Source: Deltaproteobacteria bacterium
GTDB lineage: Bacteria > Desulfobacterota > Syntrophobacteria > BM002
NCBI GenBank assembly: GCA_037384945.1
Contig: JARRNM010000016.1
Coordinates: 6,913-70,912, forward strand
Direction: 5' to 3'
Length of the DNA: 64,000 nt
In this document: piece after piece, positions 1-64,000 of the stretch
Layout: the number at the start of each line of letters is the position of its first letter
How positions within the stretch are numbered: the stretch's first letter is position 1
Notes under the pieces: generated by a model
The model's database searches: none
What the model saw: the letters and a program-made list of their open reading frames with translations, nothing else
Told to the model about the DNA's origin: nothing
Program-made: the position numbers and the translations under genes

Positions 1-947
1 AACCTCTTGACGTAAACATTTATCTCTTCTTGCATTTTCCTTTGCTTCAAGAATTGCTCGAGCCTCTCCTTAACATCGTCGTAAGACATCATTATTTCAG
101 GTTTTTCATCTGTAACCTTGATGAGATGATAGCCGAATCTGGTTTCAACCACGCCACTCACTTCACCGGGTTTCAGAGCAAACGCCGCATCTTCAAAAGG
201 TTTCGCCATCTGCCCGCGGGTAAAGTATCCTAAGTCTCCACCCTTGGGGCCACTTGGACCCTCAGAGTATTCTTTGGCAAGAGCGCCAAAGTCCTCACCT
301 TTCTTAAGCTTTGCTTCTACCAAGTCGATCTTCTTCTTGGCTTCAGCTTTTTGCGAAGCCTCTGCCTTGGGATCAACTTTGATCAAAATATGACTGGCCT
401 TCACCCGCTCAGGCTGCTTGAAGGCTTCGGGATTGTTGTCATAGAAAGCTCTGATTTCATTGTCCGTGAGCTTAACTCCTGGAGCAACTTCATCGTCGAT
501 TAGTTTTTTCAGGGAGAGGTCGCGCTCGAGTTTTTCTTTTATGCTGGCCTCGGTTAGGTTCATTCTAGTGAGAGCCTTGGTGAATTCTGCTTCATTTGGA
601 AATTGGGCTTTCAATTCGATAAATTGTTCATTAACTGTCTCTTGGGAGATTTTGATGCCCTTTTTTTGACTTTCCTGGTAGAGCAACTCGCGGGCGATCA
701 AGTTCTCGAGGACTTGGCTTCTCAGTTGATCAAGGTGTGAAACATCGGGAAGACGACCTGATGCTCTCAGCCGATCGACGACCATGTTCATCTGAGAATC
801 AAGCTCTGCCTGAGTTATAACTGTGCCGTTTACCATTGCCGCTTTGTCTTTCGGCGGTGGGGCTTCTTCAGCAAATACAAAGCTTGTCAGGGCCGTAAAA
901 AACAGAAGAAGAACAAATGAACTAACTCTCTTTGTGCGCATTGCCAT
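1..947 (-). CDS. Secreted parvulin-type peptidyl-prolyl cis-trans isomerase (SurA/PrsA-like); C-terminus lies beyond the window edge
   Basis: Absent from the ORF track because no stop lies in the window. My minus-strand translation from the ATG at 947..945 gives MAMRTKRVSSFVLLLFFTALTSFVFAEE (signal peptide), then ERVKASHILIKV, GGDLGYFTRGQMAKPFEDAAF and GYHLIKV (PpiC rotamase motifs). Confidence 0.85.
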   Translation of the reverse strand, partial: MAMRTKRVSSFVLLLFFTALTSFVFAEEAPPPKDKAAMVNGTVITQAELDSQMNMVVDRLRASGRLPDVSHLDQLRSQVLENLIARELLYQESQKKGIKISQETVNEQFIELKAQFPNEAEFTKALTRMNLTEASIKEKLERDLSLKKLIDDEVAPGVKLTDNEIRAFYDNNPEAFKQPERVKASHILIKVDPKAEASQKAEAKKKIDLVEAKLKKGEDFGALAKEYSEGPSGPKGGDLGYFTRGQMAKPFEDAAFALKPGEVSGVVETRFGYHLIKVTDEKPEIMMSYDDVKERLEQFLKQRKMQEEINVYVKR

Positions 948-1019
948 CACTCCTTGATTGATTCTATCCTGGACTATTTCTGGAACTTTGTAGGTTTGAC
1001 CTTGGCGAGAGGAATTGGT

Positions 1020-1261
1020 TCACTTGCCTTCTTTCTTTGCAATGTAGCGCCGAAGAGGGCAGGTGCAATAATGCGATTCGGCATAGCCCAATGAAAATAC
1101 GCAATCACTTGGATTTTCCTCCAAGCACTTCAGATAAGATTGCATACCAACGTCTGCGGCTTTGCAAAGAGTCTTGAACCCGGACTTGTAGCAGAAAAAT
1201 CCTTCGGGCAGTTCATCTGGCCAATGATCTTTTTAACCTTTCTCTGGGTGGATTCTTCCAT
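1020..1261 (-). pseudogene. Small Cys-rich protein, reading frame broken at an A5/T5 run (1195-1199)
   Basis: Frame A reads MEESTQRKVKKIIGQMNCPKDFS and then stops after junk. The -1 frame continues CYKSGFKTLCKAADVGMQSYLKCLEENPSDCVFSLGYAESHYCTCPLRRYIAKKEGK* but has no start of its own. One extra T in the T5 run would join them as ..MNCPKDFFCYKSGF... Confidence 0.45.
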
Positions 1262-1528
1262 ACCCACGTGCTCCCATGAGTTTCCTAGCATACCATAGTT
1301 TCCTGGATGATTAAATAATGGAAGTGAATGAGGAATTACCGGAGACAAGCTTCGCGGAAATGATGAAGTTCTGCCATCGCCCGTCATCTTGGTCCCGCAT
1401 CCCCTATGCCTCGGGATCTCCCCTTCGCTCCGACAAGCTGCGGGGGAGAGTTTGACGGGAATCCGGGCAGGTCAAAGCTTTAAGGCATTGAAAGATTGAG
1501 TTATTGAACGGTCTCTATCTATGCAAAC

Positions 1529-2728
1529 CTAGCTTGCAGTTACTCCCCCAGCCTTCTCCTGCTTGGCCTTTATGTAAAGAGGAGACATATTTCGCAGTGT
1601 CTGAACCACATCCTCCAGGACACCAAGGAAACGGTCAATCTGAGACTCTGTGGTGTCACGGCCAAAAGTAATCACCAAGGTTCCTTGGGCATCAGCAAAG
1701 TCGCGACCGATGGAAAGCAAGACGTGAGAAGCTTGCAAGGCTCCAGCAGCACAAGCGGATCTGGTGGATACAGCGATATTTTCCTCGTCCAACATCAGGA
1801 CGATCCCCTCTCCTTCGATGTATTTGATCGAGACCGAAACCAGATTAGGCAGCGAAAACTGTGGATGTCCGTTTAGGAAAATGTGTTCGATCCGTGTTTG
1901 CAGACCCTGGATTATTTTATCTTTAAGCTTTTTTGAGTGCTTGATGCGGAATTCCATTTGTTGCTCTGCCAATTCGGCGGCAACACCCATGCCAATGATA
2001 CCGATGAGATTCTCCGTGCCGGCCCTCTTGTTATTCTCCTGAACCCCTCCATCCAAAAGAGGCCATATCCTGGTACCTCTCCGGATGTACAAGCCGCCCA
2101 CCCCAGATGGTCCGTAAAACTGGTTGGCAGCAAAGCTAAGGAGATCGACCCCAAGCTGCTGAACGTCCATTGGAACAACACCTACTGAATCCACCCCATC
2201 GGAATGAAAGATAACCTTCTTTGCTCTGGTGATCTCAGCAATCTCCTCAATGGGTTGAATGGTGCCAATCTCATTATTACTGTGCATGATGGAAACCATG
2301 ATGGTGTCATCCCTTATAGCATCAGCCACATCAGCCGGGTTGACCCGCCCATATTGGTCAACTGGCACCGAAGTCACCCGGTAATCCATCATTTTCAAGG
2401 CTCTAAGAGTTCTGAGAACGGCATTATGCTCGATGTTCGAAGTAACTATGTGTTTCCCCTTGTTTGCGTTGGCGAATGCTACCCCTTTGACCGCATGATT
2501 GACAGATTCCGTGCCGCTTGAGGTGAAAACCACTTCTTTTTCCACCGGGCTATTTATCAGCCTGGCCACCTGTTCCCGCGCTAATTGAAGAGCAGCCACA
2601 GCCTCATCCCCGAGTTGGTGTTGACTTGAAGGATTGGCGTAATTTTTCTTGATAGCATCTATCATGGCCTCCTGCACTTCAGGCAGGAGGGGATTAGCTG
2701 CAAGATAGTCTAAATTTATAATGCTCAC
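1529..2728 (-). CDS. IscS/NifS-family (class V aminotransferase fold) cysteine desulfurase homolog lacking the canonical PLP-lysine
   Basis: 399 aa. Family motifs are present: TSSGTESVNHAVKG, SIMHSNNEIGTIQP, GTENLIGIIG and STRSACAAG (active-site Cys loop). At the position of the S-G-H-K-x-Y-G-P motif the sequence reads SFAANQFYGPSG, so no Lys. It sits adjacent to the IscU gene. Confidence 0.85.
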   Translation of the reverse strand: MSIINLDYLAANPLLPEVQEAMIDAIKKNYANPSSQHQLGDEAVAALQLAREQVARLINSPVEKEVVFTSSGTESVNHAVKGVAFANANKGKHIVTSNIEHNAVLRTLRALKMMDYRVTSVPVDQYGRVNPADVADAIRDDTIMVSIMHSNNEIGTIQPIEEIAEITRAKKVIFHSDGVDSVGVVPMDVQQLGVDLLSFAANQFYGPSGVGGLYIRRGTRIWPLLDGGVQENNKRAGTENLIGIIGMGVAAELAEQQMEFRIKHSKKLKDKIIQGLQTRIEHIFLNGHPQFSLPNLVSVSIKYIEGEGIVLMLDEENIAVSTRSACAAGALQASHVLLSIGRDFADAQGTLVITFGRDTTESQIDRFLGVLEDVVQTLRNMSPLYIKAKQEKAGGVTAS

Positions 2729-2750
2729 TGCAAGTCCTCCACTGACAGGA

Positions 2751-3263
2751 TTAGTGTTCCACTTCCAACTCTCGGCCGCAGTTGGTACAAACCGGCGCCT
2801 TATCCTCAGTCTCTACATCACAGTAGGGGCAGTAACATACGTCTCCATGGCTGTGTTCATGTTTGTCGGTTCTCTTGGCTGCTCCTTTGGTTATGCCGGC
2901 CTTTCTGTTCAAGTAGTTCTGAATAGCCATGTGCAGGGCATCAGCACCAAGATTGGAACAGTGGAGCTTGTTCTTTGGCAGACCCGCGAGTGCCTCAGCA
3001 ACTGATTTATTGGTGATTTGCTGGGCCTCCACTATGGTTTTGCCTCTGGCCATTTCAGTGATCATGCTGGAGACAGCTATGGCAGCGCCACAGCCGAAAG
3101 TGAGAAAACTGATGTCATCAATGTAGTCGTCCTTGACCTTGATGTAGATAGTCATCATGTCGCCACATATAGGATTTCCCACTTCTCCAACACCGTCTGC
3201 ATCCTTCATCTCGCCCACGTTTCGAGGATTTTTGAAGTGATCCATTACTACTTCTGAGTACAT
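2751..3263 (-). CDS. nifU: IscU/NifU-type Fe-S cluster scaffold with a C-terminal CxxC..CxxC zinc-ribbon tail
   Basis: MYSEVVMDHFKNPRNVG..GNPICGDMM..FGCGAAIAVSS..LHCSNLGADAL carries the three conserved scaffold Cys. The tail is GDVCYCPYCDVETEDKAPVCTNCG. I chose the start at 3263 because AAGGGAGG lies 7 nt upstream; the track start at 3326 is probably too long. Confidence 0.9.
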   Translation of the reverse strand: MYSEVVMDHFKNPRNVGEMKDADGVGEVGNPICGDMMTIYIKVKDDYIDDISFLTFGCGAAIAVSSMITEMARGKTIVEAQQITNKSVAEALAGLPKNKLHCSNLGADALHMAIQNYLNRKAGITKGAAKRTDKHEHSHGDVCYCPYCDVETEDKAPVCTNCGRELEVEH

Positions 3264-3595
3264 GAAAGTACCTCCCTTATATTTCATGGCCAAGTTTGGT
3301 ATGTTATAAATAAGGTAAGTAACCATCGCCCAATGTCAACGGCGCTTGCTCCTATTAGTGCTCCATCCCCACGAAAAAATGACTAGCCTAAAAAACACTC
3401 GGTAAGCCAGTAGCAGAGTTGCCGTGTCGGAGAAGATTACGGTGAAGAAATTCAATGGGTTACCAAATCCTATACACCTGATAGTTCTCAATATAACACT
3501 CGAAGAGAGAAGATAGAAGCGGCTGGTACGAAGCGGTTGGGATTTAACTCTGTTTGATAAAATCAAAAAAAGTATTGATTTTCTCTCAAGTTCCT

Positions 3596-3625
3596 CTTGA
3601 AAATTGCCCGGAAATTCTTATTTTG
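3596..3625 (+). promoter_or_regulatory. Possible sigma-32-type promoter upstream of cbpA
   Basis: Perfect CTTGAAA at 3596-3602, then about 13-14 nt, then TCTTATTT, a weak match to CCCCATNT. An inverted repeat TCAAGttcctCTTGA overlaps the -35. Confidence 0.3.
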
Positions 3626-3791
3626 ATAGTAATCAGTGATTACACCAAATAGTGTATTATATTGAATTGCTAGAGAAATATGCACGGTTAACAACCGATT
3701 TCTTCGTTTGGTAGTCATCGAGAAAGCTCTTTGCTTTTAGAGGCTTGCGCTCATTCTCGGAAGTTTGTTCCGAATAATTAGGTGAGGCTAT

Positions 3792-4757
3792 ATGTCAGTG
3801 AAGTTTCAAGATTACTATGAAATCCTCGGTGTGAATCGCCATGCCACCGAAGATGAGATAAAGCGGGCTTATCGCAAGTTGGCCCGCAAATACCACCCTG
3901 ACGTCAACAATGACAAAGGGGCCGAGGAGAAATTCAAGCAGATAAACGAAGCCCACGAGGTACTCAAGGACCCGGAGAAGCGAAAACTCTACGACCAGTT
4001 GGGCTCTAACTGGCAGGCGGGCCAGGACTTCAAGCCACCTCCAGGCTGGGAAAATGTACGCTTCGAGTTTGGCGGTGGGCCCGGCGCGGAAACATTTGAT
4101 TTCGGTGGCGGTTTCAGCGATTTCTTCGAGACGCTCTTCGGTTCACGCATGGGTGGTGGAGGTCGTGCCAGTGCTAGGCAAGGTACGTGGGTGATGCCTG
4201 GACAGGACCACGAGGCGGAGATCGAGATTGACCTCGAGAGCGCCTATCATGGGACCACAAGAACCTTAACTTTGCAGGGACACGAGATCGATGCTCAGGG
4301 GCAGGTGCGTCCCACGGTCAAGAACATGCAGGTAAAGATACCACCGGGAGTTATCGATGGTACCCGCATCCGCTTGGCAGGTAAGGGAGGAGAGGGTATG
4401 GGTGGTGGCCCTCCAGGCGATCTCTACCTCAAGGTGCATATTGAGCCCCATCCACGTTTTACCTTAGACGGACACAACCTCCAGGTGGAGGTACCCGTAG
4501 CCCCTTGGGAGGCCGCTCTAGGTGCCACGGTGCAGGTGGTGACCATGGACGGCGCGGTAAACCTCAAGGTGCCACCCGCTAGCCAGAGCGGACAGAAGCT
4601 GAGGTTGCGCGGAAAAGGGTTGCCCAAGAAAGGTGGTGAGCGGGGGGACCTGATTGCCCGGCTAAAGATTGTGCTGCCTAAAAATCTGACTGCAAAGGAA
4701 AAAGAGCTCTTTGCAGAGATGGCTGACATATCTCATTTTAACCCGCGGAAAGGGTAG
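3792..4757 (+). CDS. cbpA: J-domain co-chaperone of the CbpA type (DnaJ homolog without the zinc-finger domain)
   Basis: 321 aa. N-terminal J domain [21 protein letters not shown], a G/F-rich linker and DnaJ C-terminal domains. There are no CxxCxGxG repeats. Confidence 0.85.
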
Positions 4758-4762
4758 GGAAA

Positions 4763-5098
4763 ATGGGGAAGATGACCACCGTTCGATATCAGATTGTACA
4801 CTATAGGTATGAAAGCCGGCCCGCATCGGAGGAGCTACTTTCTGTGGGGGATTTAGCACGGCTTGCCCGTTTGCACCCGGAAATGGTGGATAGATTGATA
4901 GACTGGGGATTGATTGATCCAGTCGAACGTGAGCCTCAGTTACGGTTTCCCGAGACAGCGGTACCGAGGATCTGGCGAATCATGCGGTTGCGTCGGGACC
5001 TTGGCATCAATTGGGCCGGGATTGGTGTGGTTTTAGACCTCTTGGATAAGATTGACCGACTGGAGCGAGAGAACGCCCGGCTTCGCAGGCAATTATGA
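4763..5098 (+). CDS. cbpM: MerR-like chaperone modulator (CbpM/HspR-like)
   Basis: 111 aa immediately downstream of cbpA. It has a MerR-type HTH segment (LSVGDLARLARLHPEMVDRLIDWGLI) and a C-terminal coiled coil. Confidence 0.6.
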   Translation: MGKMTTVRYQIVHYRYESRPASEELLSVGDLARLARLHPEMVDRLIDWGLIDPVEREPQLRFPETAVPRIWRIMRLRRDLGINWAGIGVVLDLLDKIDRLERENARLRRQL

Positions 5099-5172
5099 AG
5101 AACTTGGCGGTAAAGGTTGCGCGTTATCTTGGAGTACTGGAGTGTTGGGAAAAGCCAGAGCCCGAATTTCAA

Positions 5173-5202
5173 CTTGAATAGTTCCTTATCCTTACTCCAT
5201 TA
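5173..5202 (+). promoter_or_regulatory. Probable sigma-32-type heat-shock promoter for clpB
   Basis: CTTGAAT at 5173-5179, a 15-nt spacer, then CTCCATTA at 5195-5202 (7 of 8 match to CCCCATNT). It lies about 100 nt upstream of the clpB ATG. Confidence 0.5.
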
Positions 5203-5303
5203 CTCCAGCAGAATAACGAATCAATGAAAGACCAGCTCTGGGGACAGCCCAAAGCCAAGTCCCTTGGGACTGGAATCTTTACTCCTAGGAGGAATCTTAA
5301 AAT

Positions 5304-7940
5304 ATGGACCCGAACAAATTAACCCAAAAATCTCAAGAAGCGCTTAATGCCTCGCAAACCAAGGCTTTACGTTATGGTCATCAGGAAGTTGATGGTGAGC
5401 ATCTCTTTTTAGCGCTCCTCGAACAGCCTGAGGGGTTGGTGCCCCGTCTTTTCAGCAAGATGGACATTCCTGTCGAACAACTGAAGGCTGAGGTAGAGGC
5501 CGAACTGCAGAAGCGGCCGAGCGTCTCAGGACCGGGGACTGAGGCGGGAAAGATCTACGTGACCCAGCGACTCAACCGTGTGTTGATGAAAGCCGAGGAG
5601 CAAGCCGAAAGACTCAAGGATGACTATGTTTCAGTTGAACACCTTATTCTGCCGCTCATAGAGGAAGGAAATTCCACTGCCACCGGGAGAATCTTAAAAA
5701 GCTTCAATGTCACCACTGACCGCTTTCTGCAGGCCCTTACCGAATTGCGGGGCCATCAAAGAGTTACCAGTGCCACGCCTGAGTCGACCTACGAGGCTTT
5801 AGAGCGCTACGGTCGAGAGCTGGTAAAGGAAGCGAAGAAAGGGAGGCTTGATCCGGTAATCGGTCGCGATAGCGAGATTAGACGAATCATTCGTATACTA
5901 TCTCGAAAGACCAAAAACAACCCCGTCCTTATTGGAGAACCTGGCGTAGGCAAGACCGCCATTGTTGAGGGACTGGCTCATCGCATAGTGAAAGGGGATG
6001 TTCCTGAAGGGCTCAAAGACAAGACCATCTTTGCCCTCGACCTGGGTGCCCTGGTTGCGGGGGCCAAATATCGCGGTGAATTCGAAGAGCGGCTCAAAGC
6101 GGTGCTGCAGGAGATCAAAGAGAGCGAGGGCTCCATTCTGCTCTTCATTGATGAGCTCCACAATATTGTCGGCGCTGGTCGGGCCGAAGGCTCCATGGAT
6201 GCAGGCAACATGTTAAAACCCATGCTTGCCAGGGGTGAACTTCACTGCATCGGCGCCACCACGCTGGACGAGTATCGGAAATATATCGAAAAGGATGCTG
6301 CCCTCGAGAGGCGTTTTCAGCCTGTGCTGGTAGATCAGCCCACAGTGGAAGATACCATAAGCATTCTCCGGGGTCTGAAGGAGAGATTCGAGGTACATCA
6401 CGGCGTAAGAATTCAGGACAGTGCCCTGGTGACGGCTGCAGTGCTTTCCAATCGCTACATCAGTGACCGGTTTTTGCCTGATAAGGCCATTGACTTGGTG
6501 GACGAGGCCTGTGCCACTATTCGTACGGAAATGGATTCCATGCCCGCGGAACTGGATGAGGTGACCAGGCGGGTAATGCAGCTAGAAATTGAAGAAGCGG
6601 CGCTGAAAAAGGAAAAAGATACGGCGAGTCAAGAAAGGCTGAAGACCCTGCGCAAGGAACTGGCTGATCAGCGGGCCAAAGGGGATGCCATGAGGGCCCA
6701 ATGGGAGACGGAAAAGGCTGCCATCCACAAGGTCCAGGCTCTGCGAGAAGAGATCGAGAAACTACGGTATGAAATCTCGGTGGCCGAGCGCAGGTATGAC
6801 CTGAACCGGGCGGCGGAGTTGAAACACGGGCGGCTCCCCGAAGTGGAACGAAAACTCAAGGCGGAGGAGGCTAAGCTGGCTGATAAACAGGGCAATGGCC
6901 GGTTGCTGAGGGAAGAGGTCACCGACGACGAGATTGCGGAGATTGTTTCGCGCTGGACCCATATCCCGGTGACCAGGTTGGTGGAGGGAGAGCGGGAGAA
7001 GCTGCTCAAACTCGAGGAACACCTCCACAAGCGGGTAGTGGGTCAGGATGAAGCAGTCAAGGCAGTGGCTGAGGCAGTGCTGCGCTCTCGCGCCGGAATT
7101 AAGGACCCCAACCGTCCGGTGGGTAGCTTTATCTTCCTTGGGCCCACTGGAGTGGGAAAGACCGAGCTCGCTCGAGCTTTGGCTGAGAGTCTTTTCGATG
7201 ATGAAAACAACATGGTGCGAATCGACATGAGCGAGTACATGGAAAAGCATACGGTTGCTCGTCTCATTGGGGCTCCGCCGGGATATGTGGGTTATGAGGA
7301 AGGTGGTCAACTCACCGAGGCAGTGCGGCGCAAGCCTTACTCGGTAATCCTTTTCGACGAGATCGAAAAGGCCCATCACGAGGTGTTCAGCATCTTTCTC
7401 CAGATAATGGATGATGGTCGGTTAACCGACGCCCACGGGCGCACCGTGGATTTCAAAAACTGTATCATAATCATGACCTCCAACGTGGGCAGCCAATATA
7501 TCCTAGAGGCCGCCAATGGGACTTACGAAAGGATGCGCTCGCGAGTGCTTGAGGCCATGCGCCAGCATTTTCGCCCTGAATTTCTTAACCGAGTAGACGA
7601 GATTCTGGTATTCCACTCCCTCACTCAGGAGCAACTGGCGCAAATTGTAGACATTCAGGTGGTCTGGTTAAAACGACGGTTGGCGGATAGGAGAATTGAA
7701 CTAGAGTTTTCCCAGGAGGCCAAGAGCTTGTTGGCCGAGAGAGGCTATGATCCGGTATATGGGGCGAGACCTCTTAAACGGGTAATTCAGAGAATGGTGG
7801 AGACACCTCTGGCGAAGAAGATCATGGCCGGAGAGGTACCAGATGGCAGCAGTGTGGTTGTGAACACTGATGAGCAAGGACTTGTGTTCAAGGTCACCTT
7901 GCCGGAGCAGAAGAAGGAAGAAGTTTTGGAGGCAGTCTAA
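5304..7940 (+). CDS. clpB: ATP-dependent disaggregase ClpB
   Basis: 878 aa. Clp N domain, two AAA+ modules ([13 protein letters not shown] and [14 protein letters not shown]) and a long middle coiled coil. Confidence 0.97.
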
Positions 7941-8016
7941 CCCAGCTGGCAGCTGGCAGCAGACGGCTGGCAGTAAATGGAGTAGCTTTGCTGCCTGCGG
8001 CCAGCTGCCAGCTGTT
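7941..8016. repeat. Heptamer array (CAGCTGG family) followed by its reverse complement, giving a long imperfect hairpin between convergent genes
   Basis: Starts at the base after the clpB stop: CAGCTGG CAGCTGG CAGCAGA CGGCTGG CAG ... CTGCCTGCGGCCAGCTGCCAGCTG. Confidence 0.85.
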
Positions 8017-8023
8017 GATTTAC

Positions 8024-8269
8024 TCAGCGACTTTCTTTCCTGAGCTCTTCCACGGCGGTCTGATATAAATTGCGTAATTTATTCTCGTTGCTAACCATGG
8101 TACGGCTGATCTTTCCGAAGTGGTCCTTTAGAATTCCGCTGGCCTCATCCCAACTTCCATGTAGTTGCGTAGGGTCAATTTTTGCCTCCCGCAGTTTTTT
8201 CTTGAACAGATCGATCATCATCCGATCCTTCATCTCGCCCACGTCGGTGATCCCGTCATTTTTTTCCAT
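8024..8269 (-). CDS. Hypothetical small protein (81 aa)
   Basis: ORF only. Charged and helical-looking, with no motif I recognise. Confidence 0.4.
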   Translation of the reverse strand: MEKNDGITDVGEMKDRMMIDLFKKKLREAKIDPTQLHGSWDEASGILKDHFGKISRTMVSNENKLRNLYQTAVEELRKESR

Positions 8270-8601
8270 GGCAAACCCCCCCGGTCTGAGATTCCGCTAG
8301 AAGTGTAAGATTCCGCAGCCAGTTCCACGAGAAGTCCTAGGCCAGAATGTAAGGTATTGTTTCATTAGAAACTCTTGATTCAAGCGACACGTCATAGAAA
8401 GGGACTCATCTCAAGTATGTAATGTTACCTTATCCCACTAGGAGTGTGCAATAGTTTTGTGAATAGCTTAACAATTAGCATAATTAGATGGGCGATCTCA
8501 GATTACCTATCCACTGTCGGGATTTGTTTCGGCTTTTCTGGGATGGATCAAAGACAATGGACCACAAAGAAATATAATGCCTTTTTAAGGCTTGAATTAG
8601 G

Positions 8602-9264
8602 ATGGCCCATCCTCTAATCTGTTGCAACGAGGAGGAAATCGTCCTCATGCCGGAAAACAAGGGAGCTATTGATTTTCTTCGAGAGCACGGAGAGACTTCT
8701 CTAGTCAACCTGGGATGTGGTCTCATGGTCAACAGGATAGACAATCACCTTCGGCTCATGACCGCATTGCATCTTACTTATTACGTAGGCATAGACTGTC
8801 TTCCGGGGATTGTACAGGTTTCTCCCGATCTTTTCTTGGACCCTGACGGTATGACAAGGTTGCTAAGCGACTACTACCAGGGCGAACCTCGCCGGTTCTG
8901 GGCAAATGTTAGACTATTTCCTGAGACCTGGGTGGAGGAACTGAGAAATATTCATTGTGCTGTGGTGGTATGCCAAAGGGTGTATCCACACTGCCGCTGG
9001 GAAGAGGTTATCTTCTCCATGAGTCCGAAATTGGTGCTCCAAGAGGATCTTCATGGTTGCGAACGACAGCAACTTCGAGGGAAGAAGTACGTTCGAACCT
9101 GGGCAGAGAAAAAGTACTATGGCCTTAGACCCTTCAAACCTTGGCCGATTTTTCCAGGAGAATATAATCTAATACTTTGGCGCAGCCGCGATTTTGAAGT
9201 GGATGGGATTGTTGAAGGTAGGGGGAAAATACTTCGACGACTGCGCGAATGGGTGATGGGATAA
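8602..9264 (+). CDS. Hypothetical protein with a weak SAM-methyltransferase motif-I-like segment
   Basis: 220 aa. The VNLGCGL and YYVGIDC spacing resembles motif I and post-I of class I methyltransferases. The start is uncertain (8602 or 8647). Confidence 0.45.
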   Translation: MAHPLICCNEEEIVLMPENKGAIDFLREHGETSLVNLGCGLMVNRIDNHLRLMTALHLTYYVGIDCLPGIVQVSPDLFLDPDGMTRLLSDYYQGEPRRFWANVRLFPETWVEELRNIHCAVVVCQRVYPHCRWEEVIFSMSPKLVLQEDLHGCERQQLRGKKYVRTWAEKKYYGLRPFKPWPIFPGEYNLILWRSRDFEVDGIVEGRGKILRRLREWVMG

Positions 9265-9523
9265 CCAGTCAGCATGGGGCATAGAGCATGGAGCGTGGAG
9301 CATGGAGCCAGAGGTCGGAGGTCGGAAGTCAGAGGACAGACGACAGCAAGCAGCGTCGTTATCCGTTATTAGTTACTCGTTGCACGGATGATCTGTCCTT
9401 ATGAGTTGTCGTGAAGCCTTCTACGATTTCTACGGTTTCTACGATTTGAACGACTTCAATGGCTTGAACGACTTTAACGGTTTCTAAACATTTTAGGCAT
9501 TTTAGACACTTCAGGCAGTTGCC
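9265..9523. repeat. Spacer made entirely of drifting tandem repeats: about 21 heptamers, then 11 nonamers
   Basis: 9271-9417 parses as AGCATGG GGCATAG AGCATGG AGCGTGG AGCATGG AGCCAGA GGTCGGA GGTCGGA AGTCAGA GGACAGA CGACAGC AAGCAGC GTCGTTA TCCGTTA TTAGTTA CTCGTTG... 9418-9516 parses as CTTCTACGA TTTCTACGG TTTCTACGA TTTGAACGA CTTCAATGG CTTGAACGA CTTTAACGG TTTCTAAAC ATTTTAGGC ATTTTAGAC ACTTCAGGC. The array ends at the ATG of the next gene. Confidence 0.9.
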
Positions 9524-10342
9524 ATGACAAACTACTTTTTATCAATGAATTCTCTGGTGGTTCTGGAGAAAAATTTACCTAACCTGGCGCCGGTGGAGGC
9601 CCCAGAAGTTGCGAGTATGATCCGCGCTGCTCTGGGGGTCGTCATGCCACGAGGTATTACCAGAAAGCGTTACCAGAAAATTGCCGCTATGGCAAAGAAT
9701 TGGTTTCCCAATCTGGACGCCAAATATGACTATGCAGGAAAGACTAAACAAGCAGTGCTCTTTAAACGTATGCAAATACGCCACCCAAAAACCATTTTAT
9801 ATTCAAGGCCGCAAGTGTTACTGGATGTTGAGGGGAAGGGGCTGCCGCTGGACTATCCTTTTGTGCTCAAGGGAGATAATGGTGGTGGGGGCAGTACGGT
9901 TTTTCCTGTCTGCTGCTGGAAAGATTTGATAGCTGGACTCCACAGGCTGCCTGCAGAAGAACCTCTACTGATTCAGAACTGGGTTGACCATGGAGGTATG
10001 GATCTCAGGGTGGTGGTTATGGGTGCTAAAATGGTGAGCTATTTTCGCGTTGGTGGTGAGAACTTTTATAACAATGTGTGCCGGGGCGGACGCATGCAGC
10101 CGGAAATTTTCCCCGAGCTACAAGAACGCGGTATGGCTGCTGTGGCTAGATTTTGCCACCTCGCCCGGATTAATCTCGCCGGTTTCGATCTCATGTTTCC
10201 CGATGAAGGTCCGCCTGTATTTATCGAGATAAATTTCAATTTCGGCCGCAAAGGACTCGGCGGCACGCCAGGGTTCAGAAAACTGTTTAAGGAAGCAGTG
10301 GAGCTGTGGAAGGAAGGATTTGCCTACCCAACCTTGAGGTGA
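9524..10342 (+). CDS. ATP-grasp domain protein (RimK/glutathione-synthetase-like ligase)
   Basis: 272 aa. Contains FVLKGDNGGGGSTVF (glycine-rich ATP loop), DLRVVVMG and AGFDLMFPDEGPPVFIEINFNFG (typical ATP-grasp C-terminal Mg/ATP site). Confidence 0.7.
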   Translation: MTNYFLSMNSLVVLEKNLPNLAPVEAPEVASMIRAALGVVMPRGITRKRYQKIAAMAKNWFPNLDAKYDYAGKTKQAVLFKRMQIRHPKTILYSRPQVLLDVEGKGLPLDYPFVLKGDNGGGGSTVFPVCCWKDLIAGLHRLPAEEPLLIQNWVDHGGMDLRVVVMGAKMVSYFRVGGENFYNNVCRGGRMQPEIFPELQERGMAAVARFCHLARINLAGFDLMFPDEGPPVFIEINFNFGRKGLGGTPGFRKLFKEAVELWKEGFAYPTLR

Positions 10343-10438
10343 GATTAAATACTTGTTTTGGGATTTATGGTCCCACATCTCAGAACTCACAGCTCACATC
10401 CAGTCTTCAATTTGTTTTGGATTTCCGGCCGACCGCGG

Positions 10439-11386
10439 TCAGCCAGCTTCAATAGTGGTGCCGGCGCTCCCGTCCAAAAGTATTTCCGCATGTTCCTCCA
10501 CGTGCCCAACAATGACTCGCCCTCTAGGATTGGTCTCAAGGAACTGGAGTGCGGCCTCAGCCTTGGGGCCCATGGAACCGGGCGGAAACTCACCCTCAGA
10601 GAGCCACCTTTGAACTTGGGAAGACTTCATCCGGGCATGAAACAACATGGACGGTGTGCCGTAGCCGGTGAACACACCCTGCTCATTTGTGAGGATGAGG
10701 AAATCCTCTGCTGCCAGATCGCCGGCCAGCAAAGCAGAGGAGAGATCCTTGTCGAGAATTCCGTTAGCGATTTCCTTTCGGCCGTGATTGTCCAGAAATA
10801 CTGGTATGCCACCACCGCCAAGGGCCACCGGCACCTTCCCGTCCTCGATGACCTCCAGGATATCGGCAATATTCAAAACTTCTTTGGGCCGAGGAGAACC
10901 GATCAGTCTACGCTTGCCCTGGCCATAATCGGCAAAAAGGTATTCAGGGTGATATCGCGATTGCTCAGCTACCTGATTACCAGAGAGTTGCTGCCCTACA
11001 GGTTTGCTAGGATTGGTAAAGCCGGGATCATGGGGATCTACCTTGACCCAGGAGAGAACCGGTTCCATGGGTGGAAGACCCTGGAGATTGTTTTCTATTA
11101 TGAGTTCCTCATAGGCTCGAGTAATGGCAGAACTTATCTGAGAGGTAGTAACCAGGGTTACTACGCCAAAGGGGGTGCTGGGGATCATTTGCTCATAGAC
11201 CAGACCGGCCTGTGGTCCATTACCGTGGGTGATGACCACTTGGTAATGGTCTAACAAGGAGATGAGGTTCCAAAGAGTTCGTTTGGTGTGGATGAGCTGA
11301 GCGGTGAAAGACATCTCAGCGCCAACCGCTGAAGGGCAGATACCATTGCCACCGATGGCAACTACGATAATGGGTTTTGCCGTCAT
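10439..11386 (-). CDS. arcC: Carbamate kinase
   Basis: IVVAIGGNGI, VITHGNGPQAG and GGGGIPV motifs at about 315 aa. I took the ATG at 11386; the track start at 11395 is a TTG. Confidence 0.85.
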   Translation of the reverse strand: MTAKPIIVVAIGGNGICPSAVGAEMSFTAQLIHTKRTLWNLISLLDHYQVVITHGNGPQAGLVYEQMIPSTPFGVVTLVTTSQISSAITRAYEELIIENNLQGLPPMEPVLSWVKVDPHDPGFTNPSKPVGQQLSGNQVAEQSRYHPEYLFADYGQGKRRLIGSPRPKEVLNIADILEVIEDGKVPVALGGGGIPVFLDNHGRKEIANGILDKDLSSALLAGDLAAEDFLILTNEQGVFTGYGTPSMLFHARMKSSQVQRWLSEGEFPPGSMGPKAEAALQFLETNPRGRVIVGHVEEHAEILLDGSAGTTIEAG

Positions 11387-11543
11387 AATAAGCAAGTCAC
11401 AGGTTCATTTATTGTTTGAGATTACGAAAATTTTCTTCAGCCATAAATGATAAATGAACAAGCGGCCCCGATGTGACCTGGAGCAAGTGGTATAATAACA
11501 ACAATGCTTATTTTCCCCAATAGGTATCAAAGGAGTCAATGGG

Positions 11544-13208
11544 ATGAAGACGGAAAGCCAAAGTGATACCAACCGTCAAACCGCGATCCTCTCCGCTCTC
11601 GGCAACCCTGATTTCTACCCACATCCGGTTGGAACGATTCAGGTTGAAGAGACCCACATTTCAAGAGTCTTCCTGACCGGTGACTATGTCTACAAAATGA
11701 AAAAACCGGTGGATTTTGGCTTTTTGGACTATACAACTCTGGAAAAACGACACCATTTCTGCAAGCAGGAGGTCGTGCTCAATAACCGTCTAAGTGCAGA
11801 TGTATATCTAGGTGTGGTGTCCATTACCGAGGAGGCGGCAGGGTACGCCCTCAACGGTTTGGGTAAACCAGTGGAGTACGCGGTGAAAATGCGCCAACTT
11901 CCAAAAGAGAAAACGATGCTGCAACTTTTGCGACGGGGCGAATTGAGCCTGGACATGTTGGGGGATTTGGTCCAGATCCTGGTGCGGTTTTACGAAAAGA
12001 CCGACAAAGGGCCAGAGATTGACCACATGGGTTCCCGGGAGCTGATTTGGGTCAACATCGAAGAAGATTTCGTCCAGACCAGTCCTTTTGTTTCAACCAT
12101 CCTGGACAGGGAAAAATTTTCTGATTTGCACCTGCGGGTACGAACTTTTCTCAACTCCCAGGCGGAGATTTTTGACCGCCGGATAAAATCTGGATACATC
12201 CGGGACTGTCACGGTGATCTGCGCTTGGGCCACATATATTTTGCCGACTCTATATCCATTATCGACTGTATAGAGTTCAACGAAAGGTTTAGGTACGGTG
12301 ATTTGGCTTCTGACTTGGCTTTTCTGGGAATGGACCTAGACTATAATGGCTTTGCCCATATAGGACAAAAATTTTTCGCCGAGTATGCTCAGTCGGCGGA
12401 TGATCCCGAGATTTTCCTGATCCTTGATTTCTATAAGTGCTACAGGGCTCATGTACGCTGCAAAGTTGAGTGTCTGAGGTATGGGACAGGAGAACTTTCA
12501 GGACCAGAGGCGGCTTCAGTTAATGCGAGAGCGCAGAGCTATTTGGAGCTGGCCTGGAGGTATGCAGACACTTTTAGCCGTCAAACCATCTGGATCGTCT
12601 GCGGGCTGAGCGGCAGTGGGAAGAGTACTATAGCTGCAGATCTAGGACGGCTGATGAACCTGAAGTTTATTGGATCCGATGTCACCAGGAAAAGACTCTT
12701 TGGGCTTAGTCCCGAGCAGGAGGTGGTCAAACCCTTTGGTGAGTCGATTTACAGCCCAGCCGCCAGCGACAAGACCTACGAGCATTTGCTCCTTGAGGCA
12801 CGAAAAGAGATGTCCCGGGGCAGATCAGTTATTTTGGATGCCACTTTTGGCAGACACCGTTACAGGGTATTAGCTCGGAGGCTCGCCGAGGAAATGAAGG
12901 CAAATGTAATCTTCATAGAGTGCCGATGCGGACTCTCAGTGTTGCGCCAGAGGCTGACGGAGCGAAAAGAGCAAAAGTCAATATCAGATGCGCGGTTAGA
13001 ACATCTGGATGCTCAGAGCCAGGCATTTGAGCCCCTGGATGAATTGGGGGATGGCATCCATCTCCCCATCAACACCGAACAACCACTCCACCAGTGTGTA
13101 CACCAGATTTTGTCCAAGGGGTATGGGCTACGGAGTCAGCAAGGGGATGCCGCAAGGAAGGAAGCAGGCAACAGCCAGCAACTGTTTCAACCAGGCACTA
13201 AGAACTAA
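11544..13208 (+). CDS. Two-domain protein: aminoglycoside-phosphotransferase-like kinase fold plus a P-loop (AAA/adenylate-kinase-like) domain
   Basis: 554 aa. The N-terminal half has the APH-like catalytic segment CHGDLRLGHIY and DCIEFNERFRYGD. The C-terminal half has Walker A GLSGSGKST. Confidence 0.7.
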   Translation: MKTESQSDTNRQTAILSALGNPDFYPHPVGTIQVEETHISRVFLTGDYVYKMKKPVDFGFLDYTTLEKRHHFCKQEVVLNNRLSADVYLGVVSITEEAAGYALNGLGKPVEYAVKMRQLPKEKTMLQLLRRGELSLDMLGDLVQILVRFYEKTDKGPEIDHMGSRELIWVNIEEDFVQTSPFVSTILDREKFSDLHLRVRTFLNSQAEIFDRRIKSGYIRDCHGDLRLGHIYFADSISIIDCIEFNERFRYGDLASDLAFLGMDLDYNGFAHIGQKFFAEYAQSADDPEIFLILDFYKCYRAHVRCKVECLRYGTGELSGPEAASVNARAQSYLELAWRYADTFSRQTIWIVCGLSGSGKSTIAADLGRLMNLKFIGSDVTRKRLFGLSPEQEVVKPFGESIYSPAASDKTYEHLLLEARKEMSRGRSVILDATFGRHRYRVLARRLAEEMKANVIFIECRCGLSVLRQRLTERKEQKSISDARLEHLDAQSQAFEPLDELGDGIHLPINTEQPLHQCVHQILSKGYGLRSQQGDAARKEAGNSQQLFQPGTKN

Positions 13209-13495
13209 GCACTAGGCACCGTGGCAAGACAGGCAAAGCACGGAAGAGGCGAGACGGCACTTTCAGCTAGCAGCAGGCAGATAATACAGAAGTCGGAGAT
13301 CAGAGGTCAGACGACAGAGGACGGATGACAGATGACAGAAAGGAACTGATTTAGTCCAAGAGGAGCAGAATCTAGGATCACAGATTTTTATTTTCGAAAT
13401 TCGAAATTCGCATTTCGAAATGTGGACTCTGTGCTCTATGCTCCTTGCTCTATGCTTCCCAAATCCGCAATCCGAAATAATCCATCTCCATGTCT
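13209..13495. repeat. Single-phase array of about 41 drifting heptamers
   Basis: Parsed from the base after the stop codon: GCACTAG GCACCGT GGCAAGA CAGGCAA AGCACGG AAGAGGC GAGACGG ... TCGGAGA TCAGAGG TCAGACG ACAGAGG ACGGATG ACAGATG ACAGAAA ... TTTTCGA AATTCGA AATTCGC ATTTCGA ... GCTCTAT GCTCCTT GCTCTAT GCTTCCC AAATCCG CAATCCG. Confidence 0.9.
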
Positions 13496-13571
13496 TAGCC
13501 TAGAGCTACACCAAAAAATTCGAGAGCAAGGCTTGGTAGATATCGGTCCTCATCCGAGCAGTGCTGCCGTC

Positions 13572-13772
13572 TCAGCAAGTGGAGCACATGGGGCGCCTTG
13601 GTGTAGATGGTATCTTACTGCCCCCATTGTCAGGTGTTCCAACCGCAAAGGTTGACATGAGCTTCTTTACCTCTCCCTGACAGAGGGGACAGTTCACCTC
13701 AGTTTCCTGGTGCATCACCAGCTTGTCAAAGGTATAATTACAGCTATCGCAGCTATATTCGAAAATTGGCAT
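13572..13772 (-). CDS. FmdB-family zinc-ribbon protein
   Basis: MPIFEYSCDSCNYTFD..NCPLCQG is the canonical CxxC...CxxC FmdB N-terminus. 66 aa. Confidence 0.85.
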   Translation of the reverse strand: MPIFEYSCDSCNYTFDKLVMHQETEVNCPLCQGEVKKLMSTFAVGTPDNGGSKIPSTPRRPMCSTC

Positions 13773-13850
13773 TTTATTCCTCCATATTTGCTAGGATTTG
13801 CTTAAATATAATACCGGGATCACACTTCATCAAGAGCAGGTACTCTTGGT

Positions 13851-14030
13851 GCATGGAGCATTGAGTCAAACGAGACGGGCGAGACGGGAGGTCGGACGAG
13901 ACGAGGATATAGACGGGGAAGTCGGAACGGGGAACGTGGAATTATTTTCTGTGTTCAAAGCTAACGGTCTAAACCGGCTAACAGGCTAAGCTGCCGGCTA
14001 AATCTTCGCTACTGACTACCAGTTGCGTGT
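13851..14030. repeat. Short-period drifting repeats (7 nt, then about 9-10 nt) in a divergent spacer
   Basis: GCATGGA GCATTGA ... GAGACGG GCGAGAC GGGAGGT CGGACGA GACGAGG ... CGGGGAA GTCGGAA CGGGGAA CGTGGAA, then CTAACGGT CTAAACCGG CTAACAGG CTAAGCTGCCGG CTAAATC. Confidence 0.7.
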
Positions 14031-14066
14031 CCTTAAGAACCAGTGACTGGACGGGTTGAGTTTGCT

Positions 14067-14857
14067 ATGAAAATTGCAACCTGGAATGTGAACTCCATAA
14101 GGGTGAGGTTGCAAACGGTTTTGGACTGGATGACTCTGGAGCGGCCGGATGTTCTCTGCCTGCAGGAGATAAAGGTCACTAGTGAACTGTTTCCCGTCGA
14201 TTCTTTCGAGGCTCTAGGCTACCGGGTTGAGGCAAGTGGCCAAAAAACGCAAGTGGCCAAAAAACCTACAATGGGGTGGCCATAGTGAGCAAATATCACC
14301 TGAGTGAGGTGGAGAAAGAGCTGCCTGACTACGACGCCGAAAATCAGAAGAGAATAATCAGCGCAACCATAGGTGATGTGAGGGTAGTAAATGTCTATGT
14401 TCCCCATGGTGCGGCGGTTGGCTCAGCCAAATTTGCTTACAAACTGGGATTCATCAGGGAGCTACATAATTATCTGACAAAGCATCACAACCCCGCTGAA
14501 ATGCTAATTTTAACCGGGGATTTCAATGTGGCCCCGGAAGCCTGCGATGTTTACGATGTCCAAGAGATGGAAGGCGAAATCGGCTTTCATCCAGAGGAGC
14601 GCACCGCGCTGGCAGATTTGAAAGGTTGGGGTTTTGCTGATGTCTTCCGGCTACATCACCAGGAAGGTGGTCTATACAGTTGGTGGGACTATAGGGCTGG
14701 TGCCTTTCGCCGCAATATGGGCCTGAGGATCGACCACATCTGGGCTACGGAGCCACTTTCAGCACTTAGTTCAGAGAGCGGCATGGATAAAAGACAGCGT
14801 TCTTTGCCCAAGCCCTCAGACCACATTCCAGTCTGGGCCACCTTCGATCTCAGTTAG
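14067..14857 (+). pseudogene. xth: Exodeoxyribonuclease III disrupted by a 17-bp tandem duplication
   Basis: ORF 14043..14285 ([22 protein letters not shown]) and ORF 14276..14857 (..TGDFNVAP..RIDHIW..PSDHIPV) are the two halves of Xth. Removing one copy of GCAAGTGGCCAAAAAAC restores ..[18 protein letters not shown].. in a single 258-codon frame. Confidence 0.9.
14232..14265 (+). repeat. Perfect 17-bp direct tandem duplication inside xth
   Basis: GCAAGTGGCCAAAAAAC at 14232-14248 is repeated exactly at 14249-14265. Confidence 0.95.
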
Positions 14858-15249
14858 CATAGAGCATAGGGCATAGGGCAAAAAACAAGAAGTCAGAGAT
14901 CAGAGGTCAGAAGTCAGAGGTCGCAAATCAGAAAGACGGTAATTTCGGATTGTGAATTTAAAAAGGCATAGGGCCTGGAGCATGGCGTAAGGAGCCAGGA
15001 GCCAGAATTCAAGAGAAAAGGAATCAAGATTGACTTCATCTGAGCTGCCGCCTCTTTGAACCGCAGAATGTCGAACAAGGAATCTTGAATATCGAAGGGA
15101 TCACTTCATCATTCTGCGGTTCCTTGTTCTGCTGTTCGATATTCAGTACTTTGAAGCATCTGCCCTCTGACCTCCGACTTCTCAGCACCTTCGTGCCTAG
15201 TGCCTAGATGATACAGCTGCCAGTTGCGAGCTGTCAGTTGCTAGCTTTG
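14858..15249. repeat. Single-phase array of about 56 drifting heptamers filling a convergent spacer
   Basis: Parsed from the base after the xth stop: CATAGAG CATAGGG CATAGGG CAAAAAA CAAGAAG TCAGAGA TCAGAGG TCAGAAG TCAGAGG TCGCAAA TCAGAAA ... GGAGCCA GGAGCCA ... TCTGCCC TCTGACC TCCGACT TCTCAGC ... TGCCTAG TGCCTAG ... AGCTGCC AGTTGCG AGCTGTC AGTTGCT. TGCCTAG at 15194 is exactly 48x7 nt from 14858. Confidence 0.9.
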
Positions 15250-15289
15250 GTCTTCCCTTCGTAGGAATTACTGGCCTTGTCTACTGGAA

Positions 15290-15955
15290 CTAGAGCTTGG
15301 TGAAGAAAAGGAGCGTCCTCCCCCCTCGCCCCCGGGGGAGTTCCAGTGAGACCATTCGATGAAGTTCGAGACTTTCAGCCTGGGCGAAGTCCGCAAATCC
15401 GGAGTGCCCTGAGGCCCTTGCCGGGCCCAACATGGCGACAAGAGTACTACCAGGCGTCATTATTGGCGCAACAAGCTTAACCAATGGCTCCAGGCGGGTG
15501 AAAGCACGGGAGATGATAGTATTGAAAGGTAGGTCTGCGGGCTCCATGAGCTCAAAACGGCTGTGTTGCACAACAACTGACTCCAGCTTGAGGGTGCGTA
15601 TTATGTGCTTGAGAAATGAAACTTTTTTGCGGCTCGCCTCCACAAGCGTAATTTTAAGTTCGCCAGCAGCAATCTTTAAGGGAATCGAGGGGAATCCCGC
15701 TCCTGGCCCAAGGTCGAGCAGTCGCCCAGAAGGTTCAAGGTAGGGTAAGGGAGTGAGCGAATCCACGAAGTGTTTGATGACAATGTCTTCGGGATCTCTA
15801 ATCCCGGTGAGATTGAAAGTCTTGTTCCACTCCAAAAGCGTTTGCAAGTAGAGCTCAAAAAGCTCTATCTGTGAGTCTCGAAGGGAGACGCCCATCTCAT
15901 TCGACGTTTGGCGGAGCAACTCTCCGACGCCGGAAATGATCAATCTATCTTCCAA
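15290..15955 (-). CDS. rsmG: 16S rRNA (guanine527-N7)-methyltransferase RsmG (GidB)
   Basis: 221 aa. Contains WNKTFNLTGIRDPEDIVIKHFVDSL and LLDLGPGAGFPSIPLKI, typical of GidB. Confidence 0.9.
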   Translation of the reverse strand: MEDRLIISGVGELLRQTSNEMGVSLRDSQIELFELYLQTLLEWNKTFNLTGIRDPEDIVIKHFVDSLTPLPYLEPSGRLLDLGPGAGFPSIPLKIAAGELKITLVEASRKKVSFLKHIIRTLKLESVVVQHSRFELMEPADLPFNTIISRAFTRLEPLVKLVAPIMTPGSTLVAMLGPARASGHSGFADFAQAESLELHRMVSLELPRGRGGRTLLFFTKL

Positions 15956-16235
15956 CTAACCAAATCCTCACGGTTGCAAAATCAGTTCAATACTCAACCA
16001 TCATATTTGCCCTTGTCTCCCCGAGCATGTGCTGTTTTCCGAAAGGTGTAAGAGGTGTTGAGTTTGCGAAGTTTTTTCCCCGTGGCCTAAATCTCTAAAA
16101 CATTTTTAGGGATATTCCTGGGATCCATTTATATTGCCCTATGGCTAGCAATCTGGTAAAAAAGTATTTAAACGTCAAAAAGGAGACTACTCCGCGACGC
16201 AGGTAATATCAGGGTTTAAAATTAGGAGGTTTAAA

Positions 16236-16448
16236 GTGTCCAAGGCCAAAGAAATTCATGTGCGCTGCATGCGTTGCCGCGAATGGGTTCCTACTTCCGT
16301 TAGTTATAAAGGCAAGAAAGGCTTTGATCTGGATAAACTGGTTAAAAATAGGCCTCCTTGCCCAAAGTGCGGCGAGATGACCAGTTATAATAAAGAAAAT
16401 CTCTGTATCCGCGACGAAAGTGGCGATTTCGTCTGTATTGAAATGTAA
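16236..16448 (+). CDS. Small zinc-ribbon protein (hypothetical)
   Basis: 70 aa with a GTG start preceded by TAGGAGGT. It has CMRC...CPKC cysteine pairs. Confidence 0.5.
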   Translation: MSKAKEIHVRCMRCREWVPTSVSYKGKKGFDLDKLVKNRPPCPKCGEMTSYNKENLCIRDESGDFVCIEM

Positions 16449-16569
16449 TAAGTATCCATCTGCATGCTACTAAAGGTCTTTCTAACTCCTGCCATTCATC
16501 AGGCGCTTGCCGACAGGGCAAACCTGGGGGAGAACCCCGTGGTTTGAGCATTATGAGATTTTTTGTTTT

Positions 16570-17964
16570 TCACTTCCCCAAACAAAACTGACTGAAGATT
16601 TGATCCAGTAGATCCTCGGTGGTGGTCAAACCAATAATCTCTCCCAAGTGAGCCAAAGCCTCCTGTGTCTCCAGAGCAATCAGTTCGGCTGAAGATCTGC
16701 CGTCGAGAAGTTGCAATGCCCGATTCACCGCGTCCAGAGCGCCCTCGAGGCAGAGCTTATGGCGCAAGTTGGGGGCTACCACTGAGGTTTCCGTGTCAAG
16801 TCTCCGGCCGAGAATAGTATGGAAAACTGCATCCTTCAACTGTTCCATCCCGTCACCATGGAGGGCAGAGATTTCAGCTATTGTCTCAGTCGGGAAGCGC
16901 TCACTGATGGTGGTGAAATCAGGATGGGGATCGAGATCAATCTTGTTTAAAACTATCACTCTTGGCTTGCTGTCAATATCCTCATAGATCTGCAAATCCT
17001 CAGAGGTCAATGAGCCGCTTCGATCCAAGACCAAGAGCACCAGATCAGCTTGAGACAACCGCTCTCGCGTGAACTCCATACCCAGTTTTTCCACAAGATC
17101 TCCAGGTTGGCTCAACCCAGCAGTGTCCACCAGTCGAAGTGGAATTCCTCGGAGACTCAAGCTCTCTTCAATAACATCGCGAGTGGTGCCAGGAATGGGA
17201 GTAACCAGGGCACGGTTGGAGCGCAGCAGATTATTGAGCAGGCTGGATTTCCCCACGTTGGGCTTGCCGGCGATTATTACCGTCAGCCCTTCTCTCAAAA
17301 TACGTCCGTCCTCATAATCCCCCAGGAGTTTGGTTATGGGCTCTTTAACCTGCTGACGCACCGTCACGGCAAGGTCAGCCTCGGTAAGAATTTCTAGATC
17401 TTCCTCCGGAAAATCGATGGCTGCCTCCACCGTTGCCAGGATGTCAAGGAGATGGCTGCGCACCTCGGTAATTATGGTTTGCAGACTTCCCTTGAGGTGT
17501 TCGCTGGCAAGATGGAGGCTTCGTCTGGTTTTTGAGTTAACCAGATCCAAGACGGCCTCGGCCTGGGTCAAATCAATGCGCCCGTTCAGAAAGGCCCGCC
17601 GAGTGAACTCGCCTGGTTCAGCCAAACGAGCACCAGTTCGAATTACCAATTCCAGAATGCGGTTCAGTGCGGCGAGGCCGCTGTGGCAATTGATCTCGAC
17701 GACGTCTTCCCTAGTGTAGGTTGCCGGGCCGCGCATAAAGCATATGAGCACCTCGTCTACCGTCCTATGGGTTCCAGGCTCAATAATGTGACCATGATAG
17801 AGGTGGTGGGACTGGAGGATTTGCGGGGATCCGGAGAGGTGACACAGATGACGGCCCGCGGCCCAGGCCTCAGGGCCGCTAATCTTTATAATGCCGATAC
17901 CACCAGTTCCTATAGGGGTGGCTATGGCAGCAATGGTGTCCTGTAGAGGCTCACAGACTTTCAT
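16570..17964 (-). CDS. mnmE: tRNA modification GTPase MnmE (TrmE)
   Basis: 464 aa. G domain GKPNVGKSSLLN, DTAG and NKID, with the C-terminal FCLGK motif. Confidence 0.95.
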   Translation of the reverse strand: MKVCEPLQDTIAAIATPIGTGGIGIIKISGPEAWAAGRHLCHLSGSPQILQSHHLYHGHIIEPGTHRTVDEVLICFMRGPATYTREDVVEINCHSGLAALNRILELVIRTGARLAEPGEFTRRAFLNGRIDLTQAEAVLDLVNSKTRRSLHLASEHLKGSLQTIITEVRSHLLDILATVEAAIDFPEEDLEILTEADLAVTVRQQVKEPITKLLGDYEDGRILREGLTVIIAGKPNVGKSSLLNNLLRSNRALVTPIPGTTRDVIEESLSLRGIPLRLVDTAGLSQPGDLVEKLGMEFTRERLSQADLVLLVLDRSGSLTSEDLQIYEDIDSKPRVIVLNKIDLDPHPDFTTISERFPTETIAEISALHGDGMEQLKDAVFHTILGRRLDTETSVVAPNLRHKLCLEGALDAVNRALQLLDGRSSAELIALETQEALAHLGEIIGLTTTEDLLDQIFSQFCLGK

Positions 17965-18686
17965 TTCTCCTCGGAACCACTCTGCTCTGAGGAGGAACGA
18001 GTCGAGGAGTGGTGCCGGTTGCCCCGCTTTTTGGAATAAGTCTCTTTTTTCACCGGGAAGACTACAACTTTGCGCAAGGCCCCATCCCCCTTACTTTTGG
18101 TCCGCACTTCGTGATCGTCTTTAAGCGCTAGATGGATGATGCGGCGGTCGTAGGCGCTGAGAGGGCTGCTGGTTGCCGGCCTAGCAGATTTCTTAGCGCG
18201 GTTTGCCAGATTCACCGCAACTTCTGTGAGAGCCTTGCGTCTCCTTTCCCGATAATTTTCAGTATCTATGATGATGTGAACTCTTCTGGTTCCTCGCCGA
18301 TTAAACATCTTGTTAACTATATACTGCAAGGAGTGGAGAGTCTGGCCCCGCTTGCCTATGAGCAAGCCGGAGCCGTTGCTCGAGATGTCCAGTTTGATCC
18401 GATTTTCCACCCAATTAGCCTCCACGGTGGACGGAATCTGAAAGTGAGTCAGAATGTTCTCCAGTATCTCTTTGGCTTCTTCGAGCGAGGATAAATCACC
18501 GGATTCTTTTGGGGACACCAGAATTTTGGCGTTTCTCGTACCGATACCAAAAATCCCAGACGAGCCATGGGAGACGATTTCGATTTCGAGTTGATCTGCA
18601 GGAAGACTCAGACGTTGACAGGCCGTTTCGATGGCCTCTTCAACTGATTTTCCCTCGATTTCCATCGCAGACATGATTTCCTCCAT
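17961..18686 (-). CDS. jag: RNA-binding protein Jag/KhpB (KH plus R3H domains)
   Basis: 241 aa between yidC and mnmE. The R3H-like segment is LSAYDRRIIHLAL. Confidence 0.8.
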   Translation of the reverse strand: MEEIMSAMEIEGKSVEEAIETACQRLSLPADQLEIEIVSHGSSGIFGIGTRNAKILVSPKESGDLSSLEEAKEILENILTHFQIPSTVEANWVENRIKLDISSNGSGLLIGKRGQTLHSLQYIVNKMFNRRGTRRVHIIIDTENYRERRRKALTEVAVNLANRAKKSARPATSSPLSAYDRRIIHLALKDDHEVRTKSKGDGALRKVVVFPVKKETYSKKRGNRHHSSTRSSSEQSGSEEK

Positions 18687-18739
18687 AATTCAGAAAACGA
18701 TATGAACATAGTCTAAGCAGATGTCGATAATAGTCAGCC

Positions 18740-20416
18740 TCAGTCTGCTTTCTTGTTAATGTAATACTGCTGCCCAATGGACAGTATATTGTTGACCAAC
18801 CAGTACAGCACCAGACCGCTGGGAAAATTAATAAAAAAGAAGGTGAAGACCACAGGCATCATCATCATCATCTTTTCTTGCCTGGGGTCACCCGTGGTGG
18901 GCGACATTTTCTGCTGGAAAAACATGGAGATTCCCATAAGTATGGTTAGCACAGGAAGTCCCTGGTCAAGATTCCAATAATGGATCGGAATCTTGAAGCC
19001 GAGTGGAAGACGATCTGGCGCCGACAGGTCATTGATCCACCAGATAAAGGGAGCGTGGCGGATGGCCAAGGCACTGTAGAGCACTCTGTAGAGGGCGAAA
19101 AAAACCGGAATCTGCAAAATCATGGGTAAACACCCACCCACAGGATTAACCTTATAGGTTCTGTACATTTGCATGATTTCTTGATTCATCTTTTCTTTGT
19201 CATCTTTGTATTTCTCCCTTAACTTTTGCATCTTAGGCTGCAGCTTTTTCATTTGCCTCATAGACACATAGCTCTTGTGGGTGAGAGGCCAGAAAAGGAG
19301 CTTAATAAGGATCGTCAAGATTATGATGTCCACCCCGTAGTTATGGGTAAAGCGGTGAGAAAATTTGAGGCACTTCAGAAGGGGCTGGGCAATGATATCA
19401 AACCAGCCGTAGTTAATCACATTTTTCAGCTTGGGATCAGCGGCACTCAAGTAGCTCTCTTCCTTGGGCCCCATGTAGAGTTTGTAGCTGAATTCCTGCT
19501 CAGCTCCGGGTTGTAAAGTTATCTTGGGTCCAATAAGCGTGCTTTCCACCATCTGCCTGGCAGTATCCAGGGCCTCGAGTTGGGCATGATTGGGGACCAA
19601 ATCAATGGGGACCACGGCCATGGTGAAGTACTGGCTGGTATAAGCGACCCAATCAATGGGTCCGGGAACCTCCATCTCTCCCTTGATTTTTTTGAACTTC
19701 ACCTCTTCCAATTTATTGTTGGAAAAGAGAGCAGGCCCCTGAAAGGTATAACGACTTCCACTCGAAGAGGAGATAGGTAAATTGATTAGACTCAAGGTTG
19801 GAGAATTTTCCCACGCCTGACTGCTTAGGTTTTTAACCCTGATGTTGAGATCAATAAGGTATTTGTCCCCGTAGAACACACACTGACGACTAATTCTCAG
19901 CCAACCCGGCGCCTCGTAGCGAAAAGTCAGCGTTTTGGTCTCGCCGCCAGAAACTCTTAGAGACGTTTGATCGGCCGCATAAGGAGCGAGGTTCAAGGCT
20001 GCCACCGGGTTATTGAGAAAATTGAACGGTAGAGGCAATTCTTCGATCTTGGTGGTCTTAACCAGTTCCATGCCAGGCGAGTTTTTCTTTATCGTTTCCC
20101 GAAACTTTTTAAGCACAAAGCTTTTAAGACGAGCACCAGTCTCAGTGAAGACCGCCCGGTAGAGAGGGGTTTCTACCACCACATCCTTACCGGTGTGAGA
20201 CACTTGAGGCGGCAGGATCGGGGGCGATGGAGGAGTTTGGCTAACAGGTAACTGAGGTTGCGGAGCAGCCTCTGGTTTCACCGGAGAGGGGGTAGTTTTT
20301 TCAATCTCGGGAGTGGCAGTGGGTGGGGCGGGTTTCCTTTTGGGAACAAAAAACTTCTCCCACAACACGAGCACCATTAAGCACAAAACTATGGCTAACA
20401 GAACGCGTTTTTCCAT
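18740..20416 (-). CDS. yidC: Membrane protein insertase YidC
   Basis: 558 aa. N-terminal TM, a large periplasmic domain and the conserved C-terminal 5-TM core (..GCLPMILQIPVFFALY..). Confidence 0.95.
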   Translation of the reverse strand: MEKRVLLAIVLCLMVLVLWEKFFVPKRKPAPPTATPEIEKTTPSPVKPEAAPQPQLPVSQTPPSPPILPPQVSHTGKDVVVETPLYRAVFTETGARLKSFVLKKFRETIKKNSPGMELVKTTKIEELPLPFNFLNNPVAALNLAPYAADQTSLRVSGGETKTLTFRYEAPGWLRISRQCVFYGDKYLIDLNIRVKNLSSQAWENSPTLSLINLPISSSSGSRYTFQGPALFSNNKLEEVKFKKIKGEMEVPGPIDWVAYTSQYFTMAVVPIDLVPNHAQLEALDTARQMVESTLIGPKITLQPGAEQEFSYKLYMGPKEESYLSAADPKLKNVINYGWFDIIAQPLLKCLKFSHRFTHNYGVDIIILTILIKLLFWPLTHKSYVSMRQMKKLQPKMQKLREKYKDDKEKMNQEIMQMYRTYKVNPVGGCLPMILQIPVFFALYRVLYSALAIRHAPFIWWINDLSAPDRLPLGFKIPIHYWNLDQGLPVLTILMGISMFFQQKMSPTTGDPRQEKMMMMMPVVFTFFFINFPSGLVLYWLVNNILSIGQQYYINKKAD

Positions 20417-20533
20417 AACTTGAGAACTCCTGGCGCAGACGACAGACCAAGGACCGGAGCGAGGGTAGAAACTGAACCAGCAAAGAAAGACGAACTCTCG
20501 CTCCGGTGAAGGCTGTCCATTGAAGTCCCTGGA

Positions 20534-20755
20534 TCACCGATAGTTGTCAATGGGATCATAACCACCGGCGTGGAACGGATGGCAGCGCAGGAGTCTGCGG
20601 GCGGTGAGGACCAGACCTCGGATTACACCGAAGGTGGTAATGGCCTGGAGGGCAAATTCAGAACAAGTGGGAGTAAAACGGCAGGACGGGCGTGTCCATG
20701 GCGAAATCATGAGCTGGTAAGCTCGAATTGCTGCGAGCAAAAAACCTTTAATCAT
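20534..20755 (-). CDS. yidD: Membrane protein insertion efficiency factor YidD
   Basis: 73 aa. Contains AIRAYQLMISPW..CRFTPTCSEFALQAI..G and RLLRCHPFHAGGYDP. Confidence 0.9.
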   Translation of the reverse strand: MIKGFLLAAIRAYQLMISPWTRPSCRFTPTCSEFALQAITTFGVIRGLVLTARRLLRCHPFHAGGYDPIDNYR

Positions 20756-21138
20756 AAAAGATTGTTTCCAAAAAGCACGGCCGCTAACTCCTCACGCACA
20801 TTTTGATAAGCAAGGGTTGCCGCGTCTCTTTTGGCTATTATCACCACATCATGTGATGGGGGCAACTTGTGCTTATGTAACCGAAAATACTCGCGAAGAT
20901 AGCGTTTCACTCGATTCCGCTTAACTGCGTTACCTACCTTTTTACCAACAATAACCCCCAGACGCGAGAACTCTAGTCCGTTTGGCCTCAGGATGATGGT
21001 GAAATTTTTAGTCTGGCGGCGGCTTCCGTTGCGGAAGGCTAGCTCAAAATCCTTCCGTCGTTGCAACCGTTCGTATTTTTTGAGAGAAAATCTTTTTTGT
21101 AAAAACGGAGCCGACACCACCATACGGATCCCGGGCAA
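20752..21138 (-). CDS. rnpA: Ribonuclease P protein component
   Basis: Basic 128-aa ORF between rpmH and yidD with the RNR-like motif KKVGNAVKRNRVKR. The true start may be internal, for example 21123. Confidence 0.85.
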   Translation of the reverse strand: MPGIRMVVSAPFLQKRFSLKKYERLQRRKDFELAFRNGSRRQTKNFTIILRPNGLEFSRLGVIVGKKVGNAVKRNRVKRYLREYFRLHKHKLPPSHDVVIIAKRDAATLAYQNVREELAAVLFGNNLL

Positions 21139-21179
21139 GATCTCGCTACCCCTGACTCGTACCAGTCCGTCCCATTCGT

Positions 21180-21314
21180 TCAGACGGTGAGCCTTTTCCT
21201 CCCCTTTGATCTTCTGCGGCTGATTACCTTCCGGCCCGATTTTGTGCGCATGCGGACCAGAAAGCCATGGGTCCTTTTCCTCCGAATGTTGCTTGGTTGA
21301 TAGGTTCTTTTCAT
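21180..21314 (-). CDS. rpmH: 50S ribosomal protein L34
   Basis: Too short for the ORF track. My translation is [44 protein letters not shown]. Confidence 0.95.
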
Positions 21315-21432
21315 TGTCCTACTGTTCCGTTATGAGCCGCTCTTTTGTCCCACTCCTGTGATCGTTTCTGAATGTTTGTTTTCTCAAAGGGAGAAATTCA
21401 GAGCGGGAGTAACCATGACTATAAAGGCGTTT

Positions 21433-21462
21433 TTAATAAACACATAGGTGAGGTTTTGTCAA
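21433..21462 (-). promoter_or_regulatory. Candidate sigma-70 promoter for the rpmH-rnpA-yidD-yidC operon
   Basis: On the minus strand: TTGACA (21462..21457), an 18-nt spacer, then TATTAA (21438..21433). Confidence 0.35.
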
Positions 21463-21556
21463 GTGCAAAGGCAAATGCACCCCTCTCCACCTTTCCGCTA
21501 TTGCCTGTGGTGATTACCTCATGGACTCACCGAGTAAGCCGGGGCTGTTCGTTACA

Positions 21557-21718
21557 GGTCCGTGGTCGGTAGTCAGTTGTCCCTTGGGTGAAAAGCATAG
21601 TTTATGCAGTACAGGGGTGGTGCGGGCATAATGATCGCCAACCGCTTCCCGCCGGAATGTGGATCAAACAGTAATGAGCTTCAATTGCCGCGGACAGCGG
21701 ACCACTGACAACGGACTA
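21557..21718. repeat. Pair of inverted GTCCGT/GTCAGT-family heptamer arrays flanking about 100 nt
   Basis: Left arm GGTCCGTGGTCGGTAGTCAGTTGTCCC (21557-21583). Right arm CCGCGGACAGCGGACCACTGACAACGGAC (21688-21716). The same word family occurs at 39094-39390. Confidence 0.75.
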
Positions 21719-22615
21719 TCCGCTGTCTCGGTTTTCTGAAAGGAAATCGACAAAGGCCTGTCCAAGTGGTGATCGGGAGCGCTTTTTGTGGGTAACCAGG
21801 TAGAAATGGCGGGTGAAAGAAACATCTCCTATTGGGATATCGAGGAGTTGTTGAAAATTTAATTCGTCGGCAATGGCGCGGCGGGACAAAATTGAGACTC
21901 CCACTTCCGCCTTAATGGCCTGGCGAATTGCGTCGGTGCTGCCCATCTCGGCCACAACGTTTAGCCTCTGGGGGTCGAAACCAGCCTGCTCGAGAATGCG
22001 CAGCATCATCATCCTGGTTCCGGATCCTTGTTCGCGCATTATGAATGGAGCGTCAGCCAGTTCATCTAGGTTGATGGACGAGCGCTTGGCCCACCGATGC
22101 CTAGCTGATATGGCCAACACCAGTTCATCGTCGAACAACCGGTCGTATTCCAGTTTGCTGTTCTCTATCCTGGCTCCTACTACCCCCAATTCCAAAGAGC
22201 CTTCGAGGACCATATTAGTAACATGCATGGTATCGGCAATGACGAGTTTTATCTTGATGTCAGCGAAACTTTGTTTAAATTCGCCGATAAGGGATGGGAG
22301 AATATACTGTCCAGGTATAGTACTGCCGCCCAACTCCAACTCACCGGACATTTTTCCCCGGTACAGCTCTAAGGCACGGATTGCCTCTTGCCTGAGATTG
22401 AGCATCCGTCGAGCATAGCCATAGAGAATTTCTCCAGCCCGGGTGGGCACCACTTGCCGTCCGAGACGATCGAAGAGTTGCACGTCCAAAAGGGTTTCCA
22501 GATAACGAATGTGCTCACTTACAGTGGGTTGTGAGAGCAAACATGCCTTGCCGCCACGGGAGAAGCTTTTCATTTCATAGACTTTACAAAAAACCTCCAG
22601 CCGATGCAGATCCAT
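21716..22615 (-). CDS. LysR-family transcriptional regulator
   Basis: 299 aa with an N-terminal wHTH (LEVFCKVYEMKSFSRGGKACLLSQPTVSEHIRYLE) and a LysR substrate-binding domain. It is divergent from the qrc-like operon. Confidence 0.9.
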   Translation of the reverse strand: MDLHRLEVFCKVYEMKSFSRGGKACLLSQPTVSEHIRYLETLLDVQLFDRLGRQVVPTRAGEILYGYARRMLNLRQEAIRALELYRGKMSGELELGGSTIPGQYILPSLIGEFKQSFADIKIKLVIADTMHVTNMVLEGSLELGVVGARIENSKLEYDRLFDDELVLAISARHRWAKRSSINLDELADAPFIMREQGSGTRMMMLRILEQAGFDPQRLNVVAEMGSTDAIRQAIKAEVGVSILSRRAIADELNFQQLLDIPIGDVSFTRHFYLVTHKKRSRSPLGQAFVDFLSENRDSG

Positions 22616-22660
22616 TTCCCATCCTTAATTATGGACAAGTCATTTATATCACTGCTTCAA

Positions 22661-22975
22661 CCCCAATCCCCAATTCCCAATCTGCAATCAAAGAATATAG
22701 TAGCCAGAATCCAGCAAGCATAGAGCATAGAGCAAAGGGCATAGGGTTAAAAATTCTGATTTCGAAATTAGAAATTAAAAATCCGAAATCTGTCGTCTGT
22801 TGTCTGTCATCTGCCATCTCATTAGTATGCCCAATGACAGCGCAGGGTAATGGCCCAATGACGACGAAGCCAAGTGACCCATATCGCCCTATGCCTTGTA
22901 CCTTGCGGTTTTCGCCTTTCATCAATCCGCAATCTACAATTCCTCTGTCCAGCACCATACCTACCAATACCAGGA
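22661..22975. repeat. Single-phase array of 45 drifting heptamers in a divergent promoter region
   Basis: Base-by-base parse: CCCCAAT CCCCAAT TCCCAAT CTGCAAT CAAAGAA TATAGTA GCCAGAA TCCAGCA AGCATAG AGCATAG AGCAAAG GGCATAG GGTTAAA AATTCTG ATTTCGA AATTAGA AATTAAA AATCCGA AATCTGT CGTCTGT TGTCTGT CATCTGC CATCTCA ... TGCCTTG TACCTTG CGGTTTT CGCCTTT CATCAAT CCGCAAT CTACAAT ... Confidence 0.92.
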
Positions 22976-23061
22976 TAAGGAAACCCGTGCTATGATGTCA
23001 AGGCAGGTGAGACTTTGGGTTTGAAGTCCATGAACAACCTGTCTTTTGCAAACCTTTTCGC

Positions 23062-23090
23062 TTGACAAGGGCTGAGGAAATCGGTAGAAA
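23062..23090 (+). promoter_or_regulatory. Candidate sigma-70 promoter for the qrc-like operon
   Basis: TTGACA (23062-23067), a 17-nt spacer, then TAGAAA (23085-23090). It lies about 150 nt upstream of the cytochrome gene. Confidence 0.3.
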
Positions 23091-23240
23091 AGTACAGATT
23101 TGTCTTGTGAAAAAAAGCTTAAGTTGGCGTGATCCTGGCTCCGCTCCCCCGGTGACAGTTGCAGCCCGGGAATGGTGATCTCGCTATAGTAACTCACCCT
23201 TCATTCCTTAAACCTACACTCCAAAATACCGAGGCGTTCC

Positions 23241-23807
23241 ATGACCGGAGAAAACAAGCAACTGGGTTCGGGCCTACTAGGTTGGCTTCTCTTTGTCCTT
23301 GGCTTCACTGGTGCACTCTTCGTCGGTTGGATAATTTTCCCACAAGTGCTATTTTACACCAAGTACCAGCCCATCAACTATAATCACGCCATCCACCAGG
23401 AAGAAGCGGGGTTAAGCTGTGAAGATTGCCACTTTTTTCGTGATGATGGAACTTTTTCTGGCAAACCAAAGCTCTCTGTTTGCTTAGACTGCCATGCAGA
23501 ACCACAAGGTGAAACCGAAGATGAGGCGATGCTGATTTCAGACTATGTGGAACCCAGAAAAGAGATTCCCTGGGTTTCCTACGTCAGGGAGCCAGACAAC
23601 GTCTTTTTCTCCCATGCCGCTCATGTGAGTATGGCAGAGATGGAGTGTACAGACTGCCATCGGGATGTTTCAAAGGAGACCAGGGCTCTCCCGGTCAAAA
23701 TAAACCGTCTCACCGGCTACCCCAATGACATTATTAAGATGTACGTGTGTGAAGAGTGTCATGCCCAGAAGAATGTATCTAACGCCTGTGACGTTTGTCA
23801 TAAGTAG
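23241..23807 (+). CDS. qrcA: Membrane-anchored pentaheme cytochrome c (QrcA-like)
   Basis: 188 aa with an N-terminal TM helix and five CxxCH motifs (CEDCH, CLDCH, CTDCH, CEECH, CDVCH). It is the first gene of a cytochrome/Mo-family/FeS/NrfD operon. Confidence 0.65.
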   Translation: MTGENKQLGSGLLGWLLFVLGFTGALFVGWIIFPQVLFYTKYQPINYNHAIHQEEAGLSCEDCHFFRDDGTFSGKPKLSVCLDCHAEPQGETEDEAMLISDYVEPRKEIPWVSYVREPDNVFFSHAAHVSMAEMECTDCHRDVSKETRALPVKINRLTGYPNDIIKMYVCEECHAQKNVSNACDVCHK

Positions 23808-23879
23808 TAAACTCGGAGGTTCTAAGGCTTTTACACCTAATCGCAATTTTCTGAACTGGGAACTCTTTGCTCTGCTCTT

Positions 23880-23993
23880 GGAACCATGGAATATTGGAAT
23901 TTTTAAGCGGCGGAGTGGAAAGCGTAAGGAGTGCAATAATTGGCCTAGTTCCTTTGGACCCAATGTTCCATCGTTCCATTTTTCCAATATTCC
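23880..23993. repeat. Structured repeat inside the qrcA-qrcB spacer
   Basis: GGAATATTGGAA (23888-23899) and its perfect complement TTCCAATATTCC (23982-23993). GGAACCATGG (23880-23889) pairs with CCATCGTTCC (23968-23977) with one mismatch. The partners occur in the same order, so they are not nested. Confidence 0.8.
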
Positions 23994-24025
23994 GTTAGCC
24001 AAGCTAACCCAAGGGGAAGGATCTC

Positions 24026-26398
24026 ATGAAATTAGACAGAAGAGCCTTCGTTAAACTGATAGCAGGAGGGGTGGGCGGTACGCTCTTATCTCCTCTGCCG
24101 TGGAAAATGGCAGATGACACCGCTATCTGGAGCCAGAACTGGTCCTGGCGGCCTTCGCCGGAAAGAGGTGGCGGCACGTTGGTGAATACGGTATGTCAGC
24201 TTTGCCCAGGTAGTTGCGGCATCCGGGTTCAGCTTATCAATGAGAAGAATGCGGTAAGAATTGATGGAAATCCAGCTTATCCTGTAAATCAAGGGGGTAT
24301 TTGCCCTCTGGGCACTTCAGGGCTCCAGTATTTGTATGGTCCCAGCCGCATCGAGACACCCCTGAAGCAAACGGGTCAACGAGGCGATCTCGAGAACTTG
24401 AAACCAATTAACTGGGATGAGGCCCTAGAGATCCTTGCCACCAAATTGCGAGCTATGCGGCAAAAAGCCAGAGGCCTCGCTTGCATAAGCGGCAAACGGC
24501 AAGGTACTGTTCCTGAGCTTTTTGCTCGCTTCTTCCAGGCCTATGGCTCACCAAACTACATGTTAATGCCGGCGGCGGCGGATGCAGAAGCCCTTGGTTT
24601 GTTGTTCAGTCAGGGGCAGACTGACCCTGTCGGTTATGACCTGGAAAACGCCAAGATGATTGTCAGCTTTGGCTGCAGCTATCTGGAAGGCTGGGGTGTT
24701 CCCACCCGGATGATGCTGGCCTTTGGCAGCTGGCGGAACAATAGCGAGGGCCAGGGTGCCAGAATAGTCCAGGTGGAAGCGCGGGGATCGATGAGCGCAT
24801 CCAAAGCTGATGAGTGGCTGGCGGTGGCGCCGGGAACGGAGGCGGCACTTGCCTTGGGTCTCGCCCAGGTAATTGTTAGCGAGGGTCTTTACGACCGTAC
24901 ATTTGTGAACCAATATAGTTATGGATTCGACGAGTTCAGCAGACTTCTCCAAAGGAACTATACTCCAGAGAAGGTGGCTGCCCTCACCGGAGTGACCAGA
25001 GAAAAAATATCAGCACTGGCAAGGGAGTTCTCACAGACTAAGCCGGCCGTAGCCCTGAGTGGTTGGGGCCAAGGGAGGATGCAAGGAAGCATTTATGATT
25101 TCCTCGCTGTTCAAAGTCTCAATGCATTAGTGGGAAGCCTGGAAAAACCTGGCGGGGCAACGAGAACTCCTCAGGTGCCTTTGGCGGCATGGCCCGAAGT
25201 GGTACTGGATGCCATAAGTTTGGCAGGAGGAAAGGAGCCCAGGCTGGATGGAGCCAGTGGGTTGCCGCCAGAGTTGCCAGCAAACGTTTTCTATAACTTC
25301 GTAAAAAATATCAACGAGGACAGCCTCTATCCCCTACAGATGCTTTGGGTATACGAGGCCAATCCTGCTCACGACCTGGCTGATGTCAAACCCTTCATCG
25401 AGTCCTTGAACAAGATTGAAACTGTCGTCTCCTTCTCTCCCTTTATGGATGAGACCACCCAGCTTGCCGACCTGGTACTCCCAGGTCCCACCTATTTGGA
25501 AAGATTGGAGGACGTACCAACGCCCCCAGGCTTGCAATATCCTGTATTGGGCCTGAGCAAGCCGGTTTTGAAGCCGCGATTTGTAGCCACCCATCCTGGC
25601 GACATACTGATTAACCTGGCAAAATCGCTCGGCGGTAGCGTCGCTTCCAGTTTCCCCTGGTCCGACTATGAAACGGCCCTGAAGCAAAGGGTGGAGGGGA
25701 TAGCCGAAAGCGGTAGGGGCAGAGTGGCGGACGAGCCGGGGGATGAGCCGTGGAAAGGGGGCCAGGGAAAGGGTTTAGAGCCCAACTATGATTCTGCTGA
25801 CGATCTGTGGGAGAAACTGATGGAACATAGTTGCTGGTTTGACACTACCCCGAAAATGGTTTCGTGGGGTTCGGCTTTTGAGACCCCTTCGGGCAAGTTT
25901 GAGTTCTACAGCCAGAAAATGCGTCAAATCGGCATAAGGGGTAACGATATCACCTATTTGCCCCATTTCGAACAAGTGGAACCAGCGGGCGATCCCCATG
26001 AATATCCTTTGATTCTCGTGCCCTATGAAATCCTGACCATTACCAATGGCCCGCTGGCCAACCCTCCCTTTATGACCAAAATGCTTTTTGATTTCGAACT
26101 AAAAGGCAATGATTGCTTTGTTGAGATCAATGCCAAGACCGCTGCCAAGTTGGGCCTCAAGGAAGGGGACAGGATTGCACTTCAGACCGAAGGGGGTACG
26201 GCCAAGGTTCGGGTTCACTTGACTGGAGCCGCGCGGCCTGGATTGGTATTTATTCCCACCGGCCTAGGGCACAGTGGTTTTGATTCCTATATCAGGGGCA
26301 AAGGGGTCAACGCCAACGCAATTGTGGTGGCCCAACAGGATAAGGTCATTGGCCTTGCGACCTGGTGGGGGACTCGGGTAAAAATATCCAAAGTATGA
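24026..26398 (+). CDS. qrcB: Tat-exported molybdopterin-oxidoreductase-family subunit (QrcB-like / Psr-like)
   Basis: 790 aa. Twin-arginine signal MKLDRRAFVKLIAGG and the N-terminal Cys motif CQLCPGSCGIRV..(27)..CPLG (FS0 [4Fe-4S] type). It has the domain order of Mo-bisPGD enzymes. Confidence 0.65.
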   Translation: MKLDRRAFVKLIAGGVGGTLLSPLPWKMADDTAIWSQNWSWRPSPERGGGTLVNTVCQLCPGSCGIRVQLINEKNAVRIDGNPAYPVNQGGICPLGTSGLQYLYGPSRIETPLKQTGQRGDLENLKPINWDEALEILATKLRAMRQKARGLACISGKRQGTVPELFARFFQAYGSPNYMLMPAAADAEALGLLFSQGQTDPVGYDLENAKMIVSFGCSYLEGWGVPTRMMLAFGSWRNNSEGQGARIVQVEARGSMSASKADEWLAVAPGTEAALALGLAQVIVSEGLYDRTFVNQYSYGFDEFSRLLQRNYTPEKVAALTGVTREKISALAREFSQTKPAVALSGWGQGRMQGSIYDFLAVQSLNALVGSLEKPGGATRTPQVPLAAWPEVVLDAISLAGGKEPRLDGASGLPPELPANVFYNFVKNINEDSLYPLQMLWVYEANPAHDLADVKPFIESLNKIETVVSFSPFMDETTQLADLVLPGPTYLERLEDVPTPPGLQYPVLGLSKPVLKPRFVATHPGDILINLAKSLGGSVASSFPWSDYETALKQRVEGIAESGRGRVADEPGDEPWKGGQGKGLEPNYDSADDLWEKLMEHSCWFDTTPKMVSWGSAFETPSGKFEFYSQKMRQIGIRGNDITYLPHFEQVEPAGDPHEYPLILVPYEILTITNGPLANPPFMTKMLFDFELKGNDCFVEINAKTAAKLGLKEGDRIALQTEGGTAKVRVHLTGAARPGLVFIPTGLGHSGFDSYIRGKGVNANAIVVAQQDKVIGLATWWGTRVKISKV

Positions 26399-26406
26399 GG
26401 TAGGAA

Positions 26407-27156
26407 ATGAGCGGGAACAAGTCAGGGAAACTTAGATACGGCATGGTCATTGATCTCGACAAGTGCACCGGTTGCATGACTTGTGCTGTGGCCTGCCAGC
26501 AAGAAAATAATGTTCCATTCAGAGAGGATGAAACCAACAAGGTGCGCTCTATTACCTGGCTCGAGGTCTTTTATCTCGACAACGGTAAACCTTATCCGGA
26601 ACATCGCCAGGCGTATTTGCCCAGACCGTGCCTCCAATGCGACGCGGACCCCCACCCACCGTGCACCTTTGTTTGCCCGGTAAATGCCACCCAGCGTGAC
26701 GAAGAGACCGGCTTGGTGGCTCACATTCCTGTACGCTGCATTGGCTGTAGGTACTGTATCTCTGCCTGCTCTTACCATGCCCGCTACTTCAATTGGTGGG
26801 ATCCAAAGTGGCCTAAACCCATGGAAGAGATGCTTACTCCAGAGGTTTCTACCCGGATGCGAGGTGTGGTGGAGAAGTGCACCTTCTGTGTTCACCGTTT
26901 GCAGCTGGCTAAAGATAAGGCATTTATGGAAGGCAGGCAGGAGCTGGAGGAGGGAGAATACGTCCCAGCATGTGTTGAGGCCTGCCCGGCCAATGCCATG
27001 GCTTTCGGCAATCTGTTTGATTCCCACAGCGAGGTGGCCAAGCTGGCCAAGGACCCAAAGGCCTTTCGACTTTCAGAAAAGCTCGGAACCGAACCAAAGG
27101 TAATTTACCTGAGCAGCCAGGAATGGATTCACAAGTTGGCTGACAGCCTGACTTAG
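26407..27156 (+). CDS. qrcC: 4Fe-4S ferredoxin-type electron-transfer subunit (QrcC-like)
   Basis: 249 aa. Several CxxCxxCxxxC(P) groups (CTGCMTCAVAC, CLQCDADPHPPCTFVCP, CIGCRYCISAC, CTFCVHR..CVEACP). Confidence 0.75.
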   Translation: MSGNKSGKLRYGMVIDLDKCTGCMTCAVACQQENNVPFREDETNKVRSITWLEVFYLDNGKPYPEHRQAYLPRPCLQCDADPHPPCTFVCPVNATQRDEETGLVAHIPVRCIGCRYCISACSYHARYFNWWDPKWPKPMEEMLTPEVSTRMRGVVEKCTFCVHRLQLAKDKAFMEGRQELEEGEYVPACVEACPANAMAFGNLFDSHSEVAKLAKDPKAFRLSEKLGTEPKVIYLSSQEWIHKLADSLT

Positions 27157-27193
27157 GCTTAATTAGAACCACCATGGAGAAGAGAGGAAAACC

Positions 27194-28426
27194 ATGGATT
27201 CAGCACTCATTCCCGAAGGGGTAAGACGTTGTTCTTTTAAAGCTTTTTGCCTTTGGCTATTGGTGATATTCGGCGTAATCGGCTGGGGCGTAGTGGGAGG
27301 GTTCTTTGTGCTGTGGAAGGGACTGAACGTTACCGGCCTGAACGACTATTTCGGCTTCGGCCTGTATATCACTGCAGACCTGGCTATTATTGCTTTGGGG
27401 GCGGGAGCTTTCTTTACCGGCTTTCTCACTTATGTGATCGGTAAAAAGGAACTCAAAGATATCATCAACCTGGCCGTAGTTGTTGGGTTTATCTGCTATA
27501 CTGGTGCTCAGTTGGTACTGCTTCTTGAAATAGGTCAACCCATCAGGGGCTGGTTTTCCTTCTGGCATCCCAATGTTCACTCAATGCTTACGGAAGTGAT
27601 CTTCTGCATAACCTGCTACACTATAGTGCTGGTCATAGAGTTCTTGCCCTTGATCCTAGAAAATAGGCAGTTGGACAAGGTGCCGGAATTTCACTATTTC
27701 GGCCACAATCTCCATGAGATCATGGTGGTTTTTGCTGCTACAGGTACTTTTTTGAGCTTTTTTCACCAGGGTTCCTTAGGTGGTCTGTATGGTGTAATGT
27801 TTGCCAGGCCCTTCGCCTTCCGGCAAGGATTTTTTATCTGGCCTTGGACCTTCTTCTTGTTCGTGGCATCAGCCATTGCCTCCGGTCCGGCCCTGACCAT
27901 CCTTGTTACCATGATGGTACAGGGGATTACGCGTAAAAAACTGGTCCGCCGTGAGGCTATCTCTCTTCTGGCAAAAGTGACCGGATACTTGCTGGCCTTT
28001 TATATGCTGGTCAAAATTGCGGACACCTGGTGGTGGGCAACTCACACTGCACCCAGTAAGGGCATGAGTTTCAGCGAGTTCTACCAAGGGCCTTACGGAT
28101 TGTGGCTCCTTTTCGGAGAACTAGTTGTCTGCGGAATTATCCCAGCCATCATCTTGCTTATACCTAAAGCGCGACAGGATGATGTGCTGCTCATTGTCGC
28201 CTGCGTTCTGGACTGCGCCGGCATAATCATCAACCGCTTTGTTTTTACTGTGCAGAACCTGGCATTGCCGGTAATGCCCTTCGACCATCTGCAAATCTAT
28301 ATTCCCACCTGGACGGAATGGGCACCTACTACGGCTCTCCTTGCTTACGGCGCTTTGATAATTTCCCTTTCCTATCGATACCTGCCGGTTTTTCCTAGGG
28401 AGCGTGAGCTGAATCCCCTGGATTGA
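27194..28426 (+). CDS. qrcD: NrfD/PsrC-family integral membrane quinone-interacting subunit (QrcD-like)
   Basis: 410 aa and about 10 predicted TM helices. It is the last gene of the operon. Confidence 0.7.
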   Translation: MDSALIPEGVRRCSFKAFCLWLLVIFGVIGWGVVGGFFVLWKGLNVTGLNDYFGFGLYITADLAIIALGAGAFFTGFLTYVIGKKELKDIINLAVVVGFICYTGAQLVLLLEIGQPIRGWFSFWHPNVHSMLTEVIFCITCYTIVLVIEFLPLILENRQLDKVPEFHYFGHNLHEIMVVFAATGTFLSFFHQGSLGGLYGVMFARPFAFRQGFFIWPWTFFLFVASAIASGPALTILVTMMVQGITRKKLVRREAISLLAKVTGYLLAFYMLVKIADTWWWATHTAPSKGMSFSEFYQGPYGLWLLFGELVVCGIIPAIILLIPKARQDDVLLIVACVLDCAGIIINRFVFTVQNLALPVMPFDHLQIYIPTWTEWAPTTALLAYGALIISLSYRYLPVFPRERELNPLD

Positions 28427-28451
28427 TCTTGGCGAGAAAATAAGAGAAATG

Positions 28452-28478
28452 AAAAACCCCGGGTCTCCCGGGGTTTTT
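28452..28478. terminator. Bidirectional rho-independent terminator
   Basis: AAAAACCCCGGG tct CCCGGGGTTTTT is a perfect 12-bp stem with an A-run on one side and a T-run on the other, placed between convergent qrcD and nadB. Confidence 0.85.
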
Positions 28479-28497
28479 GTATATGCGGAAAAGGCCT

Positions 28498-28591
28498 GCG
28501 GCCAGCTGGCAGGAGGCAGCTCGCAGCAAGGAGCAATGATTCTTCGAACAGGATATCCTTTCCTGCCAGCTGTCTGCTGCCCGCTGCCAGC
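28498..28591. repeat. CTGCCAG-family arrays in inverted orientation (long imperfect hairpin)
   Basis: GCGGCCAGCTGGCAGGAGGCAGCTCGCAGC (28498-28527) ... CCTGCCAGCTGTCTGCTGCCCGCTGCCAGC (28562-28591). Confidence 0.8.
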
Positions 28592-28657
28592 TAAAGGAGC
28601 GCACCTTCTCCTTCTTCTCAGGTTAAAAGCAGAATTTATGGGTTTAAGAGCGATCGA

Positions 28658-30300
28658 TCATGCCCATTGATCCAGGCGGATTATGGTGTCTCGTTGCCAG
28701 CGCTCCTCGTCCTTCTGGGGGTGGTCGACGTTGAAATGGAGTCCGCGGCTTTCGCGACGCTTGCGAGCACAGATGACGATCAACTCCGCAACAGTGGCCA
28801 GATTTCTCAGTTCGATGAGATCACTGTTTAGGCTTATATTGGGGTAGTGTTCGTTGATTTCTTGTTGTATCTGGGCCAGGTGATTTTGTGCCAGGATTAA
28901 ACGGCTGTCCTTGCGAACGATGCCCACGTAGTTCCACATAAGGCGCCGGATTATGTCCCAATTGTAAGCTATAAGTACCATTTCGCTATCGTTGGCGTTC
29001 AGTGGCATCTCCAAAGGGGGAACCTGGGGAAACCGGATCTTTTCTCCTGCGGACAGAGGTTCGCTATTGATCTGCATAGCAGCTGCATGGGCGAAGACCA
29101 GGGCTTCGAGGAGGGAGTTGCTGGCCAACCGGTTGGCTCCATGGAGGCCGGTACAGGCTGATTCACCCAAGGCATAGAGATGTTGGATGCTAGTACGTCC
29201 GTGCTCGTCGGTGCGCACTCCACCGCACATGTAATGGGCCGCCGGCACTACCGGGATTGGTTCTTTGGTAATGTCGATGCCAAGGGAAAAACATTTCTCA
29301 TAGATATTGGGAAAACGCTGTCGCAGAAAATCGGCATCGCGATGACCTATGTCCAGATAAACGCAGTCGTCCCCACTTTGTTTGATCTCGGTATCAATGG
29401 CTCGAGCCACTACGTCTCGACAAGCCAGATCTTTAAGGGGGTGGTATTTGGCCATGAAGGCCTGTCCACGTTTATCTAGCAGACGCCCACCCTCGCCCCG
29501 CACCGCTTCTGATATGAGGAAATTTTTTGCATGGGGGTGATAGAGGCAGGTGGGGTGAAATTGAACAAATTCCATATTGGCCACTTCCGCCCCCGCTCGG
29601 TATGCCATGGCTACACCGTCTCCAGTGGCCACATCAGGGTTGCTGGTGTAAACGTATACCTTGCCGGCACCGCCTGTACAAAGTAGGGTGTCTCTTGCCA
29701 GGAAGGTCAAGATACGATTTCCCTCGATATCGAGAACGTAGGCTCCCCAGCATCGTTCCTGCCGTCGGGTGGTCAGTAACCCTCGTTTGAGGAGCCGGCA
29801 TTCGACAATTAAATCGATGGCAATGTAATTTTCAAAAACAGATATGTTCGGGTGCTCCTCGGCCATGGAGAGCAAGACTCGCTCCACCTCTCTCCCGGTC
29901 ATATCCTGGGCGTGGACAATTCGACTGCGGGAGTGGCCCCCCTCGCGAATGGTGTGGAGTCCTGCTGCCCTCGCTGGAAGCGCACGCCCATTTCAGCCAG
30001 TTCCCTGATACGGTCAGGGCCGCTTTTAATTACCATGGCCACTATATCGGGATGACACAGTCCATCGCCGGCGCTCAGAGTATCCTGGATATGAAGGTCG
30101 AAAGAGTCCTCGGGGTCAAGGACCGAGGCAATTCCACCTTGGGCGTAGTTGGTGCTGGTTTCTACACTTTCCTTCTTGGTCACCACAGCAACCGCACGGT
30201 TTGTCGCCAATTTGAGGGCGAAGGTAAGGCCGGCGATGCCGCTCCCAACCACCAACGTGTCGAATTTCATGATGTCAGTTGTCATTTTTTCAATTCTCAA
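28658..30300 (-). pseudogene. nadB: L-aspartate oxidase with a single-base frameshift in a C6/G6 run
   Basis: ORF 29899..30300 (FAD site DTLVVGSGIAGL.., ends ..FARGATPAVELSTPRI*) and ORF 28658..29902 are the N- and C-terminal parts of NadB. The total span is 1643 nt (3n+2). Adding one G to the G6 run (29937-29942) gives ..FARGGHSRSRIVHAQDMTGREVE.., the conserved GGHS..R..HA.D.TG segment. Confidence 0.9.
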
Positions 30301-30574
30301 TTACCTTTAGTCATTTCGCCTTATTAAAATAGGGTAACCACAGAAGTCTATTAACTAAATAATAAATGAAAAATTACAAATGATAAATGAGGAATGTTGC
30401 CCCTTGATTAGGAGACGGTGGACCTGAACCGGGTGTTTAATGAACAAGAGCGAGACCTTAACTCCATGTTCCCTGACAGGGAGATGAGAAAATTCCTCAA
30501 GCAGGTTGATAAGAATCGGCGCAGTAACCAAAGGTTTCTCAAGGGAATGAAGAGAGACACACTCTGGGAGGAAG

Positions 30575-31249
30575 ATGAGTAACTCCGACTCGAAAAAGAT
30601 ACAGCGGCGCGGCGATGGAGCCATAAAAGCAGTAATATTCGACTGTGACGGGGTAATTGTAGATTCCCGCAAAGCAAATGCCCACCTTTACAATCAGTTT
30701 CTCTCACACTTCAATAAAGGTACTCTTAGCGAGGAGCAAATAGATTATGTGCACTGTCACACCCTGCAGGAATCACTAGAGTATTTGCTCGGCGATGCCG
30801 GGTTAATTGCCCAGGCAAAGCAGCTCTGGCAGGAGATGGACTATGCTCCCCTGATAGACTTACTCACCCTGGAGCCCGGTTTAATTGAGTGTTTGGAAAA
30901 ACTCACACTCCGGTATAAAACTGCCATTGCCACAAGTCGAACACGGACGATGAAACAGTTGCTGCAAAGATTTGGACTCGACCCATATTTCAACATGGTA
31001 GTGACATCCCTTGATGTGCGCCACCCCAAGCCACACCCTGAATCTCTCCATAAGATCCTTCTTTCCTTTGAGATAAACCCCGAGGCAGCTTGCTACATCG
31101 GGGACTCCGACGTTGACCGGGAAACCAGTCAACGGGCAGGCGTGCTTTTCATCGCCTACCGCAATGAGAACCTACAGGCAGACCATAATATTTCCCACTT
31201 CCATGAACTAATCCCACTGCTGGAGCAATACGGACAGCCGAGACTCTAA
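30575..31249 (+). CDS. HAD-superfamily hydrolase (phosphoglycolate phosphatase-like)
   Basis: 224 aa. HAD motif I is AVIFDCDGVIVDS. Motifs III and IV are K..P and YIGDSDVD. Confidence 0.8.
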   Translation: MSNSDSKKIQRRGDGAIKAVIFDCDGVIVDSRKANAHLYNQFLSHFNKGTLSEEQIDYVHCHTLQESLEYLLGDAGLIAQAKQLWQEMDYAPLIDLLTLEPGLIECLEKLTLRYKTAIATSRTRTMKQLLQRFGLDPYFNMVVTSLDVRHPKPHPESLHKILLSFEINPEAACYIGDSDVDRETSQRAGVLFIAYRNENLQADHNISHFHELIPLLEQYGQPRL

Positions 31250-31488
31250 GAAGAAAGAACCACGAAGAACACGAAAAATACAAAAATACAATAGGTGTGG
31301 GATGTGGGATAGGTGATGTGAGATTCAACATCCCTCATTTCAGATCTCACATCTCATATCCAATTTTCCATCTGTTTCGGATTTAGGATTTATCTGCAGG
31401 GTCTGGATTCCAAATTCGGCCCTTTAAGCCTTGGTGCCTAGTGCATAGTGCCTAGTTAAGTCCAGTCTATCGCCTAGACGCGGGGAAG
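31250..31488. repeat. Spacer of 34 heptamers in one phase, running from stop+1 to start-1
   Basis: GAAGAAA GAACCAC GAAGAAC ACGAAAA ATACAAA AATACAA TAGGTGT GGGATGT GGGATAG GTGATGT GAGATTC AACATCC CTCATTT CAGATCT CACATCT CATATCC ... TTCGGAT TTAGGAT TTATCTG ... TGGTGCC TAGTGCA TAGTGCC TAGTTAA ... Confidence 0.9.
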
Positions 31489-32232
31489 GTGCTCTTTAAG
31501 GAGTTTGGAATTTTGGCTAAAGAGCTACTTTTAATAGGAGTGGTTCATCGGGATCCTCAGGGCGCGGTCAGGCTGGGCAAGCTTCTAGCAGAAGAGTGCC
31601 CGGTATCGTTGGCGGTGGAGATCAGTCCCTATGGGCTCTTTTACCGGCGAAAAAACTCCCGTCACTTACGAAGGAACCTTAGACGAAGAGCAAAGAGGTT
31701 GGCTGGCAAATTAGAAGTTTCCTGGCGAGATTGGGGACAGATCAATGCCCTTGAGATTCAACTGGCAGTACCTTTTGAATACCGCATGGCCCAGAAATAC
31801 TGTCGAGATACAGGTGCTGCACTGGCTTGCATCGACTCTTCCCTTTGGAGCAAAGGCTGGATAAACGAGCATTGGCAACAGTTGCTGAGCAGAGAGAATC
31901 TTGAGGTACTGCTAAAGTGCCCTCCGGCGACTCTTGCAGAGGAAGTGGAAAGGGAATACAAGATGGCAGCCCACCTGATGAACAAGCAAGAGCAGTTTTT
32001 AGCGTCGGCTTTTATTCGAGTCTGGTCTGCTGATCCTCTATGGCAGCAGCGAGAAATGGAATTAGCCCAAGCCTTAGGGGAAACCTACGCTCGAGTCCAG
32101 GAGGGACGGGTGACATACGTGGGAGGCTGGCAGCACTTGCTTCGCCCAAATAGTGGTGGAACCCTATATGACCGGCTTAAGCATTTACAGCCCCGCAGGA
32201 TTTTGCTTAGCTCTCGGGAAGTTGAAGGATAA
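31489..32232 (+). CDS. Hypothetical protein, possibly TraB/GumN-like
   Basis: 247 aa with a GTG start. LLLIGVVHRDPQG near the N-terminus and YVGGWQHL near the C-terminus are reminiscent of the TraB/GumN family. This is a weak assignment made from memory only. Confidence 0.35.
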   Translation: MLFKEFGILAKELLLIGVVHRDPQGAVRLGKLLAEECPVSLAVEISPYGLFYRRKNSRHLRRNLRRRAKRLAGKLEVSWRDWGQINALEIQLAVPFEYRMAQKYCRDTGAALACIDSSLWSKGWINEHWQQLLSRENLEVLLKCPPATLAEEVEREYKMAAHLMNKQEQFLASAFIRVWSADPLWQQREMELAQALGETYARVQEGRVTYVGGWQHLLRPNSGGTLYDRLKHLQPRRILLSSREVEG

Positions 32233-32233
32233 C

Positions 32234-33007
32234 ATGGCTGAGACCGGTAGAGAATTCGAAAGGTTGCTGGATTTGCTCACCCGACTCCGGGCTGAGGATG
32301 GCTGTCCCTGGGATCGCGAGCAGACTCCCGCTACTATCAAGCGCTACCTTCTGGAAGAGGTTTATGAAGTTGTAGATGCGGTGGATCATGAAACTCCAGA
32401 TCAGGTAGCTGAGGAACTCGGCGATCTGATTTTCATGGCCCTTTTTTTGGCACAGTTCTATGCCGAACAGGACCAGTTTCAGATGGCTGAGGTACTTCGC
32501 GGGGTTGGTAATAAGATGGTTCGTCGCCATCCCCATGTGTTCGGAGATCGTAAGGTCGATTCTGCACGGGAGGTCAAACTCAACTGGGAAGAGATTAAAC
32601 AGAAAGAAAAACCTCGCAAGTCCTTAAGTGCTCGTTTCAGTGACATACCCCGTGCCCTGCCGGCGCTAATGCGATCATACCGAACGCTTTCACGGCTGGC
32701 CCGTGTACTAAGACGTCCTCTGAGCCGGAACGTCCTTCTTCCTGAGATGCAAAGATCATTCTCAATGCTCCTGGAGCTGGAGAGCGCAGATAGTGATTCC
32801 TCTTTGACGGTCGTTCTGGGCAGACTTCTGCTCCTGCTGGTAGCTTTTACCCAACCGAGGGGAATACGTGCAGAGGAAGCACTCACAGAGGCTCTCGCAA
32901 GCTTCTTCCAGCGAGTTGACCAGGTGGAAAAGTATCTGGTTGACAAGAAAAAAGAGTGGAGCGAGCTTTCCGAGGAAGAGGAACGGACTCTCTGGGAAGA
33001 GATCTGA
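32234..33007 (+). CDS. mazG: Nucleoside triphosphate pyrophosphohydrolase MazG
   Basis: MAETGREFERLLDLLTRLRAEDGCPWDREQT..EEVYEVVDA..ELGDL. The ATG at 32234 was chosen because the track ORF starts further upstream, inside the previous gene. Confidence 0.88.
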   Translation: MAETGREFERLLDLLTRLRAEDGCPWDREQTPATIKRYLLEEVYEVVDAVDHETPDQVAEELGDLIFMALFLAQFYAEQDQFQMAEVLRGVGNKMVRRHPHVFGDRKVDSAREVKLNWEEIKQKEKPRKSLSARFSDIPRALPALMRSYRTLSRLARVLRRPLSRNVLLPEMQRSFSMLLELESADSDSSLTVVLGRLLLLLVAFTQPRGIRAEEALTEALASFFQRVDQVEKYLVDKKKEWSELSEEEERTLWEEI

Positions 33008-33189
33008 TCATATCTCATATCTCATATCTCATATCTCATTTCTCATTTCACATTTCGCATTTCTCAGTGGTCATCTATCATCGATAATCCAGAACAAAAA
33101 TTATACGTCCATTTCATATGAATGAAAAATGTTAGATGAGCGATGGGAAATGATAAATTATCTGCCAGCTGCTTCCTGCCAGCTGAAAA
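33008..33189. repeat. 26 heptamers in one phase from the mazG stop+1 to the SRP RNA 3' end
   Basis: TCATATC x4, TCATTTC x2, ACATTTC GCATTTC TCAGTGG TCATCTA TCATCGA ... GAATGAA AAATGTT AGATGAG CGATGGG AAATGAT AAATTAT CTGCCAG CTGCTTC CTGCCAG. Confidence 0.9.
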
Positions 33190-33470
33190 AAAGCCCTTGG
33201 CCGTGCACCCCACATCGGGATCAGCTTTTTCAAGGAGCATCTGCGTTGTAGCTCTGATCAGAGATGTCCACGACACAAACTGCAATACTTACCGCTGCTT
33301 CCTCCCGGACCTGACGGGGTTCGTATCCGTTTGTTGCGCGGTGTCCAATCAGCAACAATCACAAACAACTCCCGGTCGAACTGAAGCTCTCCATAGGGAA
33401 TTCAACCCCGCATAAGCGGATTTCGGGTTACAGGGCACCGCTAACTCCCCATCTAGCACGACCAAGGGCT
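33190..33470 (-). ncRNA. ffs: Signal recognition particle RNA, large (Bacillus-type, with Alu domain)
   Basis: The minus strand contains the domain IV motif GTCAGGTCCGGGAGGAAGCAGCGG (33315..33292) within a symmetric-loop helix. A 5' segment GTCGTGCTAGATGGGGAGTTAGCGGTGCCCTGTAACCCGAAATCCGC..GGGGTTGAATTCCC closely resembles the Alu domain of B. subtilis scRNA as I remember it. The 5' CCCTTGGTCGTGC pairs with the 3' GCACGGCCAAGGG, which is followed by a T-run. Confidence 0.85.
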
Positions 33471-33580
33471 GAATTATCTCTAACTAGTATACTACATTAG
33501 GTACAAAGAGGAAAAACTCAGATTAGCGGAAGAGGAATCCTTCCTACCAGCTGCTCCCAACACAATGGAGGCAAAAGAGT

Positions 33581-34141
33581 TCACCGTTTGATCTTATTTT
33601 TTATCCTTTCGGCGATCTTTCGTTGTTCAAGTCGGCCGACAAGGGTGTCATGCTTGTCCTTGTACCGGTTGCGCAATTCCTCTGGAGTCAACCGCACTAG
33701 ATAATAACCAACCCTCTGCAAATGTACGCACAGGAGAGAATTCGTCAGAGTGGGAGATTTACTGGGAAGAAAAAGGGTTAGTACTGCAACCACTATCACT
33801 GCGGTCACCAACCCTTTGAAGAATCCCAAAGTAGCCCCGAGGAGACTGTCTGCCCACGCCATGAGCATGGCTCGACTAAGTTTAACAAAAACATATCCGA
33901 GCAATACTACGGTCAACCAGGTGGCAAGATAAACAGCCAGGTAAGCGAAAACTTCCAAGTAGGGCAGAGAAGGAAAGTGGCTTTTAAACAGAGGGACTAC
34001 CCTGAGGTAAAGATGACCAGCCAGAACAAAGCCAGCAATGAGCCCCAAAAAGGAAGCCACCTGCCGAATCATACCGCGAATAAGTCCACGAATTAAGGCT
34101 ATAGCTAAAATTGTCAGGAGTATAAAATCGAGGATGTTCAT
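33581..34141 (-). CDS. cvpA: CvpA-family membrane protein
   Basis: 186 aa. MNILDFILLTILAIALIRGLIRGMIRQV and 4 TM helices are typical of CvpA. Confidence 0.8.
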   Translation of the reverse strand: MNILDFILLTILAIALIRGLIRGMIRQVASFLGLIAGFVLAGHLYLRVVPLFKSHFPSLPYLEVFAYLAVYLATWLTVVLLGYVFVKLSRAMLMAWADSLLGATLGFFKGLVTAVIVVAVLTLFLPSKSPTLTNSLLCVHLQRVGYYLVRLTPEELRNRYKDKHDTLVGRLEQRKIAERIKNKIKR

Positions 34142-34204
34142 GCAATGCCTCTTGTGCTCAAGAGGTGCCTGTTGTCGGTTGTTTAAAAAGTTGGGCCCAT
34201 AGAT

Positions 34205-34298
34205 AAGAGGGTAAGGGCGACAAAGGCGGAAAAAGCGAGAAAAGCAAGCAATGTCCGTCTTTTTCCTTTCTCGCCTTGGCCCTTTCTCGCTTTAACCC
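34205..34298. repeat. Heptamer words and their complements (AAGGGCG/GAGAAAG family)
   Basis: GGGTAAG GGCGACA AAGGCGG AAAAAGC GAGAAAA GCAAGCA ... CCTTTCT CGCCTTG GCCCTTT CTCGCTT. Confidence 0.65.
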
Positions 34299-34734
34299 TG
34301 TCCACTTAGCACACTGCACCTCGCTGCCAATGCACAGAGCTGACCACGGACAATTGATTCCCGGATTGGCGTAGGACGTACCAAATTCGCTCCTGGTCGT
34401 CAAGGATAAATGGTTCTTGTCGTTAAATGGTGAAAAAAGTCAAGAAACTAGTGGTAACCTCCCAGGGTTGCAGCCACTTACAGTTTGTGTTAGAAATCCA
34501 AAACGATTCGTAATGACGTTCGACTGGATAATCACCAAGGGCGCAAGGAAGACGAAAGAATATGCGAGATTTTAGGTTTGAGATTGCAGATTGACACCCC
34601 TAGCCACTACGATGTCTCGGAATCTGCAATCAACAATCTAAAATCACCTTCCTTGGTGATCTCTATGGTTGAATCTTTCGTCACCTTAACTTCTTCTGAC
34701 CTGGATGAACTGAAAAAAGATAGAGAAAAGGGCT

Positions 34735-35160
34735 ATGGCCGTAGTAACGGAAGGTATTGAAATTGATACGGATATCGGTACTGATATCATTGACATAACC
34801 GGACTGGTGAGTGAGCATCTGGCCCAGAGTGGAATTGTACGGGGAGCAGTGATTCTTTTTGTTCCTGGCTCCACAGGAGCGCTTACAACTATTGAATATG
34901 AGAGTGGCGTGATCCAGGATCTTGCTGATGCCATTGAGCGATTGGTCCCTCGCGACGTCTCCTACGCTCATGATCAGCGCTGGGGTGACGGTAACGGTTT
35001 CTCTCATGTCCGTGCCGCTCTCTTGGGGCCTTCTTTACATATCCCTGTTTTGGAAGGGCGGTTGAGCCTTGGTACCTGGCAACAGATAGTGCTGATTAAT
35101 TTCGACAACCGGGCGCGCCGTAGACGGCTGATTATTCAGATCATGGGAGAAAAGGAATAG
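34735..35160 (+). CDS. yjbQ: YjbQ/UPF0047 family protein (secondary thiamine-phosphate synthase enzyme)
   Basis: 141 aa. Contains FVPGSTGALTTIEYESGVIQD, NGFSHVRAALLGPS and LGTWQQIVLINFD. Confidence 0.8.
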   Translation: MAVVTEGIEIDTDIGTDIIDITGLVSEHLAQSGIVRGAVILFVPGSTGALTTIEYESGVIQDLADAIERLVPRDVSYAHDQRWGDGNGFSHVRAALLGPSLHIPVLEGRLSLGTWQQIVLINFDNRARRRRLIIQIMGEKE

Positions 35161-35164
35161 AGAG

Positions 35165-36160
35165 TTGTCCATGACTGTTACTGCTCGGACTAATGGTTCA
35201 GGGGAACTTATCCTTACTTTTGACGATAACGCTCTGCTTCAAAACCTTTGCGGCGAGCGCAACGGCAACCTTAAGCTCATTGAAAAATCCCTTCAAGTAA
35301 AACTCAGTCTCCGTGGCGACCAAATTACCCTATTCGGGGAAGACCCAGATGTAAAGTTGGCGCAAAGGGTGTTGGAAGAGCTTTACAGCTTGCTCGGCGA
35401 GGGGTATCCCCTCTATCCGAGCGATGTCAACCACGCAATTCAGATCTTGAGCGGCAAATTCCAGGCTCGTCTTAAAGATATCTTCCTAGATGCTGTCTAT
35501 GTTACCTCCAAGAAGAGAATAATCACCCCTAAGTCCCTTGCTCAGAAAGAGTACATAGAGGCTATTCGGCGCTATGATATCGTATTTGGCATAGGCCCGG
35601 CGGGCACAGGAAAGACCTACCTGGCCATGGCTACGGCGATTTCGGCTCTAAACGGTGGTGAAATCAGCCGTATTATCTTGGTGCGTCCTGCGGTTGAAGC
35701 AGGTGAGAAGCTGGGTTTTCTTCCCGGAGACCTGGCAGAAAAAGTAAACCCTTACCTGCGTCCACTCTACGATGCCCTCCATGACATGATTGATTTTGAG
35801 CAGACTACCGCCTTGCTACAGCGAGGGGTCATTGAGGTAGCTCCTCTGGCCTTTATGAGAGGCCGCACCCTTAACGACTGTTTCGTCATTCTCGATGAAG
35901 CTCAAAATACCACTTCTGAACAGATGAAAATGTTTCTTACCCGCCTAGGGATAAGTTCCAAGGCGGTAATCACTGGAGATGTCACTCAGATCGATTTGCC
36001 TAATGGGACGACTTCAGGGCTAATTGAGACCATGGAGATACTTGCCGGTATCCAAGGATTGAAATTCGTCCACTTTACTGATAAAGATGTCATTCGCCAT
36101 CGGTTGGTGCAAGATATAATCAAAGCTTACGAGCGAGCTGAAAAAAAGAAGCGAAAATAA
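35165..36160 (+). CDS. phoH: PhoH-family ATPase
   Basis: 331 aa. Walker A GPAGTGKTYLAMA, then FLPGDL and DEAQN. It is the first gene of the conserved phoH/7TM-HD/ybeY cluster. Confidence 0.9.
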   Translation: MSMTVTARTNGSGELILTFDDNALLQNLCGERNGNLKLIEKSLQVKLSLRGDQITLFGEDPDVKLAQRVLEELYSLLGEGYPLYPSDVNHAIQILSGKFQARLKDIFLDAVYVTSKKRIITPKSLAQKEYIEAIRRYDIVFGIGPAGTGKTYLAMATAISALNGGEISRIILVRPAVEAGEKLGFLPGDLAEKVNPYLRPLYDALHDMIDFEQTTALLQRGVIEVAPLAFMRGRTLNDCFVILDEAQNTTSEQMKMFLTRLGISSKAVITGDVTQIDLPNGTTSGLIETMEILAGIQGLKFVHFTDKDVIRHRLVQDIIKAYERAEKKKRK

Positions 36161-36275
36161 GTTCTTATAGAAGAAGAGTGGTCAATGTCTCGGATGGTAG
36201 AGGTGAAGATGGCTCACAATTTGCTTACTTAACCCTACCACCTTAGACCTATTGTTCGTTGGGGCAAGAGACACT

Positions 36276-38759
36276 ATGGAGTTTTTGAAAAAGAAGCGGC
36301 GGCAGAGTGGTGACGCGTTGAGACGGTCATCCGGCCTTGATCGCCGTGATAGCTCTCAAGCAAACGACAAAGCTCACTCGCTATTGTGGCAAAAAGTGCT
36401 GCTTCTAGCTGGTTTCAGCTTAATATTGGGAGTCCTGGTTACGCCCCACTACATTGTCCTGCCGGCAAACTTTCAGGTGGGAGATGTAGCAGAGTATGAT
36501 ATTAAGGCGGTCCACGACTTCTTGGTGACAGATGAAGCAGCCACCCGGAGAAAGAAAGAAGAGGCGGCACGAGAGTCTCTTGCAGTTTATGATCTAGACG
36601 AACAGACAGTGGAAAATCTGCATCAGAGACTCGGGGCAGTTTTTACTCCCTTACGCTCTCTCTTTCAGCAATCAGGAGAATCAAGTGTGGAGGCAAAGGG
36701 GTCGAGCGGTAAAGGCCTCAGCGGTATCCATAAATCCGGCAAAGAGCTGGCCCTGGAGAAAAAGAAGGATGTTGAAACTCAACTCGGCATAAACATCTCT
36801 GATGCGGATTATGCCATTTTAATTAAAGAGCAATTTGACCCACGCATTGAGAACTCCATAATCGAACTGGCAGACAGTGTTTTAGCCGGCGGTGTAGTTG
36901 GCAATAAATCCTTTCTCCTCGGTCAGCTACCGAAGGGAATAATGCTCAGAAGCGTTCAAAGCGGCGAGGAATCAAGGGTTATGGATCTCCTCCGGTTTTT
37001 GAGTGTCCAGGATGCCCGACGGCAGGTACGACTGAGAGCCGGTTCCATACTAGAAGAGGAAAACAAGAAGATTCGCAGCGCCATAGTACATCTGGCCCAA
37101 GCATTGCTTCCGCCAAACGTGACTTTCAATCGCAATGAGACCGAAATGCGCAGGCAGAAGGCAGAGGAAGCCGTCAAGCCCGTGTTCTTTCAGGTAAAAA
37201 AGGGTGAGATGATTGTTCGCGAGGGCCAAAGGCTGAGCCAGGAACAGGTGCTCAAGCTGAAAATGCAAGCCCAGGGGAAATTTGAACGGGGGATCATCTC
37301 TACTATGCTGGGCATTGCCTTGATGAGCGGGCTGCTCATTTTGCTGGCGGTGCACGTGGCGGGTAAATATGTTCGGCAGTTTCCAAGTAAGGTCAAAGAT
37401 CTGCTGTTTCTGGCCGTATTGCTCACTATTTTACTCATACTCGCCAAACTGTCTGTAGGTGTGGCAGACGCAATACACAGTGGTTTCTCCTTTGTAAGCC
37501 AGGAGGCCATCTTTTACATGCTACCCATGGCTGCCGGGGCGATGCTGGTAACAATCTTCTTTGGCCCCACCATTGCCATCATCTTCACCTTTTTCCTTGC
37601 TTTGCTGGCTGCCTTGATTTTGGACCGTCAGATTGATCTATTGTTCTACTACCTAATTGGTTCCCTCGTAGCTATTCAGGGCGTAGTGGTTTGCAGGGAT
37701 CGCAGCACGCCCTTGCGGGCTGGACTGACTGTCGGTCTTACCAATGCGGTGGTGATCCTTTTCATGACTTTTGCTTCCCAAAGGTTGTTAACCACCCAGA
37801 CAGGGCTTGCTCTCATTTTTGGCATTGCCGGGGGCCTCCTTGCCGGGGTGGTAACCAGTGGCTTGGGTCCCCTCGCCGAGATGGGATTTGGCTATACCAC
37901 CGATGTCAAGCTTCTGGAGTTGGCAAGCATGGATCAGCCCTTACTCAGACAACTCATGGTACAGGTCCCCGGCACCTATCATCACAGCATTGTGGTGGGC
38001 AACTTGGTAGAGGCGGCGGCTAAGTCTATAGGGGCAAATTCGCTTCTAGCCAGGGTGGCTGCCTACTACCACGACATTGGCAAGATCAGGAAACCCTTGT
38101 ATTTTGTAGAGAATCAGGGAAGGGGAGAAAACAAGCACGAACGACTGGCTCCGTCCATGAGCAGTCTTATTCTCATTTCCCATGTCAAGGATGGAGTGGA
38201 TCTGGCAAAGAAATATCGGCTCGGTGAGGGAATTCAGGATATTATCCAGCAACATCATGGCACCAGTCTCATCACCTTTTTCTATCAAAAGGCGATAGAT
38301 TTACAGGAAAAGCTCAAGTGCAGCAAAGGAGGCGATGTGCCATCTGTTTCAGAACAAGACTATCGCTACCCCGGGCCAAAGCCGCAAACCAAAGAGGCGG
38401 GCCTGGTGCTACTGGCAGACGCAGTGGAGGCGGCCTCTCGTACTCTCGCCGATCCAACGGCTGCCAGGATTCAGGGACTGGTTCAGAAGATTGTCAACCG
38501 AATTTTTTCTGATGGCCAGCTGGACGAGTGCGAGCTGACACTAAAAGACCTCCATGAAATCGCCAAGAGTTTTATCCAGATTCTCATGGGAATATCACAT
38601 CAGCGAATTGAATACCCCGAGCCTGCTGCCAAAGGTTCGGAAGGAAAAGCTCGCGCCAATGGAGATCCAGGTCAGCGATCAACAAAACGAGATCGAAACG
38701 GAGCTCGAGAAGATAAAAACGAAGGCGAGGAAGATCTTAAACGCCTTGGCATGTCATGA
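36276..38759 (+). CDS. 7TM receptor with intracellular HD/HDIG phosphohydrolase domain (YqfF/PgpH family)
   Basis: About 828 aa with an extracellular N-domain and 7 TM helices. The HD domain has HHSIVVGNL..AAYYHDIGK and HHG. Confidence 0.85.
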   Translation: MEFLKKKRRQSGDALRRSSGLDRRDSSQANDKAHSLLWQKVLLLAGFSLILGVLVTPHYIVLPANFQVGDVAEYDIKAVHDFLVTDEAATRRKKEEAARESLAVYDLDEQTVENLHQRLGAVFTPLRSLFQQSGESSVEAKGSSGKGLSGIHKSGKELALEKKKDVETQLGINISDADYAILIKEQFDPRIENSIIELADSVLAGGVVGNKSFLLGQLPKGIMLRSVQSGEESRVMDLLRFLSVQDARRQVRLRAGSILEEENKKIRSAIVHLAQALLPPNVTFNRNETEMRRQKAEEAVKPVFFQVKKGEMIVREGQRLSQEQVLKLKMQAQGKFERGIISTMLGIALMSGLLILLAVHVAGKYVRQFPSKVKDLLFLAVLLTILLILAKLSVGVADAIHSGFSFVSQEAIFYMLPMAAGAMLVTIFFGPTIAIIFTFFLALLAALILDRQIDLLFYYLIGSLVAIQGVVVCRDRSTPLRAGLTVGLTNAVVILFMTFASQRLLTTQTGLALIFGIAGGLLAGVVTSGLGPLAEMGFGYTTDVKLLELASMDQPLLRQLMVQVPGTYHHSIVVGNLVEAAAKSIGANSLLARVAAYYHDIGKIRKPLYFVENQGRGENKHERLAPSMSSLILISHVKDGVDLAKKYRLGEGIQDIIQQHHGTSLITFFYQKAIDLQEKLKCSKGGDVPSVSEQDYRYPGPKPQTKEAGLVLLADAVEAASRTLADPTAARIQGLVQKIVNRIFSDGQLDECELTLKDLHEIAKSFIQILMGISHQRIEYPEPAAKGSEGKARANGDPGQRSTKRDRNGAREDKNEGEEDLKRLGMS

Positions 38760-39093
38760 GAGTGAACTGAGCATTGTCTTGGTGGATGATGAGCAGATGA
38801 GTTCGCTCAACGAGAAGTACAGGAACCGCCGAGGCTCCACCAATGTTCTCGCCTTTGCCATGCGTGAGGGGGAGTTTGCTGGCATTTCTCCGGAGCTCCT
38901 CGGTGACGTTATAATTTCCCTTCCCACAGCCCAGCGGGAGGCAGAAGCGGCGGGCATCTGCCTCGACAATATGATCTCTCGTCTTCTAGTTCATGGGATT
39001 TTACACTTAATGGGTTTGGATCACGAAGAGGGCGAGGATGCAGCCCGTGAAATGGAGCGGCGAAGTTCAGAACTCCTAGGGCTACTCGACTAG
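38659..39093 (+). CDS. ybeY: rRNA maturation RNase YbeY
   Basis: The metal site HGILHLMGLDHE is present. The ATG at 38659 gives 144 aa and overlaps the end of the previous gene; the track ORF starts too early. Confidence 0.9.
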   Translation: MEIQVSDQQNEIETELEKIKTKARKILNALACHESELSIVLVDDEQMSSLNEKYRNRRGSTNVLAFAMREGEFAGISPELLGDVIISLPTAQREAEAAGICLDNMISRLLVHGILHLMGLDHEEGEDAAREMERRSSELLGLLD

Positions 39094-39390
39094 TACTGTC
39101 TGTAGTCCGTAGTCAGTGGTCCGTGGCTGGCAGGCATAGATCTCACCGTCGAGACAGCCAGGCTCGTTACTCATAACGCTATAGTCCCTTCTAACATTCT
39201 CGAGATTTTGCCTGTTCAGCCTTTGGCTGCTGACATCGGGCAGAATCGAGCTATTTATGCCTGGAAACCTGGAATGTTCATAGCGAAATCTGTCGCGGGA
39301 GAATAAGGGTAGCATCTTGGCAATTTTGAGGCAATAATTAGTAGCATTGGTGATACCACGGACAACGGACTACTGACAACGGACCAAAGG
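39094..39390. repeat. About 300-bp unit bounded by inverted GTCCGT/GTCAGT heptamer arrays
   Basis: Left arm TACTGTCTGTAGTCCGTAGTCAGTGGTCCGTGG (39094-39126). Right arm CCACGGACAACGGACTACTGACAACGGACCAAAGG (39356-39390). It fills the ybeY-pdxJ spacer. Confidence 0.75.
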
Positions 39391-39407
39391 GATTGGAGGT
39401 GATCGGC

Positions 39408-40151
39408 GTGGCGAAGTTGGCGGTGAATGTGGATCATGTGGCTACATTGCGGCAAGCGCGCCGGAGGTTGGAACCAGATCCGGTAACCGCCGCGGCCATG
39501 GCTGAACTCGCGGGAGCCCATGGAATTGTGGTGCACCTCCGCGAAGATAGGCGTCATATCCAGGATCGTGATCTTCAACTTCTCAGACAAACGGTGAAGA
39601 CCAAATTGAACCTGAAGATGGCTGCAACGCAAGAAATGCTCAAGACTGCCTTGAGCGTGAAACCAGACATGGTCACCCTGGTGGCGGAGAGAAGGGAAGA
39701 GCTCACAACTGAAGGTGGGTTAGAGGTTCAGCTGAACAGGGAAAACCTGAAGAAGTTCGTTCGACTCTGTAAGGACGCTGACATCACAGTGAGCCTGGTG
39801 ATCAACCCCGACGTGGATCAAATGAAAGCGGCCCAGTGGGTAGAGGCGGATTACATAGAGGTGCACGCAGGTGCTTTTTGTGAAGCCCGCACGCTCACTG
39901 AGAGGCAGGAAGAATTCGAGCGGATCCACAACGCGGTTAAACTGGCCCATAAAGTAGGGCTTGGAGTAAATGTGGGTCACAGATTGGACCATAGTAACAT
40001 CGGCTGGTTAGTGGATGTTGCTGAAATTGAAGAGTTTGTTATCGGCCACGCCATTGTTGCTCGGGCGGTGTTAGTTGGTTTTGAACGAGCTGTTCGCGAG
40101 ATGTTGGAGGTGATCAACTGGGGCACCGGTTGGCGGCGGATTGGCCCATGA
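39408..40151 (+). CDS. pdxJ: Pyridoxine 5'-phosphate synthase
   Basis: KLAVNVDHVATLRQARR, VHLREDRRHI and EVHAGAF are present. I chose the GTG start at 39408, which has GGAGG 8 nt upstream. Confidence 0.9.
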   Translation: MAKLAVNVDHVATLRQARRRLEPDPVTAAAMAELAGAHGIVVHLREDRRHIQDRDLQLLRQTVKTKLNLKMAATQEMLKTALSVKPDMVTLVAERREELTTEGGLEVQLNRENLKKFVRLCKDADITVSLVINPDVDQMKAAQWVEADYIEVHAGAFCEARTLTERQEEFERIHNAVKLAHKVGLGVNVGHRLDHSNIGWLVDVAEIEEFVIGHAIVARAVLVGFERAVREMLEVINWGTGWRRIGP

Positions 40152-40525
40152 TCAAAGGCATCGGTGTTGACATAGTCAATATACCCCGCATGGAGGAGGC
40201 GGTGAAGCGCTGGGGTTCACGTTTCCTTAAGCGCATTTTTACCTCAGCCGAGATTGAGCGCTGCGGGCAGCGAGCCCGACCGGCGCAATGCCTGGCGTCA
40301 CGCTTCGCCGCCAAAGAGGCCTTTGCCAAAGCCTTAGGGTTAGGTATGCGAGAAGGTCTACGCTGGCGTGACATTGAAGTTGTGCAGAATCATCTGGGCA
40401 AACCAGGTCTGCAATTACACAATCAGGCCCAGAAATTGCTGGAGGCCATGGAAGCCAAAAGAACCTGGTTGAGTCTCTCGGATGAACGCGACTCGGCTCT
40501 CGCGGTAGTCGTGCTTGAAGGATAG
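40148..40525 (+). CDS. acpS: Holo-[acyl-carrier-protein] synthase
   Basis: MIKGIGVDIVNIPRMEE..FTSAEIE..FAAKEAFAKALG. 125 aa. Confidence 0.9.
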   Translation: MIKGIGVDIVNIPRMEEAVKRWGSRFLKRIFTSAEIERCGQRARPAQCLASRFAAKEAFAKALGLGMREGLRWRDIEVVQNHLGKPGLQLHNQAQKLLEAMEAKRTWLSLSDERDSALAVVVLEG

Positions 40526-40530
40526 AGAGA

Positions 40531-42096
40531 ATGCGAGCGGTGACAGCTGAAGAAATGGCGGAAATGGATCGCACCGCCATTGAAGTCATAGGCATTCCTG
40601 GTGTCGTTTTGATGGAGCATGCAGGTCGCGGCGCCACTGAGGTCATCTGGCGTTACTTTCCCGCTCTCGAGGGGAAAAGGGTGGCGGTGCTGGCCGGCGG
40701 CGGGAACAATGGAGGGGATGGCTTTGTTATTGCCCGCCATCTCTGGCAGAAGCGGGTGGCTGTCTCCGTATACCTCCTCAGAAAGAGGGAGAGCTATGGG
40801 GGTGATGCCAGGGTCAATCTGGGGATTATTGAGCAGATCGGCGTTCAGGTGGAGGAGTACACCGACAACAAATCCCTTGCCACGCTGAAGAGGAAATTGA
40901 CCGATGCCGACCTCTTGGTGGATGCTATCCTCGGAACCGGACTGAATGCCCCTGTTAGAGGATTCTACCGAGAAATCATAGAGCTGGCAAACCAGCTTGA
41001 GCGTCCGGTACTTGCCGTGGATTTGCCCTCCGGGCTGAGCGCCACCAGCGGTGTTCCATTGGGAGTCTGTATACAGGCCTCAGTGACCGCCACCTTTGGA
41101 CTGCCCAAGGTAGGTCAACTCGTAACCCCAGGCTGCAGATACGTGGGAAATCTGGAGGTGGTTGACATTGGTTTACCCAGAAGTGTTACCGAGACTGCTG
41201 AGCCGCCAAGGGTCTGGCTGGAGGCAAGCGATCTTGCTCCCCTTTTGGGGTCCAGATCTCTTGCCAGTCACAAAGGTTCCTTCGGACATGTCCTGGTCGT
41301 GGGCGGCTCAGTGGGAAAAACAGGAGCTGGTGCCATGGCCGGATTGGGGGCGGCACGAGCCGGGGCCGGTTTAGTAACCCTGGCGGTGCCCACTTCCCTC
41401 CACGGGCTAATGGAGGTAAAGCTCACAGAGATTATGACTGAACCCTTGGCCGAAACGGCCGAGCAGGCGGTTAGCACCGCAGCTTTGCCCCGGCTGCACG
41501 GATTACTCACGGGCAAGCAAGCACTGGCCCTGGGGCCAGGGCTCTCCGTCGCTGAAGAGACGGTGGAGGTGGTACTGGACCTGGTGGAGAACTGCCCGTG
41601 CCCGATTGTCCTCGATGCCGACGGGATTAATGCACTGGTAGATCATCTGGATGCACTTAAAAGAGCAAGGGCGCCGTTGATCTTGACACCTCATCCGGGG
41701 GAGATGGGACGTCTGGTAAAAAGCAGTGCTGAGGAAGTTCAGAGTAATAGGCTCTCTTTGGTACAGTCCTTCAGCGAGCAATATGGGGTAACTCTTGTCC
41801 TCAAAGGAGCCAGGACCTTAGTGGGAAGTCATGCAGGAAGAGTGGCAATAAATAGCAGCGGCAATCCCGGTCTGGCCAGCGGTGGCACAGGAGATATCCT
41901 TACCGGCTTGATCGCCGGATTCTTGGCGCAGGGACTTTCGCCCTTTGATGCGGCCTGTGCGGGTGTCTATTGCCACGGTAAAGCGGCCGATCGCTTAGCC
42001 GGGCGAATGGGTGATCGGGGCCTGCTGGCAACGGATCTGCTAGCGGAGATCCCTATAGTGCAGAAATCGTTGGTCGAACATAATGCCTACAGATAG
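40531..42096 (+). CDS. nnr: Bifunctional NAD(P)H-hydrate repair enzyme Nnr (epimerase plus ADP-dependent dehydratase)
   Basis: 521 aa. The YjeF N-terminal domain has AGGGNNGGDGFV. The C-terminal carbohydrate-kinase domain has GGTGDILTG. Confidence 0.88.
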   Translation: MRAVTAEEMAEMDRTAIEVIGIPGVVLMEHAGRGATEVIWRYFPALEGKRVAVLAGGGNNGGDGFVIARHLWQKRVAVSVYLLRKRESYGGDARVNLGIIEQIGVQVEEYTDNKSLATLKRKLTDADLLVDAILGTGLNAPVRGFYREIIELANQLERPVLAVDLPSGLSATSGVPLGVCIQASVTATFGLPKVGQLVTPGCRYVGNLEVVDIGLPRSVTETAEPPRVWLEASDLAPLLGSRSLASHKGSFGHVLVVGGSVGKTGAGAMAGLGAARAGAGLVTLAVPTSLHGLMEVKLTEIMTEPLAETAEQAVSTAALPRLHGLLTGKQALALGPGLSVAEETVEVVLDLVENCPCPIVLDADGINALVDHLDALKRARAPLILTPHPGEMGRLVKSSAEEVQSNRLSLVQSFSEQYGVTLVLKGARTLVGSHAGRVAINSSGNPGLASGGTGDILTGLIAGFLAQGLSPFDAACAGVYCHGKAADRLAGRMGDRGLLATDLLAEIPIVQKSLVEHNAYR

Positions 42097-42243
42097 CAGC
42101 AAGTAGATCATTTCTCATTTCTCATTTCTCATTTCGCATTTCTCATTGATCATTTATCATTGTCAACTCAACACAAGAGTCATCCGACCAAAGTTACATT
42201 AATGACAAATGTCAAATGAGAAATAGGAAATGAAAAATGAAAA
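42097..42243. repeat. 21 heptamers in one phase from the nnr stop+1 into the first codons of tsaE; the two halves are inverted complements
   Basis: Base-by-base parse: CAGCAAG TAGATCA TTTCTCA x3 TTTCGCA TTTCTCA TTGATCA TTTATCA TTGTCAA CTCAACA CAAGAGT CATCCGA CCAAAGT TACATTA ATGACAA ATGTCAA ATGAGAA ATAGGAA ATGAAAA ATGAAAA. Unit 20 supplies the tsaE ATG at 42230. Confidence 0.92.
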
Positions 42244-42739
42244 ACCGTTACGCACGTGGGAAAACCGCACCGAAAGCCCTGAAGAGACTCAAAGGCTCGC
42301 CGAACAACTTGGGCGGCTTCTGCAACCCGGGGATCTAGTTGCTTTGGTAGGGGAATTAGGCAGCGGAAAAACCCTTTTCTCTCAGGGACTGGCTCGGGGC
42401 TTAGGGGTTCCGAAGAATTTCTACATCACCAGCCCAACCTTTGTCATCATAAACGAGTATCCTGGTAGAGTCCCCTTTTATCATCTGGATTTATACCGAG
42501 TCTCCAAAGCCGAGTTTTCAGAACTAGGGCTAGAAGAGATCTTTTTCGCCCAAGGGGTAGTAGCAATTGAATGGGCTGAGCGGCTAGGCAAAGATCTGCC
42601 GGTGGAGAGACTGGAAGTTCGCTTGACCTTCCTGGGGGAGGTGGAACGAAACATTGCCTTCTTTGCATTTGGAGACAAATTTAAAAAGAGACTGGCCACA
42701 CTTGTCGACTTGCATAAAAACGCCGGAGAGAAATCCTAA
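42230..42739 (+). CDS. tsaE: tRNA t6A biosynthesis ATPase TsaE (YjeE)
   Basis: 169 aa. Contains LVGELGSGKTLFSQGLARGLGV, SPTF and HLDLYR. Confidence 0.88.
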   Translation: MKNEKPLRTWENRTESPEETQRLAEQLGRLLQPGDLVALVGELGSGKTLFSQGLARGLGVPKNFYITSPTFVIINEYPGRVPFYHLDLYRVSKAEFSELGLEEIFFAQGVVAIEWAERLGKDLPVERLEVRLTFLGEVERNIAFFAFGDKFKKRLATLVDLHKNAGEKS

Positions 42740-43046
42740 ATCCTACTGAGCAGACATGCTGCGGTAGCCGATTCCTCCCCCCTGTTTTCCGTTCCTGCAG
42801 AACGGGGCCAGGGGCTCCCCCAGTCCGCCGTAGGCGGAAAGTGGCACAGACCCTTCCGTCAGCCCTGTTGAATTCCGCTATGTGGATCCGCCGAAGGCGG
42901 GATTCAACAGAGCAGGTCACTCAGAAGAGACATCAGCGAAGCCCGCAAGGGGAAGCTGCGAAACAACGAGCATCTGAGCAACCTACCTTCACTCTCTCAG
43001 CCTTGCGAAGGCCAGCATGAAGATATGGCGCTCACTAGCGGTCATC

Positions 43047-43245
43047 CGGAAACTCCTTAATGTCATTCTGAGCCCTTCGCCGGGACCTGTCGACGAGCTC
43101 AGGTCGAGTCGCTCAGGACAAGCTCCGCTGTGTCATCCTGAGCCCTTCGGCTGACTCAGGATAAACTCCGCGAAGGATCTCTGCGGCCGCACTAACCATG
43201 AGATTCTTCGTCGTCCCGCTGTTAGCGGGACTCCTCAGAATGACA
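43047..43245. repeat. Composite palindromic element bounded by TGTCATTCTGAG / CTCAGAATGACA, with nested hairpins
   Basis: CGGAAACTCCTTAA-TGTCATTCTGAG (43047-43072) ... CTCAGAATGACA (43234-43245). Inner hairpins are TGTCATCCTGAG..CTCAGGATA, GAAGGATCTC..GAGATTCTTC and GTCCCGCtgttaGCGGGAC. A second, simple copy is at 49896-49948. Confidence 0.8.
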
Positions 43246-43508
43246 TCCAGAAACATGGTTTCGGGATGGAGACTAACGAAAGAGGAATCCTGCCAGTAAA
43301 TGGAGCTAATCATAGGCGTTGTGGAGTAGCTTCCCCGTGGCCTGTGTCACCAAAATATTTTTGGGGAAAGTCCTGTCTCTTTTTTCATTGACACTTTTCA
43401 GGGTATAAGTCATCTTAAAGATTTTATACGATAAGGTTATTTAAATTTATAAATACATAAGGGGACAAATCCTAATTTTCCCTTTATTTCTCTGCTAAAA
43501 AGAGCTCG

Positions 43509-44750
43509 ATGGCACTTATAGTACAAAAATACGGGGGCACTTCGGTGGCTGACCCGGAAAGAATCAAAGCAGTGGCCAGACGGGTGATCAAGACCCGGGA
43601 GGACGGCGATGATGTGGTAGTGGTGCTATCTGCCATGGCCGGTGAGACAGACAGGCTTATTAGGTTGGCCCATGAGATGGCCGCAGAACCGGACCCCAGA
43701 GAACGAGACGTGCTCCTGGCCACAGGCGAGCAGGTTACCATTGCACTATTCAGTATCGCCATAAAGGACATGGGATATGAGGCCCAGTCTCTGTTGGGCC
43801 ATCAGGCTCGTATCTACACAGATCATGCCTATGGACGGGCGCGAATAAGTGAAATTCGGACCGAACCCATCTGGCATAACATATACAAGGGTTGTATCCC
43901 GGTTATAGCCGGTTTCCAGGGTTTGGATGAGAGGGGTAATATCACCACCCTCGGTCGGGGAGGATCAGACACCACGGCGGTGGCGGTGGCCGCAACCTTG
44001 GCTGCTGATGTTTGTGAAATCTATACTGACGTGGCAGGCGTCTATACCACTGATCCGAGTATTTACCACAAAGCGAGGAAACTGCAGCGCGTTTCCTATG
44101 ATGAGATGCTGGAGATGGCCAGCATGGGGGCCAAGGTTCTGCACATCCGCTCGGTGGAATTTGCCAAGAAATATAATGTACCAGTTCATGTCCGATCTTC
44201 CTTTGTGGACGAACCTGGCACCATGGTGGTTAAGGAGGATAAGTCCATGGAACAAGTGATGGTTTCGGGTGTCGCCTACAGCAAGGGCGACGCCCGCATA
44301 ACCCTGGCAGGGTTGCCCGACGTGCCCGGCGTTGCCGCCAGGATATTTACCGAGATCGCCAATGAAGGGATCGTGGTGGATATGATTATTCAGGGGAGCA
44401 CCGTTGACGCCAAGCTGGCCAACCTGAGCTTCACCGTGCCGCGACTGGATCGCCAGGCAGCTATACGGGTCCTGGAGGGAATGAAAAAAGAGTGGAAAGA
44501 CCTGCAGATCTTCAGCGATGAAAATATTTCCAAGATCTCTGTCATAGGCGTGGGCATGCGCCACCACGCCGGCGTTGCCGCTAAAATGTTCCAGTCCTTG
44601 GGCAGCGAGAATATTAATATTCACATGATCAGTACCTCTGAGATCAAGGTTTCCTGTGTGATTGAAGATCGACATACGGCCAAGGCGGTGCAGGTTCTGC
44701 ACGATGCTTTTGGCTTAGATCAACCGTTGCACCACGAGATTCCGGAGTAG
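43509..44750 (+). CDS. lysC: Aspartate kinase
   Basis: 413 aa. The N-terminus is MALIVQKYGGTSVADPERIK, followed by an amino-acid-kinase domain and two C-terminal ACT domains. Confidence 0.93.
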   Translation: MALIVQKYGGTSVADPERIKAVARRVIKTREDGDDVVVVLSAMAGETDRLIRLAHEMAAEPDPRERDVLLATGEQVTIALFSIAIKDMGYEAQSLLGHQARIYTDHAYGRARISEIRTEPIWHNIYKGCIPVIAGFQGLDERGNITTLGRGGSDTTAVAVAATLAADVCEIYTDVAGVYTTDPSIYHKARKLQRVSYDEMLEMASMGAKVLHIRSVEFAKKYNVPVHVRSSFVDEPGTMVVKEDKSMEQVMVSGVAYSKGDARITLAGLPDVPGVAARIFTEIANEGIVVDMIIQGSTVDAKLANLSFTVPRLDRQAAIRVLEGMKKEWKDLQIFSDENISKISVIGVGMRHHAGVAAKMFQSLGSENINIHMISTSEIKVSCVIEDRHTAKAVQVLHDAFGLDQPLHHEIPE

Positions 44751-44876
44751 GAAGGAAAAAGGTTGCGTATTAGTAGTGTTCTTCTGGGGTGTGCCAGGAT
44801 TAAGTAGCACGGCACAATATATTCCAAGCTCGAAATTTTCGATTAACTCATAAAACTTGGACAACAGGAAAGACCT

Positions 44877-46463
44877 ATGCGTAAGATCGAGATCTATGAC
44901 ACTACATTGAGAGACGGCACCCAGGCTGAGGATTTTAACCTTTCCCTGGAAGATAAAATTCGCTGTTCCAAGAAGCTCGACGAGTTGGGGATTCACTATA
45001 TTGAAGGTGGATGGCCAGGCTCAAATCCAAAAGATGTTGCCTATTTCAAGGAAATCAAGAACTATGAGCTGAAAATTTCCAAAGTCGCAGCCTTTGGCAG
45101 CACCCATAATCCGCGCTCCTCGGCGGAAAAAGACCGGAACTTGGGCGCTCTCCTAAATGCAAAGACGGAGGTGATTACCATCTTTGGCAAAAGTTGGACC
45201 GTCCATGTGCGGGATGCGCTGAGAACGACTCTGGAGCGTAATGTTGAGATTATTCGCGACTCCCTGGCTTACGTGCGACCGCACATATGGAAGCTCATCT
45301 ATGATGCCGAACACTTTTTTGATGGCTTCAAGGCTGACCCCGAATATGCCCGTGCCACCCTTAAGGCTGCCCTAGAGGGAGGGGCTGAGTGCCTGGTCCT
45401 TTGCGATACCAACGGCGGAACCCTGACCACGGACCTGCAAGAGATCATCAAGCGGGTCAAGAAGGAATTTCCCAAGGCAGACCTCGGCATCCACACTCAT
45501 AACGACTCGGAGTTGGCGGTAGCCAACTCGTTGGCGGCTGTGGCACTGGGCGCAAAGCAAGTGCAAGGTACTATGAATGGAGTGGGGGAGCGCTGTGGCA
45601 ATGCCAATTTGTGCAGTATTATTCCGGCGATCAAGTTGAAATTAAAGCTTGATTGTATCCCAGATAAACAACTCACCCGACTGCGTGAGACTTCTCGGTA
45701 CATCCTTGAGCTAGCTAATATTCGGCCGCCCAGGTACCAGCCTTACGTGGGCAGAAGTGCCTTTGCCCACAAGGGTGGGATACACGTGGCTGCAGTTGAA
45801 CGCAATCCGGAGACCTATGAACACATATACCCTGAATTGGTTGGCAATCGACGGCGCGTTCTGGTGTCAGACCTCTCAGGCCGCAGCACCATAAAGCAAA
45901 AGGCGGAGCAATACGGCATAGAGATATCCAGCAAAGACCCCGTTGCCATGCAGGTCCTGGAGGAGCTCAAAGATCTCGAGCACGAGGGATTTCAATACGA
46001 GGCGGCGGAAGGGTCTTTTGAGCTCTTGTTGAACCGCGCCCTCGGGAGGGTGAAAAGGTACTTTGAACTGGTGGGCTTCAGGGTCATGGTATCCAAGACT
46101 GACGAAACCAAGCCTTCCGAGTCCGAGGCCACTGTAATGGTCAAGGTGGGGGGCAAAGTGGAGCACACAGCCGCCTCGGGCGTTGGACCGGTAAATGCCC
46201 TGGACAACGCCTTACGCAAGGCCTTGGAAAAATTCTATCCAGAGCTCTCGCACATGAGGCTCAATGACTATAAAGTGAGGGTTTTGCCGGGCAAGGAAGG
46301 AACCGCCGCCAAAGTCCGGGTGCTCATCGAGTCCGTGGACAGGGACAGCGTCTGGGGTACGGTGGGAGTCTCGGAAAACATCCTTGAGGCAAGCTGGCTG
46401 GCCCTGGTGGATAGCATCAACTACAAGATGTTCAAGGACGAGCAAGGGAAAGATCAGTGCTAA
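44877..46463 (+). CDS. cimA: (R)-citramalate synthase (IPMS/HMGL family, CimA type)
   Basis: 528 aa. Contains IEIYDTTLRDGTQAEDFNLSLEDK..IEGGWPGSNPKD, the pattern typical of the Geobacter/Methanococcus-type CimA clade, plus a C-terminal LeuA-dimer regulatory domain. Confidence 0.8.
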   Translation: MRKIEIYDTTLRDGTQAEDFNLSLEDKIRCSKKLDELGIHYIEGGWPGSNPKDVAYFKEIKNYELKISKVAAFGSTHNPRSSAEKDRNLGALLNAKTEVITIFGKSWTVHVRDALRTTLERNVEIIRDSLAYVRPHIWKLIYDAEHFFDGFKADPEYARATLKAALEGGAECLVLCDTNGGTLTTDLQEIIKRVKKEFPKADLGIHTHNDSELAVANSLAAVALGAKQVQGTMNGVGERCGNANLCSIIPAIKLKLKLDCIPDKQLTRLRETSRYILELANIRPPRYQPYVGRSAFAHKGGIHVAAVERNPETYEHIYPELVGNRRRVLVSDLSGRSTIKQKAEQYGIEISSKDPVAMQVLEELKDLEHEGFQYEAAEGSFELLLNRALGRVKRYFELVGFRVMVSKTDETKPSESEATVMVKVGGKVEHTAASGVGPVNALDNALRKALEKFYPELSHMRLNDYKVRVLPGKEGTAAKVRVLIESVDRDSVWGTVGVSENILEASWLALVDSINYKMFKDEQGKDQC

Positions 46464-46650
46464 TCCTCCCTTTCTCTTGCACGGGCACCTCGACACGAGC
46501 CGACGATCCTTTTTTTCCACCCGCCTGAGATGTAATATAAAGCCCAGCCATTTCAGATTTTAGGCGGTAAATTTTAGACTCAAGAGCTTGAAACCTGGCT
46601 GCAAGGAATACAGACAGCCTCGGCCTACAATCAGCAATTCGAAGTTTAAG

Positions 46651-47223
46651 ATGAATTATTTTTCTCGATCTCATGCCCTGGTTATTTTGTTGGTGTCATT
46701 CGTCCTGCTGTCTGTCTACGGTTGGAGTTACCACGACCAGTATGACAGCTCCGGAAAATCCTCTCAACTTTCCACTAAATCTGTCTTCGTCCAACTGGTT
46801 GGCATGGTAAAAAGCCCTGGTATATATTCCTTCCCACAAGGGGTTACGGTAGCTCAAGCGGTAGCTCGGGCTGGAGGATCTCTATATCCTCTGGACGGAC
46901 CAACCTGGGCTAACGTTCAGACAGAAAGCGGCAGAAGAATTCAAATTATAGCTGAAGCAAGTGGCGCTACAAGTTTCAAACTGGGATGGATGGCGGTGCC
47001 CACCCGTTTGGCTTTGGGAGTGCCACTGGATATAAACCAGGTCTCAGTAGCTGAGTTGAGCCAAGTGCCTGGCATCAATTACAAGTTGGCAAAGGAGGTC
47101 GTGGCTTTGAGGGGCCTGAGGGGAACATTCTCCAAGTTGGAGAATCTTTGTGAAGTTAAAGGGATAGGGCCGGCCACGGTGACCCGGTTGCGTGCGTATA
47201 TCAAAGTGGGCAAAGAAGATTAG
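46651..47223 (+). CDS. comEA: ComEA-family DNA-binding protein (SLBB plus helix-hairpin-helix)
   Basis: An N-terminal TM and C-terminal tandem HhH (INQVSVAELSQVPGINYKLAKEVV.. and VKGIGPATVTRL). I chose the ATG at 46651. Confidence 0.8.
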   Translation: MNYFSRSHALVILLVSFVLLSVYGWSYHDQYDSSGKSSQLSTKSVFVQLVGMVKSPGIYSFPQGVTVAQAVARAGGSLYPLDGPTWANVQTESGRRIQIIAEASGATSFKLGWMAVPTRLALGVPLDINQVSVAELSQVPGINYKLAKEVVALRGLRGTFSKLENLCEVKGIGPATVTRLRAYIKVGKED

Positions 47224-47250
47224 ACTATTATAGGACCGCCTCTCGTTCTC

Positions 47251-47410
47251 GGCATAGGGCATGGAGCATAGGGCAAAAATTTCGAAATTCGAAATTATCC
47301 TATGTGTCATCTGTCATCCATCCTTTGTCGTCTGTCCTCTAATCCCCGTCTCTTGCCACTGTGCCTAGCGCTCAGTTCCTAGTGCCATGGCCCAACGGCT
47401 GCCAGCTGAA
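47251..47410. repeat. About 23 heptamers in one phase ending at the stop codon of the convergent kinase gene
   Basis: GGCATAG GGCATGG AGCATAG GGCAAAA ATTTCGA AATTCGA AATTATC CTATGTG TCATCTG TCATCCA TCCTTTG TCGTCTG TCCTCTA ... GCCTAGC GCTCAGT TCCTAGT GCCATGG CCCAACG GCTGCCA GCTGAAT. Confidence 0.88.
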
Positions 47411-48514
47411 TTAGAGTCGCCTCACCCTAATCGGTCTCCGCTTATCCCGCGGTATCTCTAAAATGACCGTAGTTCCCTTTCCAACTTCGCTCTCAATCTG
47501 AATGCTTCCGCCGTGATCGTTAATGATTCTCTGACTTATGGTGAGGCCGAGCCCCACGTGCTCGTTTTTTGTGGTGAAAAGAGGGTCAAAAACGAGGGGT
47601 TGATTCTCTGGTTTTATCCCGCAGCCGTCGTCACTTACGCTAAACTGAATGCGGTCATCCTTAGCGTCCACAATAAAATTGATGACCACGGTTGGATCTC
47701 CTGATTCCAAGGAATTGGTGAAAATGTTGGCCAGACATTGGGAGAGAATATTCACATCCATAAAGGCACGGAACGAAGAGAGTTCTTCACTGGGAGGAGC
47801 ATGCCACTCGGAGGCTGCCGCCATTAGAGTTTGGGGAACCATAGTCATAGATAGCTTCAAGAGGTTGTCAAAATTGTCTTCTGCCATGGTGGGAAGGGGC
47901 AAGGTGGTGAAACTGGCCAGATTTTTGAGCAGGTTGTCCAACCTGCTGGCTTCTTGATAAATGATTTCCTTGTAGAGCTGCCTGTCTTTTTCGTCCAATC
48001 CCTTTTTGAGCAAGCGGCCGGCAAATCCACCAATTGCCGCGATCGGGTTACGGATGTGATGAGCCATCTGATCCACCACTTTTGCCATGGACCGCACCCG
48101 CTCTGTTTCAATGGACTCACGCTGAAGGGTTTTTAGGGTTCCGATATCCTGAATGGTTAAGACAATAACGTCCTTGTCACTGCTGCGGTAAAGGAGGGTG
48201 GTGAGATAGGCGAAGAACTTTCGGCCTTTGCTATCCCGGAGAAGAGCCTCTCCCTCAAAGTTTCCCGTGTCCGAGGTGAGTTTTATTATGTTGGGCAGGA
48301 AAATATCGTAGTCATCTTCCAAAAACAAGGAAGAGATCCCACGGTCCTTCCACCCGCCCGGCGCGAATCCGAATAACTGCTCGGCAAAAGTGTTGACGAA
48401 CAACATCTGTCCTGAAGACTCAAAAAGGACTAGGCCGTGAGGCATTGACTGGAGAATTGCTTCAAGCAGGTCCTGGTGGAGATGCCTGGAATTGGTCATG
48501 GTTAGTTTCCGCAA
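47411..48514 (-). CDS. PAS-domain sensor histidine kinase
   Basis: 367 aa. An N-terminal PAS domain, the HisKA H-box (MAHHIRNPIAAIGGF) and HATPase_c (DDGCGI..GLGLTISQRII..GG). Confidence 0.88.
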   Translation of the reverse strand: MRKLTMTNSRHLHQDLLEAILQSMPHGLVLFESSGQMLFVNTFAEQLFGFAPGGWKDRGISSLFLEDDYDIFLPNIIKLTSDTGNFEGEALLRDSKGRKFFAYLTTLLYRSSDKDVIVLTIQDIGTLKTLQRESIETERVRSMAKVVDQMAHHIRNPIAAIGGFAGRLLKKGLDEKDRQLYKEIIYQEASRLDNLLKNLASFTTLPLPTMAEDNFDNLLKLSMTMVPQTLMAAASEWHAPPSEELSSFRAFMDVNILSQCLANIFTNSLESGDPTVVINFIVDAKDDRIQFSVSDDGCGIKPENQPLVFDPLFTTKNEHVGLGLTISQRIINDHGGSIQIESEVGKGTTVILEIPRDKRRPIRVRRL

Positions 48515-48669
48515 GGGATCATAGGCTCAAGAAGGACAATACAAGCCGATTCTAGAACGGAAAAAACTTTGAGTCAACGGGCTAGCCCCAGTTATTCAAC
48601 ATATGGGTCAGTTCTCAGATCCTGAATTCTCTATTCTCATGAATCCTGGAAATCACCGATCAATGCAAA

Positions 48670-49662
48670 TCAGCCACCTATGGCAACCATTGGTCGGCTA
48701 TGGCATTTACGGAAAAAATCAGGCTGAAGACCATGTTTTTCGGGCTTGTTGACAACAGAATCTCTGAGAATTTGCGCCAGCTCAGTATCTGTCGCTCCTT
48801 GGCGAAGGGGTGATTTAATGTCCACTTCATGGTCGGAAAAAAGACAATTACGCAATTTGCCGTCGGCGGTGAGGCGTATTCGATTACAAGAAAGACAGAA
48901 GTGGTTACTGATTGGACTTATGATACCGATCACGCCTGCCGCGTCAGGCCAGCGGAAATGACGAGCAGGACCGTTGGTGTGGCGGGAAGTCACCTGTTCC
49001 AGTGAGCCCACCTTGCGCAATTTTGCCAGGATCTCATCGGCGCTGAAATAATGCTGGAGGGTCCATTGGCTGTCGTTGTTGAAGCCCATGAACTCTATAA
49101 AGCGAATGTGATAAGGGCGATCAAGGCTCAACTTCGCGAGAGCCAGAACCTCGTCATCATTGATTCCCCGCATTACCACAACGTTGATTTTTACTGGACT
49201 GAACCCAAACCGCTCGGCAGCCTGAATGGAGCGCCAGACCCTATCGAACTCATCACGGCGGGTGATGCGGAGAAATTTCTCTCGCTGGAGAGTGTCCAGA
49301 CTAACATTCACCCGGCGGATACCGGCAGCGTAAAGGTCCTGGCCGAGTTCTTCCAGTAATACTCCGTTGGTGGTGAGGCTCAGACTCTGAAGACCGGAGA
49401 TTGAGGTCAAACGGCGACAAAAATCGACAACTCCCTTACGGACGAGCGGTTCTCCCCCGGTAAGGCGAACCTTGTTTATCCCCATGCTAATCGCTATCTG
49501 AACGAGGTGGAGGAACTCCTCGTATGAGAGGATTTCATCGTGGTCCAGCTTGAATGTCCCCTCTATGGGCATGCAGTAAAGACAGCGCAAGTTGCAACGG
49601 TCGGTAATGGAAACCCTGAGGTAGTCGATAGATCGTTGGTGACGGTCAGTGAGCAGAGCCAT
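48670..49662 (-). CDS. moaA: GTP 3',8-cyclase MoaA (radical SAM)
   Basis: 330 aa. The radical-SAM motif is CNLRCLYCMP and the C-terminal cluster is CLSCNRIRLTADGKLRNCLF. Confidence 0.93.
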   Translation of the reverse strand: MALLTDRHQRSIDYLRVSITDRCNLRCLYCMPIEGTFKLDHDEILSYEEFLHLVQIAISMGINKVRLTGGEPLVRKGVVDFCRRLTSISGLQSLSLTTNGVLLEELGQDLYAAGIRRVNVSLDTLQREKFLRITRRDEFDRVWRSIQAAERFGFSPVKINVVVMRGINDDEVLALAKLSLDRPYHIRFIEFMGFNNDSQWTLQHYFSADEILAKLRKVGSLEQVTSRHTNGPARHFRWPDAAGVIGIISPISNHFCLSCNRIRLTADGKLRNCLFSDHEVDIKSPLRQGATDTELAQILRDSVVNKPEKHGLQPDFFRKCHSRPMVAIGG

Positions 49663-49736
49663 TAAATTCTTCCAGGGGGTGGTCGAGGATAACCGACCCG
49701 AAGTCGAAAAAAAGGTTTCTTGATGTCATTCTTGAC

Positions 49737-49765
49737 ATAATAAAAGAGCAAGTTGACGAAGTCAA
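49737..49765 (-). promoter_or_regulatory. Candidate sigma-70 promoter for moaA
   Basis: On the minus strand: TTGACT (49765..49760), a 17-nt spacer, then TATTAT (49742..49737). It lies about 75 nt upstream of the moaA ATG. Confidence 0.5.
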
Positions 49766-49895
49766 TAGATTTAGCGCATGCGCAGCGGGCAGCAGGCAGC
49801 AGAAAAGTTTGCTAACAGACAACCATTTGAGATCAAGGTGGGAAAATTCGTTAATCATCGCTGGTTAGCGTTCATCCAAAAACTTGTTTTTCAGC

Positions 49896-49948
49896 TGTCA
49901 TTCTGAGGAGTCCTTCGGCAGGCTCAGAATGACATTATGGAGTTTCCG
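49896..49948. repeat. Second copy of the TGTCATTCTGAG palindromic element (simple form)
   Basis: TGTCATTCTGAG gagtccttcggcagg CTCAGAATGACA TTATGGAGTTTCCG. The flank is the reverse complement of CGGAAACTCCTTAA at 43047, so this copy is inverted relative to that one. Confidence 0.85.
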
Positions 49949-50069
49949 AATAGACACTAGTTAATTCCTCACAAACAGAGTAAGATTAATTTCCCTCGGT
50001 CAGCTGCCAGCTCTTTAGAGGTTGATTGGTAGGGGTGGGGCACCATGAGAAACCAGGGAGGTAAGATTT

Positions 50070-51140
50070 TTGAAAGTACTGGGAATAGAGAGTTCTTGCG
50101 ATGAAACCGCTGCAGCTGTGGTGGAAGATGGGCGGCGCATTCTCTCCAGTGTAGTTTCTTCGCAAGTCACAATTCATCGCCCCTATGGTGGTGTGGTTCC
50201 AGAACTGGCCTCCCGGCAGCATGTCAAGGCAATCATCCCGGTGATTTCACAAGCCCTGCAACGAGCAGATCTGGAGATGTCCTCGGTAGATGGTATCGCC
50301 GTTACCCAGGGGCCGGGATTGGTAGGATCACTCCTGGTAGGCATTGGGGTGGCCAAGGGGTTGGCCTATGCCACCGGTAAACCCCTGGTTGCCGTGAACC
50401 ACCTTGAAGGTCACATTCAGGCCGCCTTTATGAATGAGTCGCAGCCTTCCTTTCCTGTTGTTGCCCTGGTAGTTTCCGGGGGACACACCAACCTTTATCT
50501 CGTTGAGGATTATGGCAGAATTAATTTGCTGGGGCGGACCAGGGATGATGCTGCGGGGGAGGCCTTTGACAAAGTGGCAAAATTTCTGGACCTTGGCTAT
50601 CCTGGTGGGGTGATCATTGATGGTCTGGCACGAAAGGGGAATCCGCAAGCAATTTCCTTTCCGCGAGCCTATTTGGAGAAAGACTCCCTGGATTTCAGTT
50701 TTAGCGGGATCAAAACAGCAGTGGTCAATTTTGTCCGCAAATATGTGGGTACCAGCCCGACAGGTGCAGCTGTTAAACCTGGAGTCAGTGGGATCTCGGC
50801 AAAGGAGCTCCCCCTGCCGATTGCCGATCTGGTGGCCAGTTTTCAAGAGGCGGTGGTCGAGGTTTTGGTGGAAAAGACTTGCACTGCAGCGAAAAAATTC
50901 AAGGTACGCCAGGTGGTGGTAGCCGGCGGAGTGGCAGCCAACAGCCGTCTTCGCCGGCGATTACTGGAAGAGGCGGCTAGGTTTGGCATTGCCTTGAATT
51001 TACCCGAGCCGGAGCTTTGCACTGACAACGCCGCCATGATAGCTGCTGCCGGCTTCTATAAACTCAAGGAGAGGACTGCCCTCTGGGACCTCAATTTCGA
51101 CGCAATTTCTCGCTGGCCGGATAAACCAGCAGGCAGCTAG
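50070..51140 (+). CDS. tsaD: tRNA N6-adenosine threonylcarbamoyltransferase TsaD
   Basis: 356 aa with a TTG start. Contains VLGIESSCDETAAAVV, HLEGHI and VVSGGHT. Confidence 0.93.
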   Translation: MKVLGIESSCDETAAAVVEDGRRILSSVVSSQVTIHRPYGGVVPELASRQHVKAIIPVISQALQRADLEMSSVDGIAVTQGPGLVGSLLVGIGVAKGLAYATGKPLVAVNHLEGHIQAAFMNESQPSFPVVALVVSGGHTNLYLVEDYGRINLLGRTRDDAAGEAFDKVAKFLDLGYPGGVIIDGLARKGNPQAISFPRAYLEKDSLDFSFSGIKTAVVNFVRKYVGTSPTGAAVKPGVSGISAKELPLPIADLVASFQEAVVEVLVEKTCTAAKKFKVRQVVVAGGVAANSRLRRRLLEEAARFGIALNLPEPELCTDNAAMIAAAGFYKLKERTALWDLNFDAISRWPDKPAGS

Positions 51141-51259
51141 CAGCCGGCAGCCGGCAGGTTCATTCCTTTCTAATTGTGCATTTGTCATTATACATTATCT
51201 CGACTTCGTCTCGTCCGGTATGACGTTTCGGATGGAAAGAAATAAGGAGCGCGGTAGCC

Positions 51260-52234
51260 ATGGCTGAGAATTTCAGCAAGATACTTTTAACCGGAGCCAC
51301 GGGTTTTGTGGGGGGTCGTTTGCTCCATGGGCTCACTGGACATGGGATGAATGTGCGCTGCCTCGTGCGCTCCCCTGAAAAACTCAGGGGCAATCTCTTC
51401 GCAGAGGAAGAGATAGAAATAGCCAGGGGCGATCTGCTTGAAGAGGACACAGTGGATTCGGCCCTCGAGGGGATCGAGGTGGCCTATTATCTGGTTCACT
51501 CAATGGGTGGTCGCACCATTGGTGAGAACAAAGTCTTTGCAGAGCGAGACCGGGTGGCGGCGGAAAATTTCGTTCGTGCCGCGGACAAGGCCGGAGTGCG
51601 ACGTGTAATTTACCTGGGAGGTCTGGGTGAGACCGGCGCTCAGCTTTCCAAACATCTGGCCAGCCGTCAAGAAGTGGGCCAGATCCTGTCCTCGGGCCGA
51701 GCGCAAGCCACTGAGCTCCGGGCACCCAACATTATGGGGGCAGGCGGAGCGCCCTTTGAAATGCTGCGTTATTTGGTGGAACGGCTGCCAGTAATGGTTT
51801 GTCCCAGATGGATCGAAACACGCTGTCAACCCATCGACATTCGGGACATGGTAAACTATCTTCTCGGATGTCTTCGGGAACCTGCCACTGCCGGCCTCTC
51901 CCTGGATGTGGGGGGTCCCGATATTGTCACCTATCGGAAGATGATGGAAATATACGCCCAGGTTCGGGGTCTCAAACGGCTGATCATCACCGTACCGGTG
52001 TTGACACCTAAACTTTCCACCTACTGGGTTAACTTGGTGACGCCCGTTCCTTCAGGTGTTGTCAATCCTCTGGTGGAAGGGTTGAAAAACGAGGTCATAT
52101 GCAGGGAGAATAGAATCCGTGAACTCATACCCATGAAACTCACGACTCTCGAGCAGTCAATCTGTATTGCCTTGCAAGAGGTGGAAAAAGGTCCGGGGAA
52201 ACTAATTTCCCAACAGACTTGTTTGCTAAAATAA
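51260..52234 (+). CDS. NAD(P)-binding Rossmann protein (atypical SDR / NmrA-like)
   Basis: 324 aa with an N-terminal ILLTGATGFVGGRL dinucleotide-binding motif. Confidence 0.65.
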   Translation: MAENFSKILLTGATGFVGGRLLHGLTGHGMNVRCLVRSPEKLRGNLFAEEEIEIARGDLLEEDTVDSALEGIEVAYYLVHSMGGRTIGENKVFAERDRVAAENFVRAADKAGVRRVIYLGGLGETGAQLSKHLASRQEVGQILSSGRAQATELRAPNIMGAGGAPFEMLRYLVERLPVMVCPRWIETRCQPIDIRDMVNYLLGCLREPATAGLSLDVGGPDIVTYRKMMEIYAQVRGLKRLIITVPVLTPKLSTYWVNLVTPVPSGVVNPLVEGLKNEVICRENRIRELIPMKLTTLEQSICIALQEVEKGPGKLISQQTCLLK

Positions 52235-52353
52235 ACAAATCGGGTCGCAAGGACTTAATAATCCCCGGAGTTATGGTTGAGGGAGCAGGTATCAGGTTCC
52301 CCCGCTGCCGCTTCGCTGCAGGCGGGATCTTCGACAGGTGTCAGGAACAAGCT

Positions 52354-52470
52354 TGCAGCTGACAGCGGGCAGCAGTCAGCTCAGGTGATGCAGGGTGGAT
52401 TCTGTATTGGGCATATCTTTTCCCTGCCAGTTGCCCGCTGCTAGCTGCCATTTTCTCTATGCCCCATGCC
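52354..52470. repeat. CTGCCAG/GCAGCTG-family inverted arrays plus CTATGCC words
   Basis: GCAGCTGACAGCGGGCAGCAGTCAGCTC (52354-52382) ... CCTGCCAGTTGCCCGCTGCTAGCTGCC (52423-52449), then CTCTATGCCCCATGCC up to the stop of the 62-aa ORF. Confidence 0.75.
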
Positions 52471-52659
52471 TCAGCCATTGTGGCAGCCTTTACCGCAAAA
52501 CGGACTGGCTGCAAGAGCTGGAATACTGCATTCCAGATGCTTCCTGGCGTTCCGGCGCATGTGACGCCACATTGTGTAATCATCCTCTTCCGGCCAGATC
52601 TCCATGGCAGGACCAGCCCAACCAGACTCTATAGTTTCGTTTTCTTTGTAATCTTTCAT
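52471..52659 (-). CDS. Hypothetical small protein (62 aa)
   Basis: AGGAGG lies 8 nt upstream of the ATG. The sequence is MKDYKENETIESGWAGPAMEIWPEEDDYTMWRHMRRNARKHLE..CGKGC. No family recognised. Confidence 0.5.
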   Translation of the reverse strand: MKDYKENETIESGWAGPAMEIWPEEDDYTMWRHMRRNARKHLECSIPALAASPFCGKGCHNG

Positions 52660-52709
52660 GTTACATTCCTCCTGAGAATTGTTATTTCTCGGTAGATGCC
52701 GATACGCAC

Positions 52710-53537
52710 TTACCCTTTGGGTAAATCGTTTGTGCTTATATGGTCGTCTTCAACACGAAGATTTTCTTTGGGGTTACCGAGTTCATCCATAATTAACTGC
52801 TCTACAATGGCCCAGACCTCCGGGTCGGCGTCCATCATGCTGTGAGGCGTTGAAAAAAGTCTTCGTTGCCAGGGCTGAGCCGTCATATCAACTTTCTTGT
52901 TGGAATAATCAAATTTAATATTTGCCAGTATCTCAGTTGCCTCGGGATCAAGTGCCGAGATTTTTTCCTCTCCTCTGAAAATCCAATCATCGCTCTGAAA
53001 AAGATTGGCTGCTTTGAGAACATTCGGGGGTATTAGATGATCGCTGAAGCCCACACTATCCACCTGTACAGTCAAGAGGACAGGAATATCTACTTTCTCC
53101 AAATCTCTGGCAAGTTTTACGACTGCTGAACCACCCAGACTCTGTCCATACAGAATGAGACGAGCAGAAGCCCGCTCCTGTGAGTCAAGATGGTAGTCCT
53201 CGTTTCCATCGAGAGCCCTCTGGATAAATGCAAAAGCCAGATCGTACCTTCTGTTCTGAAAAGTCTCGACTTCTAGATGTGGCATCCTCATCTTCTCAAG
53301 CTTGACAGCCAATTGTCTCACCCCGCGAGTATGGTCATCCCATAGCTGCCTTCCCCCGAGAAAGCCAATGACTAAAATCTGATCATCTCTCAATGGTGTT
53401 GGCGTGGACAAATGGAAATGCTGCTGTTCGGTTAGGTAAGCACATCCAGTCTGCAAAGAGAGGAGTACCATAACAACGAGGATCGATAAAAGATTACCTT
53501 TCAGATTGAATTCACCATGTGGTATCCAGCTTTTCAT
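52710..53537 (-). CDS. Exported hypothetical protein with an alpha/beta-hydrolase-like GxSxG motif
   Basis: A hydrophobic N-terminus ending ..LSLQTGC (possible lipobox) and LILYGQSLGGSAVV (nucleophile-elbow-like). I chose the start at 53537. Confidence 0.5.
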   Translation of the reverse strand: MKSWIPHGEFNLKGNLLSILVVMVLLSLQTGCAYLTEQQHFHLSTPTPLRDDQILVIGFLGGRQLWDDHTRGVRQLAVKLEKMRMPHLEVETFQNRRYDLAFAFIQRALDGNEDYHLDSQERASARLILYGQSLGGSAVVKLARDLEKVDIPVLLTVQVDSVGFSDHLIPPNVLKAANLFQSDDWIFRGEEKISALDPEATEILANIKFDYSNKKVDMTAQPWQRRLFSTPHSMMDADPEVWAIVEQLIMDELGNPKENLRVEDDHISTNDLPKG

Positions 53538-53667
53538 AACTCTTCCACCATTAAGAAGTTTCAACGATAAAATGTTGATTCACATTGACTTGGTGAAAAA
53601 GTTAACCCCTCTCCGCGAAACTTCAACGGTTAAGAAAAGAGAGTATAATAGTAGTATAGAACTACTA

Positions 53668-54624
53668 CTATGAAAGGGATAATAGGTGGGTTCTGAGGTT
53701 GGCTTTTTTGTTTTTCAACCCGAGCTTTTCCCGAATGTTTTTTCGGTGGAAGTCCACCGCATTCATGGATAGATTCAACATTTCGCCTATTTCTTTTGTT
53801 GACTTGCCTTCTTTAACCAGAGTGGCTACTTCGATTTCTCTCGGGGTAAGCTTCAAATACTTGGACGACAGCTGGCGCAAGAAAGGAGAGACGATATCAT
53901 TGAGGTTGGACTCAATAATTTCCAGATGTGCCCTTTGCTGACGATCCAGTGAAGTATTTTTCAGTCTATTTAGATAGGGATTTACCAGTTCTTTAACGTT
54001 TGAGAGCACTTTTTCTTCCAGCTCTCCTTTATCTTCTTCCCGTTTTTTTAATAAAACTCTTAGGGCCGTATTGGCTTCCTCTAAATTTTGTTTTTGCAGT
54101 TCCAGTTCATGCTCCCTCTCTCTCAGAGTCTCCTCAACCAGCTTGATAGGCGTTACATCTTCGTGGCTAACTACCACCCTCAGGGGACCGGGACCTTCCA
54201 GCCGGGTGGCCCTGACGTAGCACCACCGCCTTTCATCAGGTGAATGGCAGGGATAATCGGTGCCGAACTCATCTAACTCACCTGCAATGACCATTCTAAT
54301 TCCATGGGCAACCTCACGTGCTTTTTCAACTTCATCCGCATCTCCCACTGTGGAGTCGCATATCATTAGATAATTAAGGCCTACCGTGTCAGCTGAATTT
54401 TCAATCTCGTTTTCTTGGCCGAATTGTTGCCATGAGCGATTGCTTTCCAGAATTACACCATTTCCATCCAGTATCGCTATGTGAGCCGAGAGAGAGTCAA
54501 TTGCTACAGTGACGTACTGGCCAGTGAGCCTGAAGGATTCGGCGGCTTCCCTGCACTTTACAGTTTCTTCTTCCAGCTCCTTGATCCGATTAAGAAGCTC
54601 CTCATAAGATGGGCTCAAATTCAT
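53668..54624 (-). CDS. PAS-domain LuxR-family transcriptional regulator
   Basis: An N-terminal coiled coil and PAS domain, with a C-terminal LuxR HTH (LTPREIEVATLVKEGKSTKEIGEMLNLSMNAVDFHRKNIREKLG). Confidence 0.85.
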   Translation of the reverse strand: MNLSPSYEELLNRIKELEEETVKCREAAESFRLTGQYVTVAIDSLSAHIAILDGNGVILESNRSWQQFGQENEIENSADTVGLNYLMICDSTVGDADEVEKAREVAHGIRMVIAGELDEFGTDYPCHSPDERRWCYVRATRLEGPGPLRVVVSHEDVTPIKLVEETLREREHELELQKQNLEEANTALRVLLKKREEDKGELEEKVLSNVKELVNPYLNRLKNTSLDRQQRAHLEIIESNLNDIVSPFLRQLSSKYLKLTPREIEVATLVKEGKSTKEIGEMLNLSMNAVDFHRKNIREKLGLKNKKANLRTHLLSLS

Positions 54625-54697
54625 GGGTACCAACCTTTCATACCGAAAAATTCCTCTGGTTCGAAGATTGGGAGAAAACAGTCTTAAGAAGGAATAG

Positions 54698-54766
54698 AGG
54701 TTTCAGTGTTCAGGTTTCAGCTCCCATTCTCTTTTTGCTGAAACCTGACACCTGACACCTGACACC
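54698..54766. repeat. CTGACAC heptamer array paired with its complement (hairpin directly after a stop codon)
   Basis: AGGTTTCAGTGTTCAGGTTTCAGC (54698-54721), a loop, then GCTGAAACCTGACACCTGACACCTGACACC (54737-54766). Confidence 0.85.
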
Positions 54767-55790
54767 TCATTCCACAATACTCTCTCTGAGGGCGTGGAGA
54801 TGCGGAACCGGAACTGACATGCACTGGTCACGATCCGGGTTATAGGCGAAACGGTAGGACAATCCCATGTTGCCCTGGCGGTACATGACCTCCCAGCCTC
54901 TGACCACAAATGGACATGCATCGTTGAAACAGACAAAGAGGAATTCCATGTCCCATCCTGTGAAGGGGTTCTGAGGCAATTGCCATTTCAGTAAACCCTC
55001 CTTGCAGTGGGGACACTCCAGTGTATGTTTCACCGCTGATTTTCTGCGCTCGAGTTCCCCTGGATCTGGGAGATCCGTAAGGGGCCACATTGATGAAAGG
55101 TCAGGCCTTTTGCTCCTCCCCCCTCCACTTTTTTCGGCATATACCGCATAGATGGGGTCGCTGGGAATGCCGAGATGGGCATACTTGTCGTCCCTGGGCC
55201 TCGGCTTCCCTTTTGAGACGAACACCCGTGGACTTCTAAAGACACCCGCCCGCTTGAAGAACTCTTCAACCAGCACAACCCGCTCATCCTCTCCAGACTG
55301 GCGCCAGATCTTAACCGCCTTTTGCTCGAACATGCGATTGGAGAAAATTACCAGCCTCGAGAGGTCTGGTTATGTAGTCTACGGATACCACATTGAGGAC
55401 AGCATCAAAGGTCTCTTCTGCAAAGGGTAGAGAGGGGATCTTATTCAAATCGTGATAGATCCAATCAGTCAAATTTTTATTGCGCGAGAGCTCATTACGG
55501 TTGAGACCAAGTCCCACAACTCTCTCGGCATGAATGGTGGGAGGAATGTGGGAATCCCAGCCAGCCATCAAGTCCAAAATAATTGGGTTATGCTCAATGA
55601 CAAGCTCACCGATTATCCTTTCCACAGTTGACAGGGCAAGAGAGTCTATATGCTGAACGAATCGATCAGCGGCATAAAATATGGAGTCATCTGATTCGTC
55701 CAACCTGGAGAATGAATCATCGCCTTGGAGAAATTCCCGAAAGAAGGATTCAGTGTGAGCCTGGAGCTTCTCAGCCTTTTTATCTTTCAT
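54767..55790 (-). pseudogene. Class I SAM-dependent methyltransferase-like gene with a C-terminal zinc-ribbon domain, reading frame broken
   Basis: ORF 55311..55790 ends ..FDAVLNVVSVDYITRPLEAGNFLQSHVRAKGG*. ORF 54767..55333 continues in the +1 frame (..LVIFSNR)MFEQKAVKIWRQ... The span is 1024 nt (3n+1). The segment expected between RPLE and FSNR (the RVLKPGG-type motif III) is missing. The junction is at an A4 run (55344-55347). Confidence 0.6.
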
Positions 55791-55791
55791 C

Positions 55792-56243
55792 TTATTTCTT
55801 CTCCAGCCTTTCCAGAACCTTTGGCACCGTATCTTTGGGGCTAACCTTGTACCAGGTCTGCATTACTTCCCCCTCCTCGTCCAGGAGCAGAGCGGAACGG
55901 ATGATGCCCTCGTACTTTTTGCCGTACATAGACTTCTCCCCCCAGGCGCCGTAGGCTTGAGCCACCTGATTGTCCCGGTCGGAGAGCAAGGTAAATCCGA
56001 GTTTTGCTTACCCGGGGCATCCGGACTTATGCCAATGACATCGACGCCGAGATCGGCCAGTTCCGCCCTGGCGTCTCTCACACTGCATGCCTGTTTGGTG
56101 CAGCCGGGGGTATCCGCCTTCGGGTAAAAGTAGACGAGGAGTTTCCTCCCCATGAAATCCTGAAGACACCCATCTTTTTCATCTTGATTACTGAGCTTGA
56201 AGTTAGGAGCCTGATCTCCTGATTGCAATTTGGCCATGTACAC
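55792..56243 (-). pseudogene. bcp: Thiol peroxidase Bcp (peroxiredoxin), frameshifted
   Basis: ORF 55863..56243 is good up to ..YFYPKADTPGCTKQAC..VIGISPDAPGKQ and then reads junk. ORF 55792..55989 reads LSDRDNQVAQAYGAWGEKSMYGKKYEG... The span is 452 nt (3n+2). One extra base in the T4/A4 run (56002-56005) gives ..GKQKLGFTLLSDRDNQ... Confidence 0.8.
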
Positions 56244-56280
56244 ATCTCCTTGCTTGTTGATCTTCTAAAAATGATACCGA

Positions 56281-56328
56281 AAAATTAAGCAGGCTCCTCT
56301 TTTTGTCAATACGCAGGCAAAGAGGAGC
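56281..56328 (-). terminator. Probable rho-independent terminator (minus strand)
   Basis: A GCTCCTCTTT/AAAGAGGAGC 10-bp stem (56293-56302 and 56319-56328) with a 16-nt loop, followed on the minus strand by CTGCTTAATTTTT. Confidence 0.5.
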
Positions 56329-56895
56329 AGGGAATAACCCACTATGGTAAAACCTTGCCAGAACCTCAGTGGTATAACCTGATCTTTGCATTGGGTCCCC
56401 CGAAAAACGATTTCTTTATCAGTCCTTACCTGGCGATTGCGTTCGACCCACCCTACTAGTTTTATCGCAATTGGTTTCACCGCCGGTGCGATCTCTTCAC
56501 AACCGGGGGTGTTGTGCCCAATCTTGTTTGGTTGAATAATCCTAAAAAGCTGATCCACATACTTTCTGTTTGCACCAGGCAAGGATAGCCGAGTTCCTCT
56601 CCTGTGCCATCTTTGAATACACTATGTCACCAAATCTATGGATATTTTGTTGAAGTATGATTATATTGCAAAAAGAAAGAATGTCAGGCGTACGTCGACG
56701 GGTGTTCCCGCATAACTTTTCAGTTTTAGTGAACATTTCAAAGTGCACAAAACCTCCCTGTGAAGCAACAGCTTTCCGTGTATTTTTTCGACAGCATAGT
56801 GGACCTGGTATTGCCGAATAAAGTAAGTTTTCTTTCTTGTTTGTAAAGTGTTCTGTGAAGGTGTTGCGAAAAGACTGCGCCTGCTCTTGCAGGAA

Positions 56896-57205
56896 TTAAA
56901 TTTGCTGAATGCCATTGACCATAAACTGGACCGCAATTACGGCAAGCAAAAGGCCCATAAGACGGGTAACAACTCGTGTGCCGCCTGCACCAAGAAATGC
57001 GCTTATCCTCTGTCTTCCTTCTTATTGGTTTCTTTTTACAGCAGGGTACGTATAATTAGCGTCTCCTTGAATTCATCTTCTTGAGCCGGAAAATACATAG
57101 CACAAGGAGAAGGGGTGCGCCAACCGGGTAGGGAGTCAGCTCCAGGAAAAAAGCTCCCAGCGTCGCTATCATCAGCAGTGCTAGTGTCAACAGAGACCAA
57201 TCCAT
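56896..57205 (-). pseudogene. Remnant of a MarC-family (UPF0056) membrane protein gene with a large internal deletion
   Basis: My translation gives an N-terminal fragment MDWSLLTLALLMIATLGAFFLELTPYPVGAPLLLVL.. (57205..57056, then a stop). A C-terminal fragment reads ..AFLGAGGTRVVTRLMGLLLAVIAVQFMVNGIQQI* (about 57015..56896). The roughly 120 residues expected between them are absent. Confidence 0.45.
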
Positions 57206-57235
57206 ATGGTATCCTTTATCCTTGAACCAAAAATA

Positions 57236-57512
57236 TTACCTATCTAGCAACTCTTCAATGCGATCTATGGCAATTTTGCAGACCATGAGGTAGGGGCCGG
57301 ATTTCTTATATCTTTTTGCCGTTCCCACGCCCCAGGCGGTAAAGTAAATGAAGGCTGCCGTTGCGAGTCTCCGACCCTTCCAGAAAGACGCTTTCGTCTC
57401 CTGCAGCCTCATTGCAGAGAAGAGCGTTCGCCTCGTGGATTTGTTCAGCCAGGGGTAAACTGCGGTCAATATATACTGAAAAGTATCTCTCATCCTTTCT
57501 CCCAGTTTCCAT
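57236..57512 (-). pseudogene. Hypothetical small protein, apparently frameshifted at an A5/T5 run
   Basis: AAAGGAG precedes an ATG at 57512: METGRKDERYFSVYIDRSLPLAEQIHEANALL..GRGNGKKI*. The +1 frame continues ..KRYKKSGPYLMVCKIAIDRIEELLDR* to 57236. The junction is the run at 57313-57317. Confidence 0.35.
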
Positions 57513-57568
57513 GTGATACTCCTTTCCGCTCCTTATGTACAAATCTCGGTATGGATTTATCGGTTACA

Positions 57569-58681
57569 TCAGGCTGCATCCACACCCCAATCTCTTGAGT
57601 TCGGCACTCTTGCTAAGGCGGATTGAATTTTGACAAATTCGCCCACATTCTCCGTGGTGAAGAGACCAATGAGATGACCATTTTCCAAGACCGGGAGAGT
57701 CTGGCAGTTACATGAGTTTAATTTTAGAAATGCTGTTTCCAACATTTCGAGAGCGTCAACTGAAGCAAATTCCCGCATCATTACCTCACTCACGGAAGTC
57801 TCTCGATCACTGCGCTGCAGCACATCGAAGAGAATGGGCTGGACCAGAATGCCTTTTACCTCCCCATCCTCGACAACGGGAAAGTCAGTCTGAGAAGTGG
57901 TAAGGGTAAGTTCAATAGCACGTGCCAGGGAGTCGGAGGGACTAAGGGTAGTAAACTCTGTAATCATCGCCTTCTTCACGGGAATGTCTCTCATGGCGGA
58001 TTTCATGTGAACCATGCTTGCTTCCTGAGCGGCACCAAGCCAGACAAAGATAGCGATAAATAGTAAAAAGGGGTTGGTGAATAAACCAAGAACCCCAAAA
58101 ATAAATGCCATACCCTGGCCGATGTTTGCAGCATATTGAGTAGCACGGCTGTAGTGCAAGCGAGTCGCTAACAAAGCACGTAAGACCCGGCCCCCATCCA
58201 TGGGAAATGCCGGTAACATATTGAAGAGTGCCAGAAATACATTTGCGCTCAGCAGCCGTTCAGCGAAAGGGCCGGTTGTCAGAGTAAGATTGTGTAAAGG
58301 TTCAAATGTATTGCTGACCTGAAGCCAGACGAGTAAAACAAAGGCTATGATAACGTTTACCGCCGGACCGGCTAGCGCGACCCAGAGCTCTTGCCGGGGA
58401 TCTTCTGGCACCCTCTCCAACCGGGCAACACCACCGATAGGTAGGAGAATGATATCTCTTGTCTTTATTCCATACCTTTGAGCAGTTAATGCGTGACCAA
58501 ACTCGTGAAGGACAACACACGAGAAGAGAGCAAGTATAAAGATTAGCCCCTCTAACATGGAGAGGAACCCAGCTCCCCTCGTCCAGTAGATAAAACCCAG
58601 CCATCCTAAAAGAAGGACGAAGCTGAGATGAAGATAGACATCTATCCCAGCAAATGTACCAAGCTTTAGCTTCCATTTCAT
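57569..58681 (-). CDS. Site-2 (M50) family zinc metalloprotease with a C-terminal CBS pair
   Basis: 370 aa. Contains HEFGHALTAQRYG (HExxH), the second metal-site region NMLPAFPMDGGRV and two CBS domains. Confidence 0.88.
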   Translation of the reverse strand: MKWKLKLGTFAGIDVYLHLSFVLLLGWLGFIYWTRGAGFLSMLEGLIFILALFSCVVLHEFGHALTAQRYGIKTRDIILLPIGGVARLERVPEDPRQELWVALAGPAVNVIIAFVLLVWLQVSNTFEPLHNLTLTTGPFAERLLSANVFLALFNMLPAFPMDGGRVLRALLATRLHYSRATQYAANIGQGMAFIFGVLGLFTNPFLLFIAIFVWLGAAQEASMVHMKSAMRDIPVKKAMITEFTTLSPSDSLARAIELTLTTSQTDFPVVEDGEVKGILVQPILFDVLQRSDRETSVSEVMMREFASVDALEMLETAFLKLNSCNCQTLPVLENGHLIGLFTTENVGEFVKIQSALARVPNSRDWGVDAA

Positions 58682-59075
58682 TTTCTAACTCCATGTTGTT
58701 AATTGTGGGAAAATTACTGCCAACACCTAGATAAGACCAAAGTTGATCCTAAAATAAGCCTGATACGGTTTTATTCAATGGTATAAAAAAATAGGTAAAA
58801 TAGTAGCTGAATACTACTAGTTTTCCCCGCGTATCCCCGAATCTTCAGCCTCTCATGTCTGCCATGACAACTTGAGATACTATTCGCCATCTTGCCCTCG
58901 ACTCCGCCATACTGATGGCAAGTCGATCCAGCTTTACCATTCCAACCGAGCAATGAGAGGGCTAAAGAGAGGGCTTAAGTGGACGGGGTGAGTTTTAGTG
59001 GAGTAGTAAAGGAAAGGCAATGAGACCTAAGAATGCTTGATCACTATCCCCAGATACCCATCTACGCTAAGTTCA

Positions 59076-59567
59076 TCACTTAACACGAAGTTCCACGACA
59101 TTTTGGAATCTCCGCACCAGGTAGTACGTTTGCACCTCCACCCGCAGAAGAGCACAGGTGGGTGAGCGGACAAATTCTTCCAACATGGGATGTTTGGTCA
59201 GGTAAATGGCCAGGACCTCATCTCTTTTTGAATCCACTACCTCTTTGGCTGAGCCGGTTGCGGTAACAGCTGCAGCTTGAGAAAAATCAGAGTTCTGATT
59301 CGAACGATTGTCAATCAACATTGTGACTCTGGCATCAGCCTCGATGTTGGCATACTTGCGGGTGGCTCGAGCCGTGGCAAAGTACAAACTCTTCAAGTCG
59401 TTGCTGGCGGCAAAGGCCACCAGGTTGGCGTAGGGTTGTCCGCCGCGTTGGGTACCGAGCACTGCTAACCGTTGGGAGGAGAATAATTCTCTTATCACCT
59501 CTGTAAGTTCCAGTTCTTCCTTAAGCGCGGAAACCGTCCCGGTTCCGCAACCCTTCACTTGATCCAC
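59076..59567 (-). CDS. Pyridoxamine 5'-phosphate oxidase-like FMN-binding split-barrel protein
   Basis: 163 aa. The pattern is LAVLGTQRGGQPYANLVAF..LYFATARATRKYANIEADARVTMLID. Confidence 0.7.
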   Translation of the reverse strand: MDQVKGCGTGTVSALKEELELTEVIRELFSSQRLAVLGTQRGGQPYANLVAFAASNDLKSLYFATARATRKYANIEADARVTMLIDNRSNQNSDFSQAAAVTATGSAKEVVDSKRDEVLAIYLTKHPMLEEFVRSPTCALLRVEVQTYYLVRRFQNVVELRVK

Positions 59568-59570
59568 CTC

Positions 59571-60470
59571 TCACCTCCACTGGCTGGCTTTTTCAAACTC
59601 TTTGAGAACTTCAAGTGCCTTCAGGGCGCTCTTTTCTTTGTCTTTTATCTCCAGCATTAGATCAAAGTCTAATGTTCCGCTCTCGTGGAGAAACTTCTTG
59701 AACATTGCTGGGTTCAGCGTCTTTGCGTGCGATCCAGGCCTCTGGCCTCTCTGCTGACTACTATAGTCCACCATGGGAATGCCATCTGCTTCTTTCCAGG
59801 TACTCGCTGCCAGTTCCAAACCTTGTCGCAGTGTTTCACCGTTGTTGAGGCATTGGTGGTGAAAGGCGTCGAATAGTATGGGAATTCCAATTTTTTCGTG
59901 TACCGACAAACAATCTTCCAGGCCATATGATCTGTCGTCATTCTCAATAACCAACCTGCTTTTAAGCGACCCGCTCAAAGAGTCGTAGGTGTCAACGAAT
60001 CTATCAATGGCCGAGTGCTTGTGGCCATATACTCCACCCACATGAATCTGGATCTTGGCGGTGCTGTCCAGGGCCATTTTATCGAGGACGGTACAGTGAT
60101 AATCGAGCTCTTTTACACTTCGCTCCACCACATCGTCCTTCAGCGCGTTGATGAGGACAAACTGGTCAGGATGCATGGAAATCCTTATTTTGTGCTCCTT
60201 AATGAACTTACCGATTTTTCCGAACTGCCCACTAAAATGACCGGCCCAGTCGAAGGTGCAAACGGGGTGTGAGGCGAAAGGGACCAGGTCAGAGCTTATT
60301 CTAAAAAAGTGGAAACCATTCTGAACGTTGTAGTGCAAAATCTCAAAGAGGCAGTTCAAATTGTTTTCCACTTTTTGAACCAGGAGTTCGTCCGTGTAGG
60401 AAGCCAGTCTGAAAGTGGAATTGGCCGTGCAACCGATTCCGCGATTTATGCAGGGATATCCTATTTTCAT
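59571..60470 (-). CDS. uvsE: UV damage endonuclease UvdE/UvsE
   Basis: MKIGYPCIN.., FFRISSDLVPFASHP, ISMHPDQF, HVGGVYG, IENDDRSY and FDAFHH are present. I chose the ATG at 60470. Confidence 0.9.
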   Translation of the reverse strand: MKIGYPCINRGIGCTANSTFRLASYTDELLVQKVENNLNCLFEILHYNVQNGFHFFRISSDLVPFASHPVCTFDWAGHFSGQFGKIGKFIKEHKIRISMHPDQFVLINALKDDVVERSVKELDYHCTVLDKMALDSTAKIQIHVGGVYGHKHSAIDRFVDTYDSLSGSLKSRLVIENDDRSYGLEDCLSVHEKIGIPILFDAFHHQCLNNGETLRQGLELAASTWKEADGIPMVDYSSQQRGQRPGSHAKTLNPAMFKKFLHESGTLDFDLMLEIKDKEKSALKALEVLKEFEKASQWR

Positions 60471-60643
60471 AACATCTTCCTGGAAATCCGAAAAATATCG
60501 GATAGGATAAATATAGTGCCGGCCCGCTGAACTTACAACTCCTCGATTTGGCACAATTTGTTAGATAACGACTATTCGGGTTGTCAACAAGGGGAGATGA
60601 GACAAAGTGCAACAAGACAAGGGGAAATATTTTTCAGAGACTC

Positions 60644-60672
60644 TTGACGGAGAGAAATGGAGTTCTTAACAT
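60644..60672 (+). promoter_or_regulatory. Candidate sigma-70 promoter for the 53-aa ORF
   Basis: TTGACG (60644-60649), a 17-nt spacer, then TAACAT (60667-60672). Confidence 0.4.
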
Positions 60673-60760
60673 TTCGCCCAACATGGAATCATTTTGATTC
60701 AAAACCTTTTTAACCCTAGGATAAGAACTCGAGACAAAACACGAAAAGAGGAGGTTAGTC

Positions 60761-60922
60761 ATGGCCGAGGCAACGAAAAGTTCAATGGTTTACGTCTACG
60801 ACAAAGAGGGGAATGCTTACATCTGTAACATCGAAGATTTAAAAGATGCGTCAACTGTAAGCGATGAAGAGAAAGCTGATTGCACTGATTTAGATCGGGG
60901 CGGATTTAGCAGAAACGAGTAA
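60761..60922 (+). CDS. Unannotated small acidic protein (53 aa)
   Basis: Below the ORF-track cutoff. AAGAGGAGG lies 7 nt upstream. The sequence is MAEATKSSMVYVYDKEGNAYICNIEDLKDASTVSDEEKADCTDLDRGGFSRNE*. A clean terminator follows. Confidence 0.6.
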   Translation: MAEATKSSMVYVYDKEGNAYICNIEDLKDASTVSDEEKADCTDLDRGGFSRNE

Positions 60923-60970
60923 GAATATGAGGCTTTTAATGTGATAGACTAGTGCGCAGTCTTAATAAGA

Positions 60971-60999
60971 AAAGCGAGTTAATTTAACTCGCTTTTTTT
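60971..60999 (+). terminator. Rho-independent terminator
   Basis: AAAGCGAGTTaatttAACTCGCTTTTTTT. Confidence 0.8.
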
Positions 61000-61039
61000 G
61001 TCGAGTTAATTATGGTGATACCAAGAGAATTAATTACAG

Positions 61040-61284
61040 AAATCTTCAATCCACATTCTACAATCTGAAAGTAAAGAATTCAGTAATCAACGGTCAGCGG
61101 TAAGTAGCAAAAGGTAGATGGTTATCGAGCATCCAAAATCTCAATTCGGCAAAGTCTCGATTGTTCAATCGTAAATCCCCAATCTTCTCCATGCCTTATG
61201 CCCTGTGCCCTATGCCATCCCAAATCCGCAATCCGAATTCCACACTCCGAAATCTAACCGCTGCCTACTGCCAGCTGCCTGCTG
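61040..61284. repeat. Heptamer arrays extending into the last 10 codons of the VWA gene
   Basis: In phase from 61194: CCTTATG CCCTGTG CCCTATG CCATCCC AAATCCG CAATCCG AATTCCA CACTCCG AAATCTA ACCGCTG CCTACTG CCAGCTG CCTGCTG. The VWA stop is at 61254-61256. Confidence 0.8.
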
Positions 61285-62480
61285 GCTTTCTTAGGGGATG
61301 CCCCGGAATTCAGCCACTCCACCGCCCGCCTGATGCCGGCCAGGGTCAGTTCTTCCATGGGAAAAATTTCGCCTATTTGCTTGATGGTTTGGCTTTCCCG
61401 GGGCCAGTGAGACCGGGGGATGGGGTTGAGCCACACACTATGGCCGAAGTTGTTGCGAATTTGCCAGAGCCAGTCCCGCCCGGGCACTCTAATCTTGGAA
61501 AAATAATCCATAGCGCCGTCCGAGAGCATGAGTTCGGCCGGAGCCATGTTGGCATCTCCTATAATTATCACCCTGGTTTCAGGATCCCGTCTTAACATCT
61601 GGTAAATTGGATATGCGGCCAGACGTTGGGGATCGCTGTAAACGCAGCCGTAGATACAATTGTGGAAATAATAGTAGTCGAGGTCCTTGAACTGGTCGCG
61701 CATGAGGCCGAAGACCAGCTTTACCAGATCCAAATAAGGGCGCATGGAGGCGCCACCATTATCCAACAATACCATGAGCTGAATGCGATCTCTCAACTCT
61801 CTCCTAAATACCAACTCGATTTCCCCGCCGTTTCTGCAAGATTGGTCAATGGATTCGTCAACATCAAGTTCGGTGGGAGGGCCTGCTGGAGTCATGTGTT
61901 TAAGTGCTGCCAGTACCTGTCGGAGGTTTTTGGCCCTGAGAGTGGTAGAGGCGGCGTAATCTACATAACGGCGGGACTCTATGATCTTCAGGGCTCCACC
62001 GTGCAGGGGGTCGCCTTCCGCCCGAATGCCTTCGCGTTGTGCCCCGGTGTGGCCGAAGGCTGAACCGCCTCCGGTACCGACCCAGGTGTGACCGCCACGG
62101 TGTTTTTCCCTCTGCTCCCTGGCCACTTCCCAGAATCTCTGGAGCAACTCTGGCAGAGAAAGGTTCTCCAAATCATGATCAGAGAACCTCCCTTTCGCCA
62201 GTTCTTCTTCCAGCCAGCGGCTGAAAGCTTTGTCGTCCCAAGCCTGTTGAGTGAAGCGGGGGATGGTATCGCCCTCGGCGCCCAGAAAATAGGCGGCAAA
62301 GGCTTGTTCGAAAGCGTCGAAATGTTCCACTTTCTTAATAAAAATAAGACGCATCAAAATGAACAGCCGGTCCAGGTCAAGGACAATCCCCTTTTCCAGG
62401 GCCTGGTAGAATTCCAGCACATAGCGGAGGCTAATGGGGATACCCTGATCCCGCAACTGATAAAAGAAAGGAAGGAACAT
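61254..62480 (-). CDS. VWA-domain protein (CoxE-like partner of the MoxR ATPase)
   Basis: 408 aa, translationally adjacent to the AAA gene. The C-terminal half has the VWA-like MIDAS region (VLLDNGGASM ... IIIGDANM). Confidence 0.7.
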   Translation of the reverse strand: MFLPFFYQLRDQGIPISLRYVLEFYQALEKGIVLDLDRLFILMRLIFIKKVEHFDAFEQAFAAYFLGAEGDTIPRFTQQAWDDKAFSRWLEEELAKGRFSDHDLENLSLPELLQRFWEVAREQREKHRGGHTWVGTGGGSAFGHTGAQREGIRAEGDPLHGGALKIIESRRYVDYAASTTLRAKNLRQVLAALKHMTPAGPPTELDVDESIDQSCRNGGEIELVFRRELRDRIQLMVLLDNGGASMRPYLDLVKLVFGLMRDQFKDLDYYYFHNCIYGCVYSDPQRLAAYPIYQMLRRDPETRVIIIGDANMAPAELMLSDGAMDYFSKIRVPGRDWLWQIRNNFGHSVWLNPIPRSHWPRESQTIKQIGEIFPMEELTLAGIRRAVEWLNSGASPKKASRQLAVGSG

Positions 62481-62488
62481 CTTTTCCT

Positions 62489-63304
62489 CTAACTTTTTCC
62501 TTGTTTGTGATGGAGTAGGTCCTGAGTGCGTTTTAGCAGGGTTCCAAGGAAAGGAAGAGCATCCGGAGAGAGTGGTGGTCTCACCCCATCGAGTTGCAAT
62601 GCTCCCAGCCAGTCCAATAGTTCCGCAGTAGCGGGTGGTTTTTCAAATCCCCCTTGGCGCAGATGATAGAAGATGGCAAGGGCTGAATCCAAAAGGGGAG
62701 CAGTAATTTCGGGGTAGTGCAGCCGGACGATCCGGCCCATTTCTTCCATGTCGGGAAAGGGAATGTGATGGCAGTAACAGCGCCTCAGGAAGGGATCGGA
62801 AAGCTCTCTTTTGGCGTTGCTGGTAATGACGATAACGGGCATATACTTGGCTTTCACCTTGTGGTTGATCTCCCGAATGATGAAAGATCCGTCTTCCAGC
62901 ACGTCCAATAAGTTGTCTTGAGTGTCTGAATCGGTCTTGTCTATCTCGTCCAACAAAAGAACCCGTCTTTCGTCTGCCATGAAAGCACGACCAATAGGAC
63001 CGAAACTCAAATAATCCCAAATATCATTTACATCTCTGCCGCTTTCTTCTGTACCGAAGCGGGAGTCGTTGAGACGCAAAACCGTATCATAAATGTAGCA
63101 GAGTTCTTCTCCCTTGAATGTCGACTTGCAACGAGCCTCTTCCAGGGTAAGATCAAGAGCCCGGGCAATTTGGAAGGCCAGTTGAGTCTTGCCGGTTCCG
63201 GCCTCACCAGTGACCAGCAAAGGCTTCTCCATGGCCATGGCTATGTTGACAATCTCTTTGAGCTCGGGATTGAGGTAGTACTTGTCGGTACCATGAAATT
63301 GCAT
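62489..63304 (-). CDS. MoxR-like AAA+ ATPase (CoxD/CbbQ-like)
   Basis: 271 aa. Walker A GEAGTGKTQLAFQIA, Walker B LLLDEIDK and sensor regions. Confidence 0.85.
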   Translation of the reverse strand: MQFHGTDKYYLNPELKEIVNIAMAMEKPLLVTGEAGTGKTQLAFQIARALDLTLEEARCKSTFKGEELCYIYDTVLRLNDSRFGTEESGRDVNDIWDYLSFGPIGRAFMADERRVLLLDEIDKTDSDTQDNLLDVLEDGSFIIREINHKVKAKYMPVIVITSNAKRELSDPFLRRCYCHHIPFPDMEEMGRIVRLHYPEITAPLLDSALAIFYHLRQGGFEKPPATAELLDWLGALQLDGVRPPLSPDALPFLGTLLKRTQDLLHHKQGKS

Positions 63305-63486
63305 TTAGCCCTCTCTTTGCATTTTTTGTCATGTTTTCCAAAGGTTAAAGTTATTCTAGCGAATCGAAAGAAAAAAGGCAATTCAGGCTCCTCTTTTCCA
63401 GGAGTTTCCACATTGCTTCCATCAGGCGACATACTTATAGTTAGGGAAGTAAGTCTTGAGAGAAAAACTTCTGAGGAGTGGATGAA

Positions 63487-64000
63487 ATGGCAAAGGTAAA
63501 TATAGGGGAGCAAACGTTCGTCCTACCCATGGCCACCACAATCCTTGGTTCTCGCCTGGAGGACCGACCTAACTTCATGGCCCTGGGTTGGCTAACCAGA
63601 GTCAATTTCAAACCGCCCATGCTCGGTGTGGCAGTCAATAAAGGGCACGGTTCCCATACAGCCATCGTCGACAAAGGAGAGTTCAGCGTCAACTTCCCCA
63701 CCGTCGAAATGGTGGAAATAGCTGATTACGTTGGGCTGGTATCAGGAAAAAGACAAGATAAGTCCAAACTTTTCAATCTTTTCTACGGCGAACTCAAGAA
63801 TGCTCCCATGATCAGCGAATGTCCACTTACCATGGAGTGCAAGGTGGTGAAAATAGTTGAATTGCCAAGCAACTCTTTTTTTATCGGCGAGATTGTGGGA
63901 GCTTACTCAGAAGAGCGGTTTCTTACGGACGGGGCGCCAGACATCAAAAAAATTAAGCCGTTCCTGCTTACTATGCCGGATAATGGCTACTGGTCGGTGG
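63487..64000 (+). CDS. Flavin reductase-like FMN-binding protein (flavoredoxin family); 3' end beyond the window
   Basis: Not in the track because it has no stop in the window. My translation is MAKVNIGEQTFVLPMATTILGSRLEDRPNFMALGWLTRVNFKPPMLGVAVNKGHGSHTAI... GAGGAG lies upstream. Confidence 0.7.
   Translation, partial: MAKVNIGEQTFVLPMATTILGSRLEDRPNFMALGWLTRVNFKPPMLGVAVNKGHGSHTAIVDKGEFSVNFPTVEMVEIADYVGLVSGKRQDKSKLFNLFYGELKNAPMISECPLTMECKVVKIVELPSNSFFIGEIVGAYSEERFLTDGAPDIKKIKPFLLTMPDNGYWSV

Follow-up and report, generated by a model that had tools for sequence, protein, structure and literature searches.

Sequence-defined heptad-repeat modules in the intergenic DNA of a Syntrophobacterales-like clade

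The stretch of DNA analysed here (the window, 64,000 nucleotides) is chromosomal and belongs to an uncultured, sulfate-reducer-type, Syntrophobacterales-like bacterium of the phylum Thermodesulfobacteriota. Its relatives are metagenome-assembled genomes (MAGs) labelled Syntrophobacterales, Syntrophobacteria or Deltaproteobacteria, in line with the initial annotation, according to which the gene content is not cyanobacterial. That annotation also listed 19 sites at which DNA between genes consists of tandem 7-nt arrays. TRF returned about 45 rows with period 7 in the window. Pooled over the listed sites, the identity at lag 7 is 0.47 (0.40 at lag 14 and 0.35 at lag 21), compared with 0.245 at lag 7 in the rest of the window. 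The signal is real: a sliding 35-nt test detected 24 period-7 regions in the window and 0–2 in shuffles; the other periods from 4 to 12 yielded 0–4 regions. In individual tests against dinucleotide shuffles, p was 0.002 for 16 of the 19 sites and 0.016 for the 25-nt site 51141-51165. Overall, 17 of the 19 sites are significant. The other two have different periods. A hairpin at 23880..23993 has period 8 (identity 0.46 at lag 8 and 0.32 at lag 7) and sits in an insertion of ~190 nt that is missing from the related loci L007 and L008, and the repeat at 34205..34298 has a period of ~9 (16 according to TRF). The site 9265-9523 is heptameric at 9266..9385, and 9419-9517 has period 9. Period-7 sites at 10374-10401, 30358-30399 and 34568-34645 were absent from the list.

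Each array is a mosaic of separate blocks, which are usually made of 3–5 tandem heptamers and seldom of up to 9–11. Blocks fall into about 11 word families, in which core positions are invariant, denoted A (GCATAGG), B (GAGGTCA), C (GATGACA), D (TTCGAAA), E (AATCCGA), F (CAGCTGG), G (CTAGGCA), H (GAGATGT), I (CATTTCT), J (GTCCGTA) and K (CAGGTGT); upper case denotes the word as given, and lower case its complement. In family A, per-position conservation is G.99, C.99, A.98, T.85, A.71, G.97 and G.49, and in family F, each position of CAGC is conserved at.93 or more, the remaining three being variable. Block number drops steeply beyond five units: for 3, 4, 5 and 6 units, the clade gave counts of 118, 56, 30 and 8, and metagenome loci gave 100, 82, 55 and 8. 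The same words do recur at distant sites and on both strands, as initially noted. The proposal that the word drifts gradually while phase is kept holds within blocks but not across them: neighbouring blocks match at 1.92 of 7 positions in phase versus 1.79 in other rotations, and the in-phase rotation is the best for 11 of 59 pairs (p=0.21). Since phase is lost across blocks, selection on a 7-nt helical phase, which had been suggested, is without support. Discrete word modules under sequence constraint fit the data better than a single array that drifts continuously.

Modules are combined in recurrent orders. A-D (10 times), a-E, E-h and F-G-B are found at non-orthologous sites and across genomes, as is the composite (G e) A D b g f. 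Pairs in which a block is followed by its own complement are very frequent and have the G-rich arm first; G outnumbers C in the 5' arm of 17 out of 22 pairs (p=0.017). Polarity is also marked past genes, where the first block 3' of a stop codon is upper rather than lower case in a ratio of 20:0 for A, 11:1 for F and 11:0 for G.

Array contents in the window are as follows, the strand being given where one is assigned. An F...f pair, (CAGCTGG)n and (CCAGCTG)n separated by a loop of 9–22 nt, is located at 7943..8014, 3 nt past the clpB stop codon (RNA fold z=-5.0); L015 has an orthologous pair past its clpB. Two convergent spacers host F...f pairs, one at 28504..28592 (z=-3.6), past a canonical terminator at 28452-28478, and one at 52353..52470 (z=-1.6), which is followed by an a-like tail. 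The tsaD gene ends within five F units at 51123..51160 (+), which provide its final codons and its stop codon (CAGCTAG). J...j pairs are found at 21559..21717, where arms GTCCGTG and CGGACAA enclose ~100 nt next to the lysR stop codon, and at 39098..39384, where ~230 nt are enclosed. The interior of the latter is unrelated to those of other J...j pairs, which therefore do not qualify as MITEs with a conserved core. At 33006..33186, where a gene stop codon lies on one side and the SRP RNA 3' end on the other, nine I units (TCATATC/TCATTTC) are followed by a complementary i arm and an f block (z=-2.4). An I...i pair with eight I units occupies the yjeF-tsaE spacer (42107..42246; z=-6.6), and its right arm holds the ribosome-binding site and the ATG (42230) of tsaE. 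Smaller features include four h units (CACATCT) at 10374..10401 in a convergent spacer of 96 nt, six i units (AAATGAT) at 30358..30399 in a divergent spacer, the pair GATTTTAGGTTTGAGATTGCAGATT / AATCTGCAATCAACAATCTAAAATC at 34568..34645, and a K...k pair (GGTTTCA / CTGACAC) adjoining a stop codon at 54698..54766, which is conserved no more than partially in the strain behind L037.

Longer strings are composites. The array F G F B(C) D a E at 13160..13479 (+) overlaps with its first blocks the last ~48 nt of an AAA_33 kinase ORF. Its reverse-complement counterpart, A D c/b ... g f, occupies a convergent spacer at 47250..47410 (+) and is also present in L093, L114 and L116. The xth-gidB spacer (14856..15246) features A B A, a non-repeat centre and b g f. 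Between the divergent lysR and cytochrome c3 genes, at 22663..22940 (+), a CCCCAAT block is followed by A D c g and an E-like block, and the 107-aa ORF called over this string is probably spurious. The string H h e g (31293..31457, +) occupies a whole co-directional spacer. In the string. a E f (61050..61288, +), the f block codes for the last ~10 codons of a 408-aa minus-strand ORF. The string at 9266..9385 (+) begins 2 nt past a stop codon, consists of five A (GCATGGA), six B (GTCAGAG) and four TTATTCG units, and precedes the period-9 arrays at 9419-9517. It has no local partner arm (fold z=-0.1, likewise for 9266-9335). Weaker mixed arrays, namely GCATGGA, a GAGACGGG-type array of period 9, GGGGAAC and a GGCTAAC-type array of period 8, map to the divergent spacer upstream of xth (13846..14030, +; lag-7 identity 0.38, p=0.002).

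Arrays had been assigned to nearly all intergenic spacers. About half of them (19/39) host a block of at least 4 units in the window, namely 6/6 convergent, 10/26 co-directional and 3/7 divergent spacers, and ~10% of non-coding bases are covered at the strict threshold. A further count of block-bearing spacers gave 18/25 convergent, 25/95 co-directional and 6/21 divergent. Thirty blocks lie 10 nt or less from a stop codon, compared with eight for start codons. Coding sequence had been described as free of arrays, and nearly all blocks are indeed non-coding; in the window and loci L005-L017, 2 of 101 blocks of at least 4 units lie inside ORFs of at least 120 aa, which make up 74% of the sequence.

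The arrays extend beyond the contig. Period-7 regions number 0.5–7 per 10 kb in contigs of the window species and in 13 related MAG loci, which include chromosome-level records (CP070689 and others), and are absent from 14 more distant loci. Blocks of at least 4 units number 101 in 245 kb of the clade versus 0 in 184 kb of the outgroup. Independent JGI and NCBI assemblies yielded near-identical sequence (99.7–99.9%), and the arrays are therefore not an assembly artefact; together with the shuffles and the empty outgroup, this refutes an artefact of assembly or binning, or chance, as their origin. The A..D composite was detected in 44 metagenome contigs, corresponding to 35 distinct loci, all of which carry blocks of the shared word families and have a GC content of 0.45–0.54, except L107 (0.61). 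Shared families span genomes with a YidC identity of only 70%. They also reach phages. A Mu-like phage contig (L059) carries an A..a pair 3' of the portal gene, and GC-0.6 viral contigs carry A blocks and (GTTCAAN)5..(NTTGAAC)5 pairs, at about one group per 1–1.5 kb along the contig.

Units are gained and lost, and modules are exchanged. Contigs that are 99.8% identical over 21.4 kb show just two indels, one of which is a 14-nt (2-unit) polymorphism at 15175, inside the 14856..15246 array, and orthologous arrays differ in unit number, so that gain and loss of whole units is evident. L007 and L008 keep the outer modules (A; g f) of the xth-gidB array, but the inner pair has been exchanged, being either B..b or K..k. 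Block A after xth is kept in at least six genomes. The 61050..61288 array is wholly replaced in L036, where flanks are 96% identical. Near-identical long copies were not found within the 64-kb window (the best match is 85% over 54 nt), so recent copy-and-paste is not supported.

For several pairs, folding is far stronger than in shuffles (z from -3.5 to -6.6), and the modules could be selected as RNA stem-loops past stop codons, acting as U-tract-less, often bidirectional terminators or as barriers to 3' exonucleases. The enrichment in convergent spacers, the proximity to stop codons and the reiteration of pairs along phage contigs fit this role, as does the lack of enrichment of canonical intrinsic terminators in the window (20 observed vs 20.3 expected, 10 vs 21.4 and 22 vs 22.1); moreover, tandem-repeat arms would render a stem tolerant to indels. 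However, stems lack a downstream U tract, many blocks have no partner arm, as in the 9266-9335 string and the common A-D-b order, a plain hairpin does not require conserved words, and the 28504..28592 array already has a canonical terminator ahead of it. Arms match their own partner (0.80) no better than same-family arms at other loci (0.79; p=0.14), and the sense strand shows no excess of G.U over A.C (7:7 and 11:10). Base pairing thus does not seem to be the conserved property of the arms, and we regard selected stem-loops as unlikely. Arms conserved as family members rather than as pairing partners, and the missing strand-specific G.U bias, would be expected of double-stranded DNA arrays that bind a protein to the benefit of the host, each heptad being one register of an oligomerising protein and inverted pairs allowing looping or symmetric binding. 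The omega repressor of pSM19035, a ribbon-helix-helix protein, reads 7-bp heptad arrays, either direct or inverted. Invariant core positions beside freely varying ones in each unit, the limit of ~5 units per block and the blocks kept at orthologous sites also favour such binding, and the Geobacter sites have been read likewise (PMC2700814). This explanation is nonetheless doubtful, as at least 11 word families would require many cognate proteins, blocks are scarce in divergent (promoter) spacers and most frequent past stop codons, turnover between strains is fast, and phage structural-gene contigs are an odd location for a host regulon.

Plain microsatellite dynamics, in which a replisome with a lineage-specific proneness to 7-nt slips would seed and enlarge arrays wherever selection permits, without sequence-specific constraint, dispersal or function, may account for the 14-nt polymorphism, the variable unit number, the arrays extending into ORF ends, and a possible proto-repeat, CTAGATCGATT, found in L008 at the position of the GAGATGT array of L007. 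Restriction to non-coding DNA would follow, because a 7-nt step in a gene is a frameshift. This origin is improbable, since the same ~11 families and invariant positions recur across genomes, phage contigs and Geobacter, block orders are recurrent, inverted pairs are polar, and blocks end abruptly at 5 units instead of forming a long tail of lengths.

The arrays resemble the STRR repeats of cyanobacteria in being real, non-random, non-coding and lineage-wide, in a host that is not cyanobacterial. STRR repeats, initially presented as the only comparable case, are not alone. TAACTGA repeats occur in Beggiatoaceae, Cyanobacteria and Bacteroidetes (PMC4679880), and (GGGANTN)n repeats in Xanthomonas (PMC4692102). 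Mrazek (2007), as summarised in PMC4679880, noted a general excess of heptanucleotide repeats and put forward a polymerase-contact idea. The "class 3 sites" of Geobacter metallireducens are inverted pairs of five heptamers (PMC2700814, supplement S9), for which Aklujkar et al. proposed "global regulators" of the IHF/HU type (PMC2700814). Clade loci totalling 487 kb contain their words ATTCTGA/CTCCTGA 23 times and the outgroup not once, and the minus-left/plus-right geometry is shared in several loci. REP elements are palindromic, whereas single heptamer blocks are not.

We favour, with a probability of about 0.4, a REP/BIME-like family of dispersed, sequence-defined extragenic heptad modules, the copy number of which is driven by slippage. 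Blocks kept at orthologous positions also fit a host function, and strongly folding pairs at terminator-like positions leave room for a role in RNA. With 11 or more word families, either many readers or a single one of loose specificity would be required; no transposase, RAYT or other candidate for such a reader was identified in the contigs and loci examined. Similar repeats are known in a few other bacteria, and a grammar-like, clade-wide version, present also on phage contigs, has not been described. In the REP/BIME-like family, the identity of modules would be kept by whatever copies or reads them, possibly exchange or gene conversion between spacers, or a putative heptad-reading or transposition protein, while replication slippage would alter unit number in 7-nt steps. 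Modules would build up where DNA is least constrained, past stop codons and between convergent genes, and the long mismatched hairpin potential would be a consequence of the inverted arrangement and not itself conserved.

Tandem Repeats Finder returned approximately 45 period-7 rows in the window. When the 19 sites described as heptamer arrays in the initial annotation were pooled, base identity was 0.47 at lag 7, 0.40 at lag 14 and 0.35 at lag 21; in the remaining window, lag-7 identity was 0.245, and the sole visible signal was the period-3 of coding DNA. A sliding 35-nt test revealed 24 period-7 regions vs 0–2 in shuffles, with 0–4 regions at other periods from 4 to 12. Tested individually against dinucleotide shuffles, 16 of the sites were significant at p = 0.002 and the 25-nt site 51141-51165 at p = 0.016. 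The period-7 signal of the window thus withstands the shuffle control, and tandem short-unit repeats are commoner than chance, as is typical of long simple sequence repeats with units of 5–11 nt. The observation is genuine, with strong statistical support, although two of the descriptive claims attached to it were overstated.

Period 7 holds for 17 of the 19 sites. The exceptions are 34205-34298, which has a period of approximately 9 and fails the period-7 test, and 23880-23993, a period-8 hairpin located within an insertion of approximately 190 nt; two related loci (L007 and L008) lack this insertion and have a 21-nt spacer instead. A period-9 stretch (9419-9517) is also found within the site 9265-9523. 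Period-9 arrays of similar style include TTCTACGAT and CATTTTAGG in 9419-9517 and, as reverse complement, CGTAGAAGT at approximately 270-320 of L036, a contig of a close strain; Geobacter metallireducens has paired 9-mer arrays too, referred to as class 2. Three arrays had been overlooked (10374-10401, 30358-30399 and 34568-34645). The statement that nearly all spacers are built from heptamers is too strong, as blocks (runs of tandem heptamers of one word family) of at least four units occur in 19 of the 39 window spacers, and arrays cover about 10% of non-coding bases at a strict threshold. In contrast, the claim that coding sequence is free of arrays is borne out: only 2 of the 101 blocks of at least four units detected in the window and 13 related loci lie inside ORFs of at least 120 aa, which account for 74% of the DNA.

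The window carries ordinary chromosomal genes (clpB, yidC, mnmE, rnpA, gidB, xth, leuA, tsaD/E and pdxJ), along with those for a molybdopterin oxidoreductase with NrfD, cytochrome c3 and SRP RNA. Independent JGI and NCBI assemblies contain sequences 99.7–99.9% identical to the window, and ENA contigs match it at 96–99%. YidC identity to the window is 82–85% in five related loci (L005-L009) and 70–73% in eight others (L010-L017). These 13 loci are from MAGs labelled Deltaproteobacteria, Syntrophobacterales or Syntrophobacteria, four of them chromosome-level records, namely CP070689, CP070692, CP070735 and CP070843. The next YidC relatives (Desulfarculaceae, Desulfocarbo, Nitrospinota and others) reach at most 43% identity. 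In agreement with the non-cyanobacterial gene content noted earlier, the closest genomes are Syntrophobacterales/Deltaproteobacteria MAGs. Period-7 regions occur in all 13 clade loci, at 0.5–7 per 10 kb, and in none of 14 more distant outgroup loci; similarly, 101 blocks of at least four units were counted in 245 kb of clade DNA vs 0 in 184 kb of outgroup DNA. Consequently, the arrays are a lineage trait. They are neither an assembly artefact nor confined to the window contig, two possibilities raised earlier, since the 13 clade loci and the independent assemblies carry arrays or the same sequence. A search of a literature library retrieved no paper on such Syntrophobacterales repeats, and within that library only the Geobacter genome paper tied heptamer repeats to Syntrophobacterales or Desulfobacterota.

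When the sequence is written in rows of seven, arrays appear as mosaics of discrete blocks. Neighbouring units within a block differ by 0–2 bases, while the words of adjacent blocks are unrelated: in-phase similarity between adjacent blocks is 1.92 of 7 vs 1.79 in other rotations, and the in-phase rotation is the best one in 11 of 59 block pairs (8.4 expected, p = 0.21). The gradual drift with kept phase that had been described therefore holds within blocks only, and continuous drift across blocks is rejected. For the same reason, selection on helical phase (21 nt corresponding to two turns) receives no support, as phase is lost from one block to the next. Blocks are capped near five units, those of 3, 4, 5 and 6 units numbering 118, 56, 30 and 8 in clade loci, and 100, 82, 55 and 8 in metagenome loci.

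The words group into approximately 11 families: A (GCATAGG), B (GAGGTCA), C (GATGACA), D (TTCGAAA), E (AATCCGA), F (CAGCTGG), G (CTAGGCA), H (GAGATGT), I (CATTTCT), J (GTCCGTA) and K (CAGGTGT); lower-case letters denote complements. Only D and F are near-palindromic. Within a family, some positions hardly vary whereas others are free. For instance, the consensus bases of family A have frequencies of.99 (G),.99 (C),.98 (A),.85 (T),.71 (A),.97 (G) and.49 (G), and in family F the bases CAGC are each at or above.93 and are followed by three variable positions. Such fixed-core words are reminiscent of the (GGGANTN)n pattern of Xanthomonas (PMC4692102).

Block order, as well as words, is repeated across genomes and at sites that are not orthologous. 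A adjoins D ten times, and a-E, E-h and F-G-B are other recurring adjacencies. The composite (G e) A D b g f is found at 47250-47410, as reverse complement at 13160-13479, and in five further loci (L086, L093, L095, L114 and L116). The claim of a vocabulary shared by distant sites on both strands is confirmed. Scanning metagenomes for the A..D composite yielded 44 contigs representing 35 distinct loci, several of which align to the window or its relatives at 70–90% identity. All have a GC content of 0.45–0.54 except L107 (0.61), and all feature the same word families. In the most frequent motif, a block precedes its complement (Ff, Hh, Jj, Kk, Bb, Gg and Ii), an arrangement that generates long interrupted hairpins. 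Pairs are polar, the 5' arm having G>C in 17 of 22 (p = 0.017). The first block after a stop codon is also oriented, with upper- to lower-case ratios of 20:0 for A, 11:1 for F, 11:0 for G and 5:0 for J, in a count that includes metagenome loci chosen for carrying A..D.

In the unbiased set formed by the window and L005-L017, blocks of at least four units are present in 18 of 25 convergent, 25 of 95 co-directional and 6 of 21 divergent spacers. Within co-directional spacers, 30 blocks lie at most 10 nt from the upstream stop codon and 8 at most 10 nt from the downstream start codon. Three ORFs end within arrays and take their final codons and stop codon from them. These ORFs encode an AAA_33 kinase-like protein (13160-13208), TsaD (51124-51140) and a 408-aa VWA-like protein (61254-61288); in L036, which is 96% identical, the array at the latter site differs, and so does the C-terminus. 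The ribosome-binding site and ATG (42230) of tsaE are inside the right arm (42198-42246) of the strongest hairpin (z = -6.6), the folding of which could block initiation of tsaE translation. The bacterial large SRP RNA gene (33201-33461, minus strand, 148 bits) adjoins the array pair 33006-33186 at its 3' side. ORFs of 77–110 aa cross arrays on the minus strand at 22644-22967 (107 aa), 23670-24002 and 39082-39315, and one array-crossing ORF (104 aa, no Pfam match) is a called gene in the JGI annotation. Because the repeat words are stop-free, these are probably spurious calls. In practical terms, arrays give rise to probably spurious ORF calls, such as the 107-aa one, change the C-termini of proteins, and are likely to fragment short-read assemblies of clade MAGs.

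Four array regions fold far better than shuffles, namely 7938-8020 (z = -5.0), 42100-42248 (z = -6.6), 28495-28595 (z = -3.6) and 13380-13460 (z = -3.5); other array regions do not. Over 60 kb scanned, terminator-like sites were at or below shuffle expectation, and the sole match within arrays was a 5-bp stem in an F..f pair (8002-8014). Array stems lack T runs; having no U tract next to a GC-rich stem, arrays are not intrinsic (Rho-independent) terminators. More generally, canonical terminators and promoters are neither enriched nor coincident with arrays. By eye, the only clear canonical terminators, both apparently bidirectional, are 28452-28478, located between a gene and an array, and 60970-61000, with stems AAAAACCCCGGG...CCCGGGGTTTTT and AAAAGCGAGTTAAT..AACTCGCTTTTTTT, respectively. 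Nor do arrays belong to a known RNA family, as Rfam at gathering thresholds matched SRP RNA alone in the window, which has no tRNAs. Two tests for selection on pairing gave negative results. Mismatches of G.U and A.C type were equally frequent on the sense strand in 36 pairs (7:7 in +/+ spacers, 11:10 in -/- spacers), and in 29 family-labelled pairs arm-to-arm complementarity was 0.80 vs 0.79 for same-family arms of other loci (Wilcoxon p = 0.14). The word and its orientation are conserved, not the base pair, and these results weaken an RNA-structure function for the arrays. The equal complementarity of arms from other loci also gives no sign that pairs originated by recent inverted duplication.

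Arrays vary among strains in steps of units and of modules. Over 21.4 kb, only two indels separate the window from contigs of its own species, which are 99.8% identical to it; one of these indels, of 14 nt or two units, is inside the b block at 15175. In L036 (96% flanking identity), the whole array at 60.9-61.28 kb is swapped for different blocks, and in L037, another close-strain contig, only the stop-proximal units at 54.7 kb are common to the window. Orthologous spacers of L005-L008 gave no BLAST alignment with the window, but manual comparison of modules showed that outer ones are conserved. The F..f pair 3' of clpB has a common loop sequence but different unit numbers in the window and L015. 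Between xth and gidB, the outer modules, A next to the stop of xth and g f next to that of gidB, are retained in the window as well as in L007 and L008, while the inner pair is B..b with an insert of 150 nt, B..b alone, or K..k. In at least six genomes, xth is followed by an A block. The indels and orthologue comparisons indicate copy-number change in unit steps, module swapping and long persistence of some modules; whole-unit change, which the initial annotation had proposed to look for in orthologous spacers, is seen both at 15175 and in the clpB pair.

Other sequence features were noted outside the heptamer blocks. The non-repeat centre of the xth-gidB spacer (15046-15150) contains three short inverted segments in the same, non-nested order (AACCGCAGAATG/CATTCTGCGGTT, CGAACAAGGAA/TTCCTTGTTC and TTGAATATCGAA/TTCGATATTCA); the insert is absent in L007 and L008. 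A perfect 17-nt tandem duplication (GCAAGTGGCCAAAAAAC x2) at 14232-14265, found in the window only and absent in the window-species contigs L001-L003, splits the xth (Exo_endo_phos) ORF into 14043..14285 and 14276..14857; xth is intact as a 257-aa gene call in L001 and L003. At 56001, in a non-array spacer, AAAATTCGCTGGCAAACACAAC constitutes a 22-nt indel present in L036-L038 and absent in the window. A second, unrelated hairpin family (GTCATTCTGAGCC...CTCAGAATGAC) is represented by inverted copies 6.6 kb apart (43034-43286 and 49855-49961), with a 14-nt indel polymorphism among strains at 43120. Apart from this family, 16064-16120 and 43319-43375 form a direct repeat of 57 nt with 75% identity.

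The initial annotation regarded the short tandemly repeated repetitive (STRR) heptamers of heterocystous cyanobacteria, reportedly described by Mazel et al. in 1990, as the only comparable case. The STRR1-3 words are CCCCAGT, TTGGTCA and CAACAGT. Like the arrays, STRRs are intergenic tandem heptanucleotides with several word families per genome, but they belong to a different phylum, the host here not being a heterocystous cyanobacterium. Comparable cases are in fact more numerous, as heptamer repeats are also known in Xanthomonas, Beggiatoaceae/Bacteroidetes and G. metallireducens. In a search of 487 kb of clade loci for three tandem units with at most two mismatches, the STRR1-3 words, TAACTGA, GGGAATC and GGACCGG had no matches and GGGGATT a single one, in L012; identity with these known heptamer words is thus rejected. 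STRR is cited as three heptanucleotides of Calothrix PCC 7601 in PMC4692102, and an excess of heptanucleotide and other 5–11 nt simple sequence repeats is attributed to Mrazek 2007 in the summary provided by PMC4679880. Cyanobacterial heptamer arrays are sometimes long and perfect, e.g., 26 units (PMC4692102), in contrast to the mosaics and inverted pairs described here, in which blocks are capped near five units. TAACTGA direct repeats occur in marine Beggiatoaceae, some Cyanobacteria and Bacteroidetes, and S1, Csp or CsrA is suspected to bind them (MacGregor 2015, PMC4679880). They resemble the arrays in forming short intergenic sets (2–6 copies) with a patchy distribution suggesting transfer; however, they feature a single word, mostly as direct repeats just upstream of start codons, whereas the blocks adjoin stop codons (30 vs 8) and form inverted pairs. 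The (GGGANTN)n repeats of Xanthomonas and GGGGA(T/C)T repeats of Nostoc (Rehm et al. 2015, PMC4692102) are likewise heterogeneous intergenic heptamers with a conserved core and variable positions, some in inverted pairs, and vary widely in length and sequence among close relatives, but represent one G-rich family able to form G-quadruplexes, in arrays of up to 26 units.

The REP/REPIN/BIME elements of gamma-proteobacteria (Bertels and Rainey 2011, PMC3116915) are similar in organization: extragenic modules of approximately 35 nt, inverted doublets able to form hairpins, mosaic clusters, and a family consensus kept across copies despite strain-variable content. REP/REPIN units are 20–40 nt imperfect palindromes with a highly conserved core, a 16-mer in REPs, which are tied to a RAYT gene. 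The module described here consists instead of tandem heptads, and no RAYT (Y1 transposase) gene was found among the annotated window genes. REPIN arms also show compensatory changes, which the arms here do not (0.80 vs 0.79, p = 0.14). The arrays fall outside the definition of REPs: their unit is not palindromic, the annotated window genes include no RAYT, and compensatory change between arms was not seen. Neither are they MITEs: J..j arms are conserved, but three copies enclose unrelated sequences of 100–230 nt. The filled/empty comparison of 23808-24011 with L007 and L008 revealed no target-site duplication.

Viral contigs scanned for three A units gave 39 matches. L059, which encodes a Mu-type portal, a terminase domain and a virion structural protein, carries an A..a pair directly 3' of the portal gene. 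L062 (with a head-decoration protein match), L069 and L045, which are IMG/VR viral contigs with a GC content of approximately 0.6, feature A blocks plus (GTTCAAN)5 ... (NTTGAAC)5 pairs that recur about once per 1–1.5 kb; in these GC-0.6 contigs, block length peaks sharply at exactly five units. GTTCAAN/NTTGAAC pairs are often nested within GCATGGA/TCCATGC arms in these three contigs and in L044, likewise an IMG/VR contig with a GC content of approximately 0.6.

The closest catalogued counterpart is found in G. metallireducens, which belongs to the same phylum as the window organism but to a different class. Its "class 3 predicted global regulator binding sites" comprise eight pairs, Gmet_I301-308 (Aklujkar et al. 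2009, PMC2700814, Additional file 9). Each site consists of four to five tandem heptamers (ATTCTGA/CTCCTGA/CTTCTGA) drifting from unit to unit, and pairs are intergenic, on opposite strands, 70–110 bp apart, one of the pairs lying between proB and proA; the sites are read as IHF/HU sites, by prediction only (PMC2700814). MTYCTGA heptamers (three units, at most two mismatches) had 23 matches in 487 kb of window, clade and metagenome loci and 0 in the outgroup. The window has one (14900, minus strand), most arrays using other words. The minus-left/plus-right geometry of class 3 is reproduced in two clade loci, L012 (4857(-)/4906(+)) and L017 (5553(-)/5602(+)), and in the metagenome locus L080 (657(-)/724(+)). 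Both systems thus share 4–5 drifting heptamers, an intergenic location and inverted pairs at variable distance, with the purine-rich arm first on the plus strand in class 3 and the G-rich arm first in 17 of 22 pairs here. They differ in scale: a 4-Mb Geobacter genome has only 8 pairs, and each class uses a single word family, while the clade reaches approximately 4 blocks of at least four units per 10 kb, draws on 11 or more families and repeats its multi-block orders.

Of the readings considered, dispersed, sequence-defined heptad modules of REP/BIME type fit the data best, a tentative assignment to which we give a probability of roughly 0.4. Modules of approximately 35 nt would be extragenic and sequence-defined, arranged in inverted doublets and mosaics with a preference for the 3' flanks of genes. 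Their family consensus would be kept across genomes while content varies among strains, and each module would be a run of tandem heptads altered in unit number by slippage. Slippage by itself, as in a simple microsatellite, is a distinctly improbable explanation, hard to reconcile with the conserved vocabulary, fixed cores, size cap, polarity and syntax. That the arrays act as stem-loops at RNA 3' ends is unlikely, since neither the mismatch counts nor the arm complementarity points to selection on pairing. The arrays might instead be binding sites of a host protein, as predicted for the Geobacter sites; heptad-reading ribbon-helix-helix repressors offer a precedent, but we consider this explanation unlikely as well. 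It is possible, if doubtful, that the heptad modules form a previously unrecognised system of extragenic repeats, governed by a grammar of its own and dependent for its propagation or reading on a dedicated protein able to measure DNA or RNA in steps of 7 nt. The grammar would comprise approximately 11 fixed-core families, a five-unit (35 nt) cap, pairs with the G-rich arm first and recurring orders.

Heptamer repeats outside cyanobacteria are already known, and one word family with the same paired geometry is catalogued in G. metallireducens. What appears to be new is the scale, the multi-family vocabulary with syntax, the size cap and the polarity, clade-wide in an uncultured Syntrophobacteria-like lineage, as well as the fact that phage contigs carry A-word blocks and paired heptamer blocks of a similar kind. 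The link to class 3 is the most important in practice: G. metallireducens can be grown in culture and manipulated genetically, which makes pull-downs, deletions and 3'-end mapping feasible there. To our knowledge, heptanucleotide repeats are the most over-represented longer microsatellite class in many bacteria, and we know of no mechanism or function established for STRR, TAACTGA or Xanthomonas repeats. The clade provides an unusually rich, structured case with testable features, namely fixed-core families, size cap, pair polarity, block orders and rapid module swapping. A dedicated heptad-measuring protein, if real, would make the arrays a new counterpart of REP/RAYT or of heptad-reading ribbon-helix-helix repressors, and would provide a lead on why heptamers dominate long bacterial microsatellites.

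Follow-up and report, generated by a model that had tools for sequence, protein, structure and literature searches.

The 432-nt spacer between the converging housekeeping genes xth and rsmG of a deltaproteobacterium was found to be a mosaic of short arrays of 7-nt units, similar in kind to the STRRs of cyanobacteria. It appears to be assembled from a small vocabulary of unit families used downstream of stop codons and to change in length by slippage, and a stem predicted to form from the facing arrays may have a role at the 3′ ends of both genes; taken as a whole, this reading was given a probability of about 0.6. Its descriptive part, a mosaic of dispersed heptamers altered by whole-unit slippage and by occasional replacement of blocks, is well supported.

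The spacer was analysed within a stretch of 64 kb (64,000 nt, hereafter the window), which is core chromosome carrying the gene series rnpA-yidD-yidC-jag-mnmE-rsmG, clpB, nifSU, and genes for cytochromes c3/c7 and a molybdopterin oxidoreductase. Mobile-element genes were not found in the 64-kb window, transposase, RAYT and reverse transcriptase all being absent. The closest genomes were MAGs of Deltaproteobacteria or Syntrophobacterales with RsmG identities of 64–80%, and further relatives were drawn from metagenomes; sequences of individual relatives are cited as L001, L003, L011 and L012. The features identified are collected in Table 1, where families are labelled A (AGGCACT), B (GAGACGG), C (AGAGGTC), D (TTCGAAA), E (CTCTATG), F (AATCCGA) and Q (CAGCTGG), with lower-case letters denoting the reverse complements.

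Table 1. Flanking genes, components of the xth–rsmG spacer and length differences from closely related contigs (positions in the window).
Feature	Position	Strand	Length	Sequence and evidence
xth (exodeoxyribonuclease III)	14043–14857	+		TIGR00195 match, 274 bits after removal of one 17-nt copy
Intergenic spacer	14858–15289		432 nt	Between the converging xth and rsmG stops
Array e	14856–14880			AGCATAG AGCATAG GGCATAG GGCA, reverse complement of E; TRF period 7, 3.6 copies, 94% matches
Array C	14888–14933			AGAAGTC AGAGATC AGAGGTC AGAAGTC AGAGGTC GCAAATC; TRF periods 7, 14, 21; inverted repeats
Module f	14934–14962			Reverse complement of AATTCAC AATCCGA AATTACC; weakly periodic, conserved with L001
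Second e-type array	14963–15005			AAGGCAT AGGGCCT GGAGCAT GGCGTAA GGAGCCA GGAGCCA; lag-7 identity 0.61; TRF detects 14990–15005
Linker without 7-nt periodicity	15006–15057			Lag-7 identity 0.21 over 15017–15065
Centre	15058–15145			GAAnnnn array (15058–15100) facing nnnnTTC array (15101–15145); lag-7 identity 0.44, p = 0.018
Array c	15156–15182			TCTGCCC TCTGACC TCCGACT TCT; right arm of long stem
c-to-a junction	15176–15203			GACTTCTCAGCACCTTCGTGCCTAGTGC; 28 of 28 nt identical to a non-orthologous L003 spacer (5230–5257)
Array a	15193–15207			GTGCCTA GTGCCTA G; TRF; imperfect pairing with the e array
Array q	15215–15246			AGCTGCC AGTTGCG AGCTGTC AGTTGCT, period 14, family CAGCTGG; TRF
rsmG trailer, aperiodic	15247–15289	-		TTCCAGTAGACAAGG...AAGACC, directly after the rsmG stop; lag-7 identity 0.17
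rsmG (16S rRNA m7G527 methyltransferase)	15290–15955	-		TIGR00138, 135 bits
Length difference	14232		17 nt	Tandem duplication in xth, window only
Length difference	15175		14 nt	GACTTCC GACCTCT in GACYTCY array; carried by five contigs from five samples but not by the window
Length difference	29945		10 nt	Coding-region deletion in the window
Length difference	30411/30412		145 nt	Segment that the window lacks
Length difference	33019–33033		14 nt	TCATATC array
Length difference	43119		14 nt	Between 9-nt direct repeats, outside arrays

The 7-nt rhythm of the spacer is real and far above chance. The identity between positions 7 nt apart was 0.461 (z about 10), compared with 0.232 and 0.281 at lags 6 and 8, respectively, it was likewise elevated at lags 14 and 21, and five separate short arrays were detected by TRF. 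A sequence-only reading of this DNA had pointed to the 7-nt rhythm, which the comparison of lags bears out, and it was also right about the presence of several unit families and about the doublet TGCCTAG TGCCTAG, which starts at 15194, that is, 336 nt from its origin at the first base after the xth stop codon. The same reading had seen in the spacer one array of about 56 heptamers, with a phase counted from the stop codon and unbroken over about 390 nt, and here it did not hold. Strong periodicity is confined to 14858–14934, 14961–15016 and 15150–15246 (lag-7 identities of 0.71, 0.61 and 0.52, respectively), and positions 15058–15149 are weakly periodic (0.40–0.44). Positions 15017–15065 (p = 0.71) and the trailer are at chance level, so that the spacer comprises about 230 nt of strongly periodic, about 90 nt of weakly periodic and about 120 nt of aperiodic DNA, the last being about a quarter of its length. 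The mean identity of neighbouring units was 3.18–3.23 of 7 whichever of the seven parse offsets was used; all seven frames being equivalent, a start at the first base after the stop proves nothing. The word CATAGGG is found at phase 0 (14865 and 14872) and again at phase 4 (14967), and the GCATRGN units of the second e-type array are all 4 nt out of register with their counterparts in the first. A mosaic of short arrays that are independent of each other and each alter by whole units needs no special selection to keep the phase.

At least seven short 7-nt arrays were recognised besides the aperiodic DNA, and their layout on the plus strand can be written as e5 C6, then f3 e3, the D-like centre, c4 a3 q5, and finally the 43-nt rsmG trailer. 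The xth stop TAG (14855–14857) falls within the first unit of the first e array, and the rsmG stop occupies positions 15290–15292 on the minus strand. The xth reading frame in the window is disrupted by the 17-nt tandem duplication (14232–14265), and the spacer itself contains only ORFs of 40–54 aa. Most components have counterparts elsewhere. The words of the first e array recur at 22719–22746, 47251–47279 and 61199–61215, family C is found also at 13288–13320 and 9309–9335, and family F at 13460 and 61217. Module f lies inside an 89-nt block (14895–14983) that is 90% identical to positions 3916–4004 of L001. The centre, which contains a perfect 13-bp stem (15058–15070/15110–15122) and other crossing complementarities, stands where module D (the TTCGAAA family) sits in other copies; it is missing from L001, in which the spacer centre is not conserved. 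Array a is a two-unit remnant of a dispersed 28-nt A module (AGGCACY AGGAACT AAGCACT AGGCACC on the other strand), and array q is orthologous to the CAGCnnn arrays of the relatives, with copy numbers from 1 to 5.

Arrays of this kind are a general feature of the window. Thirty-nine of the 67 TRF rows had a period of 7, and perfect adjacent 7-mers occurred at 112 positions against about 4 expected (about 29-fold), the corresponding numbers for 6-mers and 8-mers being 37 and 4. Strict lag-7 blocks cover 10.6% of the intergenic and 0.24% of the coding bases. Flanks with a lag-7 identity of at least 0.40 were found downstream of stops in 13 of 40 cases and upstream of starts in 2 of 42 (Fisher p = 0.0014), the mean lag-7 identity was 0.39 in convergent and 0.29 in divergent spacers (p = 0.006), and an array was present within 15 nt of the stop at 10 of 53 genes, compared with 2 of 53 within 15 nt of the start (p = 0.028). 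The stop codon is spanned by arrays at xth, at the gene for a 554-aa protein, at the TsaD gene and at the gene ending at 54767. Among the relatives, the tail of Xth after the conserved ...WATFDL varies by 0–12 residues because the repeats supply the stop. For annotation, it should be noted that ORFs called within the arrays, such as 22644–22967, are probably spurious, that gene ends adjacent to arrays are unstable, and that such repeats may collapse in short-read assemblies.

Besides the window, 11 related deltaproteobacterial genomes contain these families, and the order of the modules is similar at non-orthologous spacers. The composite (Q) A (B) C D E F was found at 13189–13480 and, in reverse, at 47251–47411 and 14941–15246, with partial copies at 9270–9346, 22712–22815, 31373–31460 and 61087–61287. 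In mRNA sense, purine-rich A/e arrays followed by C stand after the stops of xth, rsmG, the 554-aa gene, the histidine-kinase gene at 47411 and the gene ending at 9264. The A 28-mer was found in nine copies from five genomes with its unit variants in the same order, and no match was obtained in shuffled sequence. Its variants are locus-specific and common to orthologues (AAGRACT versus AGGAACT), and the copies have therefore been in place since before the species split. Eleven of the 12 orthologous rsmG–xth spacers are periodic, and heptamer blocks were present at every locus with an RsmG identity of at least 64%; the spacer of a distant relative with 39% RsmG identity contained no heptamer blocks.

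Length changes were followed by comparison with 22 contigs from other assemblies, which covered 57.7 kb of the window and were mostly 99.5–99.9% identical to it. Both indels inside heptamer arrays, at 15175 and 33019–33033, correspond to exactly two units, and the five contigs with the additional 14 nt at 15175 are otherwise 99.5–99.9% identical to the window. These 14-nt differences are known at the level of assemblies, not of reads; a tandem repeat that collapsed during assembly would look alike, and further indels, of 17, 10 and 145 nt, are private to the window assembly. Between species, 21 nt of the Q (CAGCnnn) array are lacking in L003. The idea that length varies in multiples of 7 thus stood within arrays, at assembly level, and failed for whole orthologous spacers, the lengths of which (432/446, 381, 308, 253, 248, 191, 187, 149, 137, 134 and 115 nt) are not congruent modulo 7. 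Counted from the rsmG stop, family C lies at phase 0, 1, 2 or 6, depending on the genome, and between arrays the relatives also have indels of lengths not divisible by 7. Gain and loss of whole units by the arrays is consistent with slipped-strand mispairing at replication. Slippage alone explains neither the preference for 7 nt nor the recurrence of the same modules in the same order.

Modules can also be swapped in blocks. Identity between L001 and L011 is 98.8% as far as the Q array and 97.7% over xth, yet the spacer cores (345 and 104 nt) and about the last eight xth codons are unrelated; the breakpoint lies inside the CAGCnnn array, and no homologue of the L011 replacement segment was found among the sequences compared. 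Between close strains, SNPs numbered 4 in 1250 nt of arrays and 6 in 8738 nt of other intergenic DNA (p = 0.03), and this higher density in the arrays is more in keeping with fast turnover than with tight constraint.

The e–C arm beside xth is complementary to the c–a arm beside rsmG, as inverted repeats. Two helices were predicted, one of 18 bp (14860–14879/15185–15206) and one of 23 bp (14888–14914/15156–15182), of which array C provides the left arm of the longer. The predicted C:c helix has 23–26 bp in the window allele and 32–37 bp in the allele with the additional 14 nt, which is the major one, and the fold z-scores against shuffles were -2.9 and -6.0, respectively. Order-preserving and nested complementarity between the units of the C and c arms were indistinguishable because the arrays alternate with a period of 14. 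The same e–C/c–a arms occur in another spacer, L003 5126–5277, with a compact predicted hairpin of -54 kcal/mol. Six orthologous spacers showed no advantage in folding over shuffles (z between -0.5 and +1.8), the long stem not being conserved, and across the window heptamer richness and fold z were uncorrelated (Spearman -0.14, p = 0.48). Alignment of the trailer with the Q and A arrays gave a consensus energy of -3 kcal/mol and no compensatory pairs, that is, no conserved RNA structure was found there. No canonical intrinsic terminator (GC-rich stem, loop of 3–8 nt, U-tract) was found in 14700–15450; the long stem does have a T6 run (14881–14886, minus strand) after its 3′ arm, but its "loop" would exceed 220 nt. 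Canonical terminators were not enriched in the window as a whole, with counts of 20, 10 and 22 versus 20.3, 21.4 and 22.1 in shuffles. With Rfam 15, only an SRP RNA elsewhere in the window reached the gathering score, and nothing was found at E ≤ 1 in 14750–15400.

In one part of the spacer, sequence is conserved where no conserved RNA structure was found. Between L001 and L012, 57 of 63 positions in the Q and A arrays are identical, compared with 65% identity at the 4-fold sites of rsmG (p = 3e-6). In several genome pairs these arrays and the rsmG trailer are as conserved as the rsmG 4-fold sites or more so, and the trailer, which is conserved in six relatives, is kept at least as well as those sites.

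Beyond the exchange of modules as blocks and the extension of arrays to the stop codon, and sometimes past it, which are shown by the sequences, we propose a mechanism. A transcript from either gene would fold into a long imperfect stem, which could serve as a 3′-end barrier or stabiliser between the convergent genes, as with REP/BIME and as proposed for STRR hairpins. This last role, which we infer, is the weakest step of the account, and its probability is modest.

The main rival to this account is a neutral by-product, in which replication or repair would slip in 7-nt steps and the arrays would pile up where selection is weakest, with no function and with an incidental palindromic layout. 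Polymerase slippage has already been proposed as the source of heptamers for STRRs and heptameric SSRs (cited in PMC4692102 and PMC4679880). The depletion of arrays upstream of starts and their enrichment in convergent spacers agree with such a process, as do the hairpin that orthologues do not conserve, the absence of correlation between heptamer richness and folding, the fast turnover that left the L001 and L011 cores unrelated within 98.8% identical surroundings, the raised SNP density and the variable Xth tails where arrays overrun the stop. A purely neutral origin nevertheless has to face the Q and A arrays and the rsmG trailer, whose conservation in several genome pairs exceeds that of synonymous sites, the recurrent module order, and the A 28-mer, whose unit variants keep the same order at non-orthologous loci and across species. 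We hold it to be somewhat unlikely.

The same recurrence of module order and of the 28-mer at non-orthologous spacers of several species would be expected of a miniature mobile or recombining element of the REPIN, BIME or BOX type, either the series Q-A-(B)-C-D-E-F or the hairpin e–C/c–a, moved between gene 3′ ends by a transposase encoded elsewhere or by ectopic recombination at shared arrays, with the periodicity as a property of the element. The exact 28-nt match between the spacer and a different L003 spacer, the cassette-like replacement between L001 and L011 with its breakpoint in the CAGCnnn array, and the palindromic layout are in line with this explanation. We regard it as unlikely, as the 64-kb window encodes no transposase, RAYT or reverse transcriptase, terminal repeats and target-site duplications were not recognised, and the locus-specific variants of the A 28-mer shared by orthologues place the copies there before the species split.

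A more ambitious proposal is that of a lineage-wide selected 3′-end system, in which ordered cassettes at the stops of housekeeping genes, some even supplying the stop, would be read by a protein with a 7-nt footprint or would act as tunable stems set by the gain and loss of units, the alleles without and with the additional 14 nt being an example. We consider it improbable; if true, the clade would give a means of approaching the function of STRRs, a question now 35 years old. Very doubtful, too, is the explanation of the arrays as targets of a protein (cold-shock, S1 or KH type) that would bind single-stranded nucleic acid, cover about 7 nt and act on the flanking 3′ UTRs. It would accommodate conservation of sequence without conserved RNA structure and the consistent orientation of purine-rich A/e arrays followed by C after stops, and CspB binds heptamer repeats with one protein per unit (reviewed in PMC4679880); against it, the units are many and unrelated, which would require very loose specificity of one protein, and no candidate protein is linked to the arrays. 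Finally, a single ancient array of about 56 heptamers kept in register and free of indels by selection is extremely improbable, for the overall lag-7 excess and the whole-unit polymorphism that suit it are outweighed by the equivalent parse frames, the same word 4 nt out of phase, the aperiodic DNA, the incongruent orthologue lengths and the construction of the spacer from modules found elsewhere.

The locus extends the heptamer phenomenon to an uncultured deltaproteobacterial clade. It is useful in providing natural alleles that differ by whole units, orthologous and paralogous copies in which conservation can be measured, with some modules above synonymous sites, and a clear positional rule, the arrays lying 3′ of stops, running into them and altering protein C-termini.

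Knowledge of heptanucleotide repeats in cyanobacteria goes back to 1990, and in many bacteria no other long simple-sequence repeat is as common. The STRRs of filamentous cyanobacteria are 7-bp repeats, often able to form hairpins; their function is unknown, and a role in transcript stability has been suggested (PMC2670836). The arrays described here resemble them in their tandem 7-nt units, several families, dispersed intergenic location, frequent ability to form hairpins and variable copy number, and differ in their deltaproteobacterial host, in the defined order of the modules, in the conserved 28-mer and in abutting stop codons. To our knowledge, these last three features are undescribed for STRRs. 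The units of STRR1–3 (CCCCAGT, TTGGTCA and CAACAGT) gave no tandem pairs in the window. A cyanobacterial STRR locus was rejected, as the relatives found are all Deltaproteobacteria and the STRR units are not tandem.

An excess of heptameric SSRs is known for GGGAATC in Xanthomonas and GGGGAYT in Nostoc (PMC4692102), and TAACTGA heptamers occur in Beggiatoaceae, Cyanobacteria and Bacteroidetes (PMC4679880). Like these, the present arrays show an intergenic excess specific for 7 nt and vary in length and sequence between close relatives, and some heptameric SSRs likewise form inverted pairs between convergent genes. The studies just cited have dealt with one dominant unit per genome, whereas many families coexist here, and TAACTGA arrays lie mostly just upstream of starts, whereas those described here lie mostly downstream of stops. 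None of GGGAATC, GGGGAYT and TAACTGA is tandem in the window.

The REP/BIME/REPIN elements of enterobacteria and pseudomonads (PMC3116915) are comparable as extragenic, high-copy palindromic mosaics at 3′ ends and in convergent spacers with predicted RNA or single-stranded DNA hairpins. Their unit, however, is an imperfect palindrome of 20–60 nt in inverted doublets, whereas here arrays of 7-mers, unrelated in sequence to REP, are palindromic only between whole arrays 220–250 nt apart. REPINs are tied to RAYT (IS200-like Y1) transposases; a transposase domain was found in none of the 53 ORFs of the window, and a lone RAYT gene could be located elsewhere in a genome of several Mb. In BOX of Streptococcus pneumoniae, boxA-boxB(n)-boxC, the boxB unit is about 45 nt long. 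The spacer is likened to BOX by layout, not by homology, both being modular and intergenic with an inner module of variable copy number and a strong predicted structure; the boxB unit and the host phylum are different.

Among the papers searched, none described heptamer arrays in Deltaproteobacteria. As to kind, the properties of heptameric SSR/STRR-like repeats were all found here, namely a 7-nt unit, several dispersed families, near-complete confinement to non-coding DNA and, at assembly level, change by whole units. The spacer is thus a genuine, clear-cut case, from a new lineage, of repeats whose kind is known but still unexplained.

The trailer of rsmG (window 15247–15289, minus strand) is a non-periodic stretch of about 43–49 nt that follows immediately on the rsmG stop codon and is kept in six relatives, with conservation at least equal to that of synonymous sites; no conserved structure was predicted for it. 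The centre of the spacer (15058–15145) contained GAACCGCAGAATG, GAACAAGGAA and TGAATATCGAA together with their complementary partners CATTCTGCGGTTC, TTCCTTGTTC and TTCGATATTCA, the order being identical on either side. The three perfect helices cross and therefore cannot coexist. Comparison of L001 with L011, two related genomes, showed unrelated spacer cores (3728–4072, 345 nt, versus 3728–3831, 104 nt, each in its own numbering) between flanking genes of 98–99% identity. The left breakpoint of this core replacement was located within the CAGCnnn array near rsmG.

At the other end of the spacer, the C-terminal tail of Xth past the conserved ...WATFDL differed by 0–12 residues among L001, L003, L005, L006, L011, L012 and L013, and in these relatives the xth stop codon is supplied by the repeat mosaic running past the gene end. 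In the window, xth is frameshifted by a perfect 17-nt tandem duplication (GCAAGTGGCCAAAAAAC twice, 14232–14265), and the full 257-aa ExoIII was regained when one copy was taken out. Since none of the five further contigs of this strain has the duplication, it either arose privately in the window's source or is an error of assembly. Separately, xth of contig Ga0568874_0001097 (L008/L019/L021) showed eight G-to-A substitutions within 51 nt, equivalent to window 14670–14720, which cut the product to 199 aa; the clustering resembles that expected from hypermutation of a short tract or from damage by deamination.

Two segments were present in other contigs and missing from the window assembly. Loss of 10 nt (CGGGCTAGAT) at 29945 breaks a FAD_binding_2/Succ_DH_flav_C gene (28658–30300, minus strand) into ORFs of 133 and 414 aa, the gene being whole (545 aa) in the JGI metagenome contigs. 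A 145-nt segment at 30411/30412, found in three JGI contigs, is not heptameric and carries the ribosome-binding site and ATG of an 86-aa ORF. Strain polymorphisms of 14 nt were found outside the spacer at 33008–33066, within a TCATATC array immediately 3′ of the MazG stop codon, and at 43119, in non-repeat intergenic DNA between 9-nt direct repeats (AAGCTCCGC).

Tandem arrays of 9-nt units (TTCTACGAT, CATTTTAGG, CGAGACGGG) adjoin heptamer arrays at 9419–9517 and 13871–13903. An ORF of 104–108 aa (22644–22967, minus strand) spans heptamer arrays; the JGI annotation lists it as a gene but records no Pfam match for it, and it is probably spurious.

Positions of the conserved 28-mer and of RNA features (L-numbered contigs in their own coordinates)
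Feature	Sequence	Position	Strand	Remark
28-mer	window	13193–13220	+	
28-mer	window	31433–31460	-	
28-mer	window	47360–47387	-	
28-mer	L001	3751		
28-mer (two copies)	L003	3730 and 5246		
28-mer	L004	3675		
28-mer	L012	2127		
Bacterial large SRP RNA	window	33201–33461	-	148 bits
Canonical bidirectional terminator, AAAAACCCCGGG-AGA-CCCGGGGTTTTT	window	28452–28478		sole convincing one in the window

The 28-mer, module A of the heptamer vocabulary, reads AGGCACY AGGAACT AAGCACT AGGCACC, and the order of these unit variants was constant across species and at non-orthologous loci. It usually lies directly 3′ of a stop codon, in the mRNA sense.
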